Part shown: positions 1-64,000 of the stretch, one piece after another | How positions within the stretch are numbered: position 1 is the first letter of the stretch | Layout: every line of letters starts with the position of its first letter | Source: an uncultured virus (IMG/VR IMGVR_UViG_3300020404_001964) | Lineage: Duplodnaviria; Heunggongvirae; Uroviricota; Caudoviricetes | IMG/VR virus record: IMGVR_UViG_3300020404_001964 | Span: 1-64,000 of that record | Strand: one strand, 5' to 3' | DNA length: 64,000 bases | Made by a program: the position numbers and the translations under genes | The notes under the pieces: generated by a model | What the model was told of the DNA's origin: nothing | What the model saw: only the letters and a program-made list of their open reading frames with translations | Databases searched by the model: none

Positions 1-215
1 GGCAATACTCTTTCAAATGTGTCTGCTGTGTAAATTTTTGCTTGAGAAAAATAATCAAGCCAGGATTGAGTGCTTTCACCTTTGAAAGTACCAATTTCTA
101 ATATGTTGATTTTATCATTCTTAAATTTATCAAAATCTTGTTGATACAATTCATAGTATCTGTGCTTTGTAGCCTTATCACATTTATTTTTTATAAAAAT
201 TTCTTTTAAATTCAT
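1..215 (-). CDS. class I SAM-dependent (sugar O-)methyltransferase, partial (runs off the window)
   Basis: Not in the ORF track. Manual translation from ATG at 215 gives MNLKEIFIKNKCDKATKHRYYELYQQDFDKFKNDKINILEIGTFKGESTQSWLDYF..., with DK..H.Y and LEIG SAM motif I. Confidence 0.75.
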   Translation of the reverse strand, partial: MNLKEIFIKNKCDKATKHRYYELYQQDFDKFKNDKINILEIGTFKGESTQSWLDYFSQAKIYTADTFERVL

Positions 216-216
216 T

Positions 217-777
217 TTATTTCTTTCCTAATACAGTGTAGCCTGCGTTCAAAGTGTGCCTATAAACAAGTTTCCAATCTTGATGAGAGGATAAAAAATT
301 TTGCACAGATTTCCATAATCTTGGAAATAAAGTTGTATCATGTAGAACAATAGTTTGTGTTGTCCATGGAGAATACTTGTCTAATTCTTTTGCCACGTGT
401 TTTGGATTATGGTATCCGTCTATTAAAAGCACTTCAGTTTTTTTATCTATATTATATTTTAAAGAATCCGTTTGAATCATTTTAAATTCTATTTTATTTT
501 GTTGTGCGTGTGTTTCAAAAATATGTTTATGAGGATTAATATGAACAAAGTCAAGATCAATAGTTTCAATATATGGGATCATATTCATCATTGCTGTAGA
601 AGTAGAAGCACCCTGAAATGTTCCTATCTCTCTATAAGATTGAGCGTTTTTTGTCAATCTAGCAATTTCGTCTAGATAATCTGTGTATTGTTCTCCATGT
701 GCTTTCTGTAACTGTTGTTTCAACGAGATTTGATACTCATTAATGTTTGTTGCTTCCTTAAGATTTGCTACTATCAT
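217..777 (-). CDS. class I SAM-dependent methyltransferase (Methyltransf_24-like)
   Basis: EIGTFQGAST, LLIDGYH and VLHDT motifs. Start moved to 777 because of the ATGA overlap with the upstream stop. Confidence 0.75.
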   Translation of the reverse strand: MIVANLKEATNINEYQISLKQQLQKAHGEQYTDYLDEIARLTKNAQSYREIGTFQGASTSTAMMNMIPYIETIDLDFVHINPHKHIFETHAQQNKIEFKMIQTDSLKYNIDKKTEVLLIDGYHNPKHVAKELDKYSPWTTQTIVLHDTTLFPRLWKSVQNFLSSHQDWKLVYRHTLNAGYTVLGKK

Positions 778-1589
778 GATATACCTTCTACTTTCCATTC
801 TGATCTTGGTGAATTAGTAATGTGATACAGTTGTTCGTCACTAAAATAATCTGCACCACTTAATTGTACATGAACAAATTTAGTTGATGCGTTTCTACTG
901 TCATGTACTGGATCTTGTGATGCTAGAGGACCACGCACACCGTGAACATAATTATTCCATCCATTGTCTAATTCAGTATATTCACTGTGAACTATCATCA
1001 TGGCATGGAAATAATTTTGATCCACACTGTAAAATCTACCTAAGCCGCAGGATCTAATATAATTCTGATAATCTTGAAAAGGTACAAATTTTTCTCGAGC
1101 AAGTTGCATACCTTTCTTTGTAAACATCACCATTCCAGCATTATATACTTTTAAATAGCCGTCGGCATCCCGAGGCATGGTTGCGCCATATTTTGATTTG
1201 ACTGCTTGAGCCCACCGTTCGTCATTTTTTTTGTTTATGTTTTTACCTATGGTCGTTGATTCTCTATACTTGCCTTGAAAAGGTTCTGTGCAGATTCCAA
1301 AGTCTTTGATTGGCTCGTCAAAAATGTTTGCAGACAAGTTTTCAACTGGATATACATCTAAATCAATTACACAGACTTTATCGTATTCTAGAAAAGAATC
1401 ATCTAACATAGGATTCAACCATTCAAAATACATACCATCTTTGCGGACATATTTGCTGGCAATATTAGGACTTATATCTAATCGATAATCTGCACCAATT
1501 TTTTGTGCATACTTTCTAAAAAGTTTTTCACTATACCTACAACCTGGTCTCATCTCACCGGCCCACACTTGGTAAATTAAATTTTTCAT
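774..1589 (-). CDS. GT-A fold glycosyltransferase (GT8/GT34-like)
   Basis: DKVCVIDLDV (DxD), YNAGMVMF, DQNYFH, WN and FVH motifs. Confidence 0.7.
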   Translation of the reverse strand: MKNLIYQVWAGEMRPGCRYSEKLFRKYAQKIGADYRLDISPNIASKYVRKDGMYFEWLNPMLDDSFLEYDKVCVIDLDVYPVENLSANIFDEPIKDFGICTEPFQGKYRESTTIGKNINKKNDERWAQAVKSKYGATMPRDADGYLKVYNAGMVMFTKKGMQLAREKFVPFQDYQNYIRSCGLGRFYSVDQNYFHAMMIVHSEYTELDNGWNNYVHGVRGPLASQDPVHDSRNASTKFVHVQLSGADYFSDEQLYHITNSPRSEWKVEGIS

Positions 1590-2749
1590 TTTATTTCCTC
1601 TGCTAATTTTACATCTATGATGTCTTTTGGCTCATTCCTTATTTTCTTCATATTTTTTATTACATCTAAAGACACATATTTAAATCCATTGTAATATAAA
1701 TGATATATTGGATTGTTTACAATATTATCTAGAGTTACTTTGTAAAGATTTTCTAGATATTGATTATGAGAGTCAGCCGGTGGATTGTTATAATAAATTT
1801 TGTCTATATCTTTACAGTCTCTAAGTCCATATAATGAAAGCACAGTTGAACCTGTTATTATTTCATTTTCATTTGGTTTCATGTTACCCATCAGTTTTTT
1901 GTAATTGGGAAATGAAACGTTTTTTCTGTTGTTTAAAAAATGAATGCTATTGTTATTGAACACTGTTTTTGCTATTCGCACTGTGTCTTTATGAGTGTCA
2001 TTAATGTGAACTGAATGATTGCCAACTTTAAATAATGCTCTAATTTTGTTTTTCATTTCCTTCACAGTGTCAAGATTTTTAGCGTCTAACAATACAAAAG
2101 TTACTTGAGACATTCCCCTAAAACATTGTTTACATTTTTTTCTGATTGCTTTTTCTGTGCCCCAACCGTCAGAAAGATATATTTCTTTTATTAGACCAAG
2201 TTGTCCTGTGGAATTAAATGCTTCAGATGATTTGTAAAATATATTAGAATGTTTCTCAATAATATTCATGACTTCTGCCATGCGTGTATGAGCAATAGGA
2301 AACAAACACATCACATGAGTATTAGGTTTAAGTTTTGCATACTCTAATGCTGTTCTTTTCACTATAGATTGCGCCAATCCACGTTTAATAAAATATTCAC
2401 AATCACTTTCTACATAATTATTTTCATTTGGATTTGTATTTCTAATCTGAATTAATCTTTGATGATATAATGCGGCGGCTAATCTATGAGCACCGTTGAC
2501 GATGTGTCCTTCAGGATTTACCGGCACTGGTTCATCGACTGTGTTATTGATAATGGATTTAAATGCATTATCGAAATCTTCAAATCCGCGTTTTCTTGGA
2601 GAGCCTTCATAAAACCCATTCCAAATTCTAAGATGCTCTTTGTATGCATTTTTATAAAATTCACTTGTCAAATTCGACGCATACATATATTTGATAACAA
2701 CATCAAATCGTTTGTGTGTTAATAAATCATTTGGGTTCATTGTGTTCAT
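1586..2749 (-). CDS. multidomain protein: ParB/Srx-like + NDK-like + nucleotidyltransferase-like
   Basis: IVNGAHRLAAA (ParB-like); IRALF..GNHSVHINDT (NDK-like); ITGSTVLSLYGLRDCKDID (GS..DxD NTase motif). Confidence 0.5.
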   Translation of the reverse strand: MNTMNPNDLLTHKRFDVVIKYMYASNLTSEFYKNAYKEHLRIWNGFYEGSPRKRGFEDFDNAFKSIINNTVDEPVPVNPEGHIVNGAHRLAAALYHQRLIQIRNTNPNENNYVESDCEYFIKRGLAQSIVKRTALEYAKLKPNTHVMCLFPIAHTRMAEVMNIIEKHSNIFYKSSEAFNSTGQLGLIKEIYLSDGWGTEKAIRKKCKQCFRGMSQVTFVLLDAKNLDTVKEMKNKIRALFKVGNHSVHINDTHKDTVRIAKTVFNNNSIHFLNNRKNVSFPNYKKLMGNMKPNENEIITGSTVLSLYGLRDCKDIDKIYYNNPPADSHNQYLENLYKVTLDNIVNNPIYHLYYNGFKYVSLDVIKNMKKIRNEPKDIIDVKLAEEIK

Positions 2750-3600
2750 ACTTCATGCTCCAATGCATCTTTACACATATCAGCAACAGATTTAGTTTGC
2801 TCAAAGTGGATTGATTTAGTTGGTACAGTTGATACAGGTATATCACCTGGTCGTCTTTCTCTTTCAACTATGTGTAGGTTTTTCTTTGATACGTTGCACA
2901 TTGTATCTACAACCTCTCTTACACTTACACCCTCTGGTGATCCAAGACAATCGATGACTCCAGTGGGTTTATTTTCTACAACTTTGTGTAAAGAATCAAC
3001 AATGTCCACGACATGAGTATAATTCCTTATACAAGTACCATCGCGAGTATCATAATCTGTACCAAAGATTTCTAATGTATCGAATTTTCCGTTAGCCACT
3101 GCCGCGGCTTTTCTTATGAGATGAGAATATGCGTCATCAAATTTATTGAATCCGTTGTTACCACACACATTATAGAAACGTACAAGACTGTGATTCTTTT
3201 TGAACTGTTTAGTAAGTAATTCTCCACCATACTTTGTATTAGCATATGGTGATGCGGCAGGATCAAATGCCGAACCGGTAGAACAATAAACAAAGTGATC
3301 ACATTCAGCAAAGTCGATCACGTTTTTTGTACCAACCACATTTGTTTCATAATATAACCAAGGATTTTTTACTGATAAAGGAACCGATCCCATTGCTCCA
3401 ATATGCACAACTTTGTCGAAAGACATTCTCATTGGAGAAGGTTTACGAAAATCCCAGTCAATAATTTGTGATGAATATTTTTCTATGTTATTTTGTTTAA
3501 AATTAAAATCAGTGGCGATTACTTCATGACCATAATCTGCCGCAACCTTAACATAGTGAGCACCAATGTATCCTGTAGCGCCTGTTACTAATATTTTCAT
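2746..3600 (-). CDS. galE: NDP-sugar epimerase, UDP-glucose 4-epimerase-like
   Basis: GATGYIG Rossmann motif, YANTK (YxxxK), RFYNVCG, FGTDYDTRDGTCIRNYTHV, RRPGD. Confidence 0.8.
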   Translation of the reverse strand: MKILVTGATGYIGAHYVKVAADYGHEVIATDFNFKQNNIEKYSSQIIDWDFRKPSPMRMSFDKVVHIGAMGSVPLSVKNPWLYYETNVVGTKNVIDFAECDHFVYCSTGSAFDPAASPYANTKYGGELLTKQFKKNHSLVRFYNVCGNNGFNKFDDAYSHLIRKAAAVANGKFDTLEIFGTDYDTRDGTCIRNYTHVVDIVDSLHKVVENKPTGVIDCLGSPEGVSVREVVDTMCNVSKKNLHIVERERRPGDIPVSTVPTKSIHFEQTKSVADMCKDALEHEV

Positions 3601-3609
3601 TATATCTCC

Positions 3610-4272
3610 CTATTCAAAAATACCTTCTTGTTGCAGTTTTTTAAAAACTTCAAATTTAGGAACTTTTGGTCCTTCGAATTTCAACTTATGTCTAATATGT
3701 ATCATTTTTGCTTTTTCATATCCTGGAAAACAGTTTCCCCAACACCATTCTTCTGGTACATCTATTTGTTTCAATCCGGCTTGACTTGCCAATATATGAA
3801 CTATACCTTCGTCCAAATAGTTTTGGGCAAAAGGTTTCATTTCATTATCAACTATAAATTTTCTTAATTGTTTTCTTTGAGCATTAGTAAATTTCCAAAA
3901 TGCACCACCCCAAAAAGGACCATCTTTATACAAATATTTTTTATATTTTTTGTGTTTTAACATACTGTCAAAAAGTGTTTTTTGAGTTGCTGAATTTAAT
4001 CCAACTCCTGGTACATCAAATGCATTATCTTTCACACCTTTTACTACAAACATATCTAAATCTACCATTAACACATCTTCATATTTGTCAAATCTTTCGT
4101 CTAACATAATTAATTTTTGACATGGTGGTGATAACCATGATCGAAATTGATTGCCTAGAATTAATTCATATTCTGCACCACATTGTTTGGCATATTTTTC
4201 CATATTTGCTTTAGATGCCAATTCTAGAGGACCTAATGTTCCCGTCCAATGTTGTAAAATTATATTTTTCAT
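3610..4272 (-). CDS. GT-A fold glycosyltransferase
   Basis: EDVLMVDLDMF DxD motif; the N-terminus is paralogous to 774..1589 and 4269..5048. Confidence 0.65.
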   Translation of the reverse strand: MKNIILQHWTGTLGPLELASKANMEKYAKQCGAEYELILGNQFRSWLSPPCQKLIMLDERFDKYEDVLMVDLDMFVVKGVKDNAFDVPGVGLNSATQKTLFDSMLKHKKYKKYLYKDGPFWGGAFWKFTNAQRKQLRKFIVDNEMKPFAQNYLDEGIVHILASQAGLKQIDVPEEWCWGNCFPGYEKAKMIHIRHKLKFEGPKVPKFEVFKKLQQEGIFE

Positions 4273-5048
4273 ATTTTTTTCAATATTTCTTCTATGTTTT
4301 CACCACGTTGTGGTAATTTATCACGTAAAAAGAAGTGAACAAAGTGACTTTCTTTCTGTTTATGTTTTTCAACTGCGGTATATAATGAATTCCAACGCCA
4401 GTCCATATTTTTAACTTTCATTTTTTCTTTTTTCACCCACCAGTTCAACAACATCTGATCTGTACTCCATTTATAAAAACCAACTCCATCAACAAAATCT
4501 TTAAATTCAGGTCTTGAGATAAATTCCTTAGGTGTTTGACCTTGTAAATATTTTGCAAACGATTTATTCATCACCATCAGTCCCATATTGTAAAATTCTG
4601 CACCAAGATTATTCCATTTCCAGTCAACGTCTTTTAAATTTGTGAAAGCACTTCTTGAATATTTTGTAATTTTATTCTTATATTTGTGATTTAGCGGTAA
4701 TTCTCTTTCAGCAACGCCACCAAAATCATACTCTAGCGGTAAATCTAAGAAAATGTCAGGAGCATTGGATTTTATGTAGATGTCACTGTCAACTATTGCT
4801 ATCTGATCATATCTATCAAAGTATTCAAAGGCATTTTCTTTTTCGTAAATTGGCATATATCCCAATCTTTCCACTGCTTCTTTACTTCTACCTGTTCTTT
4901 CCATATCAGGTCGTATTTTTAATTTAGGTTCAGTGAGAACTATGTGATCTATACCGTATTTTTTGCAATATTCTGCCACACTATCAATACAAGTGCTATA
5001 AAGTTTGCTTGGCTTACCAACACTTACTTGAAATATCAATTTTTTCAT
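4269..5048 (-). CDS. GT-A fold glycosyltransferase (GT8-like)
   Basis: YDQIAIVDSDIY, YNMGLMV, DQMLLN, WRWN and FVHF motifs. Confidence 0.75.
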   Translation of the reverse strand: MKKLIFQVSVGKPSKLYSTCIDSVAEYCKKYGIDHIVLTEPKLKIRPDMERTGRSKEAVERLGYMPIYEKENAFEYFDRYDQIAIVDSDIYIKSNAPDIFLDLPLEYDFGGVAERELPLNHKYKNKITKYSRSAFTNLKDVDWKWNNLGAEFYNMGLMVMNKSFAKYLQGQTPKEFISRPEFKDFVDGVGFYKWSTDQMLLNWWVKKEKMKVKNMDWRWNSLYTAVEKHKQKESHFVHFFLRDKLPQRGENIEEILKKI

Positions 5049-5626
5049 TTATAATCCTTTGTAAAACTGAAATTTTTTTTAGAAAATGTAACTTTGTTAT
5101 CTAAATCAAAGTCTACATTACAAATTCCATTGTTCAAACACCAATCTGCCGGCATTGCTCCATTCTTGTCTATCCAACTAACAATTTTTTTTGCTCCTGC
5201 TGGTGTAATACAGTAGGCTCTTGCACCTTCCCACCATTGTCCAACGTTCATAGGTTTTGCTGGACGAAATCCTTCGAATTTTATGACATCTTTAAAATTT
5301 TTCTCAATTGAAAAACGTTTCTTGAACAAAACATCATGTTCAAAAATACAGATATTGTCTTTTTGCTCGGCACATTGTTTCCATAAATTATATTGACTTA
5401 AAAAACAACCTTGTGTTCCTGGTCTTGACAGCAAACGCACACATTTTTTACTTCCTTGGTAAATTTTAACAGCAAAGTCGTCTAGACCTTGTTTAGTTCC
5501 ATCAATGCCTTCATATAATTCAAGATTCCAACCCAATGCCTTGCCTGATGCCAGTGCTTCATTGGCCCATTGCACTGAATATTCATGATTTTTCACGTAA
5601 ATGATATATCCTTTAGGATTTTCCAT
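5045..5626 (-). CDS. glycosyltransferase family 25-like
   Basis: GCFLSQYNLW, IFEHDV, AYCITPAGAKK and PAD motifs. Confidence 0.75.
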   Translation of the reverse strand: MENPKGYIIYVKNHEYSVQWANEALASGKALGWNLELYEGIDGTKQGLDDFAVKIYQGSKKCVRLLSRPGTQGCFLSQYNLWKQCAEQKDNICIFEHDVLFKKRFSIEKNFKDVIKFEGFRPAKPMNVGQWWEGARAYCITPAGAKKIVSWIDKNGAMPADWCLNNGICNVDFDLDNKVTFSKKNFSFTKDYK

Positions 5627-6461
5627 AATTTTTGTTCCGTTCTTTATGAAATCTTAATTTTTCTTTATCCGTGAACCAAGTATACTTCAAGGTTTTGTAT
5701 CTGTGTCCATATTTCTTATTTCCTTTTGCTGTACTGAATATTTCTCCTGCAGATTTTAGTCCCCAACTGTTCCAATGATAAGGAATAGACTCAAAATTCC
5801 TTTTGTCTAAAATATCTTTCAATATATGTTGATCTATAAACCAATATATAGGTTTTTTAAATGCATCTATCATATTTTTTGAAAGTTCTGTTTTAAATTC
5901 ACTGCCTGCTGAACCTATTCCTGGAGAAATACAACTTGCAATATAAACTGACTGATCTTTTGGCTTTCTCATTGCACAAGGTTGTCTTGTTATTCTTTTA
6001 AAATCATGTATAGCAAAAGTATTTCTACAAATTCCGTCTGCATCTATTTGTAAGACGTGTTGATAGTGATCAAAAAGTTTATTCATCAACATAAATCTTG
6101 CACTTGACAAATAAATTTTTCTTTTTAGGTCATAATCATTTTTTGTTCCGCAAATTTCCGGTCCTCTAGCAAATACAGGGTGTTCTTTGTTCAATTGAAA
6201 CTGATCATAAAAATCTTTTGGGTGTCTTTCGAATGTGTACGTGATACTTGCATTTTTTATTAAATGTTTCATGGAGTGTTCTTGACCTTCTTCATAAATC
6301 ATGTGTACATGAACATGACTTTGTTTACCATTGTAATATAAAGTGCTTCTTGCAAGATATTGTCCGTATTCTGCCCAGTATTGTGGATCACAACTGAAAT
6401 AAATTATGCATTGTTTGTTTTCAGGTCTATCACCTTGTATTATCTGTTGATCAAAAATCAT
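5613..6461 (-). CDS. putative glycosyltransferase / nucleotide-diphospho-sugar transferase
   Basis: ARF...VLQIDADGI (DxD) and WFIDQ; lies inside the glycosyltransferase operon. Confidence 0.5.
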   Translation of the reverse strand: MIFDQQIIQGDRPENKQCIIYFSCDPQYWAEYGQYLARSTLYYNGKQSHVHVHMIYEEGQEHSMKHLIKNASITYTFERHPKDFYDQFQLNKEHPVFARGPEICGTKNDYDLKRKIYLSSARFMLMNKLFDHYQHVLQIDADGICRNTFAIHDFKRITRQPCAMRKPKDQSVYIASCISPGIGSAGSEFKTELSKNMIDAFKKPIYWFIDQHILKDILDKRNFESIPYHWNSWGLKSAGEIFSTAKGNKKYGHRYKTLKYTWFTDKEKLRFHKERNKNYGKS

Positions 6462-7168
6462 TTTCTATATTTCTTAGGTCTACAAAAACTGTTTGCACTT
6501 CTTTGTTTATGGTTTATCCAATATTTTTCATTTATTCTAAAATAACTTGTATCTGTATATTTTAAATTGACAGCAACTGAATTAAGAGCAACATCTGGAC
6601 TCAATGCACCTTTGGCCCAAACATAATCGATCATTTTGTTTGCTCCTATTGGTGTAATAATGTAACTGTGACTGCCTTTGATACTTGTTTTATTCAATAA
6701 TTCTGTGCCTGATAAATTAGGAATCCTATCGCAGTGATTATGTATACCTTCTCCACGATCACTTAAACAATGTGCATTGTAATCTTTAACAATTCTGCTG
6801 AATCTATCAAGATGTAATACATCTTCAAATTTGCTTAAAAAATATTCAGGTATGTCACGTAATTGTACTGCGTCATGTTCTAATATTAAAAAAGGTTCAT
6901 TTTTTTCTCTACACAATTTCCACAACCTTAGATGGGATAACAAACAACCTATTATTCCCGGATTTAATATTTTAAATTTTTGTCCAATTTTAAATCTCTT
7001 CAGTTCGTGTTCTTTCCAATGGATGTCTACATCATTTCCATATGTTGCAGGAAACTTTTGACCTTGTTCACCAAATTTACCAACGGATTCTAGTGTATCT
7101 TTTGCTAAGGCTTCACTTAAAGGTTCGCCCATCATGGTTATCACGTATGTTGGAATTTTTAAAGACAT
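6458..7168 (-). CDS. glycosyltransferase family 25-like
   Basis: IGCLLSHLRLW, LILEHDA and SYIITPIGA. Start moved to 7168 (MSLKIP), 8 nt after an ATAAATA motif, which also avoids overlap with uvsY. Confidence 0.75.
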   Translation of the reverse strand: MSLKIPTYVITMMGEPLSEALAKDTLESVGKFGEQGQKFPATYGNDVDIHWKEHELKRFKIGQKFKILNPGIIGCLLSHLRLWKLCREKNEPFLILEHDAVQLRDIPEYFLSKFEDVLHLDRFSRIVKDYNAHCLSDRGEGIHNHCDRIPNLSGTELLNKTSIKGSHSYIITPIGANKMIDYVWAKGALSPDVALNSVAVNLKYTDTSYFRINEKYWINHKQRSANSFCRPKKYRK

Positions 7169-7176
7169 ATTTTGAA

Positions 7177-7183
7177 TATTTAT
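7177..7183 (-). promoter_or_regulatory. putative late promoter (ATAAATA) of the glycosyltransferase operon
   Basis: Resembles the T4 late -10 element TATAAATA; lies in the gap just upstream of the first gene of the operon. Confidence 0.55.
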
Positions 7184-7205
7184 TGGATTGTATTTTTGGT
7201 GTGCT

Positions 7206-7664
7206 TTAGATAGAAGCGTCTTCCATTCCAGCAACTCTCAGTTTAACAATGTTTGTGATTTGCCATTGTTTTTGGTCTAGTCCTTTTGTAATTCCTAGCC
7301 ATTTATTTCTTAACAATGCAAATTCATTGATTATTTTTTCATAATCAACCACATCATCTTCACCGTCAACATATTTTTCAACGTCTCTGCTGGATAGTGC
7401 TCTTTGATAATTTTCTAAATATTTTTTGAAATGTTTTGAACGCAGTCTACGTAATTCTATGTTCATATACTGCAATATTGCTTCAATTTCTTGCAGTTGA
7501 TTGAATCTTTGTTCTACGATACCAGGCATATCTGCTGATGCTTTCTCAACATTGCCTTTTATTTTTATTTCGTAACGTGCTTGTTGTAACTCGTCTTCAT
7601 AATGTTTGATGGCATCAGGAATAGCACTGATGTCTTTGGCTATTTTTTGATACCATCCTGACAT
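7206..7664 (-). CDS. uvsY: recombination mediator UvsY-like
   Basis: Helical protein with YLENYQRALSSRDVEKYVDGE and KQWQITNIVKLR; adjacent to uvsX and ssb. Confidence 0.75.
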   Translation of the reverse strand: MSGWYQKIAKDISAIPDAIKHYEDELQQARYEIKIKGNVEKASADMPGIVEQRFNQLQEIEAILQYMNIELRRLRSKHFKKYLENYQRALSSRDVEKYVDGEDDVVDYEKIINEFALLRNKWLGITKGLDQKQWQITNIVKLRVAGMEDASI

Positions 7665-7885
7665 TAATAGTCCTCTTCTTCCGAGTCTTCGATTTCTAAA
7701 CAGTATGTAATTGCTTTGTCTAAATCATCATCGGCGCCAAGAGCATCTTTTAAATCATCATCTTCTGCTCCGTGATCCACCAGTAAGTCTACAAATTTTT
7801 CTGCAATAACATCCATTGGTTGTTTTCTATCTATGTACTCTTTGAAAAATGTCCATAGTTCCACAACTTGACTTCCAGATAACAT
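7664..7885 (-). CDS. hypothetical acidic protein
   Basis: 73-aa ORF tightly packed between uvsX and uvsY. Confidence 0.7.
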   Translation of the reverse strand: MLSGSQVVELWTFFKEYIDRKQPMDVIAEKFVDLLVDHGAEDDDLKDALGADDDLDKAITYCLEIEDSEEEDY

Positions 7886-7886
7886 C

Positions 7887-8942
7887 TTACTCCTCTTCTT
7901 TTACAGTTTCTTTGTCTTCTGCAGGTACTAAACTACTAAAATCTTTCATTATATTATCTAATAGTTCGCCACCTGATTCCCAAACTCTTCTATATTCTTT
8001 GACTTCCGTTCCTTTGGAGTCAACATATTTAAGTCTGTTACCGTCTTTAGTTAAGATGCCTTTTTTCTCAAACAAGTCAACAAGTCCACTGTAAGGATTC
8101 ATTCCTGTTTCATATGGAATCTTAACTTGTACGCCTTCAAAAGGTTTAGCATATCTTGTTTTCATAACTTTACAAGCCGCTCTTATACCTTTTACATCAG
8201 TTGTTTTGTTACCTTCTTCATCTTCTTTTAATTTTAGTTTACGCATTGCAACCACAATTGAACTTGCATAGATAAATCCTTGTCCGCCTGATATTTTATC
8301 ATCTGGATCAAACATATCTTGCGATGCGTATGTGTGATTAGTTGCAACAAGTCCTACATTGTGACTACCAAACATATTAACGCAGTTTCTTACAAGTGCC
8401 GTTAGTGCCTTAGGTTTTCTACCCATGTCACCTTTTAAATCACCTTTACCAAACTGATCAACATCTGTTGGAGTTAACAACATACCCAAAGAATCTATCA
8501 CAAATAATACTTTTGGACGATCATCTTCTGACATTGCTTTGTAATCTGTCATAAATGTTGATACAGTTTTTGCAACGTCATCAATCATTGACATATTAAG
8601 TTTTAATAATTTTTTCTCATCTGTGTCTACGTCTAATGCGTGTAACCATTGTTCATCTAATGCGTTTTCTGAATCAACGAGTACAACAAATATACCTTGA
8701 TCCTGTGCCGCTTTTACAATGTTTCCTGCACAAATATAAGATTTACCAGAACCAGACTCGCCTGCAAACACAGTTACTTTGCCTAGTGGTATACCTTTGT
8801 TAAAATCTCCACTTACTAGATAGTTAAGTGCATAATTTCCTGTTGAAATCCAATCTGTTGGATCATGAAATCCAGCACTCATACCTGTAATGGATTTTGT
8901 TAAATTTTTTCTAAATTTACTTACGTCAAATGCCTTTACCAT
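7887..8942 (-). CDS. uvsX: RecA-family recombinase UvsX
   Basis: Walker A GESGSGKS, DSENALD, Walker B VIDSLG, TNHTY and SGG.GF.YASS. Confidence 0.92.
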   Translation of the reverse strand: MVKAFDVSKFRKNLTKSITGMSAGFHDPTDWISTGNYALNYLVSGDFNKGIPLGKVTVFAGESGSGKSYICAGNIVKAAQDQGIFVVLVDSENALDEQWLHALDVDTDEKKLLKLNMSMIDDVAKTVSTFMTDYKAMSEDDRPKVLFVIDSLGMLLTPTDVDQFGKGDLKGDMGRKPKALTALVRNCVNMFGSHNVGLVATNHTYASQDMFDPDDKISGGQGFIYASSIVVAMRKLKLKEDEEGNKTTDVKGIRAACKVMKTRYAKPFEGVQVKIPYETGMNPYSGLVDLFEKKGILTKDGNRLKYVDSKGTEVKEYRRVWESGGELLDNIMKDFSSLVPAEDKETVKEEE

Positions 8943-8962
8943 AATATTTTCCCTTTAAGTTA

Positions 8963-8984
8963 TGTGGGGAGTTGCCTCCCCACA
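8963..8984 (-). terminator. GC-rich hairpin after ssb (weak terminator or RNA-stabilising stem)
   Basis: TGTGGGGAG-GCAA-CTCCCCACA: perfect 9-bp stem with a GNRA loop, but only a weak U-tract. Confidence 0.55.
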
Positions 8985-8994
8985 GTATACTTCT

Positions 8995-9960
8995 TTATTT
9001 TTGTTGTCTTGCTCTTATCATTGCCAAGATGTCCTCTGCTTTACTACCTGATTTATTATCATCTGTAGCAGGCTTTGGTGCTTCTTGAGTTTTAGTTTCT
9101 GCAACTGGTTCCGCTTTTACTTCCGGAGCAGGTGTTTCTGCTTTTGGAGTAACTGGATCTCCTGTTCTTGAACTAGCACCTGCTGGTCTGAAGTACTGAC
9201 CAAATTTTTCTTGATCATATGCTTCACCGTCAACTGATGCTTCAAACATCTCTTTCATTACTTTAACTTCTACTTCAGAAGGTTTTTTAGGAAGGAAACC
9301 ATTTAAGTCAAATAGACCATTGGATTCAATCGCTTTATTTTCTTCTTCAGTTAAAGGTCTTGATTTTCTTGACCATGTTGATGTTGAATAATCAGCATAA
9401 CCACCTTTTGATGTTTTGATTATTCTGAAGTCAACACCGTTTGTTGAGTCTGTTGGAAGATCTTCCATATCTGGATCCATTAATGCTCCTTTAATTATTT
9501 GGAATATTTGTGGACCAATTATAAATCTTCTAATTGGATTCTCTGGAGTGTTTTCTTCGTTTAGTGGATCATCTTTCACAAAACCTTGGAAGATATAACT
9601 TCTTTTCTTCCAATATTTTCTTCCCATGTCCTCTAATTTAGGATCCTTGAACCAACCTCTTACTTCAGAAAGTATTGGACAAGTTTCACCATACATTTCC
9701 ATACATGGTACTTGTACTGTTGTTGGTCTTGAATCAGTATCACCTTTTACTCCTGCGAAAGGAAGTTTGATCATCAATCTCTCTTTCCAGAAAAAAGTGT
9801 TTTCTTTGTCGCCATCTGGCAAGAAACGAACAGTTGCCTGTTCTCCTTCTTTTAGATTCCAAAATGGGTAAATGGCGTTGTCTCCGCCGGTTCTTGAAGA
9901 GCCACCTGACTTTGTTTCTTGTTCTTTCAGTTTTGCTCTTATCTCTGCTAATGTTGCCAT
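8995..9960 (-). CDS. single-stranded DNA-binding protein, T4 gp32-like
   Basis: VRFLPDGD, CPIL, KYWKKRSY, IGPQIF and KGGYADYSTS; upstream of uvsX and uvsY; GGAGG ribosome-binding site. Confidence 0.88.
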   Translation of the reverse strand: MATLAEIRAKLKEQETKSGGSSRTGGDNAIYPFWNLKEGEQATVRFLPDGDKENTFFWKERLMIKLPFAGVKGDTDSRPTTVQVPCMEMYGETCPILSEVRGWFKDPKLEDMGRKYWKKRSYIFQGFVKDDPLNEENTPENPIRRFIIGPQIFQIIKGALMDPDMEDLPTDSTNGVDFRIIKTSKGGYADYSTSTWSRKSRPLTEEENKAIESNGLFDLNGFLPKKPSEVEVKVMKEMFEASVDGEAYDQEKFGQYFRPAGASSRTGDPVTPKAETPAPEVKAEPVAETKTQEAPKPATDDNKSGSKAEDILAMIRARQQK

Positions 9961-10013
9961 AATGTTTAGCCTCCTATATTGCCTGTTATTATTATGTGCC
10001 TGTTAATGTTATT

Positions 10014-10042
10014 AGTATAGCACAAGACAAACATATTGTCAA
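10014..10042 (-). promoter_or_regulatory. sigma70-type promoter for ssb-uvsX-uvsY
   Basis: TTGACA (10037-10042), 17-nt spacer, TATACT (10014-10019), with TG just upstream of the -10. Confidence 0.75.
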
Positions 10043-10089
10043 ATATATACTAATATTACTATTTAGTCAATCGGAAATGGTAAAGTTTA

Positions 10090-13065
10090 TTACTGGATGC
10101 CTGCCAATTTTTTAATTCTGCTCATTTTAGGATCTTTGTCAGACATTAATTTAGCAATGGCTTCTTGTGCTGTTTTGATTTGAGCGTCACCGAATTTCTT
10201 TTCTACTGCTGTGATAACTGCTGTTTCACCTTTTGGAAATTGGTTATTTGTGTAGTCATAGAAACTTTTTACAAATTCTTCTACTTCAGTTGATTTATCT
10301 GCAACGACATCATCTGCTTTTTCAAATTTTGAACGCATTCTGTCTGATTCATAATCATAATCATCTTGTGCGGCTTGAAGTGCATCTTCGTGATCAGAGC
10401 CACCTGGCTTGACCATGTCTGTTGCAAATTCATCATCCACTTTATGATTACCATTGTATTCTGATTCACCTCTTAAACTGTTAGGGTCGACTTGTCCATT
10501 TACAACTTTGTAGTGTAGTGTGCCGTATGCCATTTCGCCATCGTCACCTGTGAATTCATAATCCATTGACATATCTTGATTTGCTTCAGGATTTTCTTTT
10601 TGTACTTCACCTTTTCTTAATGCATCAAAATTTTTGTGCAAGTATTCCATTGCCGCTTTTGCATCACTAAATTTTTTAACTGAATCACCGTCTTTGTTAA
10701 GCACATCAAACACAGTCTTACCATCGTCACCTTTGTACATTGACACATAAGGTTTAATGTCTTCAAATGTTATTGCTTCGTGTGGTGCTTTATAAAAAGT
10801 TGACTTTTTTGTTATTGGTTTACCACCTAGCCAATTCATTACTACTTCGCCTCTGTATGCTTTACCGTCTATCACTGAAGATCCCGAATCATCTGGACGG
10901 AAATCAACCTTTGGTGCTAAATTTTTACTTTGTACATAATCTTGAAGTGTTTTTTGTATGTCCTCGGCTGAAAGTTCCGGGTCAGCATAAAGTTCGCCTA
11001 CCACATAAGGGTCTTCATCAGAAACGCCATCTGCATTATCACCACGTTGCACAACAAAAATACCATCTGATATTTCAGTTTCAGCATCACCCATTTCTTT
11101 TACAGTACTTTCTTTTTCAATGAAATATTTTACCACATCCTGTACTATTCTAGCACTGTCTTCACCCGCTTTGCCTGTAATTGCTTCTATCTCATCTTCG
11201 CATTGTCTTGTCAATGGCATTTTTTTCATTAATTTCTCAGCGCCTAATTCATATTCAGCATCTCTGTCTTCGTCCCCAAATATTCCCATTTCTTTTTGGA
11301 CAGCGATGTATTCATCTGCATTAAAAAAGTCTGTGCCGATGCCAGTGTTCATATAATATTGTAAATATCCTTCTGCCATTGTGTTACCATTGCCGGCTTC
11401 GTATTTGTTTTGGTTCCATTTGTCCCACCATGCTTGAACTTTTTCTTTCAGTTCTGGAGTTATTTCTACACCTGACCTTTTGCCTTTTTCTTCATTTTTA
11501 GGTTCGTTGTCCATGTCACCTGTGTCTAATCTTGTTGCCACTTGTGGATCTCTTTTCATTACATAATCCATAATCATTGGACGCAAACAAGCATCGCTGT
11601 TTTCTTTACTTGCATTTCTGATAGAATCATTGAATTCTTCATCATCAATTATACCTGCTAGACTTTCAATACCGTTAGTGCCGTTAACACCTACAGGAAA
11701 ATGTTTTGCCATTAATGCATTTAATCTTTTGATTGCTTGATCTTTTTCTTCTGGATCATTTGAAAATAATTCATTGTCTTCTGCAACAATAGATTCCATT
11801 GCATCTTCGAATTCGTTGAATGAATCTGCTGTGTTTAAAGTTTCTATCATGCCACCCAAAACTTTTTCTACTGCATCTCTTGGAGCATCTGTGTGAATTA
11901 CAATTCCTTGATAACGCATTTCGTTTGGTTGTACATCTGCTTCAATACCTGCTTTGTTTAACAATTCTTTTACATCCATTGCATCTTTATCTGTAACTGC
12001 TTTTTCAGGTTCAAAGTCACCTACTAAATCATATTCATATTTTCTAGGTTCAGTGCCACCTTGATAACCATGTGCTTCAAATGATTCTGGATCTAGTGAT
12101 TGTACAGCAGTTTTTTCTGTAACTAATTTGTATATGTATGGAAATACATCTTGTAATTCTTCTTTGAATGTTTTGATTGTTAATTCGTCTATCCAATTCT
12201 TTTTGATGTCTTCTGGAACTTCTTCTAATGTTGACTCTTTAAAATTTTCAAAAGTTTCTTTGTATGCAGTTGCTCTTTGTAATTTTTGACATTCGTTTTT
12301 AATTGTGTCAATTCTTTCATCTACAATTGATTGATATTCTTTTAATCCTTCTGCCATTACATTGGATCTATTAATGTAAGTTTTAAATGATCTTAATTTG
12401 CTTAATTCTTCTGATAAACCAATGATGTGTTTACCAAATGAATCAAATGGATTGCCACCTTCTGACACGTGACGTGCCATTGCTCTTGCACCATTTAAAT
12501 GTTTGATTGGATATTTGAATCTTTCGCCTGCACTTGATTCAATAAAGATAGATTCTATTTTGTGAGATCTGCCACCTGCAACTGTTTGGTCAACTGGTGC
12601 TGAATGCTTTATCACTAAACGTGCTTCACCTACAGATTGAAAACTAGTTTTTGTTGTTCCGTATAAATTTGATTCGCTCACTTGTTCTACCTCTTTCTCT
12701 TTTCCTAAAAATTCATAATCTCTTTTTTCAAGATTGCTTTTTGTGATATCTCTAGTATCAAACCCAAGCACTCTTGCTTTTGCAAACTGGCCCATTTCTT
12801 TTAAGAAACCGTACCAAGCATTTTTTACTGCCTCGTCTGTGCCTTCTGTGAAGTCTTTGTTATGTAGTACCACAAGACCATCTTCTTCACTAATACTAAT
12901 ACTTACCTTTCCAAGGGTGTTTCCACCATGGTTGAAATCAAAGTCAAAAAACCTTGCTTCTTCAGGTTTTTTAGTAATTGTGCCCTGAGAATCACCTAAC
13001 TGTACTGAAGGAAATTGCCCTCTGATCTTGTTAAAAAGGTCTTTTGCTATAATACTAAGGTTCAT
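10090..13065 (-). CDS. large acidic hypothetical protein, probably a head/virion protein
   Basis: 991-aa E/D-rich ORF directly downstream of the terminase, preceded by ATAAATA at 13072-13078. Confidence 0.6.
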   Translation of the reverse strand: MNLSIIAKDLFNKIRGQFPSVQLGDSQGTITKKPEEARFFDFDFNHGGNTLGKVSISISEEDGLVVLHNKDFTEGTDEAVKNAWYGFLKEMGQFAKARVLGFDTRDITKSNLEKRDYEFLGKEKEVEQVSESNLYGTTKTSFQSVGEARLVIKHSAPVDQTVAGGRSHKIESIFIESSAGERFKYPIKHLNGARAMARHVSEGGNPFDSFGKHIIGLSEELSKLRSFKTYINRSNVMAEGLKEYQSIVDERIDTIKNECQKLQRATAYKETFENFKESTLEEVPEDIKKNWIDELTIKTFKEELQDVFPYIYKLVTEKTAVQSLDPESFEAHGYQGGTEPRKYEYDLVGDFEPEKAVTDKDAMDVKELLNKAGIEADVQPNEMRYQGIVIHTDAPRDAVEKVLGGMIETLNTADSFNEFEDAMESIVAEDNELFSNDPEEKDQAIKRLNALMAKHFPVGVNGTNGIESLAGIIDDEEFNDSIRNASKENSDACLRPMIMDYVMKRDPQVATRLDTGDMDNEPKNEEKGKRSGVEITPELKEKVQAWWDKWNQNKYEAGNGNTMAEGYLQYYMNTGIGTDFFNADEYIAVQKEMGIFGDEDRDAEYELGAEKLMKKMPLTRQCEDEIEAITGKAGEDSARIVQDVVKYFIEKESTVKEMGDAETEISDGIFVVQRGDNADGVSDEDPYVVGELYADPELSAEDIQKTLQDYVQSKNLAPKVDFRPDDSGSSVIDGKAYRGEVVMNWLGGKPITKKSTFYKAPHEAITFEDIKPYVSMYKGDDGKTVFDVLNKDGDSVKKFSDAKAAMEYLHKNFDALRKGEVQKENPEANQDMSMDYEFTGDDGEMAYGTLHYKVVNGQVDPNSLRGESEYNGNHKVDDEFATDMVKPGGSDHEDALQAAQDDYDYESDRMRSKFEKADDVVADKSTEVEEFVKSFYDYTNNQFPKGETAVITAVEKKFGDAQIKTAQEAIAKLMSDKDPKMSRIKKLAGIQ

Positions 13066-13081
13066 ATAAGGTATTTATCTG

Positions 13082-14665
13082 TTAGTGGCTTACAAAGATA
13101 GGCATTGGCATTACCTTGTCAGCAGTATCTTCGTCTGCTTGACTGAATGATGTGTACACTTTAGGATCCCAATCTTTCAATACAGCAATAATACGCATTG
13201 CCAACAGCATAGCACTCACTAGATCGTCATGTTCTCCAGACTTGGCTTTGTATGATGATCCTGATGCCACAAATGCTTTTAATTCGCTTATAAGTGGTTT
13301 GCTGTATATTTTCAACTTGCCTTTTTCAATCATGTTTTTTAATCTTGAACAGGCACTGATTTTTGTTTTGTGTGTGGTGTTGAATCCTTTTCTGAACTTT
13401 CTAATGTGACCTTTTCTAATAGGTTCACTCACAAACATACCTGGTATTTGGTCTTCTCCAAAGTCATTGATTACTAACAGTGCTGACTCTCCAATGGTGT
13501 TGTTTTCAACGCTCCAATAAATGTTTGAACCTGAACTTTGTGTTTCATCTTTGATATGATTACAGATGTCTTTAAGTATTCTTACTTGTTGTGGCACAGG
13601 TGTTGTGTTATGTTTCCACTCAGCAACTTGTTCAAAAGTTGGTAATTCTAAAACTTGTATTGCCGCATTGTCGCCACCAGTACCCATAGCAGGATCTAAA
13701 GCAACCACATATGTTTTTTGTGGATCCATCTTTTTGTACCAACGTGTTTGTCCCATGTTGATTTTAGGTTCTACACCTTCCAGAGTAGACAGTACCATAC
13801 TGTTTACTAGTGTCTCGTCAAATACTAAAAATTCGCAACCGTACTCACGTCTAAATCTTTCTTCACCAATACGACCAAGTTCTTGTTTTTTCCAATCTTC
13901 ATCTCTATCTGGATGTTCGTCCCAACTTGCTGTAAATCCGTGAAATCCATTTATACCTAATTCTTGTTCATTGCCATGTTCATCAAATTTGTTTTGACTT
14001 TCTCTCCATATTGTTGCAAAAACATCTTCATCAGAGTTTGGTGTTGATGTAATAATTGCACGACCACCTGTTGCAAGTGTGGGTGAAATAGAAGTCCAAA
14101 ACTCTTGTGCTATTCCTGGATTCACAAATGCAAACTCATCACAGTATAAAAGTGAAATAGACATACCTCTACCTGTGTTACCAGTTGTTGTGGCACTAAC
14201 AATACGTGATCCGTTTTCAAACTCCATTGAACCTTTGTTGTAGTTGATTACACCTGCTCTTACAAAGTCAGGACAAAGTTCATAACCGTATCTTATACGT
14301 TGCATAATCTCTTGTGCACCTGTGTATTTGTGTGCCGCAATAAGAATTGTTTGATCTGGATGAAACATTGCATACCATAAAAGGTAACAAGCCGCTGTGG
14401 TTGTCTTACCACTTTGTCTTGGTAACATATTAATATTAAATCTATGATCGTGATAACTGTGGAGTAATCTTTGTTGATATTCAAAAGGTTCAAACAAACA
14501 TTTACCTTTTACAGGGTGTTGTATAAAAAAATATTTCTTTGCAAAATATTCAAATCCAGTTTTAGGATGTGAACAAGAGGCAAGATCCGCTATTTGCTCT
14601 TCTGTAAATCTTTCACGTTGGTGTGCTTTTTTTGTTAATACACCGTCTAAACTTTTATTACTCAT
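13082..14665 (-). CDS. terL: terminase large subunit (T4 gp17-like)
   Basis: PRQSGKTT Walker A, LLYCDEFAF Walker B, ITSTPN, nuclease motifs ALDPAMG.GGD, VENN and HDDLV. Confidence 0.95.
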   Translation of the reverse strand: MSNKSLDGVLTKKAHQRERFTEEQIADLASCSHPKTGFEYFAKKYFFIQHPVKGKCLFEPFEYQQRLLHSYHDHRFNINMLPRQSGKTTTAACYLLWYAMFHPDQTILIAAHKYTGAQEIMQRIRYGYELCPDFVRAGVINYNKGSMEFENGSRIVSATTTGNTGRGMSISLLYCDEFAFVNPGIAQEFWTSISPTLATGGRAIITSTPNSDEDVFATIWRESQNKFDEHGNEQELGINGFHGFTASWDEHPDRDEDWKKQELGRIGEERFRREYGCEFLVFDETLVNSMVLSTLEGVEPKINMGQTRWYKKMDPQKTYVVALDPAMGTGGDNAAIQVLELPTFEQVAEWKHNTTPVPQQVRILKDICNHIKDETQSSGSNIYWSVENNTIGESALLVINDFGEDQIPGMFVSEPIRKGHIRKFRKGFNTTHKTKISACSRLKNMIEKGKLKIYSKPLISELKAFVASGSSYKAKSGEHDDLVSAMLLAMRIIAVLKDWDPKVYTSFSQADEDTADKVMPMPIFVSH

Positions 14666-14686
14666 ATATTGTACTTATCTTGCTTT

Positions 14687-15328
14687 CTAAAGCATTTCAA
14701 AAATTTCATTATCTATCTTTGCATTGAACGATATCGATCTTCTTTCTTCAGATGTATCTTTAAATGGATATACAGTGTGCATCAAATAGTGTGGGAAAAA
14801 ATAAAAATATCCTACTTCAGGTTTAATAGAAAATACTGATTCAGACAAAAATGATTTTTGACCATGTACTAGGTTTAATGTACCGCCGAAATAATCTTTT
14901 TCTTCCTTCTCTTTTCTTTGCACGTGTGTACCAAACGTTGATGGTAATTTTAGAAAACCTGCTCCTGATATATGTCCTGTATGATAATGTATTGGATTGT
15001 ATTCATTTTCAAATTGTCTTACAATCCATGAATCTATAAGTGCAAAATTTTTTATTTTCTTGCCTGTTACATTTTGTATCCAATTTGATGTGCAGTTTCC
15101 TAAAAATCCTAACCAACCTACTTGCTTCATAAATTCTTCTTCTAGTTTAAATTCCTGTGTCACGTCACCTATAAGTTGATTACCATGATTTAATTTATTT
15201 GCTTTTGTTTCATCTGCGACAGTATTGTCTACATATTGATTAAGATCATCAACAATTTGTTTTGGTATCTTAACTTTAAAAATTGATGGTCCAAAAGGTG
15301 TAATTATTTCTGCATTCACTTCAGTCAT
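14687..15328 (-). CDS. 2OG-Fe(II) oxygenase-like protein
   Basis: W..RQ...EYNPIHYH, FP..LMHTVYPF and RRSISFN. Confidence 0.75.
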   Translation of the reverse strand: MTEVNAEIITPFGPSIFKVKIPKQIVDDLNQYVDNTVADETKANKLNHGNQLIGDVTQEFKLEEEFMKQVGWLGFLGNCTSNWIQNVTGKKIKNFALIDSWIVRQFENEYNPIHYHTGHISGAGFLKLPSTFGTHVQRKEKEEKDYFGGTLNLVHGQKSFLSESVFSIKPEVGYFYFFPHYLMHTVYPFKDTSEERRSISFNAKIDNEIFEML

Positions 15329-15372
15329 ATAGTGTACTTATAGGGTAAAAGGGTGGTGTAAATTATTTGTGA

Positions 15373-15537
15373 TTAAGCGTTCTTCTTTGCCATTTTATTA
15401 ATGGTAGCATACATTACAGCATCGCCTTCTTTGCCATAACGTTTCTTAAAGTCTTTTTTCAGACCTTTTTTGTCAAACTTTTTTTTGTAAAAGTCTGCTT
15501 TTTTCTTTTCTGGTTTGGTAAGTTTACGTTCTAGTCT
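15373..15537 (-). CDS. putative frameshift-accessed 54-aa basic C-terminal extension of the upstream protein
   Basis: The -1 frame is open from the A9 run: RLERKLTKPEKKKADFYKKKFDKKGLKKDFKKRYGKEGDAVMYATINKMAKKNA*. It has no start codon of its own at the 5' end. Confidence 0.55.
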   Translation of the reverse strand, partial: RLERKLTKPEKKKADFYKKKFDKKGLKKDFKKRYGKEGDAVMYATINKMAKKNA

Positions 15538-15980
15538 TTTTTTTTGAAGTCCTGGTATGCTTTTTGTAGTTCTTCTTTGATTGAAGATGTTTTATCTTCT
15601 TGCTCTACTGCCATTGGATTGTCTCCAGGATATTCTTTTTTGTACATTTTTTTAGGACCGTTTGCACCGCCTGACAAATCTTTTGTCATGTACCTTGTAT
15701 CTTTGTATGTTGGATTTGGAGTTGTTGATGCTTTGCCCGGAACTTCTTCAGTTGCCGCAACTTCTTCTGCTTCTGGCTTAGGACCTTCAACTGGTGCTGG
15801 TGCTGGAGGAGTTACTCCTGCATTTTTAAAAATCTGTGCAATAGCATTCATATCTTCTGGTGTGTCACCATATAACATAACTTGCGATGCTTCTTTAACG
15901 TGTATTCTTTTCACGTCTTCTTTCATCTGCTCTTTGTTTTGAATACTATCTACTTTTCTTAAAAAATCTCTAATGTCCAT
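15531..15980 (-). CDS. hypothetical protein (probable head/internal protein)
   Basis: Start moved to MDIRDFLRK at 15980 (AGGT upstream, no overlap). Ends in TTC AAA AAA AAA GAC TAG. Confidence 0.7.
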   Translation of the reverse strand: MDIRDFLRKVDSIQNKEQMKEDVKRIHVKEASQVMLYGDTPEDMNAIAQIFKNAGVTPPAPAPVEGPKPEAEEVAATEEVPGKASTTPNPTYKDTRYMTKDLSGGANGPKKMYKKEYPGDNPMAVEQEDKTSSIKEELQKAYQDFKKKD

Positions 15981-15984
15981 ATAA

Positions 15985-16572
15985 TTATTTACCTTTCGCC
16001 TTGCCAGAGATAGGTGAAGTTTTATTGCCATCATCTACTTTAGATGTTGTGCCACCGTCTTTTGGTGCTTTGATATCACCTGCGGCATCGGGTGCTTGTC
16101 TTTCTTTTCTTTCTTTTTCAAGTTCTTTTAATAGGTCCATTACTCTATTATTTCCACCACTCTTTTGTTCATCTTTGCTGTCTTCGTATGGTGAATTTAA
16201 TTTTGCTTCATATGGAGCATCTGATTTTTCTTCTTGATATTCTTCTTGTGGTTCATTTGGATTTCTCACAATCAAATGACTCTCTTGAATACCACAACAA
16301 TTTTTAATGTATTGTTGTAATCCGTATGCTGTTGTTGGGTAACCTAACTCAACATCAAAATATGTAACTTCTGTATTTTCTAATTGAGGAAAGTCTAATG
16401 GTCTCTTTTGAATAGGTGTCTTTTTACCAGCACTCATTTTTTCAACCACAAACTTTTGTAGTGCAGTTTCTAATTGTGCAACATCTATGTCTTTAGGAGC
16501 ACCAACAATACCTATTTTGAATGGGTATGTCTTCTTGCTTTCAGTTAATATTTCTTGTAATCTACTTGTCAT
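15985..16572 (-). CDS. hypothetical protein in the head/packaging module
   Basis: Co-oriented ORF of about 195 aa; the start is either 16581 or 16572. Confidence 0.65.
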   Translation of the reverse strand: MTSRLQEILTESKKTYPFKIGIVGAPKDIDVAQLETALQKFVVEKMSAGKKTPIQKRPLDFPQLENTEVTYFDVELGYPTTAYGLQQYIKNCCGIQESHLIVRNPNEPQEEYQEEKSDAPYEAKLNSPYEDSKDEQKSGGNNRVMDLLKELEKERKERQAPDAAGDIKAPKDGGTTSKVDDGNKTSPISGKAKGK

Positions 16573-17113
16573 CGTTGTCATTGTTCCCGTCTTTGTTATA
16601 TTTATCCAGTTTTTTAAGTTTCTCGATTAAACTATTACGGTCTGAAACCACATATCCTTCGCCAGATATCACATTAGAGTCCGCATCGCCCGATTTCTGG
16701 TCTTGTTTCTGCTTTTTAAGTTGTAATTCAACCATTTTAAGTTTCTTGTCTAATTTTGCAGTTTTAGCCTCTAAATTAGTCTTAAGCATCTGCCCTGCAA
16801 CCTCAAATATACGTGCAGAGTATCTGCTTTCAACATTCATACCCAAGTCCATTAAATCCTCGTATGCAGTGCTGGCTCTGTTTGAAATATCATCTAATTC
16901 TGTATCGCCCATTTCACCCAGTCCGTCAACCTTAGGCAATGCCGCCGCAATTTTATCAAACTCTGCAATATCACGCATTGTGTTTTTTTGTGCTTGTATG
17001 GATTTGGCTTTTTGTTCTTGCTGTTTGTCCTGTGCTTCTGACTTTGCTTGTTCTTCTTGCACTATTTCCTGAGATTCAGGCAAATTTAATAGTTCTTCTA
17101 ATTTTTTTGTCAT
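16562..17113 (-). CDS. putative terminase small subunit (T4 gp16-like)
   Basis: Helical AYEDLMDLG...ARIFEVAGQMLK...KL...LQ.KK segment and a C-terminal VVSDRNSLIEKL, recalling gp16; near terL. Confidence 0.5.
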   Translation of the reverse strand: MTKKLEELLNLPESQEIVQEEQAKSEAQDKQQEQKAKSIQAQKNTMRDIAEFDKIAAALPKVDGLGEMGDTELDDISNRASTAYEDLMDLGMNVESRYSARIFEVAGQMLKTNLEAKTAKLDKKLKMVELQLKKQKQDQKSGDADSNVISGEGYVVSDRNSLIEKLKKLDKYNKDGNNDNDDK

Positions 17114-17140
17114 AACTGTGATGGAAATATTTATTGGTTG

Positions 17141-17209
17141 TTACCAAACGTATATGCCAAGATAGGCTGATATACCAATTACTATTATCCAAAAAACAAG
17201 TTTGTCCAT
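17141..17209 (-). CDS. 22-aa single-pass membrane peptide
   Basis: MDKLVFWIIVIGISAYLGIYVW*; TAATG overlap with the upstream stop; not in the ORF track. Confidence 0.5.
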   Translation of the reverse strand: MDKLVFWIIVIGISAYLGIYVW

Positions 17210-17418
17210 TATTTTAATATAATCGCTTTGATCGACTTCTCGCCCATGTATATCTCTGTTTCGGCATCGCCTTTCCAACATTGATATTTTACACTGGCAC
17301 TGTATTGTCTCTCGGCTTGTCTTTTACCACGCAAACATTTTGCCATGTTTTCTTGGATACGGTGTTCTTTAATCTCACCATTCACAAACATTAATAAGGC
17401 TACAACTGATTCTATCAT
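17209..17418 (-). CDS. small hypothetical protein with hydrophobic N-terminus
   Basis: 69 aa with two Cys; ATGA overlap with the upstream gene. Confidence 0.65.
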   Translation of the reverse strand: MIESVVALLMFVNGEIKEHRIQENMAKCLRGKRQAERQYSASVKYQCWKGDAETEIYMGEKSIKAIILK

Positions 17419-17627
17419 ATCGTTTCGTTCCTTTCACAACCCACTTCTAAATGTTCAACAATCAAAAAACCTTCTTCATCTGTTAACTGTTCTCTTGTTG
17501 TTGCTTCTTTAACAACAGCCGCCGCTAAACATTCTTGTTTTGTTTCAAATGTTCTTGGCGGGTCTTCGTACATTGTTTTACAATCTAAGACTGTTGCAAA
17601 ACAGATGATTGCAAACATCTTAAACAT
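17415..17627 (-). CDS. small hypothetical protein with four Cys
   Basis: 70 aa; TAATG coupling to the upstream gene. Confidence 0.6.
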   Translation of the reverse strand: MFKMFAIICFATVLDCKTMYEDPPRTFETKQECLAAAVVKEATTREQLTDEEGFLIVEHLEVGCERNETI

Positions 17628-18076
17628 TAATGACCGTTACCGTTTTTGTAAACAATTTCTCTGTCAGCATCTTTTAATTTTTCAATATTTTCTTGAGCCT
17701 TCTCTAATTGTTTTGTTAAGAACTCAATATTAATTTTGTTGTTAGCCATGTCATCTAGATGCTGTTGCATTCTGTCCACTGATTTATAAAGATCCTCAAT
17801 CAACATGAATTGTTCAATATCCTGGGAACTTTGACCTAATTCACCTCTTGGATATTTTATTCTAAACTCTGTATTTTGTTTAACTTCGTTGTGTAGTCTC
17901 TCATCTTCAGCAGTCACGTCTTTTTCTATCAAAACTGTTTGCGTTTCTAACTTGTTCAGTCTTTCAATAACACCAAAATATGCCCATACACCAACTGCCA
18001 CTGCTGACACAATGGCTATCAAGTTTTTCATTGGCATACTGATTGCCGTTTGATCGCTTATATCTAGTCTTTTCAT
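17627..18076 (-). CDS. membrane-anchored coiled-coil protein
   Basis: Transmembrane-like LIAIVSAVAVGVWAYFGVI followed by heptad-rich helices; ATAAATA at 18085-18091. Confidence 0.65.
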   Translation of the reverse strand: MKRLDISDQTAISMPMKNLIAIVSAVAVGVWAYFGVIERLNKLETQTVLIEKDVTAEDERLHNEVKQNTEFRIKYPRGELGQSSQDIEQFMLIEDLYKSVDRMQQHLDDMANNKINIEFLTKQLEKAQENIEKLKDADREIVYKNGNGH

Positions 18077-18096
18077 AATGTACGTATTTATCTAGA

Positions 18097-18531
18097 TTAT
18101 CTTCTCTTGCCCTGATGGAACAGGTCTTTTTCGTTTACTATTCTAAAACGCAAACCTTTGTTCTTACACCATGCTTGGGCACTCTGCCATTTGGCTTTGT
18201 TGACAATAAGTTGACCTTGATTCATTCTGCCTTTTGCTTTTTCAACAAGAGTTTGATTTTCAGGTTTTATTTCTATTACTTCTGCGTGTGGTTTTCCGTT
18301 TTTGTCAACGTATGCAATAAAAAAATCTGGAATGTAAATTGTGTACTGTCCTGTGAAAGGATGTCTATATGGAATTTTTATTGATTCACTGGCCCATTTG
18401 CTGATGCTAGGACTTTCATCACAAAATTTCATAAATGCAAACTCCCAACTGCTTCTATACAAAGGAGTTCTACCGCCAACATATTTGTCAGGGTTTTTCA
18501 TACTGAATCTACCTGATGCAAATTTTTTCAT
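18097..18531 (-). CDS. head completion nuclease (T4 gp4-like, TnsA N-terminal PD-(D/E)xK fold)
   Basis: NPDKYVG, YRSSWE..FM..CD, WASE, YIPDF, EIKP and NKAKW..A..WC. Confidence 0.88.
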   Translation of the reverse strand: MKKFASGRFSMKNPDKYVGGRTPLYRSSWEFAFMKFCDESPSISKWASESIKIPYRHPFTGQYTIYIPDFFIAYVDKNGKPHAEVIEIKPENQTLVEKAKGRMNQGQLIVNKAKWQSAQAWCKNKGLRFRIVNEKDLFHQGKRR

Positions 18532-18534
18532 GGC

Positions 18535-18897
18535 TTATACCATTATGTTTCTTTTTTCAGATAAGTTTGTAGGTGATTCTACTTTGTAACCAAGAGATGA
18601 TGTTAATGATCTGCTGTTGTTTAAAACTTCTGTAACTATGTAACTTAATTGTACTTTGTCTAAACCTTTTAAACTATCAAGTAACTCAAAAACTTTTACA
18701 TTGTCTATTTTTGCTTGTTTTAAAATTACTGCCGCTGTGTTTATACTTGATGTTTTTTCAAAACCTCTTGATTCAAAAAAGCCTACCACTGCGTCAACAT
18801 CATTAGATGGAAAACTTAAAGGCTCATTGAAATAATTGTCAAAGAAATCTTTGACTGGTGCTGAACTGTCATTGGTTTGTTTTGGTAAACTTGTCAT
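18535..18897 (-). CDS. hypothetical protein
   Basis: 120-aa co-oriented ORF in the tail module. Confidence 0.65.
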   Translation of the reverse strand: MTSLPKQTNDSSAPVKDFFDNYFNEPLSFPSNDVDAVVGFFESRGFEKTSSINTAAVILKQAKIDNVKVFELLDSLKGLDKVQLSYIVTEVLNNSRSLTSSLGYKVESPTNLSEKRNIMV

Positions 18898-18900
18898 ATG

Positions 18901-20040
18901 TTATAGTCTTTTCTTTGCGAATGTTAAACCTTTCTTTAAACCTTTTCCTATATTAGTTGCACTTCTACCTATAAATGTGTTTGGTACTCCGTACGAACTA
19001 TCTGCTGTGCCACCTATACGTCCGATAGCACCTGTCAAAATATTAAAACCTTCTTGACGTAATCCTTCTTTAGATAATTTTTTTGCATTTTTAATTCTAT
19101 TGGCTGTTGTAATTATTGATGCTAAAGTTATTCCTCTTCTACCTGCACCTAATTGACTTCCAATGTAAGTGTTTGGTCCATCACCTGCGCCAAATAAACC
19201 TGTAAGTATACCACCGTCACCAAGTAAACTTGTTGAACCACCACCTAATAAACTGTTAGGTGAAGGAGTTTTATCATAGTGTTCTTCACCAAAGCCTTGT
19301 GGTGCTCCATTGGCAGAAACTCTGCCTCTTGAATAAAATACTGCTTCATATTGAACAACCATCTGATTTGACATTACATCGCTTTGTTGATTGTTTAATG
19401 TGTCATGTTGCCATTGTTGTATCAATGGATTAACAAGTGTATAACAGGTATAAGTCTTTCTTGCAAGTTGATAAATTTGTATGCTTGTAAAAAAGTTTGC
19501 TATAGGAATGTTGTTGTCCAAACCAAATTGTGTTTGATTAAACTTTGCTCCTTCGTATGCTGAACCTCTGTTGTATGCTCTTTGTGTGGAAGTTGTAGGA
19601 TTGCCTGCTGTATCTTTACCACCATGGTTACCATCTTTGTAGTAGTATCTATAGTAAGTTTCCCAAAGTGCAGTGGTTACTCCATAGTTGTCATCATGAA
19701 AAACTATTGTAACTGGATCATATGTAATTTTTGTTTGTATGTTTCTTTTCTTATTATATTGTTGAACAGTTACCATGTCTACAGAATATTTAGGTAAGTC
19801 AACATTTTTAACCAACATATTCAACTCACGTTGGTGATTCTTGATCGGTGGATCACTTATTTTTGATACAGATGGATCTAAATTGAATACACAGTGATAT
19901 AAAAATTTTTGTTTGGGTGCTAAACGGAAACTGTCATCTACATATAATCTGGCACCATGAGCAAAATCACCAAGGTTACCTTTAGGATTAAGTACACCTT
20001 TTCCTAGATTATCTAAAAAACCTTTGAGTAAATTTGCCAT
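18901..20040 (-). CDS. tail tube-like / baseplate-tube initiator protein
   Basis: LVKNVDLPKYS...YNKKR....KITYDPVTIVFHDD, a gp19/gp54-like pattern; follows the tail tube gene. Confidence 0.65.
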   Translation of the reverse strand: MANLLKGFLDNLGKGVLNPKGNLGDFAHGARLYVDDSFRLAPKQKFLYHCVFNLDPSVSKISDPPIKNHQRELNMLVKNVDLPKYSVDMVTVQQYNKKRNIQTKITYDPVTIVFHDDNYGVTTALWETYYRYYYKDGNHGGKDTAGNPTTSTQRAYNRGSAYEGAKFNQTQFGLDNNIPIANFFTSIQIYQLARKTYTCYTLVNPLIQQWQHDTLNNQQSDVMSNQMVVQYEAVFYSRGRVSANGAPQGFGEEHYDKTPSPNSLLGGGSTSLLGDGGILTGLFGAGDGPNTYIGSQLGAGRRGITLASIITTANRIKNAKKLSKEGLRQEGFNILTGAIGRIGGTADSSYGVPNTFIGRSATNIGKGLKKGLTFAKKRL

Positions 20041-20081
20041 ATACAGTATTTATGTTATGAGAAATGTGGTGTTTTAAAAAC

Positions 20082-20106
20082 AAAAAAGGGGCCGAAGCCC
20101 CCTTTT
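20082..20106 (-). terminator. rho-independent terminator after the tail tube gene
   Basis: GGGGC-TTCG-GCCCC followed by TTTTTT (cUUCGg tetraloop). Confidence 0.88.
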
Positions 20107-20129
20107 AAATTTATAAATGCAAATAAAAA

Positions 20130-20756
20130 TTACTGACCGCCGCCTGTAATTAGTGTGTTTACAGTTCTGCCTACAGCAGTTCCAACACCTGTTCCTTGTG
20201 GAGTTTGGATAGCATTATCGTATCTCATTTGTAACGTTACTGTTACAGGATCACTTGTACCATATGCTAACTGATTATAGTTTGCTGACTCAATGTAGCA
20301 ACCGTATAATTCAAATGTTTCTAAAACACCAACTGCATTAGCACCGTTACCACCATCTGTAATTTCTATTCTAGTTACAAATTTGTAATCGCTACCTGAA
20401 GCCGCCGCTGATTGTTCAAAGAAATCAAATTGTTTCTGAAGTTGTTCACCAACTAATTTCTGTACGTTGTTAGATACATCTTCTCTTAAAGTTAATGTAA
20501 CTGTTTCCCAAGTGTGTTTACCTGCTAGATAAACTTTTGAGTTGTACACATCTATAGTTGTTGTTTCAAACGATAAATTAGGTCTTGTTATATCTACAAC
20601 CTGCTTTGTTAATTCTGTTGTTGGTGTAGATACACCAAAGTTTTCTAAACTCACTCTAAAACGATATTGTAGTTTAGGCATTAACAAGCCTTGGTTAGAA
20701 GCACTTTGGCTACTATCCAGTGGTACTGTAATTTTTGATAGTGTAGATATACTCAT
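20130..20756 (-). CDS. tail tube protein (gp19-like)
   Basis: PKLQYRFRV, YLAGKHTWETVTLTLRED, FELYGCY and LQMRYDNA; follows the sheath gene; AGGAGA RBS and ATAAATA. Confidence 0.85.
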   Translation of the reverse strand: MSISTLSKITVPLDSSQSASNQGLLMPKLQYRFRVSLENFGVSTPTTELTKQVVDITRPNLSFETTTIDVYNSKVYLAGKHTWETVTLTLREDVSNNVQKLVGEQLQKQFDFFEQSAAASGSDYKFVTRIEITDGGNGANAVGVLETFELYGCYIESANYNQLAYGTSDPVTVTLQMRYDNAIQTPQGTGVGTAVGRTVNTLITGGGQ

Positions 20757-20782
20757 TTGTTTCTCCTATAATATTTATCTTA

Positions 20783-23700
20783 TTATAATCCTGCTATTTC
20801 GCCAGTATTTTTTAATCTCAATGGTACGTAGATAAACTCAACTGCTTTGACTGGTTCAATCGCAATATCCAAGTACAACTCGTTTCTATCTATTCTAGTT
20901 GGAGTGTTGTTTGTTTCGTCACACACAACTAAGAAATCAAAGATTGCTCTGTTACCAACTAACTCTAACAATAAACTTTCTGCTTGAGCCTTGATTTCAT
21001 CTCTTGTGATTTTATCATTTGGTTCAAACACATATGGTCTTGCTAGTTTGTTTAACTGACTTCTTAAGTAAATTACTAATCTAGCAACGTTGATTCTGTC
21101 TAGTGCAGAACTTCCAGCAAATCTAGTTTTTTGTCCGTAGTTTACTAAACCAGCACCTGTAATGAAAGTGATTGGGTTTACATTGTTTGTGTACAATGTG
21201 TCTCTTTGACCTTCGTTTAATGCTGTTGCTTCAAATTCGCCTTCGTTGTTGATGTAACCTGTTGATGTTGCGTTAGTTATACCACCTCTTCTTGTTCCTG
21301 CTGGAGCAAACCATGGGAAAGAAACTTGGTCACTTAAAGCAATAGTTCTTAACATCATGTGTGATGCTGGAACTACAACATTGTTTCCAAAGTTGTCTGA
21401 AGTAAATCCTGATGGATAAAACACACCAAGATATTCATCTGTGCTTACTAAACCTTTGTCATTGTCTTCAACTGCTTGGTTAACGTTTGTTGCCCAGTTT
21501 TGTAAACTTGTTGCATCTGGTGTTAATCTCATTGGTGAGTCACCTAGTATAAATGCTGACAAGCCTCTGTCATTGTTTAATGAAATCATTTCACCAATCA
21601 ATTCTGGATAACCTGGTGTTGCCATTAAGTTAAACAATCTTGATTCGTCATCTCTAATTTCTTGATTAGAGTTTAACATTGCTTGTAAAGATTGTACAAT
21701 AACTTTACGTTGTGCTTTTCTACCAAATGAACCTGAACCATCTGCTTGGTTAGCCGATTCAGTTACCCATCTATGTGGATAGTAATTTGTCATTAATGTA
21801 TCAGCATCTGTACCTCTAGTGTTTTTTGCTGTAACATCTATGCTGTTTCTTACAAATTTCTTAACATTGAAACCTGAACGTCTTGTGTTCCATAACAACA
21901 TACCTTTTGGATATAATGCTGGATCTGGAGCATCTGGGTCTAAGTAATCACTTGCTAATAATTCTGCTATTGTGCTTGATGGAGCAACTGTTGTTGAACC
22001 ACCCGTTGTACCGAATCTAGCATCAGCAAATAGCATTCCATTTTCTGTTGTTTGATCAGTTGTGTCAACTTGTATCCAACTTAAAGATGTTGCGTTCCAT
22101 TTGTAAACTAATGGATAGTTTTCTAAATCTGCTGTTGAAATCCATAAGTCGCCTTCAACAAGTGCTGTTCCATCTGATTGTGTAGTCGGAGCAGTTGCTG
22201 AAACTTGTGGACCTGCTGGGTCTGAACTTGATACTGCTGAATAACCTTTCCAGTCTGTACCGTTGTGATACATAATATCAACTTCATCAACAATTGAACT
22301 GTACCATAATTGACCATCTGCCGCAGTTGTTGTTACTGCGTTGGCACTTGCTGTATAAGTTAAAATTTTCCAATTACTTGCTCTTAGGTTTGAACCATCT
22401 GCGTATAAGTTGGCTGTACCTGCTTTTGTTGTGTAATTGTAAGCAGTGAAACCTGCTTCGCCTAATGTTCCGTTTGTGTCAGTAATTACAAACTCACCAC
22501 CATCGTTGTGTTCTATTACGATTCTGTTTGAAGAATCAACACTTGCTACAATGTTTGTGAATCCTGAACCGTTAATAGCACCTGCTATTAAATCAGCATC
22601 AGTTGCCGCACCTGTTGGTGAAACTGAAACTGTTACAGCAGAATTTAAAGCCGCTTGACCAACAATTGATTCAGCAATCGTAAATGTTTTACTACCTGCT
22701 GTAATACCAGTTGCTACTGCTGTACCTGTAATTTTTGTTGAGCCTGTAGACTCTCTTCTCATAATTGTTTGAATTAGTCCACTTGATTCTTGTTGCCAGT
22801 CAATGTATAAACTGCCTACAGCAAGATTTAAACCACCACCCACTCTGTCTAAATTGTAAAGTGCTTGTTCATTACTTTCGTAAATTGGTGCTGGTACTTC
22901 TTCCCATAATTTAGTTGTACCATTGAATTTTTTAACCATCCAACTAGCACCTGCGTTAGGTGTTGTTGTTTTAACCCATAAAGAACCTGTTGGTCTTGGG
23001 TTTGTGTCAGTTGATTTAAATTCTGGAACTGAAGTATGTGGAGCAACAGATAATGATGGTACGTAATATGTACCTGCTTCAATACCTAGTGCTACACCTG
23101 TGTCTAGTGTTCCATCTGTAAAGATAATGTCTTGATCATTTGAGCCATCGTAGTAAACTTGAAGTAAACCACCAACTGCTCTTGCTGATAAACCTGAAAC
23201 ACCTGCTCCTGTAATATCTGACGCCACATCTGCTACCGTTGTACCCGATGTTGTAATTGTAGTTGCGCCGCCGTTTATAGTGATTTGGAAATTCGTTCCT
23301 GAACCAATTACACCTGTGTAACCTGCTGTTGCTGTGTTACCTGATGCTGTTGGGTTCGAAGCAGTCCAATCTGCTGTTCCTACGCCTTTCCAAGTACCAT
23401 CGTATTTTTTAAACCACATTGTGTTAGCATCTGTTGTAGCCGAGATTGCATAATCTCCTGCTTGTCCAAAAGAAGTCTTAGGACGATCTGTACCAGTTAC
23501 TAATAGTGTTGAATCTGTAATTACGTGTGGAACTTTATTGCTAAAACTTTGTCCACCAGTTGTTGATGCTGAAGCACCATTCCATTCAAATATTCCGAAT
23601 TTAGAAGTTGCTGTGTCAAACCAGTAAGTTCCTGATTCTGGATTTGCCGCTGGTGCTGTTGCTGATGCTTCTAATTGACCTAAGTCAACATCTGCTCTTA

Positions 23701-24028
23701 CAACATATGCTCTGTTGGCAACACCCAAGTATGAATAAGCCGCTTGTAATCCGTATTCATTTGTTTCACCACCATTGATAGGATTATTATTTGCGTCAGT
23801 TTTAAATACTGGATCACCGAATGTTTCTGCTAATTCTCTTTGTGAAGTCATTAAGTACGCTTTGCCGGCGTTTGCCGCTTTTGTACCTTCTGCTGTTCCT
23901 GTTCCGGAACTGTTTGTTTTATCTTGTGCCGAAGCAACAAATATCATTGGGACTGTGCCCGGTTCTGCTGGTGTGTAGAAACTTTCGTCTATTACACTAA
24001 CCTGTACTCCTGGTGAAACTAATGCCAT
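20783..24028 (-). CDS. contractile tail sheath protein (gp18-like, enlarged)
   Basis: MALVSPGVQVSVIDES; C-terminal WFAPAGTRRG, RDTLY..NVNPI, GQKT, LDRINVARL, FEPND and IEPVKAVEFIY. Confidence 0.95.
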   Translation of the reverse strand: MALVSPGVQVSVIDESFYTPAEPGTVPMIFVASAQDKTNSSGTGTAEGTKAANAGKAYLMTSQRELAETFGDPVFKTDANNNPINGGETNEYGLQAAYSYLGVANRAYVVRADVDLGQLEASATAPAANPESGTYWFDTATSKFGIFEWNGASASTTGGQSFSNKVPHVITDSTLLVTGTDRPKTSFGQAGDYAISATTDANTMWFKKYDGTWKGVGTADWTASNPTASGNTATAGYTGVIGSGTNFQITINGGATTITTSGTTVADVASDITGAGVSGLSARAVGGLLQVYYDGSNDQDIIFTDGTLDTGVALGIEAGTYYVPSLSVAPHTSVPEFKSTDTNPRPTGSLWVKTTTPNAGASWMVKKFNGTTKLWEEVPAPIYESNEQALYNLDRVGGGLNLAVGSLYIDWQQESSGLIQTIMRRESTGSTKITGTAVATGITAGSKTFTIAESIVGQAALNSAVTVSVSPTGAATDADLIAGAINGSGFTNIVASVDSSNRIVIEHNDGGEFVITDTNGTLGEAGFTAYNYTTKAGTANLYADGSNLRASNWKILTYTASANAVTTTAADGQLWYSSIVDEVDIMYHNGTDWKGYSAVSSSDPAGPQVSATAPTTQSDGTALVEGDLWISTADLENYPLVYKWNATSLSWIQVDTTDQTTENGMLFADARFGTTGGSTTVAPSSTIAELLASDYLDPDAPDPALYPKGMLLWNTRRSGFNVKKFVRNSIDVTAKNTRGTDADTLMTNYYPHRWVTESANQADGSGSFGRKAQRKVIVQSLQAMLNSNQEIRDDESRLFNLMATPGYPELIGEMISLNNDRGLSAFILGDSPMRLTPDATSLQNWATNVNQAVEDNDKGLVSTDEYLGVFYPSGFTSDNFGNNVVVPASHMMLRTIALSDQVSFPWFAPAGTRRGGITNATSTGYINNEGEFEATALNEGQRDTLYTNNVNPITFITGAGLVNYGQKTRFAGSSALDRINVARLVIYLRSQLNKLARPYVFEPNDKITRDEIKAQAESLLLELVGNRAIFDFLVVCDETNNTPTRIDRNELYLDIAIEPVKAVEFIYVPLRLKNTGEIAGL

Positions 24029-24147
24029 TTTTTTTATCTCCTATTAAAGTGTAAAACTTTATTGCTAGTATTTATGACGAATACCCAAATCGTGCTGTAT
24101 TACTATACCAAGAAAAGGGGTAGGAAAGGGCAGGTAAATACTGTCGT

Positions 24148-24489
24148 ATGAGACCATTATGTACAAAATGTAAAGAAAGACCTTCTGCTGTGAACTATAA
24201 AAAGGCAGGCAAAACATATTATAGAAAGCAATGTGAGATGTGCTTGAAGTATGGTGGACCTAGTGGTTATCAACCCAAATGGTATATAGCAGGATACAGA
24301 TTAAAGCAAAAATGTGACAAGTGTGGACACTCAAGCAAATTCAAACAGCATTTTAATGTGTTTCATGTGGATGGTAATTTACACAACTGTAGGTTCAATA
24401 ATTTAAAAACTGTGTGTGCTAATTGCCAAAGATCCTTGCACCTTGAAGGAATCCGTTGGCAACAAGGCGATCTTGTACCTGATTTTTAA
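24148..24489 (+). CDS. zinc-finger / HNH-like protein
   Basis: Four CxxC pairs and HVDGNLHNCRFNNLKTVCANC; GTAAATA 7 nt before the ATG. Confidence 0.7.
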   Translation: MRPLCTKCKERPSAVNYKKAGKTYYRKQCEMCLKYGGPSGYQPKWYIAGYRLKQKCDKCGHSSKFKQHFNVFHVDGNLHNCRFNNLKTVCANCQRSLHLEGIRWQQGDLVPDF

Positions 24490-25045
24490 GTTCAGCAATA
24501 GTGCCATTATTAGTCAATTCTGATGTGAAATCAGTATTTGCCCATGCCCACTCTGAAGGATGTACGTCTTTAGGTTTTTGACCTATATCCTGATACATTT
24601 TAAACCATATAGGAATTTGTCCTCGTTTTACCCACCAAACTTCACCGTTGATTTCTTTAATCATGTTTGCTTCATTTTCAAAACGCACATCTGGTATTAC
24701 CCAGTTGATATCAGGATTGTCTAAAATTTTCTTTTTTGCTAAACTTACCCATACTCCATCATAGAATCCATCACGCATACATTCTGTGCCAAACACTTGA
24801 AGCACATATCTAGGAGTGATGTCTCTACCCATTTCTTTACTCCAAAATTCATCGGACTTTTCACGCCATGCTCTGCTTTCATCTGTTTTACCATCCAGCA
24901 ACTGTCTGTCCCATTCAAACATTTCAGCCACACTGTCTTTTAATTTGTCAGCAAAAGATAATTTTTGAAAGTTGTGTTCTTTTACTAAAAAGTCAGCAAT
25001 GGTGTCTTTGCCTGAACCTATCAGTCCGCATATTCCTATAATCAT
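24419..25045 (-). CDS. deoxynucleoside monophosphate kinase (T4 gp1-like)
   Basis: GLIGSGKDT, SFADKLKD, TPRYVLQVFGTE, PDVRFENE and HPSE. Confidence 0.9.
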   Translation of the reverse strand: MIIGICGLIGSGKDTIADFLVKEHNFQKLSFADKLKDSVAEMFEWDRQLLDGKTDESRAWREKSDEFWSKEMGRDITPRYVLQVFGTECMRDGFYDGVWVSLAKKKILDNPDINWVIPDVRFENEANMIKEINGEVWWVKRGQIPIWFKMYQDIGQKPKDVHPSEWAWANTDFTSELTNNGTIAELKNQVQDRLVANGFLQGARIFGN

Positions 25046-25680
25046 AATTGTAATTGTTTAGTGCCTGATCCTAACTTACCTCTAGCAAAACAGTTGAATG
25101 CTAAACTCCATCTTTCCTTGTCAACTTCTTGTGGAGGTACTGTGTGTTCTAACCAAGATGGGAAAAGATATAAATCTCCTGTTTTAGGCTTGAATCCATA
25201 GTAATCAAGATTGTATTGATTGTTGTTTTTATTTTTAAAAGTTGGTTTTATTGTTTCATGAAATAAATTTGTGAAAAAGTATGGTTTGTTAAAAATGATA
25301 GGTGATGATGTTTCATCACTCTCAATATAATAGACACCACTGATCATTGAATTTGGATGTGAATGCTGATGATTTAAATCTGCTTTACCGTATTTGTTTA
25401 CCCAACTTGTTGTAAATTCAAATTTTTGCTCTATGTCTAAAACATCTTGTGTAAAATTATCCACAGCATCTTTAATTTGTTGTCTTAATTTCTTAAGTTG
25501 TGGTTGGTCTAAAACTTTCATTCCTTTATTAATTGGCTCTTCATTTTCAGCATCATATAAACCAACACTTTGTGGAGGAAAATTTAAATTTTTTATCCAA
25601 GATTCTTCTATAGGATCCAAAGAGGGAATATTTGTCTGATACAGAGGAACCGAAAACATCGGAATAATTTGGTGTTTCAT
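25042..25680 (-). CDS. 2OG-Fe(II) oxygenase-like protein (TIGR02466-like)
   Basis: SWVN...HQHSHPNSMISGVYY, LFPSWLEHTV and RWSLAFN. Confidence 0.8.
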   Translation of the reverse strand: MKHQIIPMFSVPLYQTNIPSLDPIEESWIKNLNFPPQSVGLYDAENEEPINKGMKVLDQPQLKKLRQQIKDAVDNFTQDVLDIEQKFEFTTSWVNKYGKADLNHQHSHPNSMISGVYYIESDETSSPIIFNKPYFFTNLFHETIKPTFKNKNNNQYNLDYYGFKPKTGDLYLFPSWLEHTVPPQEVDKERWSLAFNCFARGKLGSGTKQLQL

Positions 25681-25687
25681 ATAGTTT

Positions 25688-25716
25688 ATATTACTATATG
25701 TTTATTGAATTGTCAA
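25688..25716 (-). promoter_or_regulatory. sigma70-type promoter for the oxygenase and dNMP kinase genes
   Basis: TTGACA (25711-25716), 17 nt, TAATAT (25688-25693); the ATG is only 7 nt further downstream. Confidence 0.6.
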
Positions 25717-25723
25717 CTATGAA

Positions 25724-26482
25724 TTAACCAATTGCGAAAGAATAACCTTGTCCACCACCAGTTTGTGTTTTGACTTCTATTTCTAGTCGTTCCATTTCAG
25801 CCTGTGCTTCTTGTTTTAGAGCATCACCATTTAATGATGTACCTCCTTGTGGACCTGCTATTGTATTGAATTTGCTTCTTGCTTCACCTAGCATATACTT
25901 ACATTTTGCCAAAGTGTAATCTCTTAACCATTTTTGTGCCAAATAATCTTTCAGCAATTCTGAATCTGGTCTGTAATTGTAACATTCTAATAATACTTCT
26001 TCACCTTGTCTAGGTCTTTGAAGTATTGTTAATTTTTTAGTGGTTGTGTTCCATTTGAATTCAATAAATGAACCAAACATTCTTCCTACTAATTCTTGAT
26101 ATTGAGCAAACATATTATAAGTTGCTACACCACCCATATTAGAACTTGCTAATAGGTAAGTGTTTGTGTATGCTAAATTGAATGGTTCGAACAATGTACC
26201 ACCATCTCCACCACCGGATCTTGAACCAATGGATCTTCTATAAATTTGTCTTACTTCTATCACTTCATTAGGAAGGATATAGTCGTTTTGATCCAATACT
26301 AGTGGTAAAAACATATAACTTTCTTCCACAGAATTGTCTGATCTTTGTCTAAATCTGTCTAATGCATCTTTAAGTGCTGTTTCGTAGTGTACTGGGTCTA
26401 ATTCTACATCAACCATACCACCACCTAGGCTGGCGTGTACATAGTCAAATACTTCTTGTTTTTGTGTGGTCAAATCGCTCAT
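25724..26482 (-). CDS. neck protein (T4 gp13-like)
   Basis: LGGGMVDVELD, WLRDYTLAKCK..LG..RSKF and PQGGTSLNG. Start moved to MSDL at 26482, after AAGGA. Confidence 0.8.
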   Translation of the reverse strand: MSDLTTQKQEVFDYVHASLGGGMVDVELDPVHYETALKDALDRFRQRSDNSVEESYMFLPLVLDQNDYILPNEVIEVRQIYRRSIGSRSGGGDGGTLFEPFNLAYTNTYLLASSNMGGVATYNMFAQYQELVGRMFGSFIEFKWNTTTKKLTILQRPRQGEEVLLECYNYRPDSELLKDYLAQKWLRDYTLAKCKYMLGEARSKFNTIAGPQGGTSLNGDALKQEAQAEMERLEIEVKTQTGGGQGYSFAIG

Positions 26483-26498
26483 ACAGTTTTCCTTATAC

Positions 26499-26520
26499 AT
26501 ATTTATCGTCCGATAAATAT
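26499..26520. promoter_or_regulatory. back-to-back late promoters forming an inverted repeat
   Basis: ATATTTATCG-TC-CGATAAATAT between the divergent neck genes; each arm contains ATAAATA. Confidence 0.65.
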
Positions 26521-26526
26521 ATGTAT

Positions 26527-27684
26527 ATGCCTAGATTAAGTCTTTATAAACCAGAAAAAGGGAACGATTACACATTCTTAGACAAAACAGTGGTTGAAAT
26601 GTTCACTGTGGGCGGAACCGACGTATTTGTACACAAATACTTGGGACCTAAGAATACGGAAGAAGCAGATGCTACTCCTACACAGCCTAGATATGATGCT
26701 GTAAAAGAAACCAACATACAAGATATGTTGTTCCTGGAAAACAGGGATAGAAAATACAGTTCTGATGTGTACAGCATAAGAGGAATATACAACGTTCAAG
26801 ATATTGACTTTGATATGAGTCAATTTGGATTGTTCTTACAAAATGACACATTGTTCATGACAATACCCATCACTTCGAGTGTTAAAACTTTGGGTAGAAA
26901 AGTTATGCCAGGTGATGTATTTGAATTACCTCATTTAAAAGATGAATACGCACTGAACGATTTTAGTGTAGCACTGAAAAGATTTTATGTGGTTGAAGAC
27001 GTCAACAGAGCGGCAGAAGGTTTTTCACAAACTTGGTATCCTCACTTATACAGAGTTAAGTTAAAACAAATTTACGACTCACAAGAATTCAAAGAAATAC
27101 TAAACAAAGATGCTGGAGCAGGCGATGGCAAAACATTAAGAGATGTGCTCTCAACTTATGAAAAAGAAATGCAGATCAATAATGCTGTTGTTCAACAAGC
27201 AGAAGCAGATTCACCTAAATCAGGATATGACATAGCACATTTTTATACACTACAAGTGGATGATCAAGGAAAACCTGAACTTGTTACAACAGATACAAGC
27301 CAATTAGACACAACTACACAAAACACATTAGCCGATAGAGTAAATCAAACACCTAGTAAAGAAGGTTATGATGGTTATATTCTTGGTGATGGCATAGCAC
27401 CTAATGGTGAACAGTTTGGATTTGGTATTAGTTTTCCAACTGCTTCAGACAAAGGTGATTATTTTTTACGTACTGACTTTTTGCCAAATAGATTGTTTAG
27501 ATTTGATGGCGGACGTTGGGTAAAAATGGAAGATAACATACGTATGACACTAACTAATACTGATACAAGAAGTACACAAAAAGGTACATTTATTAATAAC
27601 ACTAAAACATCAACGATTGCTGGCGAATCAGTAACTGAAAGACAAAGTTTATCAAAAGCACTCAGACCAAAGGCAGATAATTAA
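26527..27684 (+). CDS. neck / head closure protein (T4 gp14-like)
   Basis: DMSQFGLFLQND and PGDVFELPHL pattern; lies between gp13-like and gp15-like genes. Start moved to MPRLSLYK. Confidence 0.65.
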   Translation: MPRLSLYKPEKGNDYTFLDKTVVEMFTVGGTDVFVHKYLGPKNTEEADATPTQPRYDAVKETNIQDMLFLENRDRKYSSDVYSIRGIYNVQDIDFDMSQFGLFLQNDTLFMTIPITSSVKTLGRKVMPGDVFELPHLKDEYALNDFSVALKRFYVVEDVNRAAEGFSQTWYPHLYRVKLKQIYDSQEFKEILNKDAGAGDGKTLRDVLSTYEKEMQINNAVVQQAEADSPKSGYDIAHFYTLQVDDQGKPELVTTDTSQLDTTTQNTLADRVNQTPSKEGYDGYILGDGIAPNGEQFGFGISFPTASDKGDYFLRTDFLPNRLFRFDGGRWVKMEDNIRMTLTNTDTRSTQKGTFINNTKTSTIAGESVTERQSLSKALRPKADN

Positions 27685-29093
27685 TGCAATTTTTTTACGA
27701 CGGACAGATTAGAAGATATATTACTCAAATAATTAGACTGATGAGTAATTTTTCATACAAAGATGGAGATGGTTCTTTAAGAACTATTCCGGTAATGTAT
27801 GGAGATATTACAAGACAAGTATCACACATTATAAGAGATAATTCAGAAAATAAATTACCGTCTGTGCCTAGAATGGGTGTGTATGTTACCGGTTTAGAAA
27901 TGGACAGAACTCGTTTAGCAGATTCTAGTTTCATTAGTAAAGTCCATGTTAGAGAAAGAGCATATGATGCCAACAATAATGAATATTTGAATACACAAGG
28001 TAAAAATGTTACAGTTGAAAGATTAATGCCAACACCATACACATTAACATTGAATGCTGATATTTGGACATCAAACACAGAACAAAAATTACAAGTAATG
28101 GAACAAATAATGATGTTGTTTAATCCATCTCTAGAAATACAAACCACAGACAACTACGTTGACTGGACAAGTTTAAGTGTAGTAGAATTATCTAATATTA
28201 ATTTTTCGTCTAGAACGATTCCATTAGGAACGGAAACAGAAGTCGATGTTGCGACTTTAGGTTTTACAACACCTATATACATTTCTCCGCCAACAAAAGT
28301 AAAAAAATTAGGAGTAATCACACACATTATAACAAGTATATTCAATGAACAAACTGGAAATATAGATTTAAGCCAAACTATGCCTGAACTAAAAGCATAC
28401 CAAGATGGATATGAAAACAGTATCAAATTAGATGACAAAGGAAGAGCAATAAGAAAAGATACAGACTCAGTACAAGGAACAACAGGCATTAATGTAGACA
28501 TCTATGTATTGAATAGTGTTGCTCAAATTATTGTTAAAGGTGTAATAGGTGGCGAAGTATGGACAGGCAATGTATTAACAATACCTAATTTTAAAAATGG
28601 ATTGAGCAAAATTTATTTGAATAGAGAAGGCATTGATGCTCAAGTAGTTGGTACAGTAGCAGTAAACGAAGCAAACCCATATCAATTATTAATTGATTGG
28701 GATGAAGACACAATTCCAACTGACACTGTAATTGTTGGACCAATCACTACAAGTGGTTCAGTTGATTTTATTGTAGACCCTACAAAATTTGATCCAACAA
28801 CAGTTAAACAGAATGGAAAAAGATTATTGTTGTTAAAAGGTATTGGCTCAACAGATAATGAAGATGGTGCTGATGCTTGGAAAGGTGACAGCAATATAGA
28901 TTTAGTTGCTGGTGCTAATGACATCATAGAATGGAACGGTACCAATTGGGAAGTTATTTTTGATGCCAGCACAACAACGAATACCACTCACGTTACCAAT
29001 TTAAACACAGGCGTACAATACAAATGGAATGGTAGTGAATGGTTATTGTCTTTCGAAGGTGAATATCGAAAAGGCACTTGGAAGATCCAGTAG
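27684..29093 (+). CDS. tail terminator / sheath stabiliser (T4 gp15-like) with C-terminal extension
   Basis: FFYD.QIRRY, IPVMYG, PRM, PTPYTL...ADIW and QVMEQI..LFNP. Confidence 0.8.
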   Translation: MQFFYDGQIRRYITQIIRLMSNFSYKDGDGSLRTIPVMYGDITRQVSHIIRDNSENKLPSVPRMGVYVTGLEMDRTRLADSSFISKVHVRERAYDANNNEYLNTQGKNVTVERLMPTPYTLTLNADIWTSNTEQKLQVMEQIMMLFNPSLEIQTTDNYVDWTSLSVVELSNINFSSRTIPLGTETEVDVATLGFTTPIYISPPTKVKKLGVITHIITSIFNEQTGNIDLSQTMPELKAYQDGYENSIKLDDKGRAIRKDTDSVQGTTGINVDIYVLNSVAQIIVKGVIGGEVWTGNVLTIPNFKNGLSKIYLNREGIDAQVVGTVAVNEANPYQLLIDWDEDTIPTDTVIVGPITTSGSVDFIVDPTKFDPTTVKQNGKRLLLLKGIGSTDNEDGADAWKGDSNIDLVAGANDIIEWNGTNWEVIFDASTTTNTTHVTNLNTGVQYKWNGSEWLLSFEGEYRKGTWKIQ

Positions 29094-29109
29094 TCATATA
29101 ATTACTTAC

Positions 29110-29544
29110 ATGAACAGTAAAATTGTAGGGTGTGGAGCACTCTTCTACACATTAGATACCAAAAGATTTTTGTTACTACACAGAACTCAAAGCAAACAAA
29201 ATAATGTTTGGGGACTAGTAGGTGGTACAACCACAACAGATAAAAATTTGTGGGAAGGTCTACAAAGAGAAATTAAAGAAGAAATAGGCGAACAAAAAGT
29301 TAAAAAAACTATTCCAATGGAAACGTTCATCAGTAATGATGAAAATTTTTTGTACCACACTTATTTGTGTGTTGTTGAAAAAGAATTTATTCCTTCATTA
29401 AACACAGAACACGATGGATATGCTTGGGTAAGTTTTGGCAATTGGCCCAAACCATTACACCAAGGTCTACGTAAGACTTTTCAAAATAAAACAAATCAAA
29501 TTAAATTAGACACTGTGTTTAAGATGTTAAAATTAATCAAATGA
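29110..29544 (+). CDS. Nudix hydrolase
   Basis: WGLVGG.....NLWEGLQREIKEEIG Nudix box and EHDGYAW. Start moved to MNSK, 5 nt after TATAATTA. Confidence 0.85.
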   Translation: MNSKIVGCGALFYTLDTKRFLLLHRTQSKQNNVWGLVGGTTTTDKNLWEGLQREIKEEIGEQKVKKTIPMETFISNDENFLYHTYLCVVEKEFIPSLNTEHDGYAWVSFGNWPKPLHQGLRKTFQNKTNQIKLDTVFKMLKLIK

Positions 29545-30800
29545 AAATAATCGGCGATGTTATGTTGGATGTCTGGGTACAAGGGAATTGTACCAAAGTA
29601 TCTCCAGAAGCATCAGCACTTGTTCTTAAGGAAAGCAAACGTAATTACAACGTAGGAGGGGCAGGAAATCTCGCTTTAAACCTGTCAAACTTGGGCGTAG
29701 ACACGCATCTTTATAGTTCGGTGGGCAACGATGCCCCAGGGCATAAAATACAGGAAATATTGTTGAAAAATAACATTAAAACATTCATCAGTAGCGATGC
29801 CAAAACAAGCACAGTGAAGACTAGAATGATTGGTAGTGATGGTCAACACCTATTAAGACTTGATAAGGAAGACAAATATACTGATGCTGAACCTACCAAA
29901 AATTTAATTAAAAATTTACAAAAAGACGATATTGTATTGATAAGTGATTACGATAAAGGAGTTGTTAATAATTCTTTAGTCAAAGATATTGTGTCTTCTG
30001 TAAAAAGAGTTTATGTTGACCCGAAACAACAACCTACAAATTATAAAGGTGCATATCTTGTGAAACCTAATATGAAAGAGTATGAACAATGGTTTGGTGA
30101 ATTCACAAAAGAAAATGCGGATCAATTTAGAAAAGAATTTGCTTGGGAGTGGCTTGTAATAACTGACGGTGGTAATGGTATTCATGTTGTTGGTGAAAAT
30201 ACTTATAAACACATCACGGGTGATGCTGTTGAATTAGCAGATGTCAGTGGTGCAGGTGACACTGTTCTAGCAATAATTGTAAAGTATGTTGAGCAGGGAA
30301 CAAATATGATTGATGCTTGTACATTAGCATTAAAAGGTGCTAGTGCTGTTGTTCAACACAGAGGAGTAACTGTTGTACAATTATCAGATATAGAAGATAC
30401 AGTGGTTTGGACCAATGGTGTTTTTGATATATTACATCAAGGACATTTAGAATTATTAAAATTTTCAAAAAGTCAGGGCGATAAATTAATTGTTGGCATT
30501 AATTCAGACGAAAGTGTCAAAAGATTAAAAGGAGAAGGTCGTCCATTGAATAATACTATTTTAAGAAAGCAACAACTATTAGAACTTCCATGGGTAGATG
30601 AAGTTGTTGTGTTTGAAGAAGACACGCCTATTGAAGCAATTAAAGAACACCAACCAAACGTAATAGTAAAAGGTGGAGATTATACTGTTGAAACAACAGT
30701 AGGCAATGAATTAGCAGATGTAAGAATATTTCCAACAGTGAAAGGTTTTTCAACATCTAATATAGTGGACAAAGTAAATGAACAAAGAAATAAAAAATAA
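29541..30800 (+). CDS. hldE: bifunctional heptose-7-phosphate kinase / heptose-1-phosphate adenylyltransferase
   Basis: PfkB domain (IGDVMLD, GGAGN, SDYDKG, DVSGAGDT) plus cytidylyltransferase-like domain (TNGVFDILHQGH, GINSDESVKRLKG..RP, KGGDY, STSNI). Confidence 0.92.
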   Translation: MKIIGDVMLDVWVQGNCTKVSPEASALVLKESKRNYNVGGAGNLALNLSNLGVDTHLYSSVGNDAPGHKIQEILLKNNIKTFISSDAKTSTVKTRMIGSDGQHLLRLDKEDKYTDAEPTKNLIKNLQKDDIVLISDYDKGVVNNSLVKDIVSSVKRVYVDPKQQPTNYKGAYLVKPNMKEYEQWFGEFTKENADQFRKEFAWEWLVITDGGNGIHVVGENTYKHITGDAVELADVSGAGDTVLAIIVKYVEQGTNMIDACTLALKGASAVVQHRGVTVVQLSDIEDTVVWTNGVFDILHQGHLELLKFSKSQGDKLIVGINSDESVKRLKGEGRPLNNTILRKQQLLELPWVDEVVVFEEDTPIEAIKEHQPNVIVKGGDYTVETTVGNELADVRIFPTVKGFSTSNIVDKVNEQRNKK

Positions 30801-31380
30801 TAAAATTATTATAAAGAATGTTTTATCTGATGAACATTTTAAACAACTAACAGATATTATTTTGAGTGATAAATTTCCTTGGTTTTATCAAGACCATGTG
30901 GTTAATCCGGAACAATCTAGCACAGAAGAAAAATATCAAATTCAATTTGTACACAAATTTCATGAAGTTAGTAATATTGTGACAGGACCAGAACTATGGA
31001 ATATGTTAATACCTATATTTGCTGTGTTACAGCCTCATACTTTTTTACGTGTAAAAGCAAACAATATTCCTGGACAAGATAAAATTATTACTCACGGTAT
31101 GCATTGTGATGTAAGTGTGCCATTAAGTTATACAGCAATTTTTTATTGTAATACAAATAATGGCTATACAGAATTTAAAGATGGAGATAAAATTGTAAGC
31201 GAAGCAAACTCAATGGTTATATTTCCAAGTTATATGGAACATACTGGAAGTACTTGTAGTAACGCAAGGTCTAGAGTGAATATAAACATCAATTATGTTA
31301 CACATCATTCTGACCAACTTGTAAAAGATATTGCTCCAAAAAATTCAGAAGAAATTGTAAAACTATGGAGTCATGTATGA
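30778..31380 (+). CDS. 2OG-Fe(II) oxygenase-like protein
   Basis: HCD (HxD), TAIFY.NTNNGYT.F, IFP...EHTG and RVNININY. Confidence 0.7.
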   Translation: MNKEIKNNKIIIKNVLSDEHFKQLTDIILSDKFPWFYQDHVVNPEQSSTEEKYQIQFVHKFHEVSNIVTGPELWNMLIPIFAVLQPHTFLRVKANNIPGQDKIITHGMHCDVSVPLSYTAIFYCNTNNGYTEFKDGDKIVSEANSMVIFPSYMEHTGSTCSNARSRVNININYVTHHSDQLVKDIAPKNSEEIVKLWSHV

Positions 31381-32195
31381 GAATTGTTGTAACAGGATCT
31401 GCTGGTTTTATAGGAAAAAATTTAATAAAACATTTAAGAGATCAAAACCATGATGTAACTGAATTTGAATATACTGAAAATAGTTTTCCTGATCCTAGTT
31501 TGTATGATTGGGTTATACATCTAGGTGCTATTAGTTCTACAACAGAAAGAAATGTAGAATTAATAATGAATCAAAATTACGAATACAGTCTAAAATTATT
31601 ACAAATGTGTGACACAATGGGTGTAAATTTTCAATATTCTAGTTCTGCTAGTGTGTATGGAAACACAAACAGTTTTGTTGAAAGTGGTCCAGTGTATCCA
31701 CAATCACCATATGCTTGGAGCAAGTATCTGTTTGACAGATTTGTTCAACAAGCAATGGGAGAATTTAAAATTTTAGTACAAGGTTTTAGATATTTTAATG
31801 TTTATGGCAATAATGAAGAACATAAAGGAGACCAAGCATCTCCAGTAACAAAGTTTTCTAAACAAGCAAAAGATACAGGAGTAATTAAAGTATTTGAAAA
31901 CAGTGACAAGTTTTTAAGAGATTTTGTATGTGTAGATGATATTTGTAACGTACATTGTCAAATGCTTGGAAAAGATACAAGCGGTATTTTTAACATAGGA
32001 ACAGGCAAAGCAACATCATTTCAATCAGTAGCAGAGTCTGTAGCCAAAAAATACAATGCCAAAATAGAAACTATTCCAATGCCACAAGCATTGAAAGGAC
32101 AATACCAGTCTTACACCTGTGCAGATTTGACAGAATTAAATAAAAATGTTACAATAAATTATAAAACAGTTGAGCAATATTTAAATGATCAATAA
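31377..32195 (+). CDS. gmhD: ADP-L-glycero-D-manno-heptose 6-epimerase
   Basis: VTGSAGFIG, HLGAISSTTE, YSSSASVYG, YAWSK, FRYFNVYG..E.HKG.QAS and YQSYTCAD; ATGA-overlap start at 31377. Confidence 0.88.
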   Translation: MRIVVTGSAGFIGKNLIKHLRDQNHDVTEFEYTENSFPDPSLYDWVIHLGAISSTTERNVELIMNQNYEYSLKLLQMCDTMGVNFQYSSSASVYGNTNSFVESGPVYPQSPYAWSKYLFDRFVQQAMGEFKILVQGFRYFNVYGNNEEHKGDQASPVTKFSKQAKDTGVIKVFENSDKFLRDFVCVDDICNVHCQMLGKDTSGIFNIGTGKATSFQSVAESVAKKYNAKIETIPMPQALKGQYQSYTCADLTELNKNVTINYKTVEQYLNDQ

Positions 32196-32553
32196 AGAAG
32201 GAAAAGTAGATAAAGGTTGGGGTTATGAATTAATATGGGCCTCCAACGACAAGTACTGTGGAAAAATAATGGTATTTGAACGCAAAGGTGCAAAATTTTC
32301 AATGCACTTTCATAAAACAAAAGATGAATCATGGTTTGTAAATGAAGGCAGATTCCTTTTAAGTTGGATAGATACTAAAACAGCAACACTTTTAACAAAA
32401 GAAATAAAAGAAGGTGAAACTTGGAGAAATTTACCTTTAATGCCTCATCAAGTACAATGTTTAACTGATAGAGGAAGTATCACAGAAGTAAGCACCGCTG
32501 ACGATCCAGAAGACAATTACAGAGTCATTCCTGGAGATTCTCAAAAAAAATAA
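32185..32553 (+). CDS. cupin-fold sugar isomerase-like protein
   Basis: KGWGYE, YCGK, SMHFH..KDESW, PH and EVST. Confidence 0.75.
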   Translation: MINKEGKVDKGWGYELIWASNDKYCGKIMVFERKGAKFSMHFHKTKDESWFVNEGRFLLSWIDTKTATLLTKEIKEGETWRNLPLMPHQVQCLTDRGSITEVSTADDPEDNYRVIPGDSQKK

Positions 32554-32682
32554 TTATTTAGATTTTGTAGGAACACATTCCTCACACATACAATCTGGAC
32601 AATCCTGACATTCTGAGCATGAAGATTTACAGTGCTGTTCACAGCCACATTGCGGACATATAAATTTGATGAGTTGATCCAT
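32554..32682 (-). CDS. metallothionein-like cysteine-rich peptide (42 aa)
   Basis: MDQLIKFICPQCGCEQHCKSSCSECQDCPDCMCEECVPTKSK*; TAATG coupling to the 2344-aa gene; fills the gap exactly. Confidence 0.65.
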   Translation of the reverse strand: MDQLIKFICPQCGCEQHCKSSCSECQDCPDCMCEECVPTKSK

Positions 32683-35600
32683 TAAGCCTGTGCTTCTGAC
32701 CAACGCAGTGTAACTGTGCCGGCTACATCACCTGAGCCAGCAGTTCTAAATACGTTGATTGCTAACACGTCTGGACCATTAGGGAACGTACCACGTCCAC
32801 CTAGTGTTGTGTTAGTTAAGGCTTTGATCTTGTCTAAGGCAAGTGTTGCTCTTTCTCCCGGTTGGGCAATGAAAGAGAAAATTGTTTCACCTGGTTGTGC
32901 GTAAGGTGGTTGACCAAATTGGAATGATATGCTACTTGCCGCCGAAATCGTTCCGTTAAATGTTTGGTTAAAGTCAACTCTATAGTATTCTGTTGAACCA
33001 AATGTTGCTTTTGCTTGTACACTTTGTACTGTTGTACCTGATGGAAATTCTGTTGATGTTGCTGTATCTACTTCAGTACCTGCCACTGCGCCTGAGGCTT
33101 CCCATGTTGTTGGATCAAAGAACAAGTAGTTAGTACCAGTAAAGTCACCACCAAATGCGAAGTCAACTGCTTGTCCACCTGATATACCTGAGTGTCTGTT
33201 TGAAAATCTTACAAAGTAGTAAGAACCATTATCACTAATCTGTGTAACCACTGTGTTGGCAGGGAATTGACCTGAGGTTACTTTCATACCAACTGTGTGA
33301 CCTTTGCCTTCCCATTGTGCTTCAAGGAAGTATGCATAGTTTCTGTTACCACTCAAGTTAAACCAGTGATTGGATGAAGATGTCATTTCTGCTTGAGTAT
33401 CTGCTGTTTGAGTTGTGATTGATGCACCACCGTTCCAGTTAACTGAACCACCCGGAGCAATCTGAGCGAAACTTGGTTGACCACCTTGTGCTGTACCTTG
33501 TAGTCCTGTCCAACCTATGTCTGCTGGATCAATTGGATAGTTTTGTGGATTAATAATTCCTTGTACAACTAACTGACCTTGTGTTTGTCCTGCCGCAACT
33601 GGTTCTGTTGTAATCTCAATACCGTCTAGTAGCAACTGGGCTCTGTTAAGTAGATCTCTATCTCCCAAATCACCTGTTAAGGCATTGGATACTGAAGGAG
33701 CCAATCTCATTAAGAATACAGTTTGTCTAATTGTTGATAGTTGTAATCCTTGACCTGAGTAGTTGAATAGATATCCTCTATCTTCATCAAAGTTACCATC
33801 TGTTAGATATGCTGATCCCCAGTGCGATATGATTGGAGACGCTGTGTTAGAAATTAGTACAACACCAGTATTTCTAAAGTGAGCCGCCGCCGTACCCGCT
33901 GAATAGTTTCTTGTGGCACCAGCCGCAAAGTTTGTAAGTTGTGCCGCTCTTGTACAACCTGTCAATGTATCTCCTGTAATACCTGTAAAAGTTATTACTT
34001 CGTTATCGATATAAACAGTTCCGCCTGTTGATGGGAAGAAAGAAGCATCTTCTAATGTAATAGTTGTCTGAGTGTCATCTATGTTTTCTATCAATCTTCC
34101 ACCAGGACCTTCGTTTGTTACTTCATAACGCACAGGTTGGTTACCTGTTCTCATAAATGCTTCTGTGTTTACGTTTGAATTTCTCATTCTGTGTACAAAT
34201 ATGAAATTACCTTTTTGACCTCTTGTCATCCAGTCGATAAATCCAGCACCATACCATGAAAATTGTATTCCAATCATCTGCATCTTAGACACGTCCCATT
34301 TATAACCACTTGGGCCTGTACCGTCTAATTTGTCTTTATTAAATTCTGATTGTTTTGCTTTTTTGTCAACCACAGCACACATTTTAACACCTGCTGATAC
34401 ATTAACACCTCTATAATCTGGAGTAATACTCATTGTTGTGTTGTCTGTAACACTTGATACCACGTGTGTCATACCTCTTATTACAACTCTGTCACCTGCT
34501 TTGATTTGTTCTCTGAATCTTGTTCCTACACCTGTAACATTATTTGAATTTGGTGTTACTGTGACTGTACCTGCTAATTGTCTTGTGGCAGTTCTTTGTA
34601 CAGCATTTGTATTTTGTCCATCATACTCCCAGAAAATTCCGTTTTGGTCATCAAATATTCCTGATCTTACAGTAGCACCATTCCATTTGTACAATGATAC
34701 TTGTGGTTGATCTGTAAATTCTGGAGTTGTGCCACCTAATGAAATCTGTGCAATTACAGTAAATGATCTTTCGTTAATTACTGAAGTAATTGTGTATTCA
34801 CCATCATAACCTGATGTGGCTACACCTACTAATCTTATTACAGCACCAACCTGTAAATTGTGGTCAACATCATCTGTTGTTACTGTAATTGTTGAACCTG
34901 CATCAATTCCATCTGATGTTATATTTAAAATGTCATAACTTGGAGCAAACAAGGCACCAGTTGTGTACATACAACCTTTACCTGATTGATATCTAATATA
35001 TTTTTTAGATTGACGTATTGCCTGTGCACCGTGTGCCGGACCACCTGTTCCTAATTGTACACCACCATCGAATGGTCTGTGTATAAAGAATGAATCTGGT
35101 CTGCCATATATTGATCCTTGCCAACCTGCGTCTGTTATAGCGCCTGGTGATCTAACTTGATAAGTTAAACTTGTTGGCGATGGTATAGCCGTTGCTAGGA
35201 ATGGTCCTGAAGCCAATATGTGATTGTTAGCACCATCATCTGATATAATAACAACCAAGAAAGCATTTCCTGGAACTAATCCATGAGGAGTTGTAAAGTC
35301 AACTCTAATAGTTGCCAATGCTGAATATGAAATTGTTGAACTTAAAGGTATTGCTTGACTTGTTGGATCAGAAATTGTTACTGAACTGTAAACACTTAAA
35401 CCTGTTCCACCTATTGCTGTACCTGAGTGTGTATTTGAAACAACACCACCAAATGATGAAACACTTTGTATTCTTACAACAATGTCATTGGCTGGAGTTG
35501 ATCCACCTAAACTTGATCCAGAAATAGTTAGTTTGTCTCCTATTTCATAATTACTTCCTTCTTGAACAACTGTTACTTCTGTGTAGTCTGTTGACGAATC

Positions 35601-38600
35601 TGTAGCATTTGTTCTTGTTACACTAAATTGTGCACCAACACCTTGTGGGACTCTATTTGTACCAGCAACATTTAAAGCATTACCTGTACCAGTGTTAGCA
35701 GTTCCTGAAGCCGCTGATACAACTGTTACTACTCCAGTTGCCACAGCATCTATTCCTGTAACTGTGAATGTCATGTCATTTGCTGGAGATGAACCAAATA
35801 AGTTTGTACCTAAAACTTTGAATTCTTGATCTGGAGCGTAATCACTTCCAGGATTGTTTATTGCTATTGTGTATGCTCCTGCGTTAAGTGTAACATCTAA
35901 TGTTAATCCAGATGGTGTTCTTGCTGATTTATTAACATTTGTAAATGTTTGTGTGTTAACTGCTGTACCTGTTACAGTGTAAGTTGCTACTGCTCCTGCA
36001 GATACTGTGTCAACAGTGATTTGACAATCGTTTGCTGGCGATAAGCCACCTAATTCTGTACCTGCTATGTCAATTGTCTCTGCGGCAACAAATCCACTAC
36101 CGTTGTTACTAAATGTTGCAGAATAAACTGCGCCTGTTCTATTCACACTGAACACAGCCGCTGTACCAGATGCTGATGTTGTGTAAGTTGGACTTGCGTA
36201 ATCTACGTTTGCGTCTGTACCTGTACCGTTTATTGATAAACCTGTTATTCCACCATTGCCATTTACAGTTGAAACTGTTACATAAGCATCATTGGTTGGT
36301 GTTGCCGCACCTAAATCTGTACCACTAACAAAGAATTGATCACCTACTTTGTATGCTGAAGTACCATCTAGAGCCGCTGTACCTGTTGCTGTGAAAGTTG
36401 CTATTGCACTTGCTCCTGTGCCAGCAACTGAATCAACTACTATTGAAACATCGTTGGCTGGTGTCGCACCACCTAAACTTGTTCCTGGAATTGTAAGTGT
36501 TTGACCTACACCATAATCGTCACCAGCATTGTTTAACGTCACAGTGTAACTTGTGCCTGATATCGCTACATCAAATGTTCCGTTTTGACCTGTTACATTT
36601 GAACCTGAAGTTAATCCTGGATAAGATTGTGTGTTTACAGATGTACCTGCTACTGAGAATGTTAAAATTCCACCATTACCATCAACTGAATCAACAGTTA
36701 ATGTCATGTCATTGGCTGTGGTTGCTCCACCTAATTGTGTACCAGCAAAAACTAATTGATCTGATGCTGAATAACCAGTTCCTATTGTTGTTACTACTGC
36801 TGAGTAACTTGTTCCTGTTCTTGTAACAGTAAATGACGCTGTAACGCCACCTGCACTTGCAGTTGTGTATGTTGGACTTACGTATTGTACAGTTTGATCT
36901 GGTGCTGTACCTGCCGCATTAATTGTTTGAATTTCTCCGCTACCTCCAACTGATGTAACTCTAATATCTAAATCGTTAGCACCTGTTCCACCAAAAACTG
37001 AACCTGCTATTCTTACAACATCATTTTCAATATACCCTGTACCTGCTGTATCAATTGTTACTGTGTATACACCTGAATCAACAGCAACATCAAAAATACC
37101 ACCATTACCGTTTGTGCCTGGGAAAGTTCCTAATGTTACGTTAGTGTATGATGGAGCATTAAGAGCCACTGTGTATGAGCCGGCATTTTTTGTTACGTTT
37201 ATTTGTGCACCTGTACCAACACCACCTTGGAACACTGTTTGTACTGCTGATGCTGTACCTGTTCCTGTGAATGCTGTACCTGATACTGATGCTGTTAAAA
37301 TTTCTCCACCTGTGTCAACAGATTCTACAAGTATTGTAGCGTCATTGGCAGGTGTTGCTCCGCCTAAGTCTGTACCACTTACTATAATAGCATCTCCAAC
37401 AGCATAATCTTGTCCTGAACCAACTTGTCCATTTGTTACTATTGAAACTGAATATGCTCCTCCTACTCTAAACACATCAAATCTTGCTAATTGTCCTGCT
37501 GGTGTGTAATTTACACCTGCTAAATTTGTATATTGTGTGATGTCACCAATTAAGTCTTGATTCAATGGAGCACTTAAAGTTAATTGATTTCCTGCCACGT
37601 TTATAATTGTTACAGCAAATCCATCACCTCTGTCAATCACTGAGTTTTGAATAATACCAGCGGAATCTGCCACAGTAATTTCTGTTGCACCTGCTGAGTA
37701 ATCACCTGTTACAGTTGGAGATGCTAACGCACCACCTGAACCATTAACAGCAGTAATTTGTGTACCTGTTTGTATTCCTGTTCCTGTTAAAGGAGCACCT
37801 ATTTCTGGTTGTACTCCTGTGTAAGGTAAAATTGTTGAACCTGATAATGTTGCCAAACTTGTTACAAAATTTCCTGAAGATCCATTTGAAGCAACACTGA
37901 ATGATGGGAAACCAATTGCCGCACCTGTGTAAAAGTCTCCTTCTCTCAATTGAGTAAAGTTTGTAGAAATTGTTGTAGGATTAACTGTTCCAACTTTTGC
38001 TTTTCCATAATAAGTGAATGATGTTGTTGTAGGAACTGTGTTTACTACAAATGAACCTGCGGCTCTACTTGCTCCTGCCACAGAGTTGTCAAATCCTGTA
38101 ATTGTAAAAGGTTGTCCTGCTTCAAAATTGTGTGGACCAATTGTTGTAACTGTAATTAAAGAAGAACCAATACCTTGTGTACCTGCTGAAGCATCTGATG
38201 TTACTGATGATATGTCAAAGTCTGTACCTGGTACTTCGTAAATTGATGGATAACCTCTTTGTGTTGCAATTGCTTGCCACTTCGTAGGCTGTAATCCATA
38301 CTCAAAGTCAGCATCAAGCATTGACTCAGGTTGTGCAACTCTCATTCTTTCAATTGCATCTGTTCCAAAGTCATATGGACGTGTTCTTATTTCATCATCT
38401 TCAACAAAAATTTGTAATTGATCTAACGCATTATCTGTAGATGTATCAGCATTTAAAAATATAGTAGTGATTGTATCATTACCATGGAATGCTTTAGGGA
38501 AATCAGGATCAACAAACGGAGTTGGGTTTGAAGTGTCATCTGTGTATTCTCTTCTATAAGTTGCTGTTGCTCCTTTTGCCGGATCATTGAAAGTGTACAA

Positions 38601-39716
38601 CACATTGTTTGATGTTGTGTTTGTAATCAATAATAATTCTGATAGTTCTACTCTTTCTGGAATTTTAACACTTGAAATACCGTTGTTAATTTGTGTAGGT
38701 AAATTATCTAAACCATTTGTAATTACATCTGTGATTATACCTACTAGTGCAGTTATTCTCGATGTGGCACCTGCTTCTCCAGGAGTGCCTAAAATAGTTT
38801 GTTGTGTAACAACTGGTGATTGTTTTGAAGTAAAAGCAATACCTGGTATTACATAGTTGTTTATGATATTTCTAATTTCATTTTTTACTGCTAATTCAGG
38901 TTGTCTGTCACCAGTCAATACAGAAACTGTGCCAACCCAATAAGTTGATGCGTTATATCTTGACTGTTCATTACCACCATATCTTAAATCTGTTAAAAGA
39001 CCATCAATGTTGTAACCCATATCTCTTTCACAAAGATATGGTTCATATGTAAAGTTAGCAAATACATAAGCCGAACTTACAAGTGCTGGTAAATTTAAAA
39101 TACCGTTGTCAACAACATTGTCTATTACAGCCATGTTAGCCGCAAAATTTGTTTTACCACCTGCTTCACCATTTGAACCTGACGTATTTTGTGATATACC
39201 TTCTACGTTAATAGTGCCGTATGCTAAACCTGTGAAGATGTATAAGTCTATAATTTGTTTTGCTTTATTCCAATATGCTAATTCTGGTTCACCAGCCGCC
39301 GCTAATTGTAGAACTCCGTCTACATAATAACTTTGAGATACTGTTCTTACGTTTTCATTACCGCCATATCTCATATCAAGATATGCCGCATTAATTACTT
39401 TTTCAACATCATTTTTAATCTGTGTTGCTGTTTTTGTGTATCCAGCAAATGGTGATATATTGCCTGCGACTTGTGCCGCTACCCATGCCGCCACTTCTGC
39501 TTTGACATATTCTCTGTTGTTTAGATATCTTAATGATGCACTTGGAAATAAATCAGCCGCTGTGTCTTCTGTAATTTTATAATCTATGTAAGCATTGGAT
39601 TCATCTTTTAACCATTCTTTGTTGGCATTAATTTGAGCCCATGCGTTAGGATAAAGATTTCCGCTTTGTGGTATTCCTGGTGTAAATTTGTATGTATTAA
39701 TACGTTTCTTTGCCAT
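32682..39716 (-). CDS. giant virion structural / fibre-like protein (2344 aa)
   Basis: G/T/S/V-rich beta-type sequence with about 8 G(T/S).LGG..PAND repeats and N-terminal helical DLRYGGN modules. Confidence 0.75.
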   Translation of the reverse strand: MAKKRINTYKFTPGIPQSGNLYPNAWAQINANKEWLKDESNAYIDYKITEDTAADLFPSASLRYLNNREYVKAEVAAWVAAQVAGNISPFAGYTKTATQIKNDVEKVINAAYLDMRYGGNENVRTVSQSYYVDGVLQLAAAGEPELAYWNKAKQIIDLYIFTGLAYGTINVEGISQNTSGSNGEAGGKTNFAANMAVIDNVVDNGILNLPALVSSAYVFANFTYEPYLCERDMGYNIDGLLTDLRYGGNEQSRYNASTYWVGTVSVLTGDRQPELAVKNEIRNIINNYVIPGIAFTSKQSPVVTQQTILGTPGEAGATSRITALVGIITDVITNGLDNLPTQINNGISSVKIPERVELSELLLITNTTSNNVLYTFNDPAKGATATYRREYTDDTSNPTPFVDPDFPKAFHGNDTITTIFLNADTSTDNALDQLQIFVEDDEIRTRPYDFGTDAIERMRVAQPESMLDADFEYGLQPTKWQAIATQRGYPSIYEVPGTDFDISSVTSDASAGTQGIGSSLITVTTIGPHNFEAGQPFTITGFDNSVAGASRAAGSFVVNTVPTTTSFTYYGKAKVGTVNPTTISTNFTQLREGDFYTGAAIGFPSFSVASNGSSGNFVTSLATLSGSTILPYTGVQPEIGAPLTGTGIQTGTQITAVNGSGGALASPTVTGDYSAGATEITVADSAGIIQNSVIDRGDGFAVTIINVAGNQLTLSAPLNQDLIGDITQYTNLAGVNYTPAGQLARFDVFRVGGAYSVSIVTNGQVGSGQDYAVGDAIIVSGTDLGGATPANDATILVESVDTGGEILTASVSGTAFTGTGTASAVQTVFQGGVGTGAQINVTKNAGSYTVALNAPSYTNVTLGTFPGTNGNGGIFDVAVDSGVYTVTIDTAGTGYIENDVVRIAGSVFGGTGANDLDIRVTSVGGSGEIQTINAAGTAPDQTVQYVSPTYTTASAGGVTASFTVTRTGTSYSAVVTTIGTGYSASDQLVFAGTQLGGATTANDMTLTVDSVDGNGGILTFSVAGTSVNTQSYPGLTSGSNVTGQNGTFDVAISGTSYTVTLNNAGDDYGVGQTLTIPGTSLGGATPANDVSIVVDSVAGTGASAIATFTATGTAALDGTSAYKVGDQFFVSGTDLGAATPTNDAYVTVSTVNGNGGITGLSINGTGTDANVDYASPTYTTSASGTAAVFSVNRTGAVYSATFSNNGSGFVAAETIDIAGTELGGLSPANDCQITVDTVSAGAVATYTVTGTAVNTQTFTNVNKSARTPSGLTLDVTLNAGAYTIAINNPGSDYAPDQEFKVLGTNLFGSSPANDMTFTVTGIDAVATGVVTVVSAASGTANTGTGNALNVAGTNRVPQGVGAQFSVTRTNATDSSTDYTEVTVVQEGSNYEIGDKLTISGSSLGGSTPANDIVVRIQSVSSFGGVVSNTHSGTAIGGTGLSVYSSVTISDPTSQAIPLSSTISYSALATIRVDFTTPHGLVPGNAFLVVIISDDGANNHILASGPFLATAIPSPTSLTYQVRSPGAITDAGWQGSIYGRPDSFFIHRPFDGGVQLGTGGPAHGAQAIRQSKKYIRYQSGKGCMYTTGALFAPSYDILNITSDGIDAGSTITVTTDDVDHNLQVGAVIRLVGVATSGYDGEYTITSVINERSFTVIAQISLGGTTPEFTDQPQVSLYKWNGATVRSGIFDDQNGIFWEYDGQNTNAVQRTATRQLAGTVTVTPNSNNVTGVGTRFREQIKAGDRVVIRGMTHVVSSVTDNTTMSITPDYRGVNVSAGVKMCAVVDKKAKQSEFNKDKLDGTGPSGYKWDVSKMQMIGIQFSWYGAGFIDWMTRGQKGNFIFVHRMRNSNVNTEAFMRTGNQPVRYEVTNEGPGGRLIENIDDTQTTITLEDASFFPSTGGTVYIDNEVITFTGITGDTLTGCTRAAQLTNFAAGATRNYSAGTAAAHFRNTGVVLISNTASPIISHWGSAYLTDGNFDEDRGYLFNYSGQGLQLSTIRQTVFLMRLAPSVSNALTGDLGDRDLLNRAQLLLDGIEITTEPVAAGQTQGQLVVQGIINPQNYPIDPADIGWTGLQGTAQGGQPSFAQIAPGGSVNWNGGASITTQTADTQAEMTSSSNHWFNLSGNRNYAYFLEAQWEGKGHTVGMKVTSGQFPANTVVTQISDNGSYYFVRFSNRHSGISGGQAVDFAFGGDFTGTNYLFFDPTTWEASGAVAGTEVDTATSTEFPSGTTVQSVQAKATFGSTEYYRVDFNQTFNGTISAASSISFQFGQPPYAQPGETIFSFIAQPGERATLALDKIKALTNTTLGGRGTFPNGPDVLAINVFRTAGSGDVAGTVTLRWSEAQA

Positions 39717-39722
39717 TCTTTT

Positions 39723-41585
39723 CTATACTCCTAATGCTATCGATAACACTGTGGCTGTGTTATCAACATATTGCTTCTTTGTAACATCATTAGCATTACT
39801 TGGGTTACTTGAAACAGTAGCCGATGTAAAAGCCGCCTGTGCCGCCGTTGTTAATCCTAATGTAGTGTTATTTAACGTTCCTTGGGAAGAATTCAATGTT
39901 GAAAAGGTTCCATTTCTTGGTATTACAGACCCTATTGATACATTATCTACAAGACCAGTGTCAGTAGGTCTCATAGTAAGTGTGCCTCCCGCTTGTGGAC
40001 TGATTGTTACATCAGCATTTGGTGTTAAACTTACATTTCCACTTGTTGATAAATTTTGTGCGTTTACATTTACGTTGTTCACAGTACCTGTTGTTGCAGG
40101 ATTAATTGTGACTGTACCTGTTCCTGAAGGACTTAACCTAATTTGTGCATCTTGTCCTTCTGCTAATAAATCGCCTGTATCTAAAATTGAACTGAATACA
40201 CCAGCACCAATTATACTTGGTTGAGCAACAGTTAATTGTCCATAAGGAACACCGTCTGTATCTCCGTAGTAAAGTGTATCTGGAGCATCAACAGGAACAG
40301 CATATGTTAAAGTTCCTGATTGTTTACCTTGTGCTTCTGCATCAGTCAATGTAGTAGCAACTGGAATATCTAAGTATGTGCTTGTTGCTATTGTAGAGTT
40401 TATTCTTGTTCTAATAACGTTTTGATACGTTGTAAAATTATTTGCTACACCTGGAAAGGCATATAATCTTATAGCGCCGTTGTCGTATGTGAAACTTTCA
40501 CTGCCGTCTGATTCAGATGTTGCTGTTGTAATTTTATCTTCAGTTGAGCCATCTGCTCTAGCCATTCCATATATAGAATTTTCAGCACTGTATAATTCTT
40601 GAGCACCAACTGTGCCACCATTGTAAAGGAAATTTAAATCATCTTTACCATTGAACATTAAAACATTTTTACTACCCAGTGGAGTAACACTTGTCCAATT
40701 AATAATAGTTGATTGGTCTTGTACTTGATCATCTAAATCATATGTGTAAAAACTGTGATCTACTGTTTGATATTGATCAACATTTAAAAGTCCATTAAAT
40801 GCGATAATATTTTTTACTGAAGCATTTTGAGAATAATTTGAATATTGTAATGCTAATTGCCCACCGTTACCGTAACCAATTATTGTGATTTCTCTTGTGT
40901 CAACATTGTCATAGTCACTTAAACTTGAAATAATTGAATCAAGTAAAGCAATATCGTCTGCTTTAGATGTTTGATAACCAATGTTCCATTGATTGTTGTA
41001 ACCTTGAGGTGCTATTAAAATTTTGTCTGTGATAAAATTAACATTGGTTATACCGTTTGCTTGAGTAAATCCATCGTCATGTAATGAAATAACCACAGGA
41101 ATTTTTTTGCCTTCTAATGCTGTGCCTGTTGTGTCTGGCACTACCACTTGAGCAGTTCTACTAAATCCTGACGATTGTTGTTGCCACGTTTGTGTAAAAC
41201 TTATTGTACCTGTTGCTAAATTTTCACCTGATACTGTATTTGCGTGAGATAATCCTTCACTGTATAATAAACCAGGAACACTTGTATTTCCTACATCTGG
41301 TTTATAAACATTGAAAGCCAAACTGCTTGTATTCAAAACAAACGTATAAGTTGTTCCTCTTTCAACTGTGATTTGAGGATTATTTCCTGCCACAGCAGTA
41401 CCTTTGTTTAAGAAAGTAAATGCACCTGCTGTTTCATTTACGTTAAAATCAGGTGCTGGTGGAATTACTGGTGGTATGTATGTGGTTGTAACGGTACGGA
41501 CAGTAACATTACCATTTGTGTCAACACTAAATCCTGGTGACTTATACCCGTAATCCGTTTCAAAAGGTTTAAAAACAACTGCCAT
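39723..41585 (-). CDS. virion protein with an inserted degenerate alpha/beta-hydrolase domain
   Basis: PVVISLHD, IAPQG..NQWN, DDIALL and IIGYGNGG; C-terminal fibre-like repeats and DVTKKQYVD. Confidence 0.65.
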   Translation of the reverse strand: MAVVFKPFETDYGYKSPGFSVDTNGNVTVRTVTTTYIPPVIPPAPDFNVNETAGAFTFLNKGTAVAGNNPQITVERGTTYTFVLNTSSLAFNVYKPDVGNTSVPGLLYSEGLSHANTVSGENLATGTISFTQTWQQQSSGFSRTAQVVVPDTTGTALEGKKIPVVISLHDDGFTQANGITNVNFITDKILIAPQGYNNQWNIGYQTSKADDIALLDSIISSLSDYDNVDTREITIIGYGNGGQLALQYSNYSQNASVKNIIAFNGLLNVDQYQTVDHSFYTYDLDDQVQDQSTIINWTSVTPLGSKNVLMFNGKDDLNFLYNGGTVGAQELYSAENSIYGMARADGSTEDKITTATSESDGSESFTYDNGAIRLYAFPGVANNFTTYQNVIRTRINSTIATSTYLDIPVATTLTDAEAQGKQSGTLTYAVPVDAPDTLYYGDTDGVPYGQLTVAQPSIIGAGVFSSILDTGDLLAEGQDAQIRLSPSGTGTVTINPATTGTVNNVNVNAQNLSTSGNVSLTPNADVTISPQAGGTLTMRPTDTGLVDNVSIGSVIPRNGTFSTLNSSQGTLNNTTLGLTTAAQAAFTSATVSSNPSNANDVTKKQYVDNTATVLSIALGV

Positions 41586-41604
41586 TATGCTACATCCATA
41601 TTTA

Positions 41605-42039
41605 TTATTCTGTTACCTGCGTTCCACCTACCAAAGCATTTTGCGTGGCAAAATAAGTAGCACCAAATATAATTTTTGAACCACTATATTTTTCTGTTGC
41701 ACTTTTATCTGCTGGATCAATTTTAATTCTTACATATGAGTTATTAACTTCACTTGCAATCTTTATTAAATTGTTTCCTAGATTAGATCTACCATATATT
41801 GATAAACTGCTTTGATTAGGACTTGCCGCTACAAGTACTTTTAAAATTTCTTTATTGTTTGTGTCGTAATCTACACTGATTGTATATTCTGCTGTGGTGA
41901 ATGTATTCACGTGCCATTGGTCAAGTATCATGCCATCTTCTACTACAGAATATGGCCCATTGTAAGACAGGTTTAACCCGTTCTTCATTAGAAGAGTATT
42001 TCTGTCTCCTTTTCCAAAAAATCTTGATACATCAAACAT
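41605..42039 (-). CDS. hypothetical structural protein
   Basis: Beta-rich 144-aa ORF with a late-promoter motif and AGGA upstream. Confidence 0.6.
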   Translation of the reverse strand: MFDVSRFFGKGDRNTLLMKNGLNLSYNGPYSVVEDGMILDQWHVNTFTTAEYTISVDYDTNNKEILKVLVAASPNQSSLSIYGRSNLGNNLIKIASEVNNSYVRIKIDPADKSATEKYSGSKIIFGATYFATQNALVGGTQVTE

Positions 42040-42108
42040 ATAGAATAATCCTTATTATAGTGTATTTACCTATTTTAGAACTATTGTATTACTACTGTAT
42101 TTTGGGTA

Positions 42109-43086
42109 TTACTGCTTGTTTTTGCTCTGTTTAAGCATCTTTTCAACTGACTTCACTACCTTGTCTTCAGTTTGGTCTTCCATAGCCATTATTCCCTCAT
42201 TCAGCCTATCGCTAAACTCATCTGATGTGATTCTAATTGGTGAATATACTCTATCTTCCGATCCAAGGTCAATAATATCTATATTTTCAGCATCAGGAAA
42301 TGATGTGTTTATAGGATACGTTGAACCTATTATTACTGTGGCTGTTTTATCAAATGCATAAGCAAGGTGTTGCCCTACAGAATCACAGCCAACAAAATGA
42401 TTGGTCTGTTTAATTAATGCCATCCATATTCTAATGTGAACATTCATAGGTGTAGCCACTGGTGCCGACATATGATTTTTAAATTCTAGTGGAAATTCAC
42501 TCATCATCATAACGCCATACTTTTTAGATAATTTTCTTACAATGCTCCAGAGGTTTTTCAGTTCAATACTTCTACCTGTAACATCTGAAATATCAGGTTG
42601 TTTACCTTTTTCCATTTGTTTTTCAGTAATTTTCTCAGGTTGAGCACCTCTTCCAAAAGGTTGAACTACTATAATTTTATCTTTGCCTGTTTTTTCTTTT
42701 ACTTCAGTAATCATTTGTCTTGCCATCAGTAATTCTTCTTTGCTTAATCTTATTGTAGGTTTAGGTAGGTCTCTTATTCCTTTATTATTAATAGCAATAT
42801 CATATGCTTGAGCAAGACTACACTTTTGATTGTAATATTCCCATATTCTATAAGGCTCTGGACTAATTAATTCTCTATCTTTAAGCATTTCTTGGAACAA
42901 ATTTTTGTGCCAACTGTCATATGCTCTAAAATGAAATTTAGGATGACCTTTGAATACATCTGTACCACCTTCACAAACTAAAATTGGATCTTTATCTGGG
43001 TTTTCTTCTAGGTATTTTTCTACTGCTGGAATAGAACTGATCATTCTACCTGCTCCGCCATTTAAAAATATTGCTGTCTTTTTCAT
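42109..43086 (-). CDS. GT-B fold glycosyltransferase, GT9 (heptosyltransferase)-like
   Basis: FVGCDSVGQHLAYAFDK...IIGST resembles the GT9 D(S/T)G..H.A.A motif; N-terminal GG.GR..S.IPA. Confidence 0.65.
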   Translation of the reverse strand: MKKTAIFLNGGAGRMISSIPAVEKYLEENPDKDPILVCEGGTDVFKGHPKFHFRAYDSWHKNLFQEMLKDRELISPEPYRIWEYYNQKCSLAQAYDIAINNKGIRDLPKPTIRLSKEELLMARQMITEVKEKTGKDKIIVVQPFGRGAQPEKITEKQMEKGKQPDISDVTGRSIELKNLWSIVRKLSKKYGVMMMSEFPLEFKNHMSAPVATPMNVHIRIWMALIKQTNHFVGCDSVGQHLAYAFDKTATVIIGSTYPINTSFPDAENIDIIDLGSEDRVYSPIRITSDEFSDRLNEGIMAMEDQTEDKVVKSVEKMLKQSKNKQ

Positions 43087-44912
43087 TTATTTGCTACCTT
43101 TATTAATTTGTTATATTCAGGCAAGTACAAATACTCAATTTCACTGTGTATCAATGTGCGTACAGCATCTTCTAAAGTTTCAACTAACGGTTCACCACCT
43201 AAATTAAATGAAGTATTGAATATAATAGGACAATCTGTTTGTTTATGAAACTCTTTGATTAAGTCATAGTACAAAGGATTTTGTTCTCTCTTAACTGATT
43301 GTATTCTACAAGTTCCATCAACGTGAATAATACTTGGAATTTTTTCTTCTATGCCTGGTTGACAGTTTACAGCATACATCATATGTGGTGTTTCTTCCAT
43401 ACCACGCAAGTCAAACCATTCATGTACAAATTCATGTAGTATAGTTCCGGCAAATGGTCTGAAATATTCTCTATGTTTAACTTTGTTTACGTGGTCTTTA
43501 CCATTAGGGTCTCTTGGATCATACAATATTGATCTGTTACCCAATGCTCTTGGACCGTTTTCACTTGCTCCTTGGAATATTGAAACAATATTTCTTTCAG
43601 CAATAATTTTTACAACTTCTTCGTTGGTTGCTTCTGTTAATTCTACACCATCTTGAGCACAAACATTTTGTATTTGTTCATCTGTGTATGTTCTTTTTGG
43701 ACCTAAGTATAGTGTAGGTTCATCAACTTTCTTTTCTTTTGTTTGTGTTAGACTGTAATAGAACAACATTGCGGCACCCATAGCCGTTCCCGCATCATTT
43801 GAAACTGGTTCTGCGTAAAATTTTATGCCATCTTTCTTTAAACTATCTAAATAATAATAATTTGCTACACAATTTAATCCATATCCTCCTGAAAACACAA
43901 CATTTTTACATCCACTCATCTGTACTGCTTTGTAAATTAAGTCTAAACATTCTTTTTGTGATTCTTTTTGTACAGCATATGCCAAATCTCTTCTATTTTG
44001 CATTTTTGTCCAATCGTCTTTGTCTTCTGATTCAGGATTTTGATCTATAAATGGATATAATCCACTGTTTACTAACGATGCATTAGGATATGTTGGCACA
44101 ATTAAGTTTCTATTAGATAAAGAATAGTGTCCTTCTTTCTTAAACAATGGTGGAATAATATCATTTTCTTTTCCATAAGGAAATAATCCCATTGTCTTTC
44201 CTGCTTCAATGGCACTGAATCCACAATACTGTGTTACTGCTTCATAAACTTTTACAATTCCTGCTCTGTCTGTGAATAATGCTTGGTGTGTTTTGCCTGG
44301 CTCACCTATTGAATCAGAAGCAAAGTCTGGATAAAATGCTCCTGGACTTGCTTCACCTGTTCCATAATGTTTGTACAGTGCGTAGATATCATTTGGATAA
44401 TCACAACTAAAAATACTTTCTACTTCAAACACAGTTGTTTGTCCTGACACACTGTTATTAATTGGAATAAAAGTTCCTGCTCCGTCTACTATTACTGCTA
44501 CTGCTTTATCAAATCCTGATCTATAAAAAGCACACGCGGCATGAAGTTTGTGATGAATGTGTGACAAGTCAATTACTTGAGGATGTTTTGTGTCAAATAC
44601 GTGTCTATCAATTAATCCTAATTTTCTTGCTATTCCTGTGTAAACATCATCTCCTGAATAGTCTACTCTACCAGTTGATCTGTCTTCTAAACTTTGTGTG
44701 TGAGCAACAACAAGATAATCAATCTTGTCTGTGTATTTTAAAATTTCTACCATTGAAGCATATGGTCCACCGTCATATTTTCTTCTTGATAATCTTTCTT
44801 CTTCAATTGAAAATACTACTTCACCGTCTTTTAATAGACAAACACCTGCATTGTGTCCTCTGGCTATTGCGGCAATGTAACCTGTTTTGTTATATTTTTC
44901 TATGTCATCCAT
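43083..44912 (-). CDS. O-carbamoyltransferase (NodU/CmcH/TobZ family)
   Basis: EEERLSRRK, HHKLHA, VDGAG, GKTMGL.PYG, GG..LNCVAN, ENGPRALGNRSIL, RE.FRPFA, HVDGTCR.Q and NTSFN. Confidence 0.93.
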   Translation of the reverse strand: MDDIEKYNKTGYIAAIARGHNAGVCLLKDGEVVFSIEEERLSRRKYDGGPYASMVEILKYTDKIDYLVVAHTQSLEDRSTGRVDYSGDDVYTGIARKLGLIDRHVFDTKHPQVIDLSHIHHKLHAACAFYRSGFDKAVAVIVDGAGTFIPINNSVSGQTTVFEVESIFSCDYPNDIYALYKHYGTGEASPGAFYPDFASDSIGEPGKTHQALFTDRAGIVKVYEAVTQYCGFSAIEAGKTMGLFPYGKENDIIPPLFKKEGHYSLSNRNLIVPTYPNASLVNSGLYPFIDQNPESEDKDDWTKMQNRRDLAYAVQKESQKECLDLIYKAVQMSGCKNVVFSGGYGLNCVANYYYLDSLKKDGIKFYAEPVSNDAGTAMGAAMLFYYSLTQTKEKKVDEPTLYLGPKRTYTDEQIQNVCAQDGVELTEATNEEVVKIIAERNIVSIFQGASENGPRALGNRSILYDPRDPNGKDHVNKVKHREYFRPFAGTILHEFVHEWFDLRGMEETPHMMYAVNCQPGIEEKIPSIIHVDGTCRIQSVKREQNPLYYDLIKEFHKQTDCPIIFNTSFNLGGEPLVETLEDAVRTLIHSEIEYLYLPEYNKLIKVANK

Positions 44913-44914
44913 AA

Positions 44915-45868
44915 TTAATCCTCTATTGGGTCACCGTTTACTGCTGATACTACATAATCTTCTATTTCAGGAGTCATTGTCATTATTTGTTCTTGTTTTC
45001 TACTAATTCTTTCATCCATTGTTATTCTAATTGGATCATATTCACGTACCATTTGTCCTAAATCTATGATGTTAAACTTATCTGATTTTGCATATGATGT
45101 GTTTTCTGGATATGTAGCGCCGAACACTACACTTGCTGGCGTATCTAAACTGTAAGCAAGGTGTTGTCCCAATGAATCACATCCTAAAAAATGGTCTGCG
45201 TGTTTTATAATTGATGCCCATTGTCTTAATTCAACTTTTTCAGGCATAGCAACTTCATCTGGAAATCCAGCATCTTTAAAATCAATTCCAAACTCTGACA
45301 TTAACATAACAGCAAAATCTTTTTCCTGTAATTTTTTAATTAATCTTTTTAAATTGAAAAACTCTATACTTCTGTTTGTTTTATCTACAAAAGAACCATC
45401 AATTTGTTCTATTGCTCTGCCAAAAGGTTGTATCACAACAACTTTTTCTTTTTTAAGTTTTTCTTTTACTTGATCAACTGCTTGTCTTCCTGCTATTAAT
45501 TCTTCTTTGCTTAAAACAAGTGTTGACTTAGGTAAGTCTCTTAAGCCTTTGTTGTTTATTAATAAATCAAATGCTTGAGCAATGTTACATTTTTGATTAA
45601 AATATTCATGTACTCTATAAGGCTCTGGACTTACAATGTCCATGTTGACTAATTTTGTGTGAAATAAATTTTTATGATACATATCGTAAGTTTTAGAATC
45701 CAGTGTTGGATGACCTTTCATTATGTCACACACTCCTTCTATTACTACGATAAAATTTGGATCATTTCCTTCTTCTTGATATTTTTCTAAGGCTGGAATA
45801 GCAGATATAATTCTTCCCATGCCGCCATTAAGTAAGAATGCTTTAGGTCTTTTTTGTTCTGTGCTCAT
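44915..45868 (-). CDS. GT9-like glycosyltransferase, paralog of 42109..43086
   Basis: FLGCDSLGQHLAYSLD...VFGAT; shares SPEPYR, RDLPK and QPFGR with its paralog; TATAAGTA at 45878-45885. Confidence 0.65.
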   Translation of the reverse strand: MSTEQKRPKAFLLNGGMGRIISAIPALEKYQEEGNDPNFIVVIEGVCDIMKGHPTLDSKTYDMYHKNLFHTKLVNMDIVSPEPYRVHEYFNQKCNIAQAFDLLINNKGLRDLPKSTLVLSKEELIAGRQAVDQVKEKLKKEKVVVIQPFGRAIEQIDGSFVDKTNRSIEFFNLKRLIKKLQEKDFAVMLMSEFGIDFKDAGFPDEVAMPEKVELRQWASIIKHADHFLGCDSLGQHLAYSLDTPASVVFGATYPENTSYAKSDKFNIIDLGQMVREYDPIRITMDERISRKQEQIMTMTPEIEDYVVSAVNGDPIED

Positions 45869-45917
45869 TTGTACAATTACTTATAAATTTATTTTTTGTA
45901 GAATTACGATAGTGATT

Positions 45918-46583
45918 CTATGGTTTTATTAATGGCATATCAGGATATTTTAACTTCCAGTGTTTTACGTGTCTAAAATTATCTCTTATGTTGATCCATT
46001 GTGCTTTACATGATTCAATTTTTTCTCTTTCATTAGGTTCATAAACTAATCTTGCCAATTCTCTTTCGCACATTTCAATATGGTCATCGATATCCTCCCA
46101 TATGTCTTCATCTTTGTGTTGATGAAATCTAAATGATGGCTTTACAAATTTTCCGTCTATGTATTTCAAGTCATTGATATAGTAAATTTGATTTAAAACA
46201 TGACCCCAATCATAATCCCAAATAATTGGATTGCCATCACTGTCTAGTTGTCCAACATCTTCTTCATATAAAGGCACAGGTTCATGTTCGTATGCGTTTG
46301 TCAAATAAGATGCTTCCCACGGATATTCTTTGGCATCAATAGTGATTACATAATGTCCAGGTTCAGGATAAATTTTTCTTTTTTCTAGGTCTTCTATTGT
46401 TGGTGCTCTCCACATACATTCTTTTACAATGCCTGTGTCTTCTTCAACTGCGAATTTTAGATATCTATCGCCAACGTAATATGCTGTGTGTGTTTTGTTT
46501 TGACTGAAATTATCAAGATAGGGTTCGTCAGGAATCTCCATTTCGAACTGAAATTTACTTAATTGATCTTTATGTAGTATCAT
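45918..46583 (-). CDS. hypothetical protein, paralog of 47044..47700 (possible fibre assembly chaperone)
   Basis: Shared IP..PY.D.FS, RY.KF, ELAR and HWK..(Y/F)P..P motifs. Confidence 0.55.
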   Translation of the reverse strand: MILHKDQLSKFQFEMEIPDEPYLDNFSQNKTHTAYYVGDRYLKFAVEEDTGIVKECMWRAPTIEDLEKRKIYPEPGHYVITIDAKEYPWEASYLTNAYEHEPVPLYEEDVGQLDSDGNPIIWDYDWGHVLNQIYYINDLKYIDGKFVKPSFRFHQHKDEDIWEDIDDHIEMCERELARLVYEPNEREKIESCKAQWINIRDNFRHVKHWKLKYPDMPLIKP

Positions 46584-46647
46584 AACTAGAAATACTTATT
46601 TCCAGTAACTCTGAATTGTAACTAAAAGTGATTATTGTATTTTTGGA

Positions 46648-47034
46648 TTATGTCGCTATTAATGTTGCCGCGAGAGTTACTAATGTACCGCTTGTATCAA
46701 TAGTATTTGGGCCAACTGCTGTAACTGTGCTTGTTGGATAGTTTTCCGCTCTACCAATTAATCTAATACGTGCTTGTAAGTCTGCCGCTGTTGCACTGTT
46801 ATCACATACAACAGTCATTGTACCACTGTTGTCGTCTGTAGTATGATAAATTAAAGGATTAATTTCTTTGCAAATTGCTTCTACTGTTTCGTCAATAGCA
46901 TCATCTTCACCTCTTAAATCAACTGCTGTACCGTTTGCAATTTTTACTAAAATTTTAAATGCAAATGCACCTGGGTAAAAAACGTTTCCTGCTGTTGATA
47001 GTCCGGATCCGCTTACTCTTGTTAAAGTTGCCAT
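46648..47034 (-). CDS. hypothetical protein
   Basis: 128-aa A/T/G-rich co-oriented ORF. Confidence 0.6.
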   Translation of the reverse strand: MATLTRVSGSGLSTAGNVFYPGAFAFKILVKIANGTAVDLRGEDDAIDETVEAICKEINPLIYHTTDDNSGTMTVVCDNSATAADLQARIRLIGRAENYPTSTVTAVGPNTIDTSGTLVTLAATLIAT

Positions 47035-47043
47035 AAGAAATTA

Positions 47044-47700
47044 TTATTTAAATGTTGGTGATTGTGGGAAAGGAATTTTCCAATGATCAACACCATCATA
47101 TTTTGCTTCGATACCTTCTAAAGTAGTTTTGTATGCTGTGATCTCTGCTATTTCGCCATCGCTGTATACATCACTTCTTGCTAATTCTGTTGTACAAGCC
47201 GCTATTTGTTGATTAATTCCTTCTAAAAAAGATTCTCTTGTAATTCCGTGTGTTTTAAATTCTGGCATTACTATTGCGTTGTTTTCCCATTTCATTGTTT
47301 CAATGTTGTAAATTTGTGAAAGAAGACCTGTACCATCGTTCCAATAGTGTTCCCAAGTTTCTGCGTTTCCTTCAGCATCTGTTGTGCCTAAATTTTCTGT
47401 GTAATCAGCAACATCACCTGTTGTGTATTGTCTTGTGATTAATGCCGCGTGTAATGGAGCCGCATCTGCGTCTATTACTGCTGGAAGATGACCTTCCATT
47501 AAAGGACCTTCATTAGCCACCATTTCTTCTTCTGTGTCACCGTTACCGATAACATTTACGATATGACCAGTAGTAGCGTGATATTGAAATTTAATGTATC
47601 TTTCGCCGTTGTATACTGATGCTTGTTCTTTATCGTCAGAAAAATCATCAACGTATGGTTGATTTGGTATTTTAATGTTAAATGCTTTTTCTATTGCCAT
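47044..47700 (-). CDS. hypothetical protein (possible fibre assembly chaperone)
   Basis: C-terminal helix followed by HWKIPFPQSP; AGAGGA RBS and ATAAATA upstream. Confidence 0.55.
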   Translation of the reverse strand: MAIEKAFNIKIPNQPYVDDFSDDKEQASVYNGERYIKFQYHATTGHIVNVIGNGDTEEEMVANEGPLMEGHLPAVIDADAAPLHAALITRQYTTGDVADYTENLGTTDAEGNAETWEHYWNDGTGLLSQIYNIETMKWENNAIVMPEFKTHGITRESFLEGINQQIAACTTELARSDVYSDGEIAEITAYKTTLEGIEAKYDGVDHWKIPFPQSPTFK

Positions 47701-47738
47701 TTTTTTATCCTCTTACAGTTTTATTTATCAAATTACTA

Positions 47739-48713
47739 TTAACTTGCCGGAACAAACTTGATTCTAACTCCACCAAATCCACCTCTAATTCCGTGATCTC
47801 TTACATCTGGACATGGGTTTGGTGATAGTCCGCCTGCTCCAACAGGTAGATAATTGTTACAACCTTGCATCTCATAACATCCGCAAGATCTTGTTGATCT
47901 CCAACAGTGAGCATCTGGACTACCTTGTCTTGGCGTTTTAGTTGCCAAGTTAAGTGCCGCATACCACTGAAATAATTGGTTACCTGACCATTGTGACATC
48001 GGAGTTCCATCCGATTCTTTTTGGAAAGTAATCAAAGAACCTTCTTCTGAAAATAGACCAGCCGGTGTAGCCACGTGTTGTTGGAATCTACACTTACAGT
48101 GTGGACAACAACCAAAGAAACTAGCACATGAAAACTGTCCGCAACAGTTTTTACCTGCGTCACCGCCGTATCCTAATGAACACCAGTGACCGTTACAAAC
48201 GTTACATACTAGTCCACAGTTATCATTGTTGCATTTTGTGTAACAGAAACCTTGTGCTCTGTAACAACAGAACAATGAAGAACCTGTAGTACACATAGTT
48301 TTACCACCATAACCACCTCTTGAACATATACAACCATTACCGTTTGCTGATGTTACCCAACAAACTTCTGATTGCTCTGAACAACCTGAGTGACATAATG
48401 GGTGAGCATAACAACTGTGTCCTGTTTGACCAGTCATTGTATCACCTGCTTCTACTGTTATTTTTTTCTGTACGTATGCACCTGCGTTGCCTGGTAATCC
48501 ATCACCACAACAACACATTCTAGCACCTGAACCACCTGCACCCCAAACTTCAATAGTTGCTGTGCCGTCTACTCTAGCAGTCCAACAAATACCATTACAA
48601 AATTTTGAGTAATTCGTGCCTGAAGTGTATGAATAAATGTATCCAGTTTCGAGATTGTTTTCAATCATCTCTGCTGGGTTTCTAGTAGTTAATAATCCTT
48701 TTAAACTTGCCAT
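47739..48713 (-). CDS. Cys/Gly-rich virion (adhesin-like) protein, paralog 1
   Basis: EVWGAGGSG..MCCC; about 32 Cys by hand count; C-terminal RDH..RGG.G..RIKF. Confidence 0.7.
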   Translation of the reverse strand: MASLKGLLTTRNPAEMIENNLETGYIYSYTSGTNYSKFCNGICWTARVDGTATIEVWGAGGSGARMCCCGDGLPGNAGAYVQKKITVEAGDTMTGQTGHSCYAHPLCHSGCSEQSEVCWVTSANGNGCICSRGGYGGKTMCTTGSSLFCCYRAQGFCYTKCNNDNCGLVCNVCNGHWCSLGYGGDAGKNCCGQFSCASFFGCCPHCKCRFQQHVATPAGLFSEEGSLITFQKESDGTPMSQWSGNQLFQWYAALNLATKTPRQGSPDAHCWRSTRSCGCYEMQGCNNYLPVGAGGLSPNPCPDVRDHGIRGGFGGVRIKFVPAS

Positions 48714-48731
48714 ACTAATATTTATTCCTTC

Positions 48732-49748
48732 CTATGGTGCCGACGGCAGATCGTATTCATCTGTCGGTGACACAAACTTGATTCTCATTAAACCATGACC
48801 ACCTCTGTGTGCGTGATCTCTTACTCCATCACAAGGTGTTGGACCTTGTCCGCCAATACCTGCTGGATAGAAAGTGTTACAACCTTGTTGATTGTAACAA
48901 CCGCAACTTCTGTTACCTTCCCAACAACCAGTGTAAGGACCGCCTGTTGTAGGGTTACGTGTTGCTAAATTGAAACCATGTGAAGCATACATCCATCCGC
49001 CCATTCCTGACCATTGAGATCTTCCTGAGTCTGAATCCATTGTGTAATGTACTTCTCCACCTAGTGTTGAAATCATTCCTGGAGGAAATTTGTTAACTGG
49101 AACTTGTCTACAGTTACAGTTTGGTTGACATCCTCTGAAATAATGACAACTGAAACCGCCATAACAGTTAACGTCTCCGCCATAAGCAAAAGCACAGAAC
49201 TGAGGACAGTTTGCTGAATCCATAAAGTTACAAACGATACCACAATATGTGCCACCGCCTTGTGTGTTACAGAAGTTTGCCGCTACCGCACAGCAGTAGA
49301 TTGAAGAACCAGTTGAACACCATGTTCTTCCACCAATACCACCTTGGGCACAAATACATCCGTCACCGCCGCCGTCACCAAACCAACATACTTGAGTTGG
49401 CTCTGAACAGCCTCTAAAACATAAATCATCTGAGTTACCGCAAGATAAACCAATTTGAGCACAAATATAACAACCTTCTACCATAGTGATTGTTTTCTTC
49501 GCATAACCACCTGGGTTACCTGGAATACCTCCACCACAACAGCACATCTCTGCGCCTGAACCGCCAGCACCCCAAACTTCAATTGTTGCTGTACCATCTG
49601 ATGGTGCAACAAAACATACGTGACATCTAAAGTTTGTACCTCTTGATGTACCTGGATAATACTGATAGATTCTACCTTTTTCAAGGTTAGTTTCGTTTCC
49701 TACTGAAAAATCATATTTGGTTTGAAGTAATGTTGTTAAACTTGCCAT
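48732..49748 (-). CDS. Cys/Gly-rich virion (adhesin-like) protein, paralog 2
   Basis: EVWGAGGSGAEMCCC, CGIVCN, SCGCY..QGC and RDHAHRGGHG. Confidence 0.7.
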   Translation of the reverse strand: MASLTTLLQTKYDFSVGNETNLEKGRIYQYYPGTSRGTNFRCHVCFVAPSDGTATIEVWGAGGSGAEMCCCGGGIPGNPGGYAKKTITMVEGCYICAQIGLSCGNSDDLCFRGCSEPTQVCWFGDGGGDGCICAQGGIGGRTWCSTGSSIYCCAVAANFCNTQGGGTYCGIVCNFMDSANCPQFCAFAYGGDVNCYGGFSCHYFRGCQPNCNCRQVPVNKFPPGMISTLGGEVHYTMDSDSGRSQWSGMGGWMYASHGFNLATRNPTTGGPYTGCWEGNRSCGCYNQQGCNTFYPAGIGGQGPTPCDGVRDHAHRGGHGLMRIKFVSPTDEYDLPSAP

Positions 49749-49754
49749 AATAAA

Positions 49755-50717
49755 TTAACTTACGAATTTAATTCGCACTCCTCCGTGTCCACCTCTGATT
49801 GCGTGATCTCTAACACCTGGACATGGGTTAGGACCTCTTCCTCCTGTACCAATTGGCATTTGAGGAATACAACCGTCATTTTGATAACAACCACAAGCAA
49901 CACCACCGTCCCAACAACTTGCCCACGGCACACCGCCTGTTGGGAATCTGCCTGAACCTAGGTTTGCTAAATGATGATAGTGGCCCATACCTGACCAGTT
50001 TTGTGTTCCATTGAAATCATCGTTTGTGTACGTAATCATTCTACCTTCTTTAGAACCCATTCCTGGGGGAGTTGGTGTATGATGATTAAACATACAAATA
50101 CATGATGGGTAACAGCCAAATGCTGACACACATGACATCTTACCGCATTTATTTTCTTGTCCACCATAACCTCTAGCACACCATGAACCATCACATTGGT
50201 TACAAATTATACCACAGTTATCGTTATTTGTTCTTGTTACACAGAAACCGTTTGCTCTGTAACAACAATAAAATGATGAGTTAGTAGAACAATAAGTTAC
50301 TCCACCTTTTCCACCTTCTGAACAAGCACAAGTTTCGTTACTTGCTATACAAAATCTTACTAGAGTTGCTTCTGAGCAACCTCTGAAACATAATGAGTCT
50401 GAGTTACCACAACTTTGACCTGTACATCCGCAGATGTAATCTCCTGGAGACATTGAAACTTGTTTTTTAACATAAGCGCCTGAGTTTCCAGGTAATCCAA
50501 AACCACAACAACACATTTCTGCGCCTGATCCACCTGCTCCCCAAATTTCTACTATTGCTGTTCCTGCCACTTCTGGATGAAAACAAAATCCGCACCATAA
50601 TCTCGAGTAGTTAGCACCTTGAGTGTAAACGTAAATACGTCCTTTCTCTAGGTTACTTTCTTCAACCGAGACGAATGAGTCCTGTTTTGTTCCAAGTAAT
50701 GATTTTAAACTAGCCAT
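49755..50717 (-). CDS. Cys/Gly-rich virion (adhesin-like) protein, paralog 3
   Basis: EIWGAGGSGAEMCCC, CGIICN, CGCY..DGC and RDHAIRGGHGGVRIKF. Confidence 0.7.
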   Translation of the reverse strand: MASLKSLLGTKQDSFVSVEESNLEKGRIYVYTQGANYSRLWCGFCFHPEVAGTAIVEIWGAGGSGAEMCCCGFGLPGNSGAYVKKQVSMSPGDYICGCTGQSCGNSDSLCFRGCSEATLVRFCIASNETCACSEGGKGGVTYCSTNSSFYCCYRANGFCVTRTNNDNCGIICNQCDGSWCARGYGGQENKCGKMSCVSAFGCYPSCICMFNHHTPTPPGMGSKEGRMITYTNDDFNGTQNWSGMGHYHHLANLGSGRFPTGGVPWASCWDGGVACGCYQNDGCIPQMPIGTGGRGPNPCPGVRDHAIRGGHGGVRIKFVS

Positions 50718-50775
50718 AATCTTTGTTTCTCCAAGTTAAGTAATGTAAATTTAGTATAAAAAATATTATAAAAAA

Positions 50776-51108
50776 TTATACAGCACCTACTATCCAACCA
50801 TAAGTTGGACCAGTGTAAATTAAAGTCATGATCGCACCATTTAAGTCAGCAGTTAAATCATCTGCAGAACCTTGTATTAGTGAACCATTCCTAGCAACTG
50901 TAACCGCGTTAGTTCCAAAGTTCGATGTTGCGTCAATGATTTGAATTGTGTCATTGATCAACAAAGAAGCGTTTAGAGGTAACGTGATTGTGAAAGTACC
51001 ACCGGCACTATCTGCTAAGATTCTATCATTTACAACTGCTTGGTAAGTTGTACTCACTTCTCTAGTGACTACGCCAGCAGTTCCAGTTGTTGATATGTAT
51101 CTTCCCAT
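50776..51108 (-). CDS. small baseplate / fibre connector domain protein (gp9/gp10-like)
   Basis: DSAGGTFTITLP...D.IQIID...F.TN.VTV.RNG..IQG; exact TATAAATA at 51133-51140. Confidence 0.55.
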   Translation of the reverse strand: MGRYISTTGTAGVVTREVSTTYQAVVNDRILADSAGGTFTITLPLNASLLINDTIQIIDATSNFGTNAVTVARNGSLIQGSADDLTADLNGAIMTLIYTGPTYGWIVGAV

Positions 51109-51155
51109 TGTTTTTGTTTCCTTTGTTATTACTATTTATATAATTTTCCTTAAAA

Positions 51156-51476
51156 TTATGCTGTACTTGTTTCAATACCACTTACAACACAACTTACATT
51201 AGCACCACTTGATCGTGCTACCAATAATTGTCCTGTATTCAGTACTAAACCAGTTCTTTCCAGCACACCATGACTCAAAATTTCTGTTTCAAATTCAACA
51301 TATTCTGAGTTATCTGGCGTCGCCGAATCTGCTACCGCTAATCTCACTGTAACTGCTTGGTTACCTCTGTTACAAAACGATACCGTCGCCACTGTAAAAG
51401 TGTCAGCAGGTGTCGTATATACAGTCGTATTAGTAGCGGCTAAAAGATCTGCTTTTCCTATTCTTCCTGAAGCCAT
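51156..51476 (-). CDS. hypothetical structural protein
   Basis: Beta-rich 106-aa ORF with an AGGAGA RBS. Confidence 0.6.
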   Translation of the reverse strand: MASGRIGKADLLAATNTTVYTTPADTFTVATVSFCNRGNQAVTVRLAVADSATPDNSEYVEFETEILSHGVLERTGLVLNTGQLLVARSSGANVSCVVSGIETSTA

Positions 51477-51489
51477 CGTTTTTTCTCCT

Positions 51490-54400
51490 TTAACTATGTA
51501 TTAAGTAGTTCATCGCAATCGGCACACCAGTAACTCCTTTTGTGAAGTTAGTGACGCTTTGGAAATTGATTCCTACGTTGTTACTTGTACTTATCGTATT
51601 ACCTGTAATTACCACTAATCCAGCCGTAATTAAGTTAACATTGAGCGAACTAGCACCACCACCAATTTGTGAAGCGATATAAGTTCTAATTGCCCTCTGA
51701 GTCGGTACAATCGCGTCTGAATTAGCCGCCATTGTGCCATCAGTTGAGAATTCATTGATAGAAGCACTTGTTCCACCTAATGCTAAATCACCCAACTGTA
51801 ATTCTTGTAGTCCTGATATGTTAAATGCATCAGCATTCAATGAAGCAATACCAGTTGCTTGTTCTACAGAGAATAAATCTCCAACTCTAAAGTTACCGTC
51901 TTGGTCTGTAGAAGTAAAGAATACTCTTCCTCCACCACCTTCAACAGTTTCATTTGCTGGAATTGGATTTTGGTTTGGTAAACCTGGATAGTTAGTTGAA
52001 CTAAAGTTACCTGTACCAATATCTAAGAAGTCATGTCCTGTCAATCTAACTTGAGAATATCTTATTCTCATCTCTAAAGTCTGTCCGTGTTCTGGAGATT
52101 GAGAAACTTTCAAGTCTGGAGATATTTGTAATAGTCCTGTGAAAGGAGTTTGTGTTCCTAGTTGTTGGTTTACAGCAACAAGTTTAAAGTATTGTCCTGG
52201 TAAGTGACCAAATTCTATGTTTGAACCTGCTCTTGGAATTGAAGTTAAATTTTCAACAGCAATGTATTTGCCTGATTGATAATCATCTCTAAATCCACCA
52301 AATGTTTCTGCTGTGCCGGCACTTGCATATGCTGTGTAGCCAGTTGAATCAATTGGAGTTGTTAAATCATTATCTGCGTAAATTTCAAATGTATCTACAG
52401 TTAACACTCTTGCGTAATAGTAAACACCAGTATTCAATTCTACCATTCCTAGTATAGCATCAAATTTAACTTTGTCACCTGTGTTAAAGTTGTGTGCCGC
52501 TGACGTTGTGATTACTGCCGGTGAAGCCTGTGTAATTCCTGACACAGTTGCTTGTACACCTTGTTCTGTAATTGAAGCAGAAGCAGTTACATAATCTGTA
52601 CCTCTAGCAACAAAAGTTGGTTGACCTAATACACCATCTCCAATGTATGCTTGTACTGGAGCATCTGTTGTGTTGTTAGGATCTGTAAATGATACTGTTG
52701 GTGCTGATGTGTAAGACGCACCACAGTCTAATATTTTAACATTAGAAATAACATCTCCAGTTACAACTGCTCTAGCAACTGCTTGTCTTGGAGTTGTAGA
52801 ACCATCGTTTTGTGGAGCACCTATTACTACTCTTGGAGTAATTTCATAAATTGTTGTTGAATCTAATGTTGCCTCAACTGCTTTGCCACCTAATGTGTCC
52901 CAACCTGCTGAATCATCTGAGAATTTTTTAATTGTAGCAATTTTACTTGAAGAACTGTAAGTGTCAATGTAACCGTATTGTCCAGCACCTTTACCTTCAG
53001 TAACAAATAATGCCATTCCTGGATACACACCACTTGCCGCAGAATCTGCCGCCGCTAAAGTAATTTGTGTTGTTGTTCCTGTTTGTGCGGAGTTAGTTGT
53101 TGTTACATAACCTTTACCACCTAAATCTGATGGATCAGAAGCAGGAGTTTCCATTAATCTTACTTTGTAAACACCGCCTGTATTGTAAGTTGCCGCAACA
53201 CCGTTTAATCCAAAACCATCACCTGATATTGTGATTGTTGCGTTAGAATATTCTCTACCAGCATTTCCAAATTCAAGAGCAAGTATTTGATCACCGTCTG
53301 TGAATACACTGTCAACTAGAGCATCTGTTGATCTGTTATTAACTTTTCCTGTTACAGGAATTTCAGTTGGGTCAACACCTTCTGCCACACAACCAAAGTC
53401 ACCATAAGATGAGTTACCGTTTGTAGCACGTATTTTTCCACCTGTTTCTGCTAGGTATCCAATGTGTCCGTAGTATGAGAACACTGATACAAGTTCTGCT
53501 CTACCTAAGTTTGTAATCCAAGCACCAATACCATCTGATATTACTTGCGTAAAGTCATTTGATACCATAGAATCGTTACCACCTGCGTGTAAGTCACCAT
53601 CAATTTTTTGTCCTACAGCACCAGTTCCAAACGTTGTAACGTTTTGAATGTAAGGTGATCTACCACCTAATCTAGTGATTGATTCTTCTTGTACTGCGTT
53701 TGTAGTTGCACTTACCCATCTGTGTTCGTATTGTTGTCCTCCTGGACTTGCTCCAACATTAACAGTGATTGTTGTTAAAGTTGTTGCTTCAACTAATAAT
53801 TCTTTACCTGCCGCTGGGTCCGATGCTCTTGGATAATCATGATTTGAACCATGTCCGTCTTGAGCACACGTGAAACGTAAACTTGCTGTTGTGATTCTTA
53901 CAGTATCACCTGGTGATATTTGGTGTGCACCAATTGTTAACACTGTTGTACCTGTCGCAGGGTCATATGTACCATTTGTTGGTGTAAATTGACCTGTTCC
54001 AGCAGTTGTGTTAGCAATCCATGTGCTTGTATCTAGTGGACCAAATCCTGGATCTAGAGAAACAAAAGCACCTGCTGATGGACGTTTTGTACCATAACTG
54101 TTTGCCGCACCCAATGAACCTGTTAGTCCTTGAACAGTGGCATTTCTTAAACCTGTAGCATTTCTCATATAGAACATATCAGAAGTTGTACTACCTGATA
54201 CAGAGTTCACATACCATTTAGCACCTTTTAGTGCCATGTAGTTTCCTGTGTATTGTAAATCGTAAATGATTGAATCTACATAATCTTTAACATCGTCTTC
54301 ACAGTCAGTTTGATTGAAAGTGTAACCTGGATTTGCTCTTTTCACAAATTCTGACACTTCTCTTGCCATAAAGTCTCTGTTTGCTAATAATCTTAAACGT

Positions 54401-57189
54401 GCATCTGTGTAACCAGCATCTGTGTTAGGAATTCTACTTCCTGCTAATGTTGGCTCAGTACCATTTGCGTTAATTTTGAAATCAATATATTTTTCAATGT
54501 TATCAACAATCGCCGCCGCCGCTGTACCAGCCGCCGCACTACCTGCCGGCACTGCTGTGTTTTGTGCGATGTTGTTTCCTGATGTTACTGAAGATATTGT
54601 AAATGTAACATTTTCACCAATTGCTGTGTCACCAGTGCTTGGATTATTAATTAATTCTGTTGAAGGAATAGTAATTGAATCACCAGCAACATAACCTTGT
54701 CCTGGAGCCGCAACTGCTAATGATAAAAGGAAACCAAATGAGTTTGTACTTATTGTGAAAGTAGCACCTGTACCTGAACCAGTTGTTGTTGAGTTAACTG
54801 TACCAGTACCTTCAATTAAATTACCACCTTGATAACCTAAACTGTTTCCAGTTGGAACTCCAACAACACCACCTGATGGTGTTACTGTAACAGCATTGTT
54901 TTGAACAACATCTGAAATAATTGCTTCTAAACGTTGTATACCTTGTAATGAATATTGAACATCACCGCTTGGTGTTAAAGCACCTGCTGGTCTGATGTTA
55001 GTTGATCTTAATTCATCTCCAACCACAGCACAATTTTGTGGAACACTCATTGGAAGTATTTCGTTGTATATTCCAGTTTTTACATTTAAAGTAATTTGTG
55101 GTGATGCTTTTGCTGGCACACCGTTTACGTTGCCGGCTGTAATAGCATCTGATGAAAGTGTCATTAAAGTTTCGATGTCAGCGGACACAGTTGATTCTGC
55201 CACTTTAGTTAAATCTGAAACTTGTAAAGTTGTACCTTGTGATGGTGTGTAAGAAGATGAATTAGCAACTACTTGTTGAGCAATGTATGCCGCTCTAACA
55301 ATAGCCGCCGCCGTTTCTGCTTCTTGTCCAGTTACGTATGAAGCACCTGCTGGAGTGAAATAACTTAATGCCGCTTTTCTTGATTCAACATTTCCACCTT
55401 TACGTAAATCATTTATTGTAGCATCAATAAGAATACCTATATCTCTTCTACATTTTGTTGCACTGTACGTAAATGAGTTTGTGAATGGTGAAATATTACC
55501 AGCAATTTGAACATTGATCCAAGCAATAACTTCGTCTTGTATGAATGCTTTGTTTCTTGTTAATAAGTTTACACCTTGTGGATTTCTTGGTCCTAAATCT
55601 ATTTGATGTAGTGCGTATCTTACAGTTTTAAATGGAGCATCAAGTGTAACACCTGCATTTGGAGCCGCAGTATCTACACCACTTGGACCAACATAGTAAA
55701 CTTGATCTACTTGTCCAACAAAACCCCATTCAGGTAATGTTCCTGCCGCATTAACAACAAGTGCTTGTCCTGAAGCACCAATCGGTAATCTTGCTGGTCC
55801 TGAAGCACCGTAAATTAAAATATCACCTTCTGCTGATAATACATCATTTTCTGGACCACCTGATAATAATTCCCAAACAGATGTATCAACACCAGCCCCT
55901 GGTGCATAATCTGGTTGATTAATTGTTGAAGGTCCAACGTTGTTTGATGTGTGTGCTGTAACACAAATGTAAGATGTGTCTGTGTTTACTGATCCTCTTA
56001 CAATGTCACCTTTGTCATAAACAGTTGCGTTGTTCCAAGTACCTTTCCAGTATAAACCTTCGTTAAGTTTATCCCAGTGTAGTACACTTGGTGGTCTGTT
56101 TCCTGTTGTGTCAGCGATAGCAATGTAAGTTGTACCACCAACTCTAACAACGTCACCTGTTTTGTAAGCCGTACCGTTGTTGTAATCACCTTTTAAACTG
56201 AAACCTGTTACAAATAAATCCCAATCAGTAGTTTCTGTTGATGGAACTTTGTTGTCATTGTTTGTAAGTGCAACATATTGATAACCTCCGTAAGTAACAA
56301 TGTCACCTGGTTGGTATAATGTTGCTGAACTCCATGAATCTTCAAATTCTAATCCTGGAATAAAAATTTCCCAATTGGCTTCGTCTGCCGCCAATGATGC
56401 ACCTGCTGTGTGAGCCGCAGTTGCGATCCAAAGGTTAGCACCATATTTTACAACGTCATTGACTTTGTATCTTGTTGCTGTTACCCATGCACCTAAATAT
56501 TCAATACCTTTGTGTAAGTATTGCCATTTTGCTTGATCGGCTTCTAATCCTAAAGAAGCAGTTGCCGCCGAAGCGTGTCCTGTTATACAAACATAAAGTT
56601 GTCCACCATATCTTACTGTGTCGTTAGGTTTGTATCTTGTGTTTATTGCCCAAGCATTTAACCAATTGAAACCTTTAGCAAATACTTCCCACTTTGCTAT
56701 ATCTGTTTCTAAACCATCTGCTGTTGTTGCCGCTGATGTGTGTTCTGTAGTACAAAGATAAACTGTTGCACCATATCTAACTAAATCGTTAACTTTATAT
56801 CTTGTTGAAATTGCCCAATCTGATTTGTAATCAAAACCTTCAATGAAAAGATCCCATTTAGATAAGTCGCCTTCTAAACCTACATTAACATCTACGTTTG
56901 ATGTGTGACCTGTGTTACAAATATAAATGTAACCACCGTATTTTACAACATCATTTGGTTTGTATGTTGTGTTAACTCCCCAGTCACCTTTCCATTCTTG
57001 ACCATCGGACATCAATGCCCAATTTGCCGCTGTTAAATCATTTTGAAATTCCGCCGCAGACGTGTGGTTTACTATACAAATATAGGTTCTACCACCATAT
57101 CTTACAACATCATCAACAGAATAAAGTGCGCCTGTGTACCAAGCACCTTTCCAAACAAAACGTATTCTTCCTAATTTAAACTCAGCCAT
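51490..57189 (-). CDS. giant tail fibre/spike-like protein (1899 aa) with carbohydrate-binding-like repeats
   Basis: Tandem KG.W.....Y...D.V.YGG..YIC...HTS repeats (CBM5/12-like), VYYV..G.D...PFKT and a beta-helix-like region. Confidence 0.75.
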   Translation of the reverse strand: MAEFKLGRIRFVWKGAWYTGALYSVDDVVRYGGRTYICIVNHTSAAEFQNDLTAANWALMSDGQEWKGDWGVNTTYKPNDVVKYGGYIYICNTGHTSNVDVNVGLEGDLSKWDLFIEGFDYKSDWAISTRYKVNDLVRYGATVYLCTTEHTSAATTADGLETDIAKWEVFAKGFNWLNAWAINTRYKPNDTVRYGGQLYVCITGHASAATASLGLEADQAKWQYLHKGIEYLGAWVTATRYKVNDVVKYGANLWIATAAHTAGASLAADEANWEIFIPGLEFEDSWSSATLYQPGDIVTYGGYQYVALTNNDNKVPSTETTDWDLFVTGFSLKGDYNNGTAYKTGDVVRVGGTTYIAIADTTGNRPPSVLHWDKLNEGLYWKGTWNNATVYDKGDIVRGSVNTDTSYICVTAHTSNNVGPSTINQPDYAPGAGVDTSVWELLSGGPENDVLSAEGDILIYGASGPARLPIGASGQALVVNAAGTLPEWGFVGQVDQVYYVGPSGVDTAAPNAGVTLDAPFKTVRYALHQIDLGPRNPQGVNLLTRNKAFIQDEVIAWINVQIAGNISPFTNSFTYSATKCRRDIGILIDATINDLRKGGNVESRKAALSYFTPAGASYVTGQEAETAAAIVRAAYIAQQVVANSSSYTPSQGTTLQVSDLTKVAESTVSADIETLMTLSSDAITAGNVNGVPAKASPQITLNVKTGIYNEILPMSVPQNCAVVGDELRSTNIRPAGALTPSGDVQYSLQGIQRLEAIISDVVQNNAVTVTPSGGVVGVPTGNSLGYQGGNLIEGTGTVNSTTTGSGTGATFTISTNSFGFLLSLAVAAPGQGYVAGDSITIPSTELINNPSTGDTAIGENVTFTISSVTSGNNIAQNTAVPAGSAAAGTAAAAIVDNIEKYIDFKINANGTEPTLAGSRIPNTDAGYTDARLRLLANRDFMAREVSEFVKRANPGYTFNQTDCEDDVKDYVDSIIYDLQYTGNYMALKGAKWYVNSVSGSTTSDMFYMRNATGLRNATVQGLTGSLGAANSYGTKRPSAGAFVSLDPGFGPLDTSTWIANTTAGTGQFTPTNGTYDPATGTTVLTIGAHQISPGDTVRITTASLRFTCAQDGHGSNHDYPRASDPAAGKELLVEATTLTTITVNVGASPGGQQYEHRWVSATTNAVQEESITRLGGRSPYIQNVTTFGTGAVGQKIDGDLHAGGNDSMVSNDFTQVISDGIGAWITNLGRAELVSVFSYYGHIGYLAETGGKIRATNGNSSYGDFGCVAEGVDPTEIPVTGKVNNRSTDALVDSVFTDGDQILALEFGNAGREYSNATITISGDGFGLNGVAATYNTGGVYKVRLMETPASDPSDLGGKGYVTTTNSAQTGTTTQITLAAADSAASGVYPGMALFVTEGKGAGQYGYIDTYSSSSKIATIKKFSDDSAGWDTLGGKAVEATLDSTTIYEITPRVVIGAPQNDGSTTPRQAVARAVVTGDVISNVKILDCGASYTSAPTVSFTDPNNTTDAPVQAYIGDGVLGQPTFVARGTDYVTASASITEQGVQATVSGITQASPAVITTSAAHNFNTGDKVKFDAILGMVELNTGVYYYARVLTVDTFEIYADNDLTTPIDSTGYTAYASAGTAETFGGFRDDYQSGKYIAVENLTSIPRAGSNIEFGHLPGQYFKLVAVNQQLGTQTPFTGLLQISPDLKVSQSPEHGQTLEMRIRYSQVRLTGHDFLDIGTGNFSSTNYPGLPNQNPIPANETVEGGGGRVFFTSTDQDGNFRVGDLFSVEQATGIASLNADAFNISGLQELQLGDLALGGTSASINEFSTDGTMAANSDAIVPTQRAIRTYIASQIGGGASSLNVNLITAGLVVITGNTISTSNNVGINFQSVTNFTKGVTGVPIAMNYLIHS

Positions 57190-57224
57190 GGGTTAATATA
57201 TCCTCTTATTGTAGTTATTTATCA

Positions 57225-60200
57225 TTATGAACCATATCCGTTAGAACTGTCAATAGCACTAGCCGGATCTCCTTCATTCAATTCTGTACTTGCTACTCCA
57301 CCTGTGAAAAAGTTCAATGCTAGTAATGAGCCTGAAAATCCACCATTTAAATTAGCAATTCTATCAATTTTGATTTCACCTGTTTCAGGAAATGCTTCAT
57401 TGAATATTTCTCTGTTTCTTACTTTAATTTGTCCTGCTCTAAATCCTGATACATTCAAGTTAGCACCACCACCTGAAACTCTTGAACCAATATAAGTTAC
57501 AATCGCTTTTTGTGTTGGTACAACATTATCTGAATTTGCCGCCATTGTTGGATCAGTTGAAAACTCTCTAATTACAACTTCTGTACCACCTAGTACAACA
57601 CCACCTAGTGCTAATTCTGATAAACCTTGTAGGTTGAATAAGTCTGCGTTTAGTGTTACAATACCAGTTGCCTGTTCAACTTCAAACAATTCTCCAACAC
57701 GGAAGTTACCATCTTGGTCAGTTGAAGTGTAGAATACTCTACCACCACCGTTGTTTGCTGTTTCTCTGGCAGGTTGTGCTTCATAGCCTTCTGTAAATCC
57801 TGCGTTTGTGTAAACTTGTGGATAATTTGTTGTTGTAAATCCACCTGTACCAATATCTAAGAAGTCGTGTCCAGTTAAACGTACTTGTGAGTACTGTTGT
57901 CTAATTGTCATTTCCTCTTCATGAGCCGGAGATTCATTTTCTTTTAGACTTGGTGATATTCTAAATTGTGCTGTTAAGTTAGGAGCAACACCTGAAACAT
58001 TTGTTATCTGTGTAACTCTATAAATTTGATCTCCAATACCATTGATGTATAACAAGTCACCTGGTCCTGGTTCTCTAGATAAATCTTTTATTTGTACAAC
58101 TTTACCAACTTGGAATTCATCTGCGAATCCATCACCGTCTACTGTTGCACTTACATTTATAAATCCTGTTCCTCTGTTTGTAAATGTAGGTTGTCCTAAT
58201 ACGCCATCTGCTATTCTTGGTTGTAAAGCAACATCTAATGTGTTCACATTGTCAGTAACTGTCACAGTAGGTGCAGTCGCATAACCTGAGCCTGGTTCTA
58301 AAATTTGTACTCTTGAAACTTTTCCAGCATTTGTAATTACTCTACATAAAGGTGGAGCACCTTTTTTCAACACAGTCGCATCTGACATTGTGCCTTGTTT
58401 CAACGGAACAAAATAACCACCGTTGTATCTGCCACCTATTATTCCAGTGTATGTGCCTGAAAGGTTTGTTAATTGTTTCCAACTTACAGCGTCATATGAA
58501 TATGCTACTTCACCATTTCCAGTTATAGCAACAAAAGTTCCTTGTGAACTTGTAACTTTTGTGTATGGTCCTGTATGTGGAGGTGTTTCTGATTCTGTCC
58601 AAACTGTAATAGCACTTGTAGAACTTTGTGCCGCATTCGCATTTGATACAAAGAATTTATTTGCTGATGTTGAATCATCAAATGGTGAGTCTTGTACTGA
58701 TGCTATAAATTTATCGCCTGTGAAAGTTAAGTGTTGTAATAGATATCTTTCACCGCCTATGTCTGCCGCTAGTTCCCATGTTGTACCACCGTCAACTGAT
58801 TCCCAAGTTTGTCCAAAGTCATTACCAATAATAATTAATCCATTACCAGCCGCCGCTTTTGTAAACACTGGTGTTGATCCATCGTATGGTTCAACTTGTT
58901 GTGAAGTCCATGTGTTTCCTTCATCTCCAGATATGTATACAACACCTGTTTCTGAAACTACAACCCATTGTTGTGAAACATTTTCCCAAACAACACTTCT
59001 GAATATATCAGCACCTATGTTACCTGATATGTCACTCCAGTTAGCACCATCTTGAGATCTTGCTAACGCACCTGTGTTAGATGTTGCCATAAAGTTGTTA
59101 GCGCCACCTTCGAAACTGTTCCAGTTTTGTGTTGGTACACCATTACAAACTGTCCAACTTGTTGAATCTACTGATCTTAAACCTCTACCATTTCCTAATA
59201 ACACAGTAACGTTTGTAGAAGAAACTCTTCTTGAAGCACCTAATAAGTATTCTCCATTTAATGGAATAGATGCTGTTGAGTTGCTGTAAGGTGGTTCACT
59301 AAAAGATATTCTTGGTTCAATAAAATATTTTGTTGACGGATCTAATTCCGTTTCAATAGCAAAGCCGCCTAAGAAATGTTGCCAACCTGGTGTGTTATCA
59401 AATTCTTTTTTGACTGTACAAACTTTTGTTACTTCGTTGAAAGAATCAATTATTCCGTATTGTCCTCTTCCTGTACCTTCCCAAATATAAATTCTTTGTC
59501 CAACTGTTTGTGCTGTTGTACCTTGGAATTGAGCATTTAGTTTGATTGATGTTGTGTCACCTGTGATTGCTGGTCCTGATTTACTAGTATAACCGGCACC
59601 ACCTGCTGGTGTTGAGTCACCTGGACCTAAAATTCTTACTTTGTTTACAGCACCATCTCTTGTATTTTCATAATTAATTGTTGCCGCCGCACCTTGACCT
59701 GAACCTGTTATAGTTATGTTAGCAGATGAATAATTTTGTCCTGCGTGATCATAAGCGAAAGCAAATATTTCGTTTTCATCATTATATACAGCATCTACTT
59801 GGGCTTCTTGTGTTCTGTTGTTGAATTTTGCTGTGATAGGTGTTTCTGTAGGTGTTACACCTTCAGCAACAGAACCAAAATCTCCATAAGAGTTGTTTCC
59901 GTTTGTTGCTCTCGCTTTACCACCGTCAGTAGCAAGATATCCTATGTGACAGTAGTAAGTGAACACAGATACAAGTTCTGCTTTACCTTCTCCATTTACC
60001 CAGAAACCAATACCGTTATCAATTACCTGTGTAAAGTCATTGGCAACAATTGATTTGTTACCACCGTTGTGTAAATCACCGTCTACTTTTAAACCTATAC
60101 ATCCTGTTCCAAACGTAGATACGTTTTGTACGTAACATGATTTAGTTGTAATCCAAGCCGCCGCATCTGATGGTCCTGAACCAGGATTTAATGTAACAAA

Positions 60201-62378
60201 AGCACCACCTGTTGGTCTTCTTGTTCCGTATTGATTAACTGGTCCTAATGTACCTGTTAGTCCACTTAAAGACATATTTCTAATACCAGTACCATTGTTA
60301 ACTCTAAACATATCGTAACCAGTTTCATAACCTGCCGCTGGTTTAACTTCTGTACTTCTTAATTCATCTCCTACAAGTGCAACATCTCTTGGCACAACGA
60401 TAGGAAGTATTTCTTGATATAATCCTGTTTTAATAAAAATAGTTGCTGGTGCTCTTGCGGCTAAATCGCCGTTGATGTAATCACAAGCATACTTGATTGT
60501 TTTGAATGGTGATGCTAATTGAGTACCTCTAGTGTCTGAGTCAACTCCGTCTGGTGATACATAATAAACTTTTGGTGTTACATCAAAATCTTCCCAGAAA
60601 GGAATATTATTAGAACCAACTTTTAAAAGTTGTCCTGATTGTCCAATTCCTATTCTTAATCTTGTTGAATCTTCGTTTTGTGTTTTAATATCTCCAGGAT
60701 ATTCCAATACGTTTGGAGTATGACCTTGTGCTAATAAAACCCAATAAGGACCAACATTTTCTGATTCAAAATCTAACGGTGGTTTAGCATCTGATGAATT
60801 TGCTTCATGTTTTAAAATACATTTATAAAGTGTACCTGCTACTGTAACAACATCTCCTGGGAAATAAGTTGATTCACCTGTTATGTTGTTTAAATCTGTT
60901 TCTGCCCAAGGACCTTTGAAAGCATAACCTTCAACAAGTAATTGCCATGGGAATGGACTGTCTGAACCTTCATCATACACACTTCTAGTTGATGGATCTA
61001 CATTCTCGTTATCTTTTACTGCTATGTATAAATCACCACCTGCTCTAACAACATCACCAGTTTTGTATGGATAGTTTTCTACAGCATTGTTAACAAGGTA
61101 AGTTGCTTGCCATTCACCTTTGAATGTGTATCCTACAACTTGTAATTCCCAAGTGTTTGTTGCGTCTGTAACTGCAGGTTGAACACCAATGTTACTTTGT
61201 AAAGCAACGTAAGTGTAACCTCCGTAAAGTACGACATCACCTTGTTGGTAGTATTGTGAAATACTCCATAGTTGTTCAAATTCTAAACCTGGTATCCATA
61301 GGCTGAAATTACCTTCAACCATTTGTGGATCTACTGCCCAGTGTCCTGTTGTAACTTGCCACATACCTGGAGACCATCTAACAAGTTCTCCTGCTGAATA
61401 TCTTTCTCCAACAGTGTAATCTCCTCTGTATCTAATTCCTGTGAACACAGTTTCCCATTGTCCGCTGTTTGCTTCTAAACCATCAGCGGCATCGTTAGCC
61501 GTTCCGTTTACAGAAAGTGTTGCGATAGCACCTGCGTTTACAGTGTCAATGACGATTGTAGCATCATTGGCTGGAGTTGCTCCACCTAGTTGTGTTCCTA
61601 AAACTGTAAATGTTTCTGAAGCAAGATAAGTGTTACCAGCATTTGTAACTTTTATGTTGTATGTTGCTCCAGTTTTATATATAAAATATTGGAAACCGTT
61701 TCCTGATGCACCGTTGTATGTTGTTGTTGGATTTACAAATTTATTTGATGGTGCAGATCTGTGTCCTGTTGTACATCTAAATACTGTTCCACCATAGTAA
61801 ACAATATCATCTGGATAATATAAAGTGTTTGATGTCCAATCACCTCTAAAGTTATCTGATCTTGAATATTGATCCCAGTAAGCCGCATTGAATTGTAATC
61901 CATCATCTGCTGAAGCAGACGTGTGTGCTGTGTTACATTTCCAAATTGAACCACCGTAAATTACAGTTTGGTCAACATTGTAAAGTGTGTTTGGTTGCCA
62001 AACAGATTGATAGTCTTCTCCACGAGCAAAGTAAACCCATTTTAATTCATCACCTAATACACCGTTGTTGGCATCCGCATTTGAAATATGTCCTTCGATA
62101 CATTTGTAAATTAAACCACCAACTTTTACTAGTTCACCAATTTTGTAAAAAGTAGAAGGTGCCCAATCGCCGGTCCAACTTTGACCGTCCATCATTTGTA
62201 CCCATCTTGGAATTGTGTTGTTTAAGTCGTTATAAAAGTTTGTATCAGAAGTGTGTACTTCAACACAAACAAAAACTTTCGCACCGTATCTTAATACGTC
62301 ATCTTTTACATAAAGAGTGTTGGCTGACCAATCACCTCTCCATCTAAATCTTATCCTATCTATTCGAAAATCTGCCAT
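57225..62378 (-). CDS. giant tail fibre/spike-like protein (1717 aa), paralog with an Asp-box propeller
   Basis: Same N-terminal repeats and C-terminal RLTGHDFLDIGTG / TSTDQDGNFRVG; Asp-boxes SQDGANW, SGDEGNTW and SVDGGTTW. Confidence 0.75.
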   Translation of the reverse strand: MADFRIDRIRFRWRGDWSANTLYVKDDVLRYGAKVFVCVEVHTSDTNFYNDLNNTIPRWVQMMDGQSWTGDWAPSTFYKIGELVKVGGLIYKCIEGHISNADANNGVLGDELKWVYFARGEDYQSVWQPNTLYNVDQTVIYGGSIWKCNTAHTSASADDGLQFNAAYWDQYSRSDNFRGDWTSNTLYYPDDIVYYGGTVFRCTTGHRSAPSNKFVNPTTTYNGASGNGFQYFIYKTGATYNIKVTNAGNTYLASETFTVLGTQLGGATPANDATIVIDTVNAGAIATLSVNGTANDAADGLEANSGQWETVFTGIRYRGDYTVGERYSAGELVRWSPGMWQVTTGHWAVDPQMVEGNFSLWIPGLEFEQLWSISQYYQQGDVVLYGGYTYVALQSNIGVQPAVTDATNTWELQVVGYTFKGEWQATYLVNNAVENYPYKTGDVVRAGGDLYIAVKDNENVDPSTRSVYDEGSDSPFPWQLLVEGYAFKGPWAETDLNNITGESTYFPGDVVTVAGTLYKCILKHEANSSDAKPPLDFESENVGPYWVLLAQGHTPNVLEYPGDIKTQNEDSTRLRIGIGQSGQLLKVGSNNIPFWEDFDVTPKVYYVSPDGVDSDTRGTQLASPFKTIKYACDYINGDLAARAPATIFIKTGLYQEILPIVVPRDVALVGDELRSTEVKPAAGYETGYDMFRVNNGTGIRNMSLSGLTGTLGPVNQYGTRRPTGGAFVTLNPGSGPSDAAAWITTKSCYVQNVSTFGTGCIGLKVDGDLHNGGNKSIVANDFTQVIDNGIGFWVNGEGKAELVSVFTYYCHIGYLATDGGKARATNGNNSYGDFGSVAEGVTPTETPITAKFNNRTQEAQVDAVYNDENEIFAFAYDHAGQNYSSANITITGSGQGAAATINYENTRDGAVNKVRILGPGDSTPAGGAGYTSKSGPAITGDTTSIKLNAQFQGTTAQTVGQRIYIWEGTGRGQYGIIDSFNEVTKVCTVKKEFDNTPGWQHFLGGFAIETELDPSTKYFIEPRISFSEPPYSNSTASIPLNGEYLLGASRRVSSTNVTVLLGNGRGLRSVDSTSWTVCNGVPTQNWNSFEGGANNFMATSNTGALARSQDGANWSDISGNIGADIFRSVVWENVSQQWVVVSETGVVYISGDEGNTWTSQQVEPYDGSTPVFTKAAAGNGLIIIGNDFGQTWESVDGGTTWELAADIGGERYLLQHLTFTGDKFIASVQDSPFDDSTSANKFFVSNANAAQSSTSAITVWTESETPPHTGPYTKVTSSQGTFVAITGNGEVAYSYDAVSWKQLTNLSGTYTGIIGGRYNGGYFVPLKQGTMSDATVLKKGAPPLCRVITNAGKVSRVQILEPGSGYATAPTVTVTDNVNTLDVALQPRIADGVLGQPTFTNRGTGFINVSATVDGDGFADEFQVGKVVQIKDLSREPGPGDLLYINGIGDQIYRVTQITNVSGVAPNLTAQFRISPSLKENESPAHEEEMTIRQQYSQVRLTGHDFLDIGTGGFTTTNYPQVYTNAGFTEGYEAQPARETANNGGGRVFYTSTDQDGNFRVGELFEVEQATGIVTLNADLFNLQGLSELALGGVVLGGTEVVIREFSTDPTMAANSDNVVPTQKAIVTYIGSRVSGGGANLNVSGFRAGQIKVRNREIFNEAFPETGEIKIDRIANLNGGFSGSLLALNFFTGGVASTELNEGDPASAIDSSNGYGS

Positions 62379-62405
62379 TGATTAATTCCTATATGTATTT
62401 ATTTC

Positions 62406-62780
62406 CTAACTACTATAAGGTTCCACATATCCTACATATGTGTGAGCCTCGTTAACTTTTAATACTAATTCTCCTTCTTTGTTCACGTAATAAAACAGGT
62501 TTCTTCCGTCCCATTTATACTGTTCGTATACTAAATTTGGATAAGTTTTTCTATGTTGTTGATCTCTGCCTTCAAAGAAATCTTCACCTCTACTCCAATT
62601 ATTGTAATTTTCATCAATATTTCCTGGTCTATTCAATTGTACACCATCTTCTAGTCTTAATAAATCTGATTTCACCATGTATAATTCGCCGGCATCTGTT
62701 CTACGCAAACCATAGAAATATCTATTGTTTGCCAGTGTTTTCTGTAATTCGTCTATGCCTACGCCAAATACTTGTGCCAT
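62406..62780 (-). CDS. hypothetical protein
   Basis: 124-aa ORF between structural genes. Confidence 0.65.
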   Translation of the reverse strand: MAQVFGVGIDELQKTLANNRYFYGLRRTDAGELYMVKSDLLRLEDGVQLNRPGNIDENYNNWSRGEDFFEGRDQQHRKTYPNLVYEQYKWDGRNLFYYVNKEGELVLKVNEAHTYVGYVEPYSS

Positions 62781-62783
62781 TTA

Positions 62784-64000
62784 TTAACTCACTATGTTGA
62801 TTGTGTTACCCATACCAGAATGAATTGTACATTGATAATACAATGTGCTTGGTGCATCCATTGGTACTGTGAATAATTGTGTTCCGTTTTTACTACCACT
62901 TACGCCTGATGTGTATGCTGAACCACCATTAGAAACTCTAATTTCAAATGGGTGACTAGCACCAGTGTTGTTCACAAACACATAAGTGTGTCCTCTCATC
63001 AAGTATAATACTGGATCATTTGTAGTAGTTGGAAATCCTGGACCACTAAATGTGTAGTCTGATGAACCATTTGAACTAATGCTCCATCTCATTGTTGGGC
63101 CGTTTTGTTTTACCCAACCTGAGCCATCATAGTACAACACATCACCTTGTGCTGGACTAGAAACTGTTACATCTGATAGATCGTTAAGAGCACTTGCTCC
63201 GCCACCTGCGTCAACAACAAATTCTAATGCTGTACCACCTGCGTTTACTTTAACAAATCTTCCACCTACACCTGTTAGTGTTGAAGGAGTGTCTGATAAA
63301 TCTGTGAACGCCGCTGGAATAGTTGGCTTGTTGTTCAAGTTGTTGTAGTTTAAGAAGTATGTACTATCTAAACCATCTAATGTTCCAGCATCAGCGGCTC
63401 CGCCACCTGCTGTTGAATCATCTCCAGGTACCCATTTTGTACCATTCCATTTTAAAACTTGTCCTGAACTTGGAGCAGATGTTGTTGTATCAACGTCTGA
63501 TAATTTGTCAATTGAAAATGCCGCAACAATTTCTAAACCATCGCTTGTGCCGTTCACTTGTAAAAAGCCACCTGCTAGTCCGCTGTATGATGCTGGAGTA
63601 TCTGTTAAGCCAAGGAAATTAGTTACACCTGAGCCACCGCCACCACCACCGCCGGCTTGTACATCACCTGGTTTCCAAGTTTGTGCACCTGAATCATAAA
63701 TTAATGCTTGTCCGTTCGTTGGTGTTGCTGTTAAGTCAACATCTGAAAACATTCCGATAGATTTATTCGCATCTGCTAGTTTTACCCAAGCACCTGCGTG
63801 AGCGTAGTAGGAGGCATTCTCACCGTGTACATGAGCAAACATTCCATGATACGTTCCTGCATCTGGTAATTCTGCTAGAGTGTTATATAAAAAAGTTATT
63901 TTGTTTGCACCTGTGGCAGTAATCAAATTATTATTGACAACTGTCAAAGTTGTGCCATTTCCAAGAGCCGTATACAACTCCTCGAAATTGTTATTCATTT
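62784..64000 (-). CDS. virion fibre/baseplate protein with C-terminal cupredoxin-like domain, 5' partial
   Basis: N.NF.ELY near the window edge suggests the start lies outside the window; LSDV and LTDTP repeats; HPF...YYQCTIHSGM. Confidence 0.7.
   Translation of the reverse strand, partial: MNNNFEELYTALGNGTTLTVVNNNLITATGANKITFLYNTLAELPDAGTYHGMFAHVHGENASYYAHAGAWVKLADANKSIGMFSDVDLTATPTNGQALIYDSGAQTWKPGDVQAGGGGGGGSGVTNFLGLTDTPASYSGLAGGFLQVNGTSDGLEIVAAFSIDKLSDVDTTTSAPSSGQVLKWNGTKWVPGDDSTAGGGAADAGTLDGLDSTYFLNYNNLNNKPTIPAAFTDLSDTPSTLTGVGGRFVKVNAGGTALEFVVDAGGGASALNDLSDVTVSSPAQGDVLYYDGSGWVKQNGPTMRWSISSNGSSDYTFSGPGFPTTTNDPVLYLMRGHTYVFVNNTGASHPFEIRVSNGGSAYTSGVSGSKNGTQLFTVPMDAPSTLYYQCTIHSGMGNTINIVS

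Follow-up and report, generated by a model that had tools for sequence, protein, structure and literature searches.

In a window of 64,000 nucleotides, positions 1 to 64,000 of the IMG/VR record IMGVR_UViG_3300020404_001964 (full contig 134 kb, about 37% of the genome), lie three groups of sugar-metabolism genes. The phage is a giant (jumbo) marine phage of a PA5oct-related lineage, not a cyanomyovirus. A sequence-only reading had joined clusters a (1-7168), b (29110-32553) and c (42109-45868) into one system that glycosylates virion proteins late in infection. The clusters are real, with gene calls at these coordinates; of the wider proposal, the unity of b and c, the sugar donor, the promoter-like motif and the linkage to fibres stood, but not the single system, the argument from serine and threonine, the Nudix gene as a participant or the GT9 enzymes as ordinary ones. 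Cluster b consists of the following genes:

29110..29544, plus strand: Nudix hydrolase (PF00293)
29541..30800, plus strand: HldE-like heptose-7-P kinase / heptose-1-P nucleotidyltransferase, 419 aa (PF00294 + PF01467)
30778..31380, plus strand: 2OG-Fe(II) oxygenase-like accessory gene, 200 aa (PF13640, E 1e-3)
31377..32195, plus strand: GmhD/HldD-like ADP-heptose 6-epimerase (TIGR02197, E 9e-74)
32185..32553, plus strand: metal-binding cupin, candidate sedoheptulose-7-P isomerase (2y0o, PF07385)

The four genes first named here (Nudix, hldE, gmhD, cupin) are all present, but the oxygenase-like gene, found in 58 of 80 hldE loci and missing from the distant ones, had been overlooked. The HldE-like protein has both kinase and nucleotidyltransferase domains and matches NF008454 (E 2e-92), TIGR02198 and TIGR02199, all under the NCBIfam equivalog cut-offs, and the GmhD-like protein is 40% identical to E. 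coli RfaD, and retains Tyr140 and Lys178. For HldE and GmhD the heptose-specific models score best, yet all NCBIfam matches of cluster b stay below equivalog cut-offs. The donor is most likely an ADP-heptose, as had been proposed. GmhA (SIS fold, PF13580 / SIS_2) is not among the cluster b genes, and none of 13 records, three of them complete cyanophage carriers, gave a match (the control gave a signal in 9 of 14). In its place there is probably the cupin, which is similar to D-lyxose isomerase: the top PDB match of its profile is the D-lyxose ketol-isomerase 2y0o (E 2.5e-6), and all 16 cupin family members examined match PF07385 weakly. The GmhB phosphatase model TIGR01662, not found on the contig (37% complete), has a match beside the cupin in two of four relatives; cyanophages carry a small DxDGT HAD there, and a search of 13 contigs from the PA5oct-related lineage did not turn it up. 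The Nudix hydrolase, counted earlier as a pathway gene, occupies the same position in PA5oct and in relatives without hldE there, and was rejected as a member of the heptose pathway in favour of a resident neighbour of gp15.

Cluster c has the predicted order, with two GT9-like genes around a carbamoyltransferase of NodU type, and lies next to fibre-related genes:

42109..43086, minus strand: GT9-like paralogue b, 325 aa (phrog_8954, E 1e-132)
43083..44912, minus strand: NodU/TobZ-type O-carbamoyltransferase, 609 aa (PF02543 + PF16861)
44915..45868, minus strand: GT9-like paralogue a, 317 aa (PF01075, E 8e-7)
45918..47700, minus strand: two acidic fibre-chaperone-like proteins, 221 aa and 218 aa, flanking a 128-aa gene
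47739..50717, minus strand: three Cys-rich (31-32 Cys) glycine-rich-domain fibre-tip proteins, candidate acceptors
50776..62378, minus strand: upstream fibre block of 110 aa, 106 aa, 1899 aa and 1717 aa (PHROG tail-fibre matches)

The carbamoyltransferase exceeds the cut-offs of both PF02543 (79 bits) and PF16861 (199 bits), contains the Kae1-like N-domain as well as the YrdC-like C-domain, and matches TobZ, GdmN and NovN-type structures in the PDB (E 1e-50 to 1e-42; TobZ, E 2e-43). The GT9-like paralogues are 50% identical to each other, and a second copy is present in 19 of 35 related loci. By sequence, the GT9 profile retrieved nothing meaningful from the PDB, and the BAHT family model in NCBIfam did not match the GT9-like protein at E 1e-3. 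The AF2 model of GT9a (pLDDT 87) has the GT9/TibC heptosyltransferase (GT-B) fold: Z is 23.5 against 3tov, 21.0 against WaaF and 19.2 against WaaC (rmsd 3.5-3.7, 253-282 residues aligned) and 20.4 against TibC (rmsd 3.2, 268 aligned), the GT9 group spans 18.5-23.5 with every other group at 11.3 or lower, and Foldseek gives E 5e-11 for the match to this group. TibC, which heptosylates serines of adhesins (PMC4358343), scores level with the LPS enzymes, not above them, and a chloroplast NDH subunit with the GT9 fold reaches Z 18.5, so that the fold is no proof of transferase activity.

The active site of these proteins contradicts the view of them as ordinary heptosyltransferases. At the position of WaaC D13, which we take to be the general base at the start of helix 1, both paralogues have Arg (R19 in GT9a; in paralogue b, a GGAGR motif aligned with WaaC G12-D13). 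Four E. coli GT9s have Asp there, and the 100 family representatives that cover the site include 95 with R, 3 with K and none with D; in TibC, D110 is described as the catalytic base (PMC4358343). The donor-site residues D231 (= WaaC D261) and H236 (= WaaC H266) are kept in 131/134 and 133/137 non-gap representatives, respectively, and QPxG, RS, DS, H236 and EPY are retained across 150 representatives. Thirteen ‘genome’ loci turned out to be MAG contigs, 12 of them with phage-like gene order, and were therefore not treated as cellular homologues. Separately, one metatranscriptome study yielded, in three of its runs, contigs that match the region with identities reaching 99%, pieces over GT9b and the carbamoyltransferase among them; DNA carry-over is possible, and since assembled contigs do not resolve strand, start or timing, these are not counted as expression evidence.

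Among the neighbours, the chaperone-like genes invariably adjoin Cys-rich genes; the 218-aa protein matches phrog_9740, and the Tfa-like C-terminus of these proteins presumably points to a chaperone role. A Pam3-fibre fold is predicted for the Cys-rich proteins, one of which was modelled with AF2 (pLDDT 74) and compared with the Pam3 fibre 7ypx (Z 15.0, rmsd 3.5 over 192 residues) and the Bxb1 tail tip (Z 11.4). A tblastn search of cultured phages with a Cys-rich protein gave no match; a profile search at E 1e-3 found S-CAM1 at three places and nothing in P-SSM2 or S-SSM7, where blastp and inspection do show Cys-rich genes. The upstream fibre block travels with the module, in an order common to IMG/VR loci and cyanophages. 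The fibres are as rich in Ser/Thr as had been described (fraction 0.16-0.22), but the fibre/tail proteins of PA5oct, which lacks the heptose-carbamoyl module, are equally rich (0.17-0.24), and this richness was rejected as support for glycosylation.

Each cluster begins 5-9 nt after a short motif, as the sequence-only reading had noted:

7177..7183, minus strand: motif ATAAATA, 8 nt upstream of cluster a
29097..29104, plus strand: motif TATAATTA, 5 nt upstream of the Nudix start
45878..45885, minus strand: motif TATAAGTA, 9 nt upstream of GT9a

The element ATAA[AG]TA stands within 30 nt of the start of 24 of 111 genes (mean 4.6 and maximum 13 in 200 shuffles), occurs only 35 times across the 134-kb contig and is absent from gp32, uvsX and uvsY. 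With a contig consensus of RATAAATA, not the strict T4-type TATAAATA, and a gp55-like sigma gene on the contig (phrog_12791, E 1e-80), it has the appearance of a T4-type late-promoter -10-like element. The idea that the clusters share it with the structural genes agrees with its enrichment and with the motifs of a and c; that of b (TATAATTA) departs from the consensus, and that of a is lineage-specific, being retained in 34 of 73 relatives. All 80 related loci have ATAANTA ahead of the Nudix gene, and TAA[AG]TA lies upstream of 23 of 35 GT9a-type starts.

Gene content and order across phages indicate that b and c are one module, found in Kyanoviridae and in the PA5oct-related jumbo lineage. 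The expected synteny of hldE, gmhD, GT9 and carbamoyltransferase genes is realized in S-CAM1, P-SSM2, S-SSM7 and Sf-FS3 as a single block behind Cys-rich fibre-tip genes, with fibre, Cys-rich, chaperone-like, GT9, carbamoyltransferase, HldE halves, HAD, cupin and GmhD genes. Full-length GT9 matches occur in 23 phage records; these also rank first in the carbamoyltransferase search, at 44-62% identity, and every one of them matches HldE, although many are redundant strains representing about ten distinct phages. S-CAM8 and S-SSM5 have carbamoyltransferase matches at 38-39% but none to GT9. In IMG/VR, 35 GT9 loci include a carbamoyltransferase in 33 and a Cys-rich gene in 32, the five misses all at locus ends, while contigs picked by hldE have GT9 in 12/12 and full hldE is found in only 9 of 14 GT9-bearing contigs; having been retrieved with words from this phage, the IMG/VR loci are mostly close kin and not independent. 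Three relatives, fragments of 5-44% completeness, have gp15, Nudix, a small gene and a fibre gene in succession without heptose genes there. Two unrelated phages of 78 kb, one of Aeromonas and one of Vibrio, have lone homologues directly next to a fibre/tail protein, and these neighbours contain 17 and 15 Cys per 150 residues. HldE, GmhD, cupin and HAD genes are also found without this GT9 in general sugar islands of P-TIM68, S-SM2 and Sf-CH8, so heptose can serve other transferases.

Cluster a, to judge from its distribution, is something else, namely, a separate hypervariable and swappable sugar-gene island:

1..7168, minus strand: cluster a, 5' part of a glycan island behind uvsY, truncated by the contig end

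It holds the glycosyltransferase, methyltransferase and GalE-like genes originally described, but also a 387-aa gene (1586-2749) that had been left out and for which the atlas gave no family. There are two GT25 genes (PF01755, E 2e-12 and 9e-13), three paralogues similar to GT8, which show DxD, YNxG, DQ and His motifs, one more putative glycosyltransferase (5613-6461; no family match), a GalE-like gene (TIGR01179, E 2e-45, below cut-off) and two methyltransferases (PF13578, E 2e-4; phrog_21658). For 4269-5048 the atlas places GT8 on 12-13% of members; the GT8-like profile found nothing meaningful in the PDB, and a tblastn search of cultured phages with one cluster-a glycosyltransferase gave no match. 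In relatives the island extends to about 13-20 genes, with 18 arrangements among 30 complete loci. A complete relative has an a-type glycosyltransferase but no GT9, and a-type core genes occur in Mosig and in Caulobacter giant phages, neither among the GT9 carriers. The motif is missing at the island in 39 of 73 relatives, 37 of which start it with other genes right after uvsY. The claim of one inherited three-cluster unit was rejected as stated on these grounds. A virion target for cluster a has, in our view, somewhat less than an even chance, and extension of the heptose by its enzymes would be a further assumption.

We propose, with a probability of about 0.5, that b and c place carbamoyl-heptose on virion fibres. 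ADP-heptose would be made late in infection, and heptose would be moved to the phage's own Cys-rich tips or a neighbouring fibre protein and then O-carbamoylated. The cupin would convert sedoheptulose-7-P to D,D-heptose-7-P, from which, going by enzyme families, the HldE kinase, a GmhB-type phosphatase, the HldE nucleotidyltransferase and GmhD would yield ADP-L,D-heptose; the phosphatase could come from the host or from the unsequenced 63% of the genome, or its step could be skipped. GT9a and GT9b would then transfer heptose without the usual general base; either a different acidic residue, perhaps the invariant E82 in EPY, would take over its role, or the acceptor would react without being deprotonated first. 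Finally, by comparison with NodU, TobZ and WapO, a sugar hydroxyl would be O-carbamoylated with carbamoyl-P and ATP. A bolder version, which we regard as a long shot, has abundant marine jumbo phages and cyanophages decorating their own receptor-binding tips: a base-free phage branch of GT9 would link carbamoyl-heptose to tip Cys thiolates, the cupin would represent a new kind of sedoheptulose-7-phosphate isomerase, and the hypervariable island would add a strain-specific outer glycan, creating phage ‘serotypes’. A literature search found no published glycan on virion proteins, glycoproteomics or timing for the carriers. If carbamoyl-heptose does decorate the fibres, the cyanophage ‘LPS genes’, held to be host-modifying auxiliary genes since 2005, would belong to virion morphogenesis; virion glycosylation would be known in tailed phages that infect Gram-negative marine bacteria too, with heptose, a sugar absent from the LPS of some hosts; and GT9 would gain a branch of different catalytic mechanism, GmhA a non-homologous substitute. 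The question can be tested directly in the cultured carriers P-SSM2, S-CAM1, S-CAM3, S-SSM7 and Sf-FS3.

The choice of a virion protein over DNA or host LPS, as in the sequence-only reading, is favoured by the linkage to fibres, but its appeal to late timing is weaker, since such timing allows DNA modification at packaging. Carbamoyl-heptose, with or without island a sugars, could instead be added to LPS or capsule, against superinfection or to alter grazing, as put forward in Sullivan 2005, Iyer 2021 and Zaragoza-Solas 2020. The nearest families are indeed LPS enzymes (WaaC/F/Q, GT8, GT25), WapO is a putative core-sugar carbamoyltransferase in Pseudomonas (PMC13552734), and island a varies in the manner of an O-antigen locus; membrane segments were predicted in none of the enzymes of the three clusters, which is no argument against LPS, as the LPS core enzymes are likewise soluble. 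Yet the LPS of Synechococcus WH8102 is reported to lack heptose and Kdo (PMC4515613), although Sf-FS3, a phage with the complete module, was isolated on this strain; an acceptor of the WaaC type is therefore missing there. Late-type motifs and a fixed linkage to fibre tips are unexpected for a superinfection shield, and no multi-pass exporter or polymerase was found on the 134-kb contig (37% of the genome). We consider modification of the host surface unlikely for b and c and more plausible for island a. Heptosyl- or carbamoyl-5-hydroxymethylcytosine, formed during replication or packaging, seems very unlikely. Phage enzymes do make Hep- and di-Hep-5hmC, through a GT-B enzyme whose clusters can sit among structural genes (bioRxiv 2023.12.21.572611), and 5-carbamoyloxymethylcytosine (PMC8670742), and island a lies among recombination genes; but such systems depend on a 5hmC source (dCMP hydroxymethylase, or C5-MTase plus 5mYOX), and PF00303 (thymidylate synthase/dCMP hydroxymethylase) and PF00145 (C5 methyltransferase) were found in none of the three complete genomes of S-CAM1, P-SSM2 and S-SSM7 (controls positive in 10 and 9 of 14; the replication region of the present phage lies off the contig), T4 beta-glucosyltransferase is not among the fold matches listed, and GT9a and the carbamoyltransferase are acidic (net charge -9 and -20). 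A TET/JBP search carries no weight, its control having been silent. The lack of 5hmC-priming enzymes in these three carriers and a host LPS without heptose and Kdo thus weaken the DNA and the LPS-core alternatives.

The remaining explanations concern what the enzymes do and how many clusters cooperate. The GT9-fold proteins might bind or process ADP-heptose with no macromolecular acceptor, as a sugar-binding virion or assembly factor or in a step toward a small molecule made of carbamoylated heptose; the substrate of the carbamoyltransferase would then be the nucleotide-sugar. The family-wide loss of the catalytic Asp, the NDH subunit, the varying accessory oxygenases, halogenase and methyltransferases of the block and the secondary metabolite proposed for the S-SSM6a cluster in Iyer 2021 speak for this; we nevertheless find it improbable, because the invariant Arg, the kept donor-site residues and EPY fit active chemistry, and a small-molecule product leaves the adjacency to Cys-rich fibres in unrelated phages unexplained. 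There is likewise little chance, in our estimate, that one glycan is built by all three clusters, b and c supplying a heptose-carbamoyl primer that island a extends and methylates. The motif before all three clusters, their joint presence on two related contigs, the location of three a-type core genes of the Caulobacter phage CcrColossus, flanked by a tail gene and the lysis cassette, and an extra GT9-like gene that could use ADP-heptose, present in 51 of the 80 loci of a type and with a canonical GD motif in 40, speak for such a glycan. Against this, the island is found without the GT9 module and often without the motif, in Mosig it comes after nrdAB and ruvC, and the present contig lacks the additional GT9-like gene.

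The cyanomyovirus clusters (P-SSM2 T4-GC 302-308; S-SSM7/S-SSM6a; S-CAM1) contain orthologous, fibre-adjacent genes for GT9-like proteins, carbamoyltransferase, HldE halves, cupin and GmhD, whereas here a 2344-aa fibre-like gene splits the block in two, HldE is fused, GT9 is duplicated and the small HAD is missing. The mycobacteriophages for which virion glycosylation has been proposed reportedly use enzyme families that differ from those here. In that case, too, phage glycosyltransferases are proposed to act on virion proteins (Freeman 2023, via PMC12619734), but on capsid and tail-tube C-termini and with a Gram-positive host, and the account in PMC12619734 names no heptose or carbamoyl pathway. 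The cyanophage genes are in print as ‘LPS’ or capsule genes (Sullivan 2005, PMC1079782; Iyer 2021, PMC7824862), with host-surface or metabolite roles, and the passages of both papers on these genes name neither the GT9-like gene nor a virion target. The BAHT enzymes (TibC, AAH; PMC4358343) share the GT9-type fold and, in the best model, an ADP-heptose donor and a protein acceptor. TibC, however, depends on the catalytic Asp110, forms an iron-containing dodecamer, carries additional N-terminal sequence and acts on Ser residues in beta-helices (PMC4358343), whereas phage GT9a has Arg at the Asp110 equivalent (in the WaaC register) and starts directly with the catalytic domain, its alignment covering TibC 88-391. 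The LPS core system of WaaC/WaaF/WaaQ with HldE/GmhD is alike in donor pathway, fold and the D261/H266 equivalents, and Pseudomonas WapO core carbamoylation pairs heptose with a carbamoyltransferase, as here; the differences are Arg for Asp13, a cupin for GmhA, the virion-operon setting and at least one host without the Kdo acceptor. Island a, in turn, resembles the host-recognition islands of pelagimyophages (PMC7029224) and the CcrColossus block, which are hypervariable, with GT8, GT25 and methyltransferase genes and homologous core genes, but it lies behind uvsY and not in the fibre region as in pelagimyophages, for which PMC7029224 favours modification of the host O-chain.

The DNA is the initial 64 kb of one virus contig of 134,280 bases (estimated completeness 37%; GC 31-43%), which encodes a gp55-type late sigma factor and whose major capsid protein is closest to that of Vibrio phage 2.275.O (69%), followed by the PA5oct/Paride group (67%). 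Family and profile annotation found the genes of all three sugar clusters where the sequence-only reading had placed them, and added an oxygenase-like gene in cluster b and a 387-aa gene in cluster a, the latter cluster being truncated by the end of the contig:

1..7168 (-), cluster a
1586-2749 (-), 387-aa gene of cluster a
29110-32553 (+), cluster b: Nudix, HldE, oxygenase-like, GmhD, cupin
39723-41585 (-), 620-aa protein from the fibre region; its internal domain, alpha/beta-hydrolase-like (PF01738, E 3e-4), is missing in shorter homologues of distant relatives
42109-45868 (-), cluster c: GT9a, carbamoyltransferase, GT9b
47739..50717 (-), three Cys-rich proteins

Clusters b and c form one module. 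Synteny and co-occurrence of hldE, gmhD, GT9 and carbamoyltransferase, proposed earlier as a check, bear this out: the b and c genes lie in one block in S-CAM1, P-SSM2, S-SSM7 and Sf-FS3, in the order fibre, small genes, Cys-rich genes, chaperone-like gene, GT9-like, carbamoyltransferase, HldE C-half, HldE N-half, small HAD, cupin, GmhD. GT9a matched 53 of 50,697 phage records, 23 of them at full length, and these 23 accessions, representing about ten distinct phages, are the same as the 23 best carbamoyltransferase accessions, with HldE matched in 23/23. Carbamoyltransferase is present in 33, and a Cys-rich gene in 32, of the 35 IMG/VR loci with GT9, the misses falling at locus ends. All 12 contigs chosen by hldE carry GT9; the converse is weaker, with full hldE in 9 of 14 GT9 contigs, which are fragments. 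Three GT9-bearing relatives, also fragments, show the succession gp15-Nudix-small gene-fibre with no heptose genes there, and such phages might use host ADP-heptose; heptose genes without this GT9 occur in P-TIM68, S-SM2 and Sf-CH8. The remaining 30 GT9a matches are from 78-kb Vibrio and Aeromonas phages, whose hosts presumably synthesize ADP-heptose themselves; in the two examined, the lone GT9-like gene adjoins a Cys-rich fibre or tail protein. The module is real, conserved and widespread, and its genes are already known. Several relatives have a gene that we take to be SGNH-like, from its GCS motif, inserted between GT9 and carbamoyltransferase or within cluster b (loci L039:10939-11805, L040:10994-11863 and L077:8249-9034).

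The AF2 model of GT9a (pLDDT 87) matches a Veillonella GT9 (Z 23.5), WaaF (21.0), TibC (20.4), WaaC (19.2) and a chloroplast NDH subunit (18.5), the next match scoring 11.3, and Foldseek is concordant with a GT9-group fold. In an alignment with four E. coli GT9s, G18, D231 and H236 are invariant, and R19 occupies the position of the WaaC catalytic D13. Among the 150 representatives listed, of 679 at E 1e-3, 100 cover the catalytic site and have, at the Asp position, 95 Arg, 3 Lys, 1 Cys, 1 Ser and no Asp; the EPY glutamate is retained in 102/108 of those listed. TibC, according to PMC4358343, depends on its Asp110. GT9a is thus similar to heptosyltransferases in fold and gene context but lacks the catalytic base, so that, judging from the alignment, its chemistry must differ or be absent, and the earlier treatment of the GT9 proteins as ordinary heptosyltransferases is not supported.

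We put the probability that b and c decorate fibres at about 0.5. The three Cys-rich proteins (31-32 Cys), the candidate acceptors, are likely fibre-tip adhesins, since the model (pLDDT 74) matches the fibre of cyanophage Pam3 (Z 15.0) and the Bxb1 tail tip (Z 11.4). The Ser/Thr content of the large fibres, previously invoked as support, carries no weight (0.16-0.22 vs 0.17-0.24 in PA5oct fibres). Modification of the host surface (LPS) appears unlikely, even though it is the role favoured in print (PMC7824862, PMC1079782 and PMC7029224) and has WapO as a precedent (PMC13552734): WH8102 LPS is described in PMC4515613 as free of heptose and Kdo, yet the WH8102 phage Sf-FS3 carries the module. 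That GT9-fold proteins serve in a non-transferase or small-molecule role is a candidate because of the Arg at the catalytic position, albeit one we hold to be improbable. Modification of DNA can draw on heptosyl-5hmC (bioRxiv 2023.12.21.572611) and carbamoyl-5hmC (PMC8670742), both published, but requires a 5hmC source, and neither PF00303 nor PF00145 was found in the three complete carriers (S-CAM1, P-SSM2 and S-SSM7); we consider it very unlikely. For fibre decoration, a search of open-access literature, PMC13326640, PMC7238727, PMC12801897 and PMC12619734 included, gave no paper tying the heptose-carbamoyl block to virion proteins.

HldE and GmhD have heptose-specific models as top matches, with scores below cut-off, and GmhD retains Y140 and K178. 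A search of 13 records, the three complete carriers among them, gave no SIS domain of the GmhA type. The cupin accompanies HldE in 60/80 loci, many of them cut by contig ends, and is present in 7/7 cyanophage regions viewed; the best solved relative of its profile is D-lyxose ketol-isomerase (E 2.5e-6), only marginally ahead of a quercetin dioxygenase (3e-6). Lyxose isomerases interconvert mannose and fructose with the same stereochemistry as the GmhA step, and the cupin is therefore a likely replacement for GmhA. In two relatives the cupin gene has a GmhB-type HAD as its neighbour, which was not found on the studied, 37% complete contig; one relative additionally encodes a class I aldolase-like protein, and two cyanophages encode a transketolase. 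Cluster b of two relatives contains inserted genes for a class I aldolase-like protein and a PurN-like formyltransferase (L227:5965-6756; L226:7012-7533). The Nudix gene, formerly listed among the genes of sugar cluster b, also follows gp15 in PA5oct, where cluster b and c genes are missing, and so is a resident gene rather than a pathway step.

The motif reported before the clusters is real. Of 111 starts, curated by removing four ORFs that were overlapping or antisense and by correcting three starts, 24 have ATAA[AG]TA at <=30 nt, vs a mean of 4.6 in 200 dinucleotide shuffles (maximum 13). The motif occurs only 35 times in total on both strands of the contig and is absent before gp32, uvsX and uvsY. 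The motifs of clusters a and c match this consensus, and that of cluster b, TATAATTA, is off it; ATAANTA stands 5-6 nt upstream of the Nudix start in 80/80 related loci. Of the GT9a-type genes, 23/35 retain the upstream motif, all of them >=75% identical; in more distant relatives, the GT9a-type gene comes after the chaperone-like gene, which carries the motif in 25/32. By analogy with T4, we infer a late-promoter function for it. Across the genome, many of the late motifs are only 5-9 nt away from the ATG that follows, which suggests leaderless late mRNAs because no space is left for a Shine-Dalgarno site; others are found 13-26 nt upstream and are accompanied by AGGAG.

The proposal that all three clusters belong to one late virion glycosylation system is plausible for b and c and not supported for cluster a: in one complete phage of 220 kb, an a-type GT occurs without GT9, the six other contigs selected by the a-type gene being fragments, uninformative on GT9. 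It is doubtful that the three clusters together build one full glycan. The counterpart of cluster a in relatives is an island of 13-20 genes that follows uvsY, and the 30 loci covering it entirely show 18 arrangements; at its far end lie a GT8 and several paralogues, presumably capsule-type GT-B-like by motifs alone, for which Pfam gave no match. The island motif is present in 34/73 loci, and in 37 loci the island opens with other genes directly after uvsY. Island core genes follow nrdAB-ruvC in Mosig and lie between a tail gene and lysis genes in CcrColossus, a placement that, by analogy, supports a late, possibly virion role of such islands and does not favour their union with b and c. The CcrColossus block (L231:5249-9802), from a cultured Caulobacter siphophage, contains glycosyltransferases and methyltransferases, three island core homologues among its genes, and its host should be amenable to tests of virion glycosylation. 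The 387-aa gene of cluster a has no family match in Pfam, PHROG or atlas; we take it to carry a ParB/Srx-like motif (NGAHRLAAA) at the N-terminus and, at the C-terminus, a GS..DxD motif like that of nucleotidyltransferases. Many relatives have an extra GT9-like gene in the island (L126:10777-11553 and 50 other loci; PF01075, E 0.014), with a canonical GD motif in 40/51 and absent from the studied contig. The island of distant relatives contains a nucleotidyltransferase fused to a mannose-6-P-isomerase-type cupin (L169:15130-15900); close relatives keep the cupin alone.

Elsewhere on the whole contig (G000:C1), a porphobilinogen synthase gene (ALAD; 75047-75847; PF00490, E 4e-39) lies directly downstream of the major capsid gene, and 129913-130527 is possibly, from a motif we take to be such, alternative-oxidase-like. 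A fourth late-region block (123460-134280; L004), after baseplate and fibre genes and cut by the contig end, encodes several proteins of 200-460 aa that lack annotation and begin in a GT-like manner. It also encodes at least three radical SAM proteins, of which two have SPASM domains; such radical SAM-SPASM enzymes in the vicinity of Cys-rich fibres may constitute another tailoring system.
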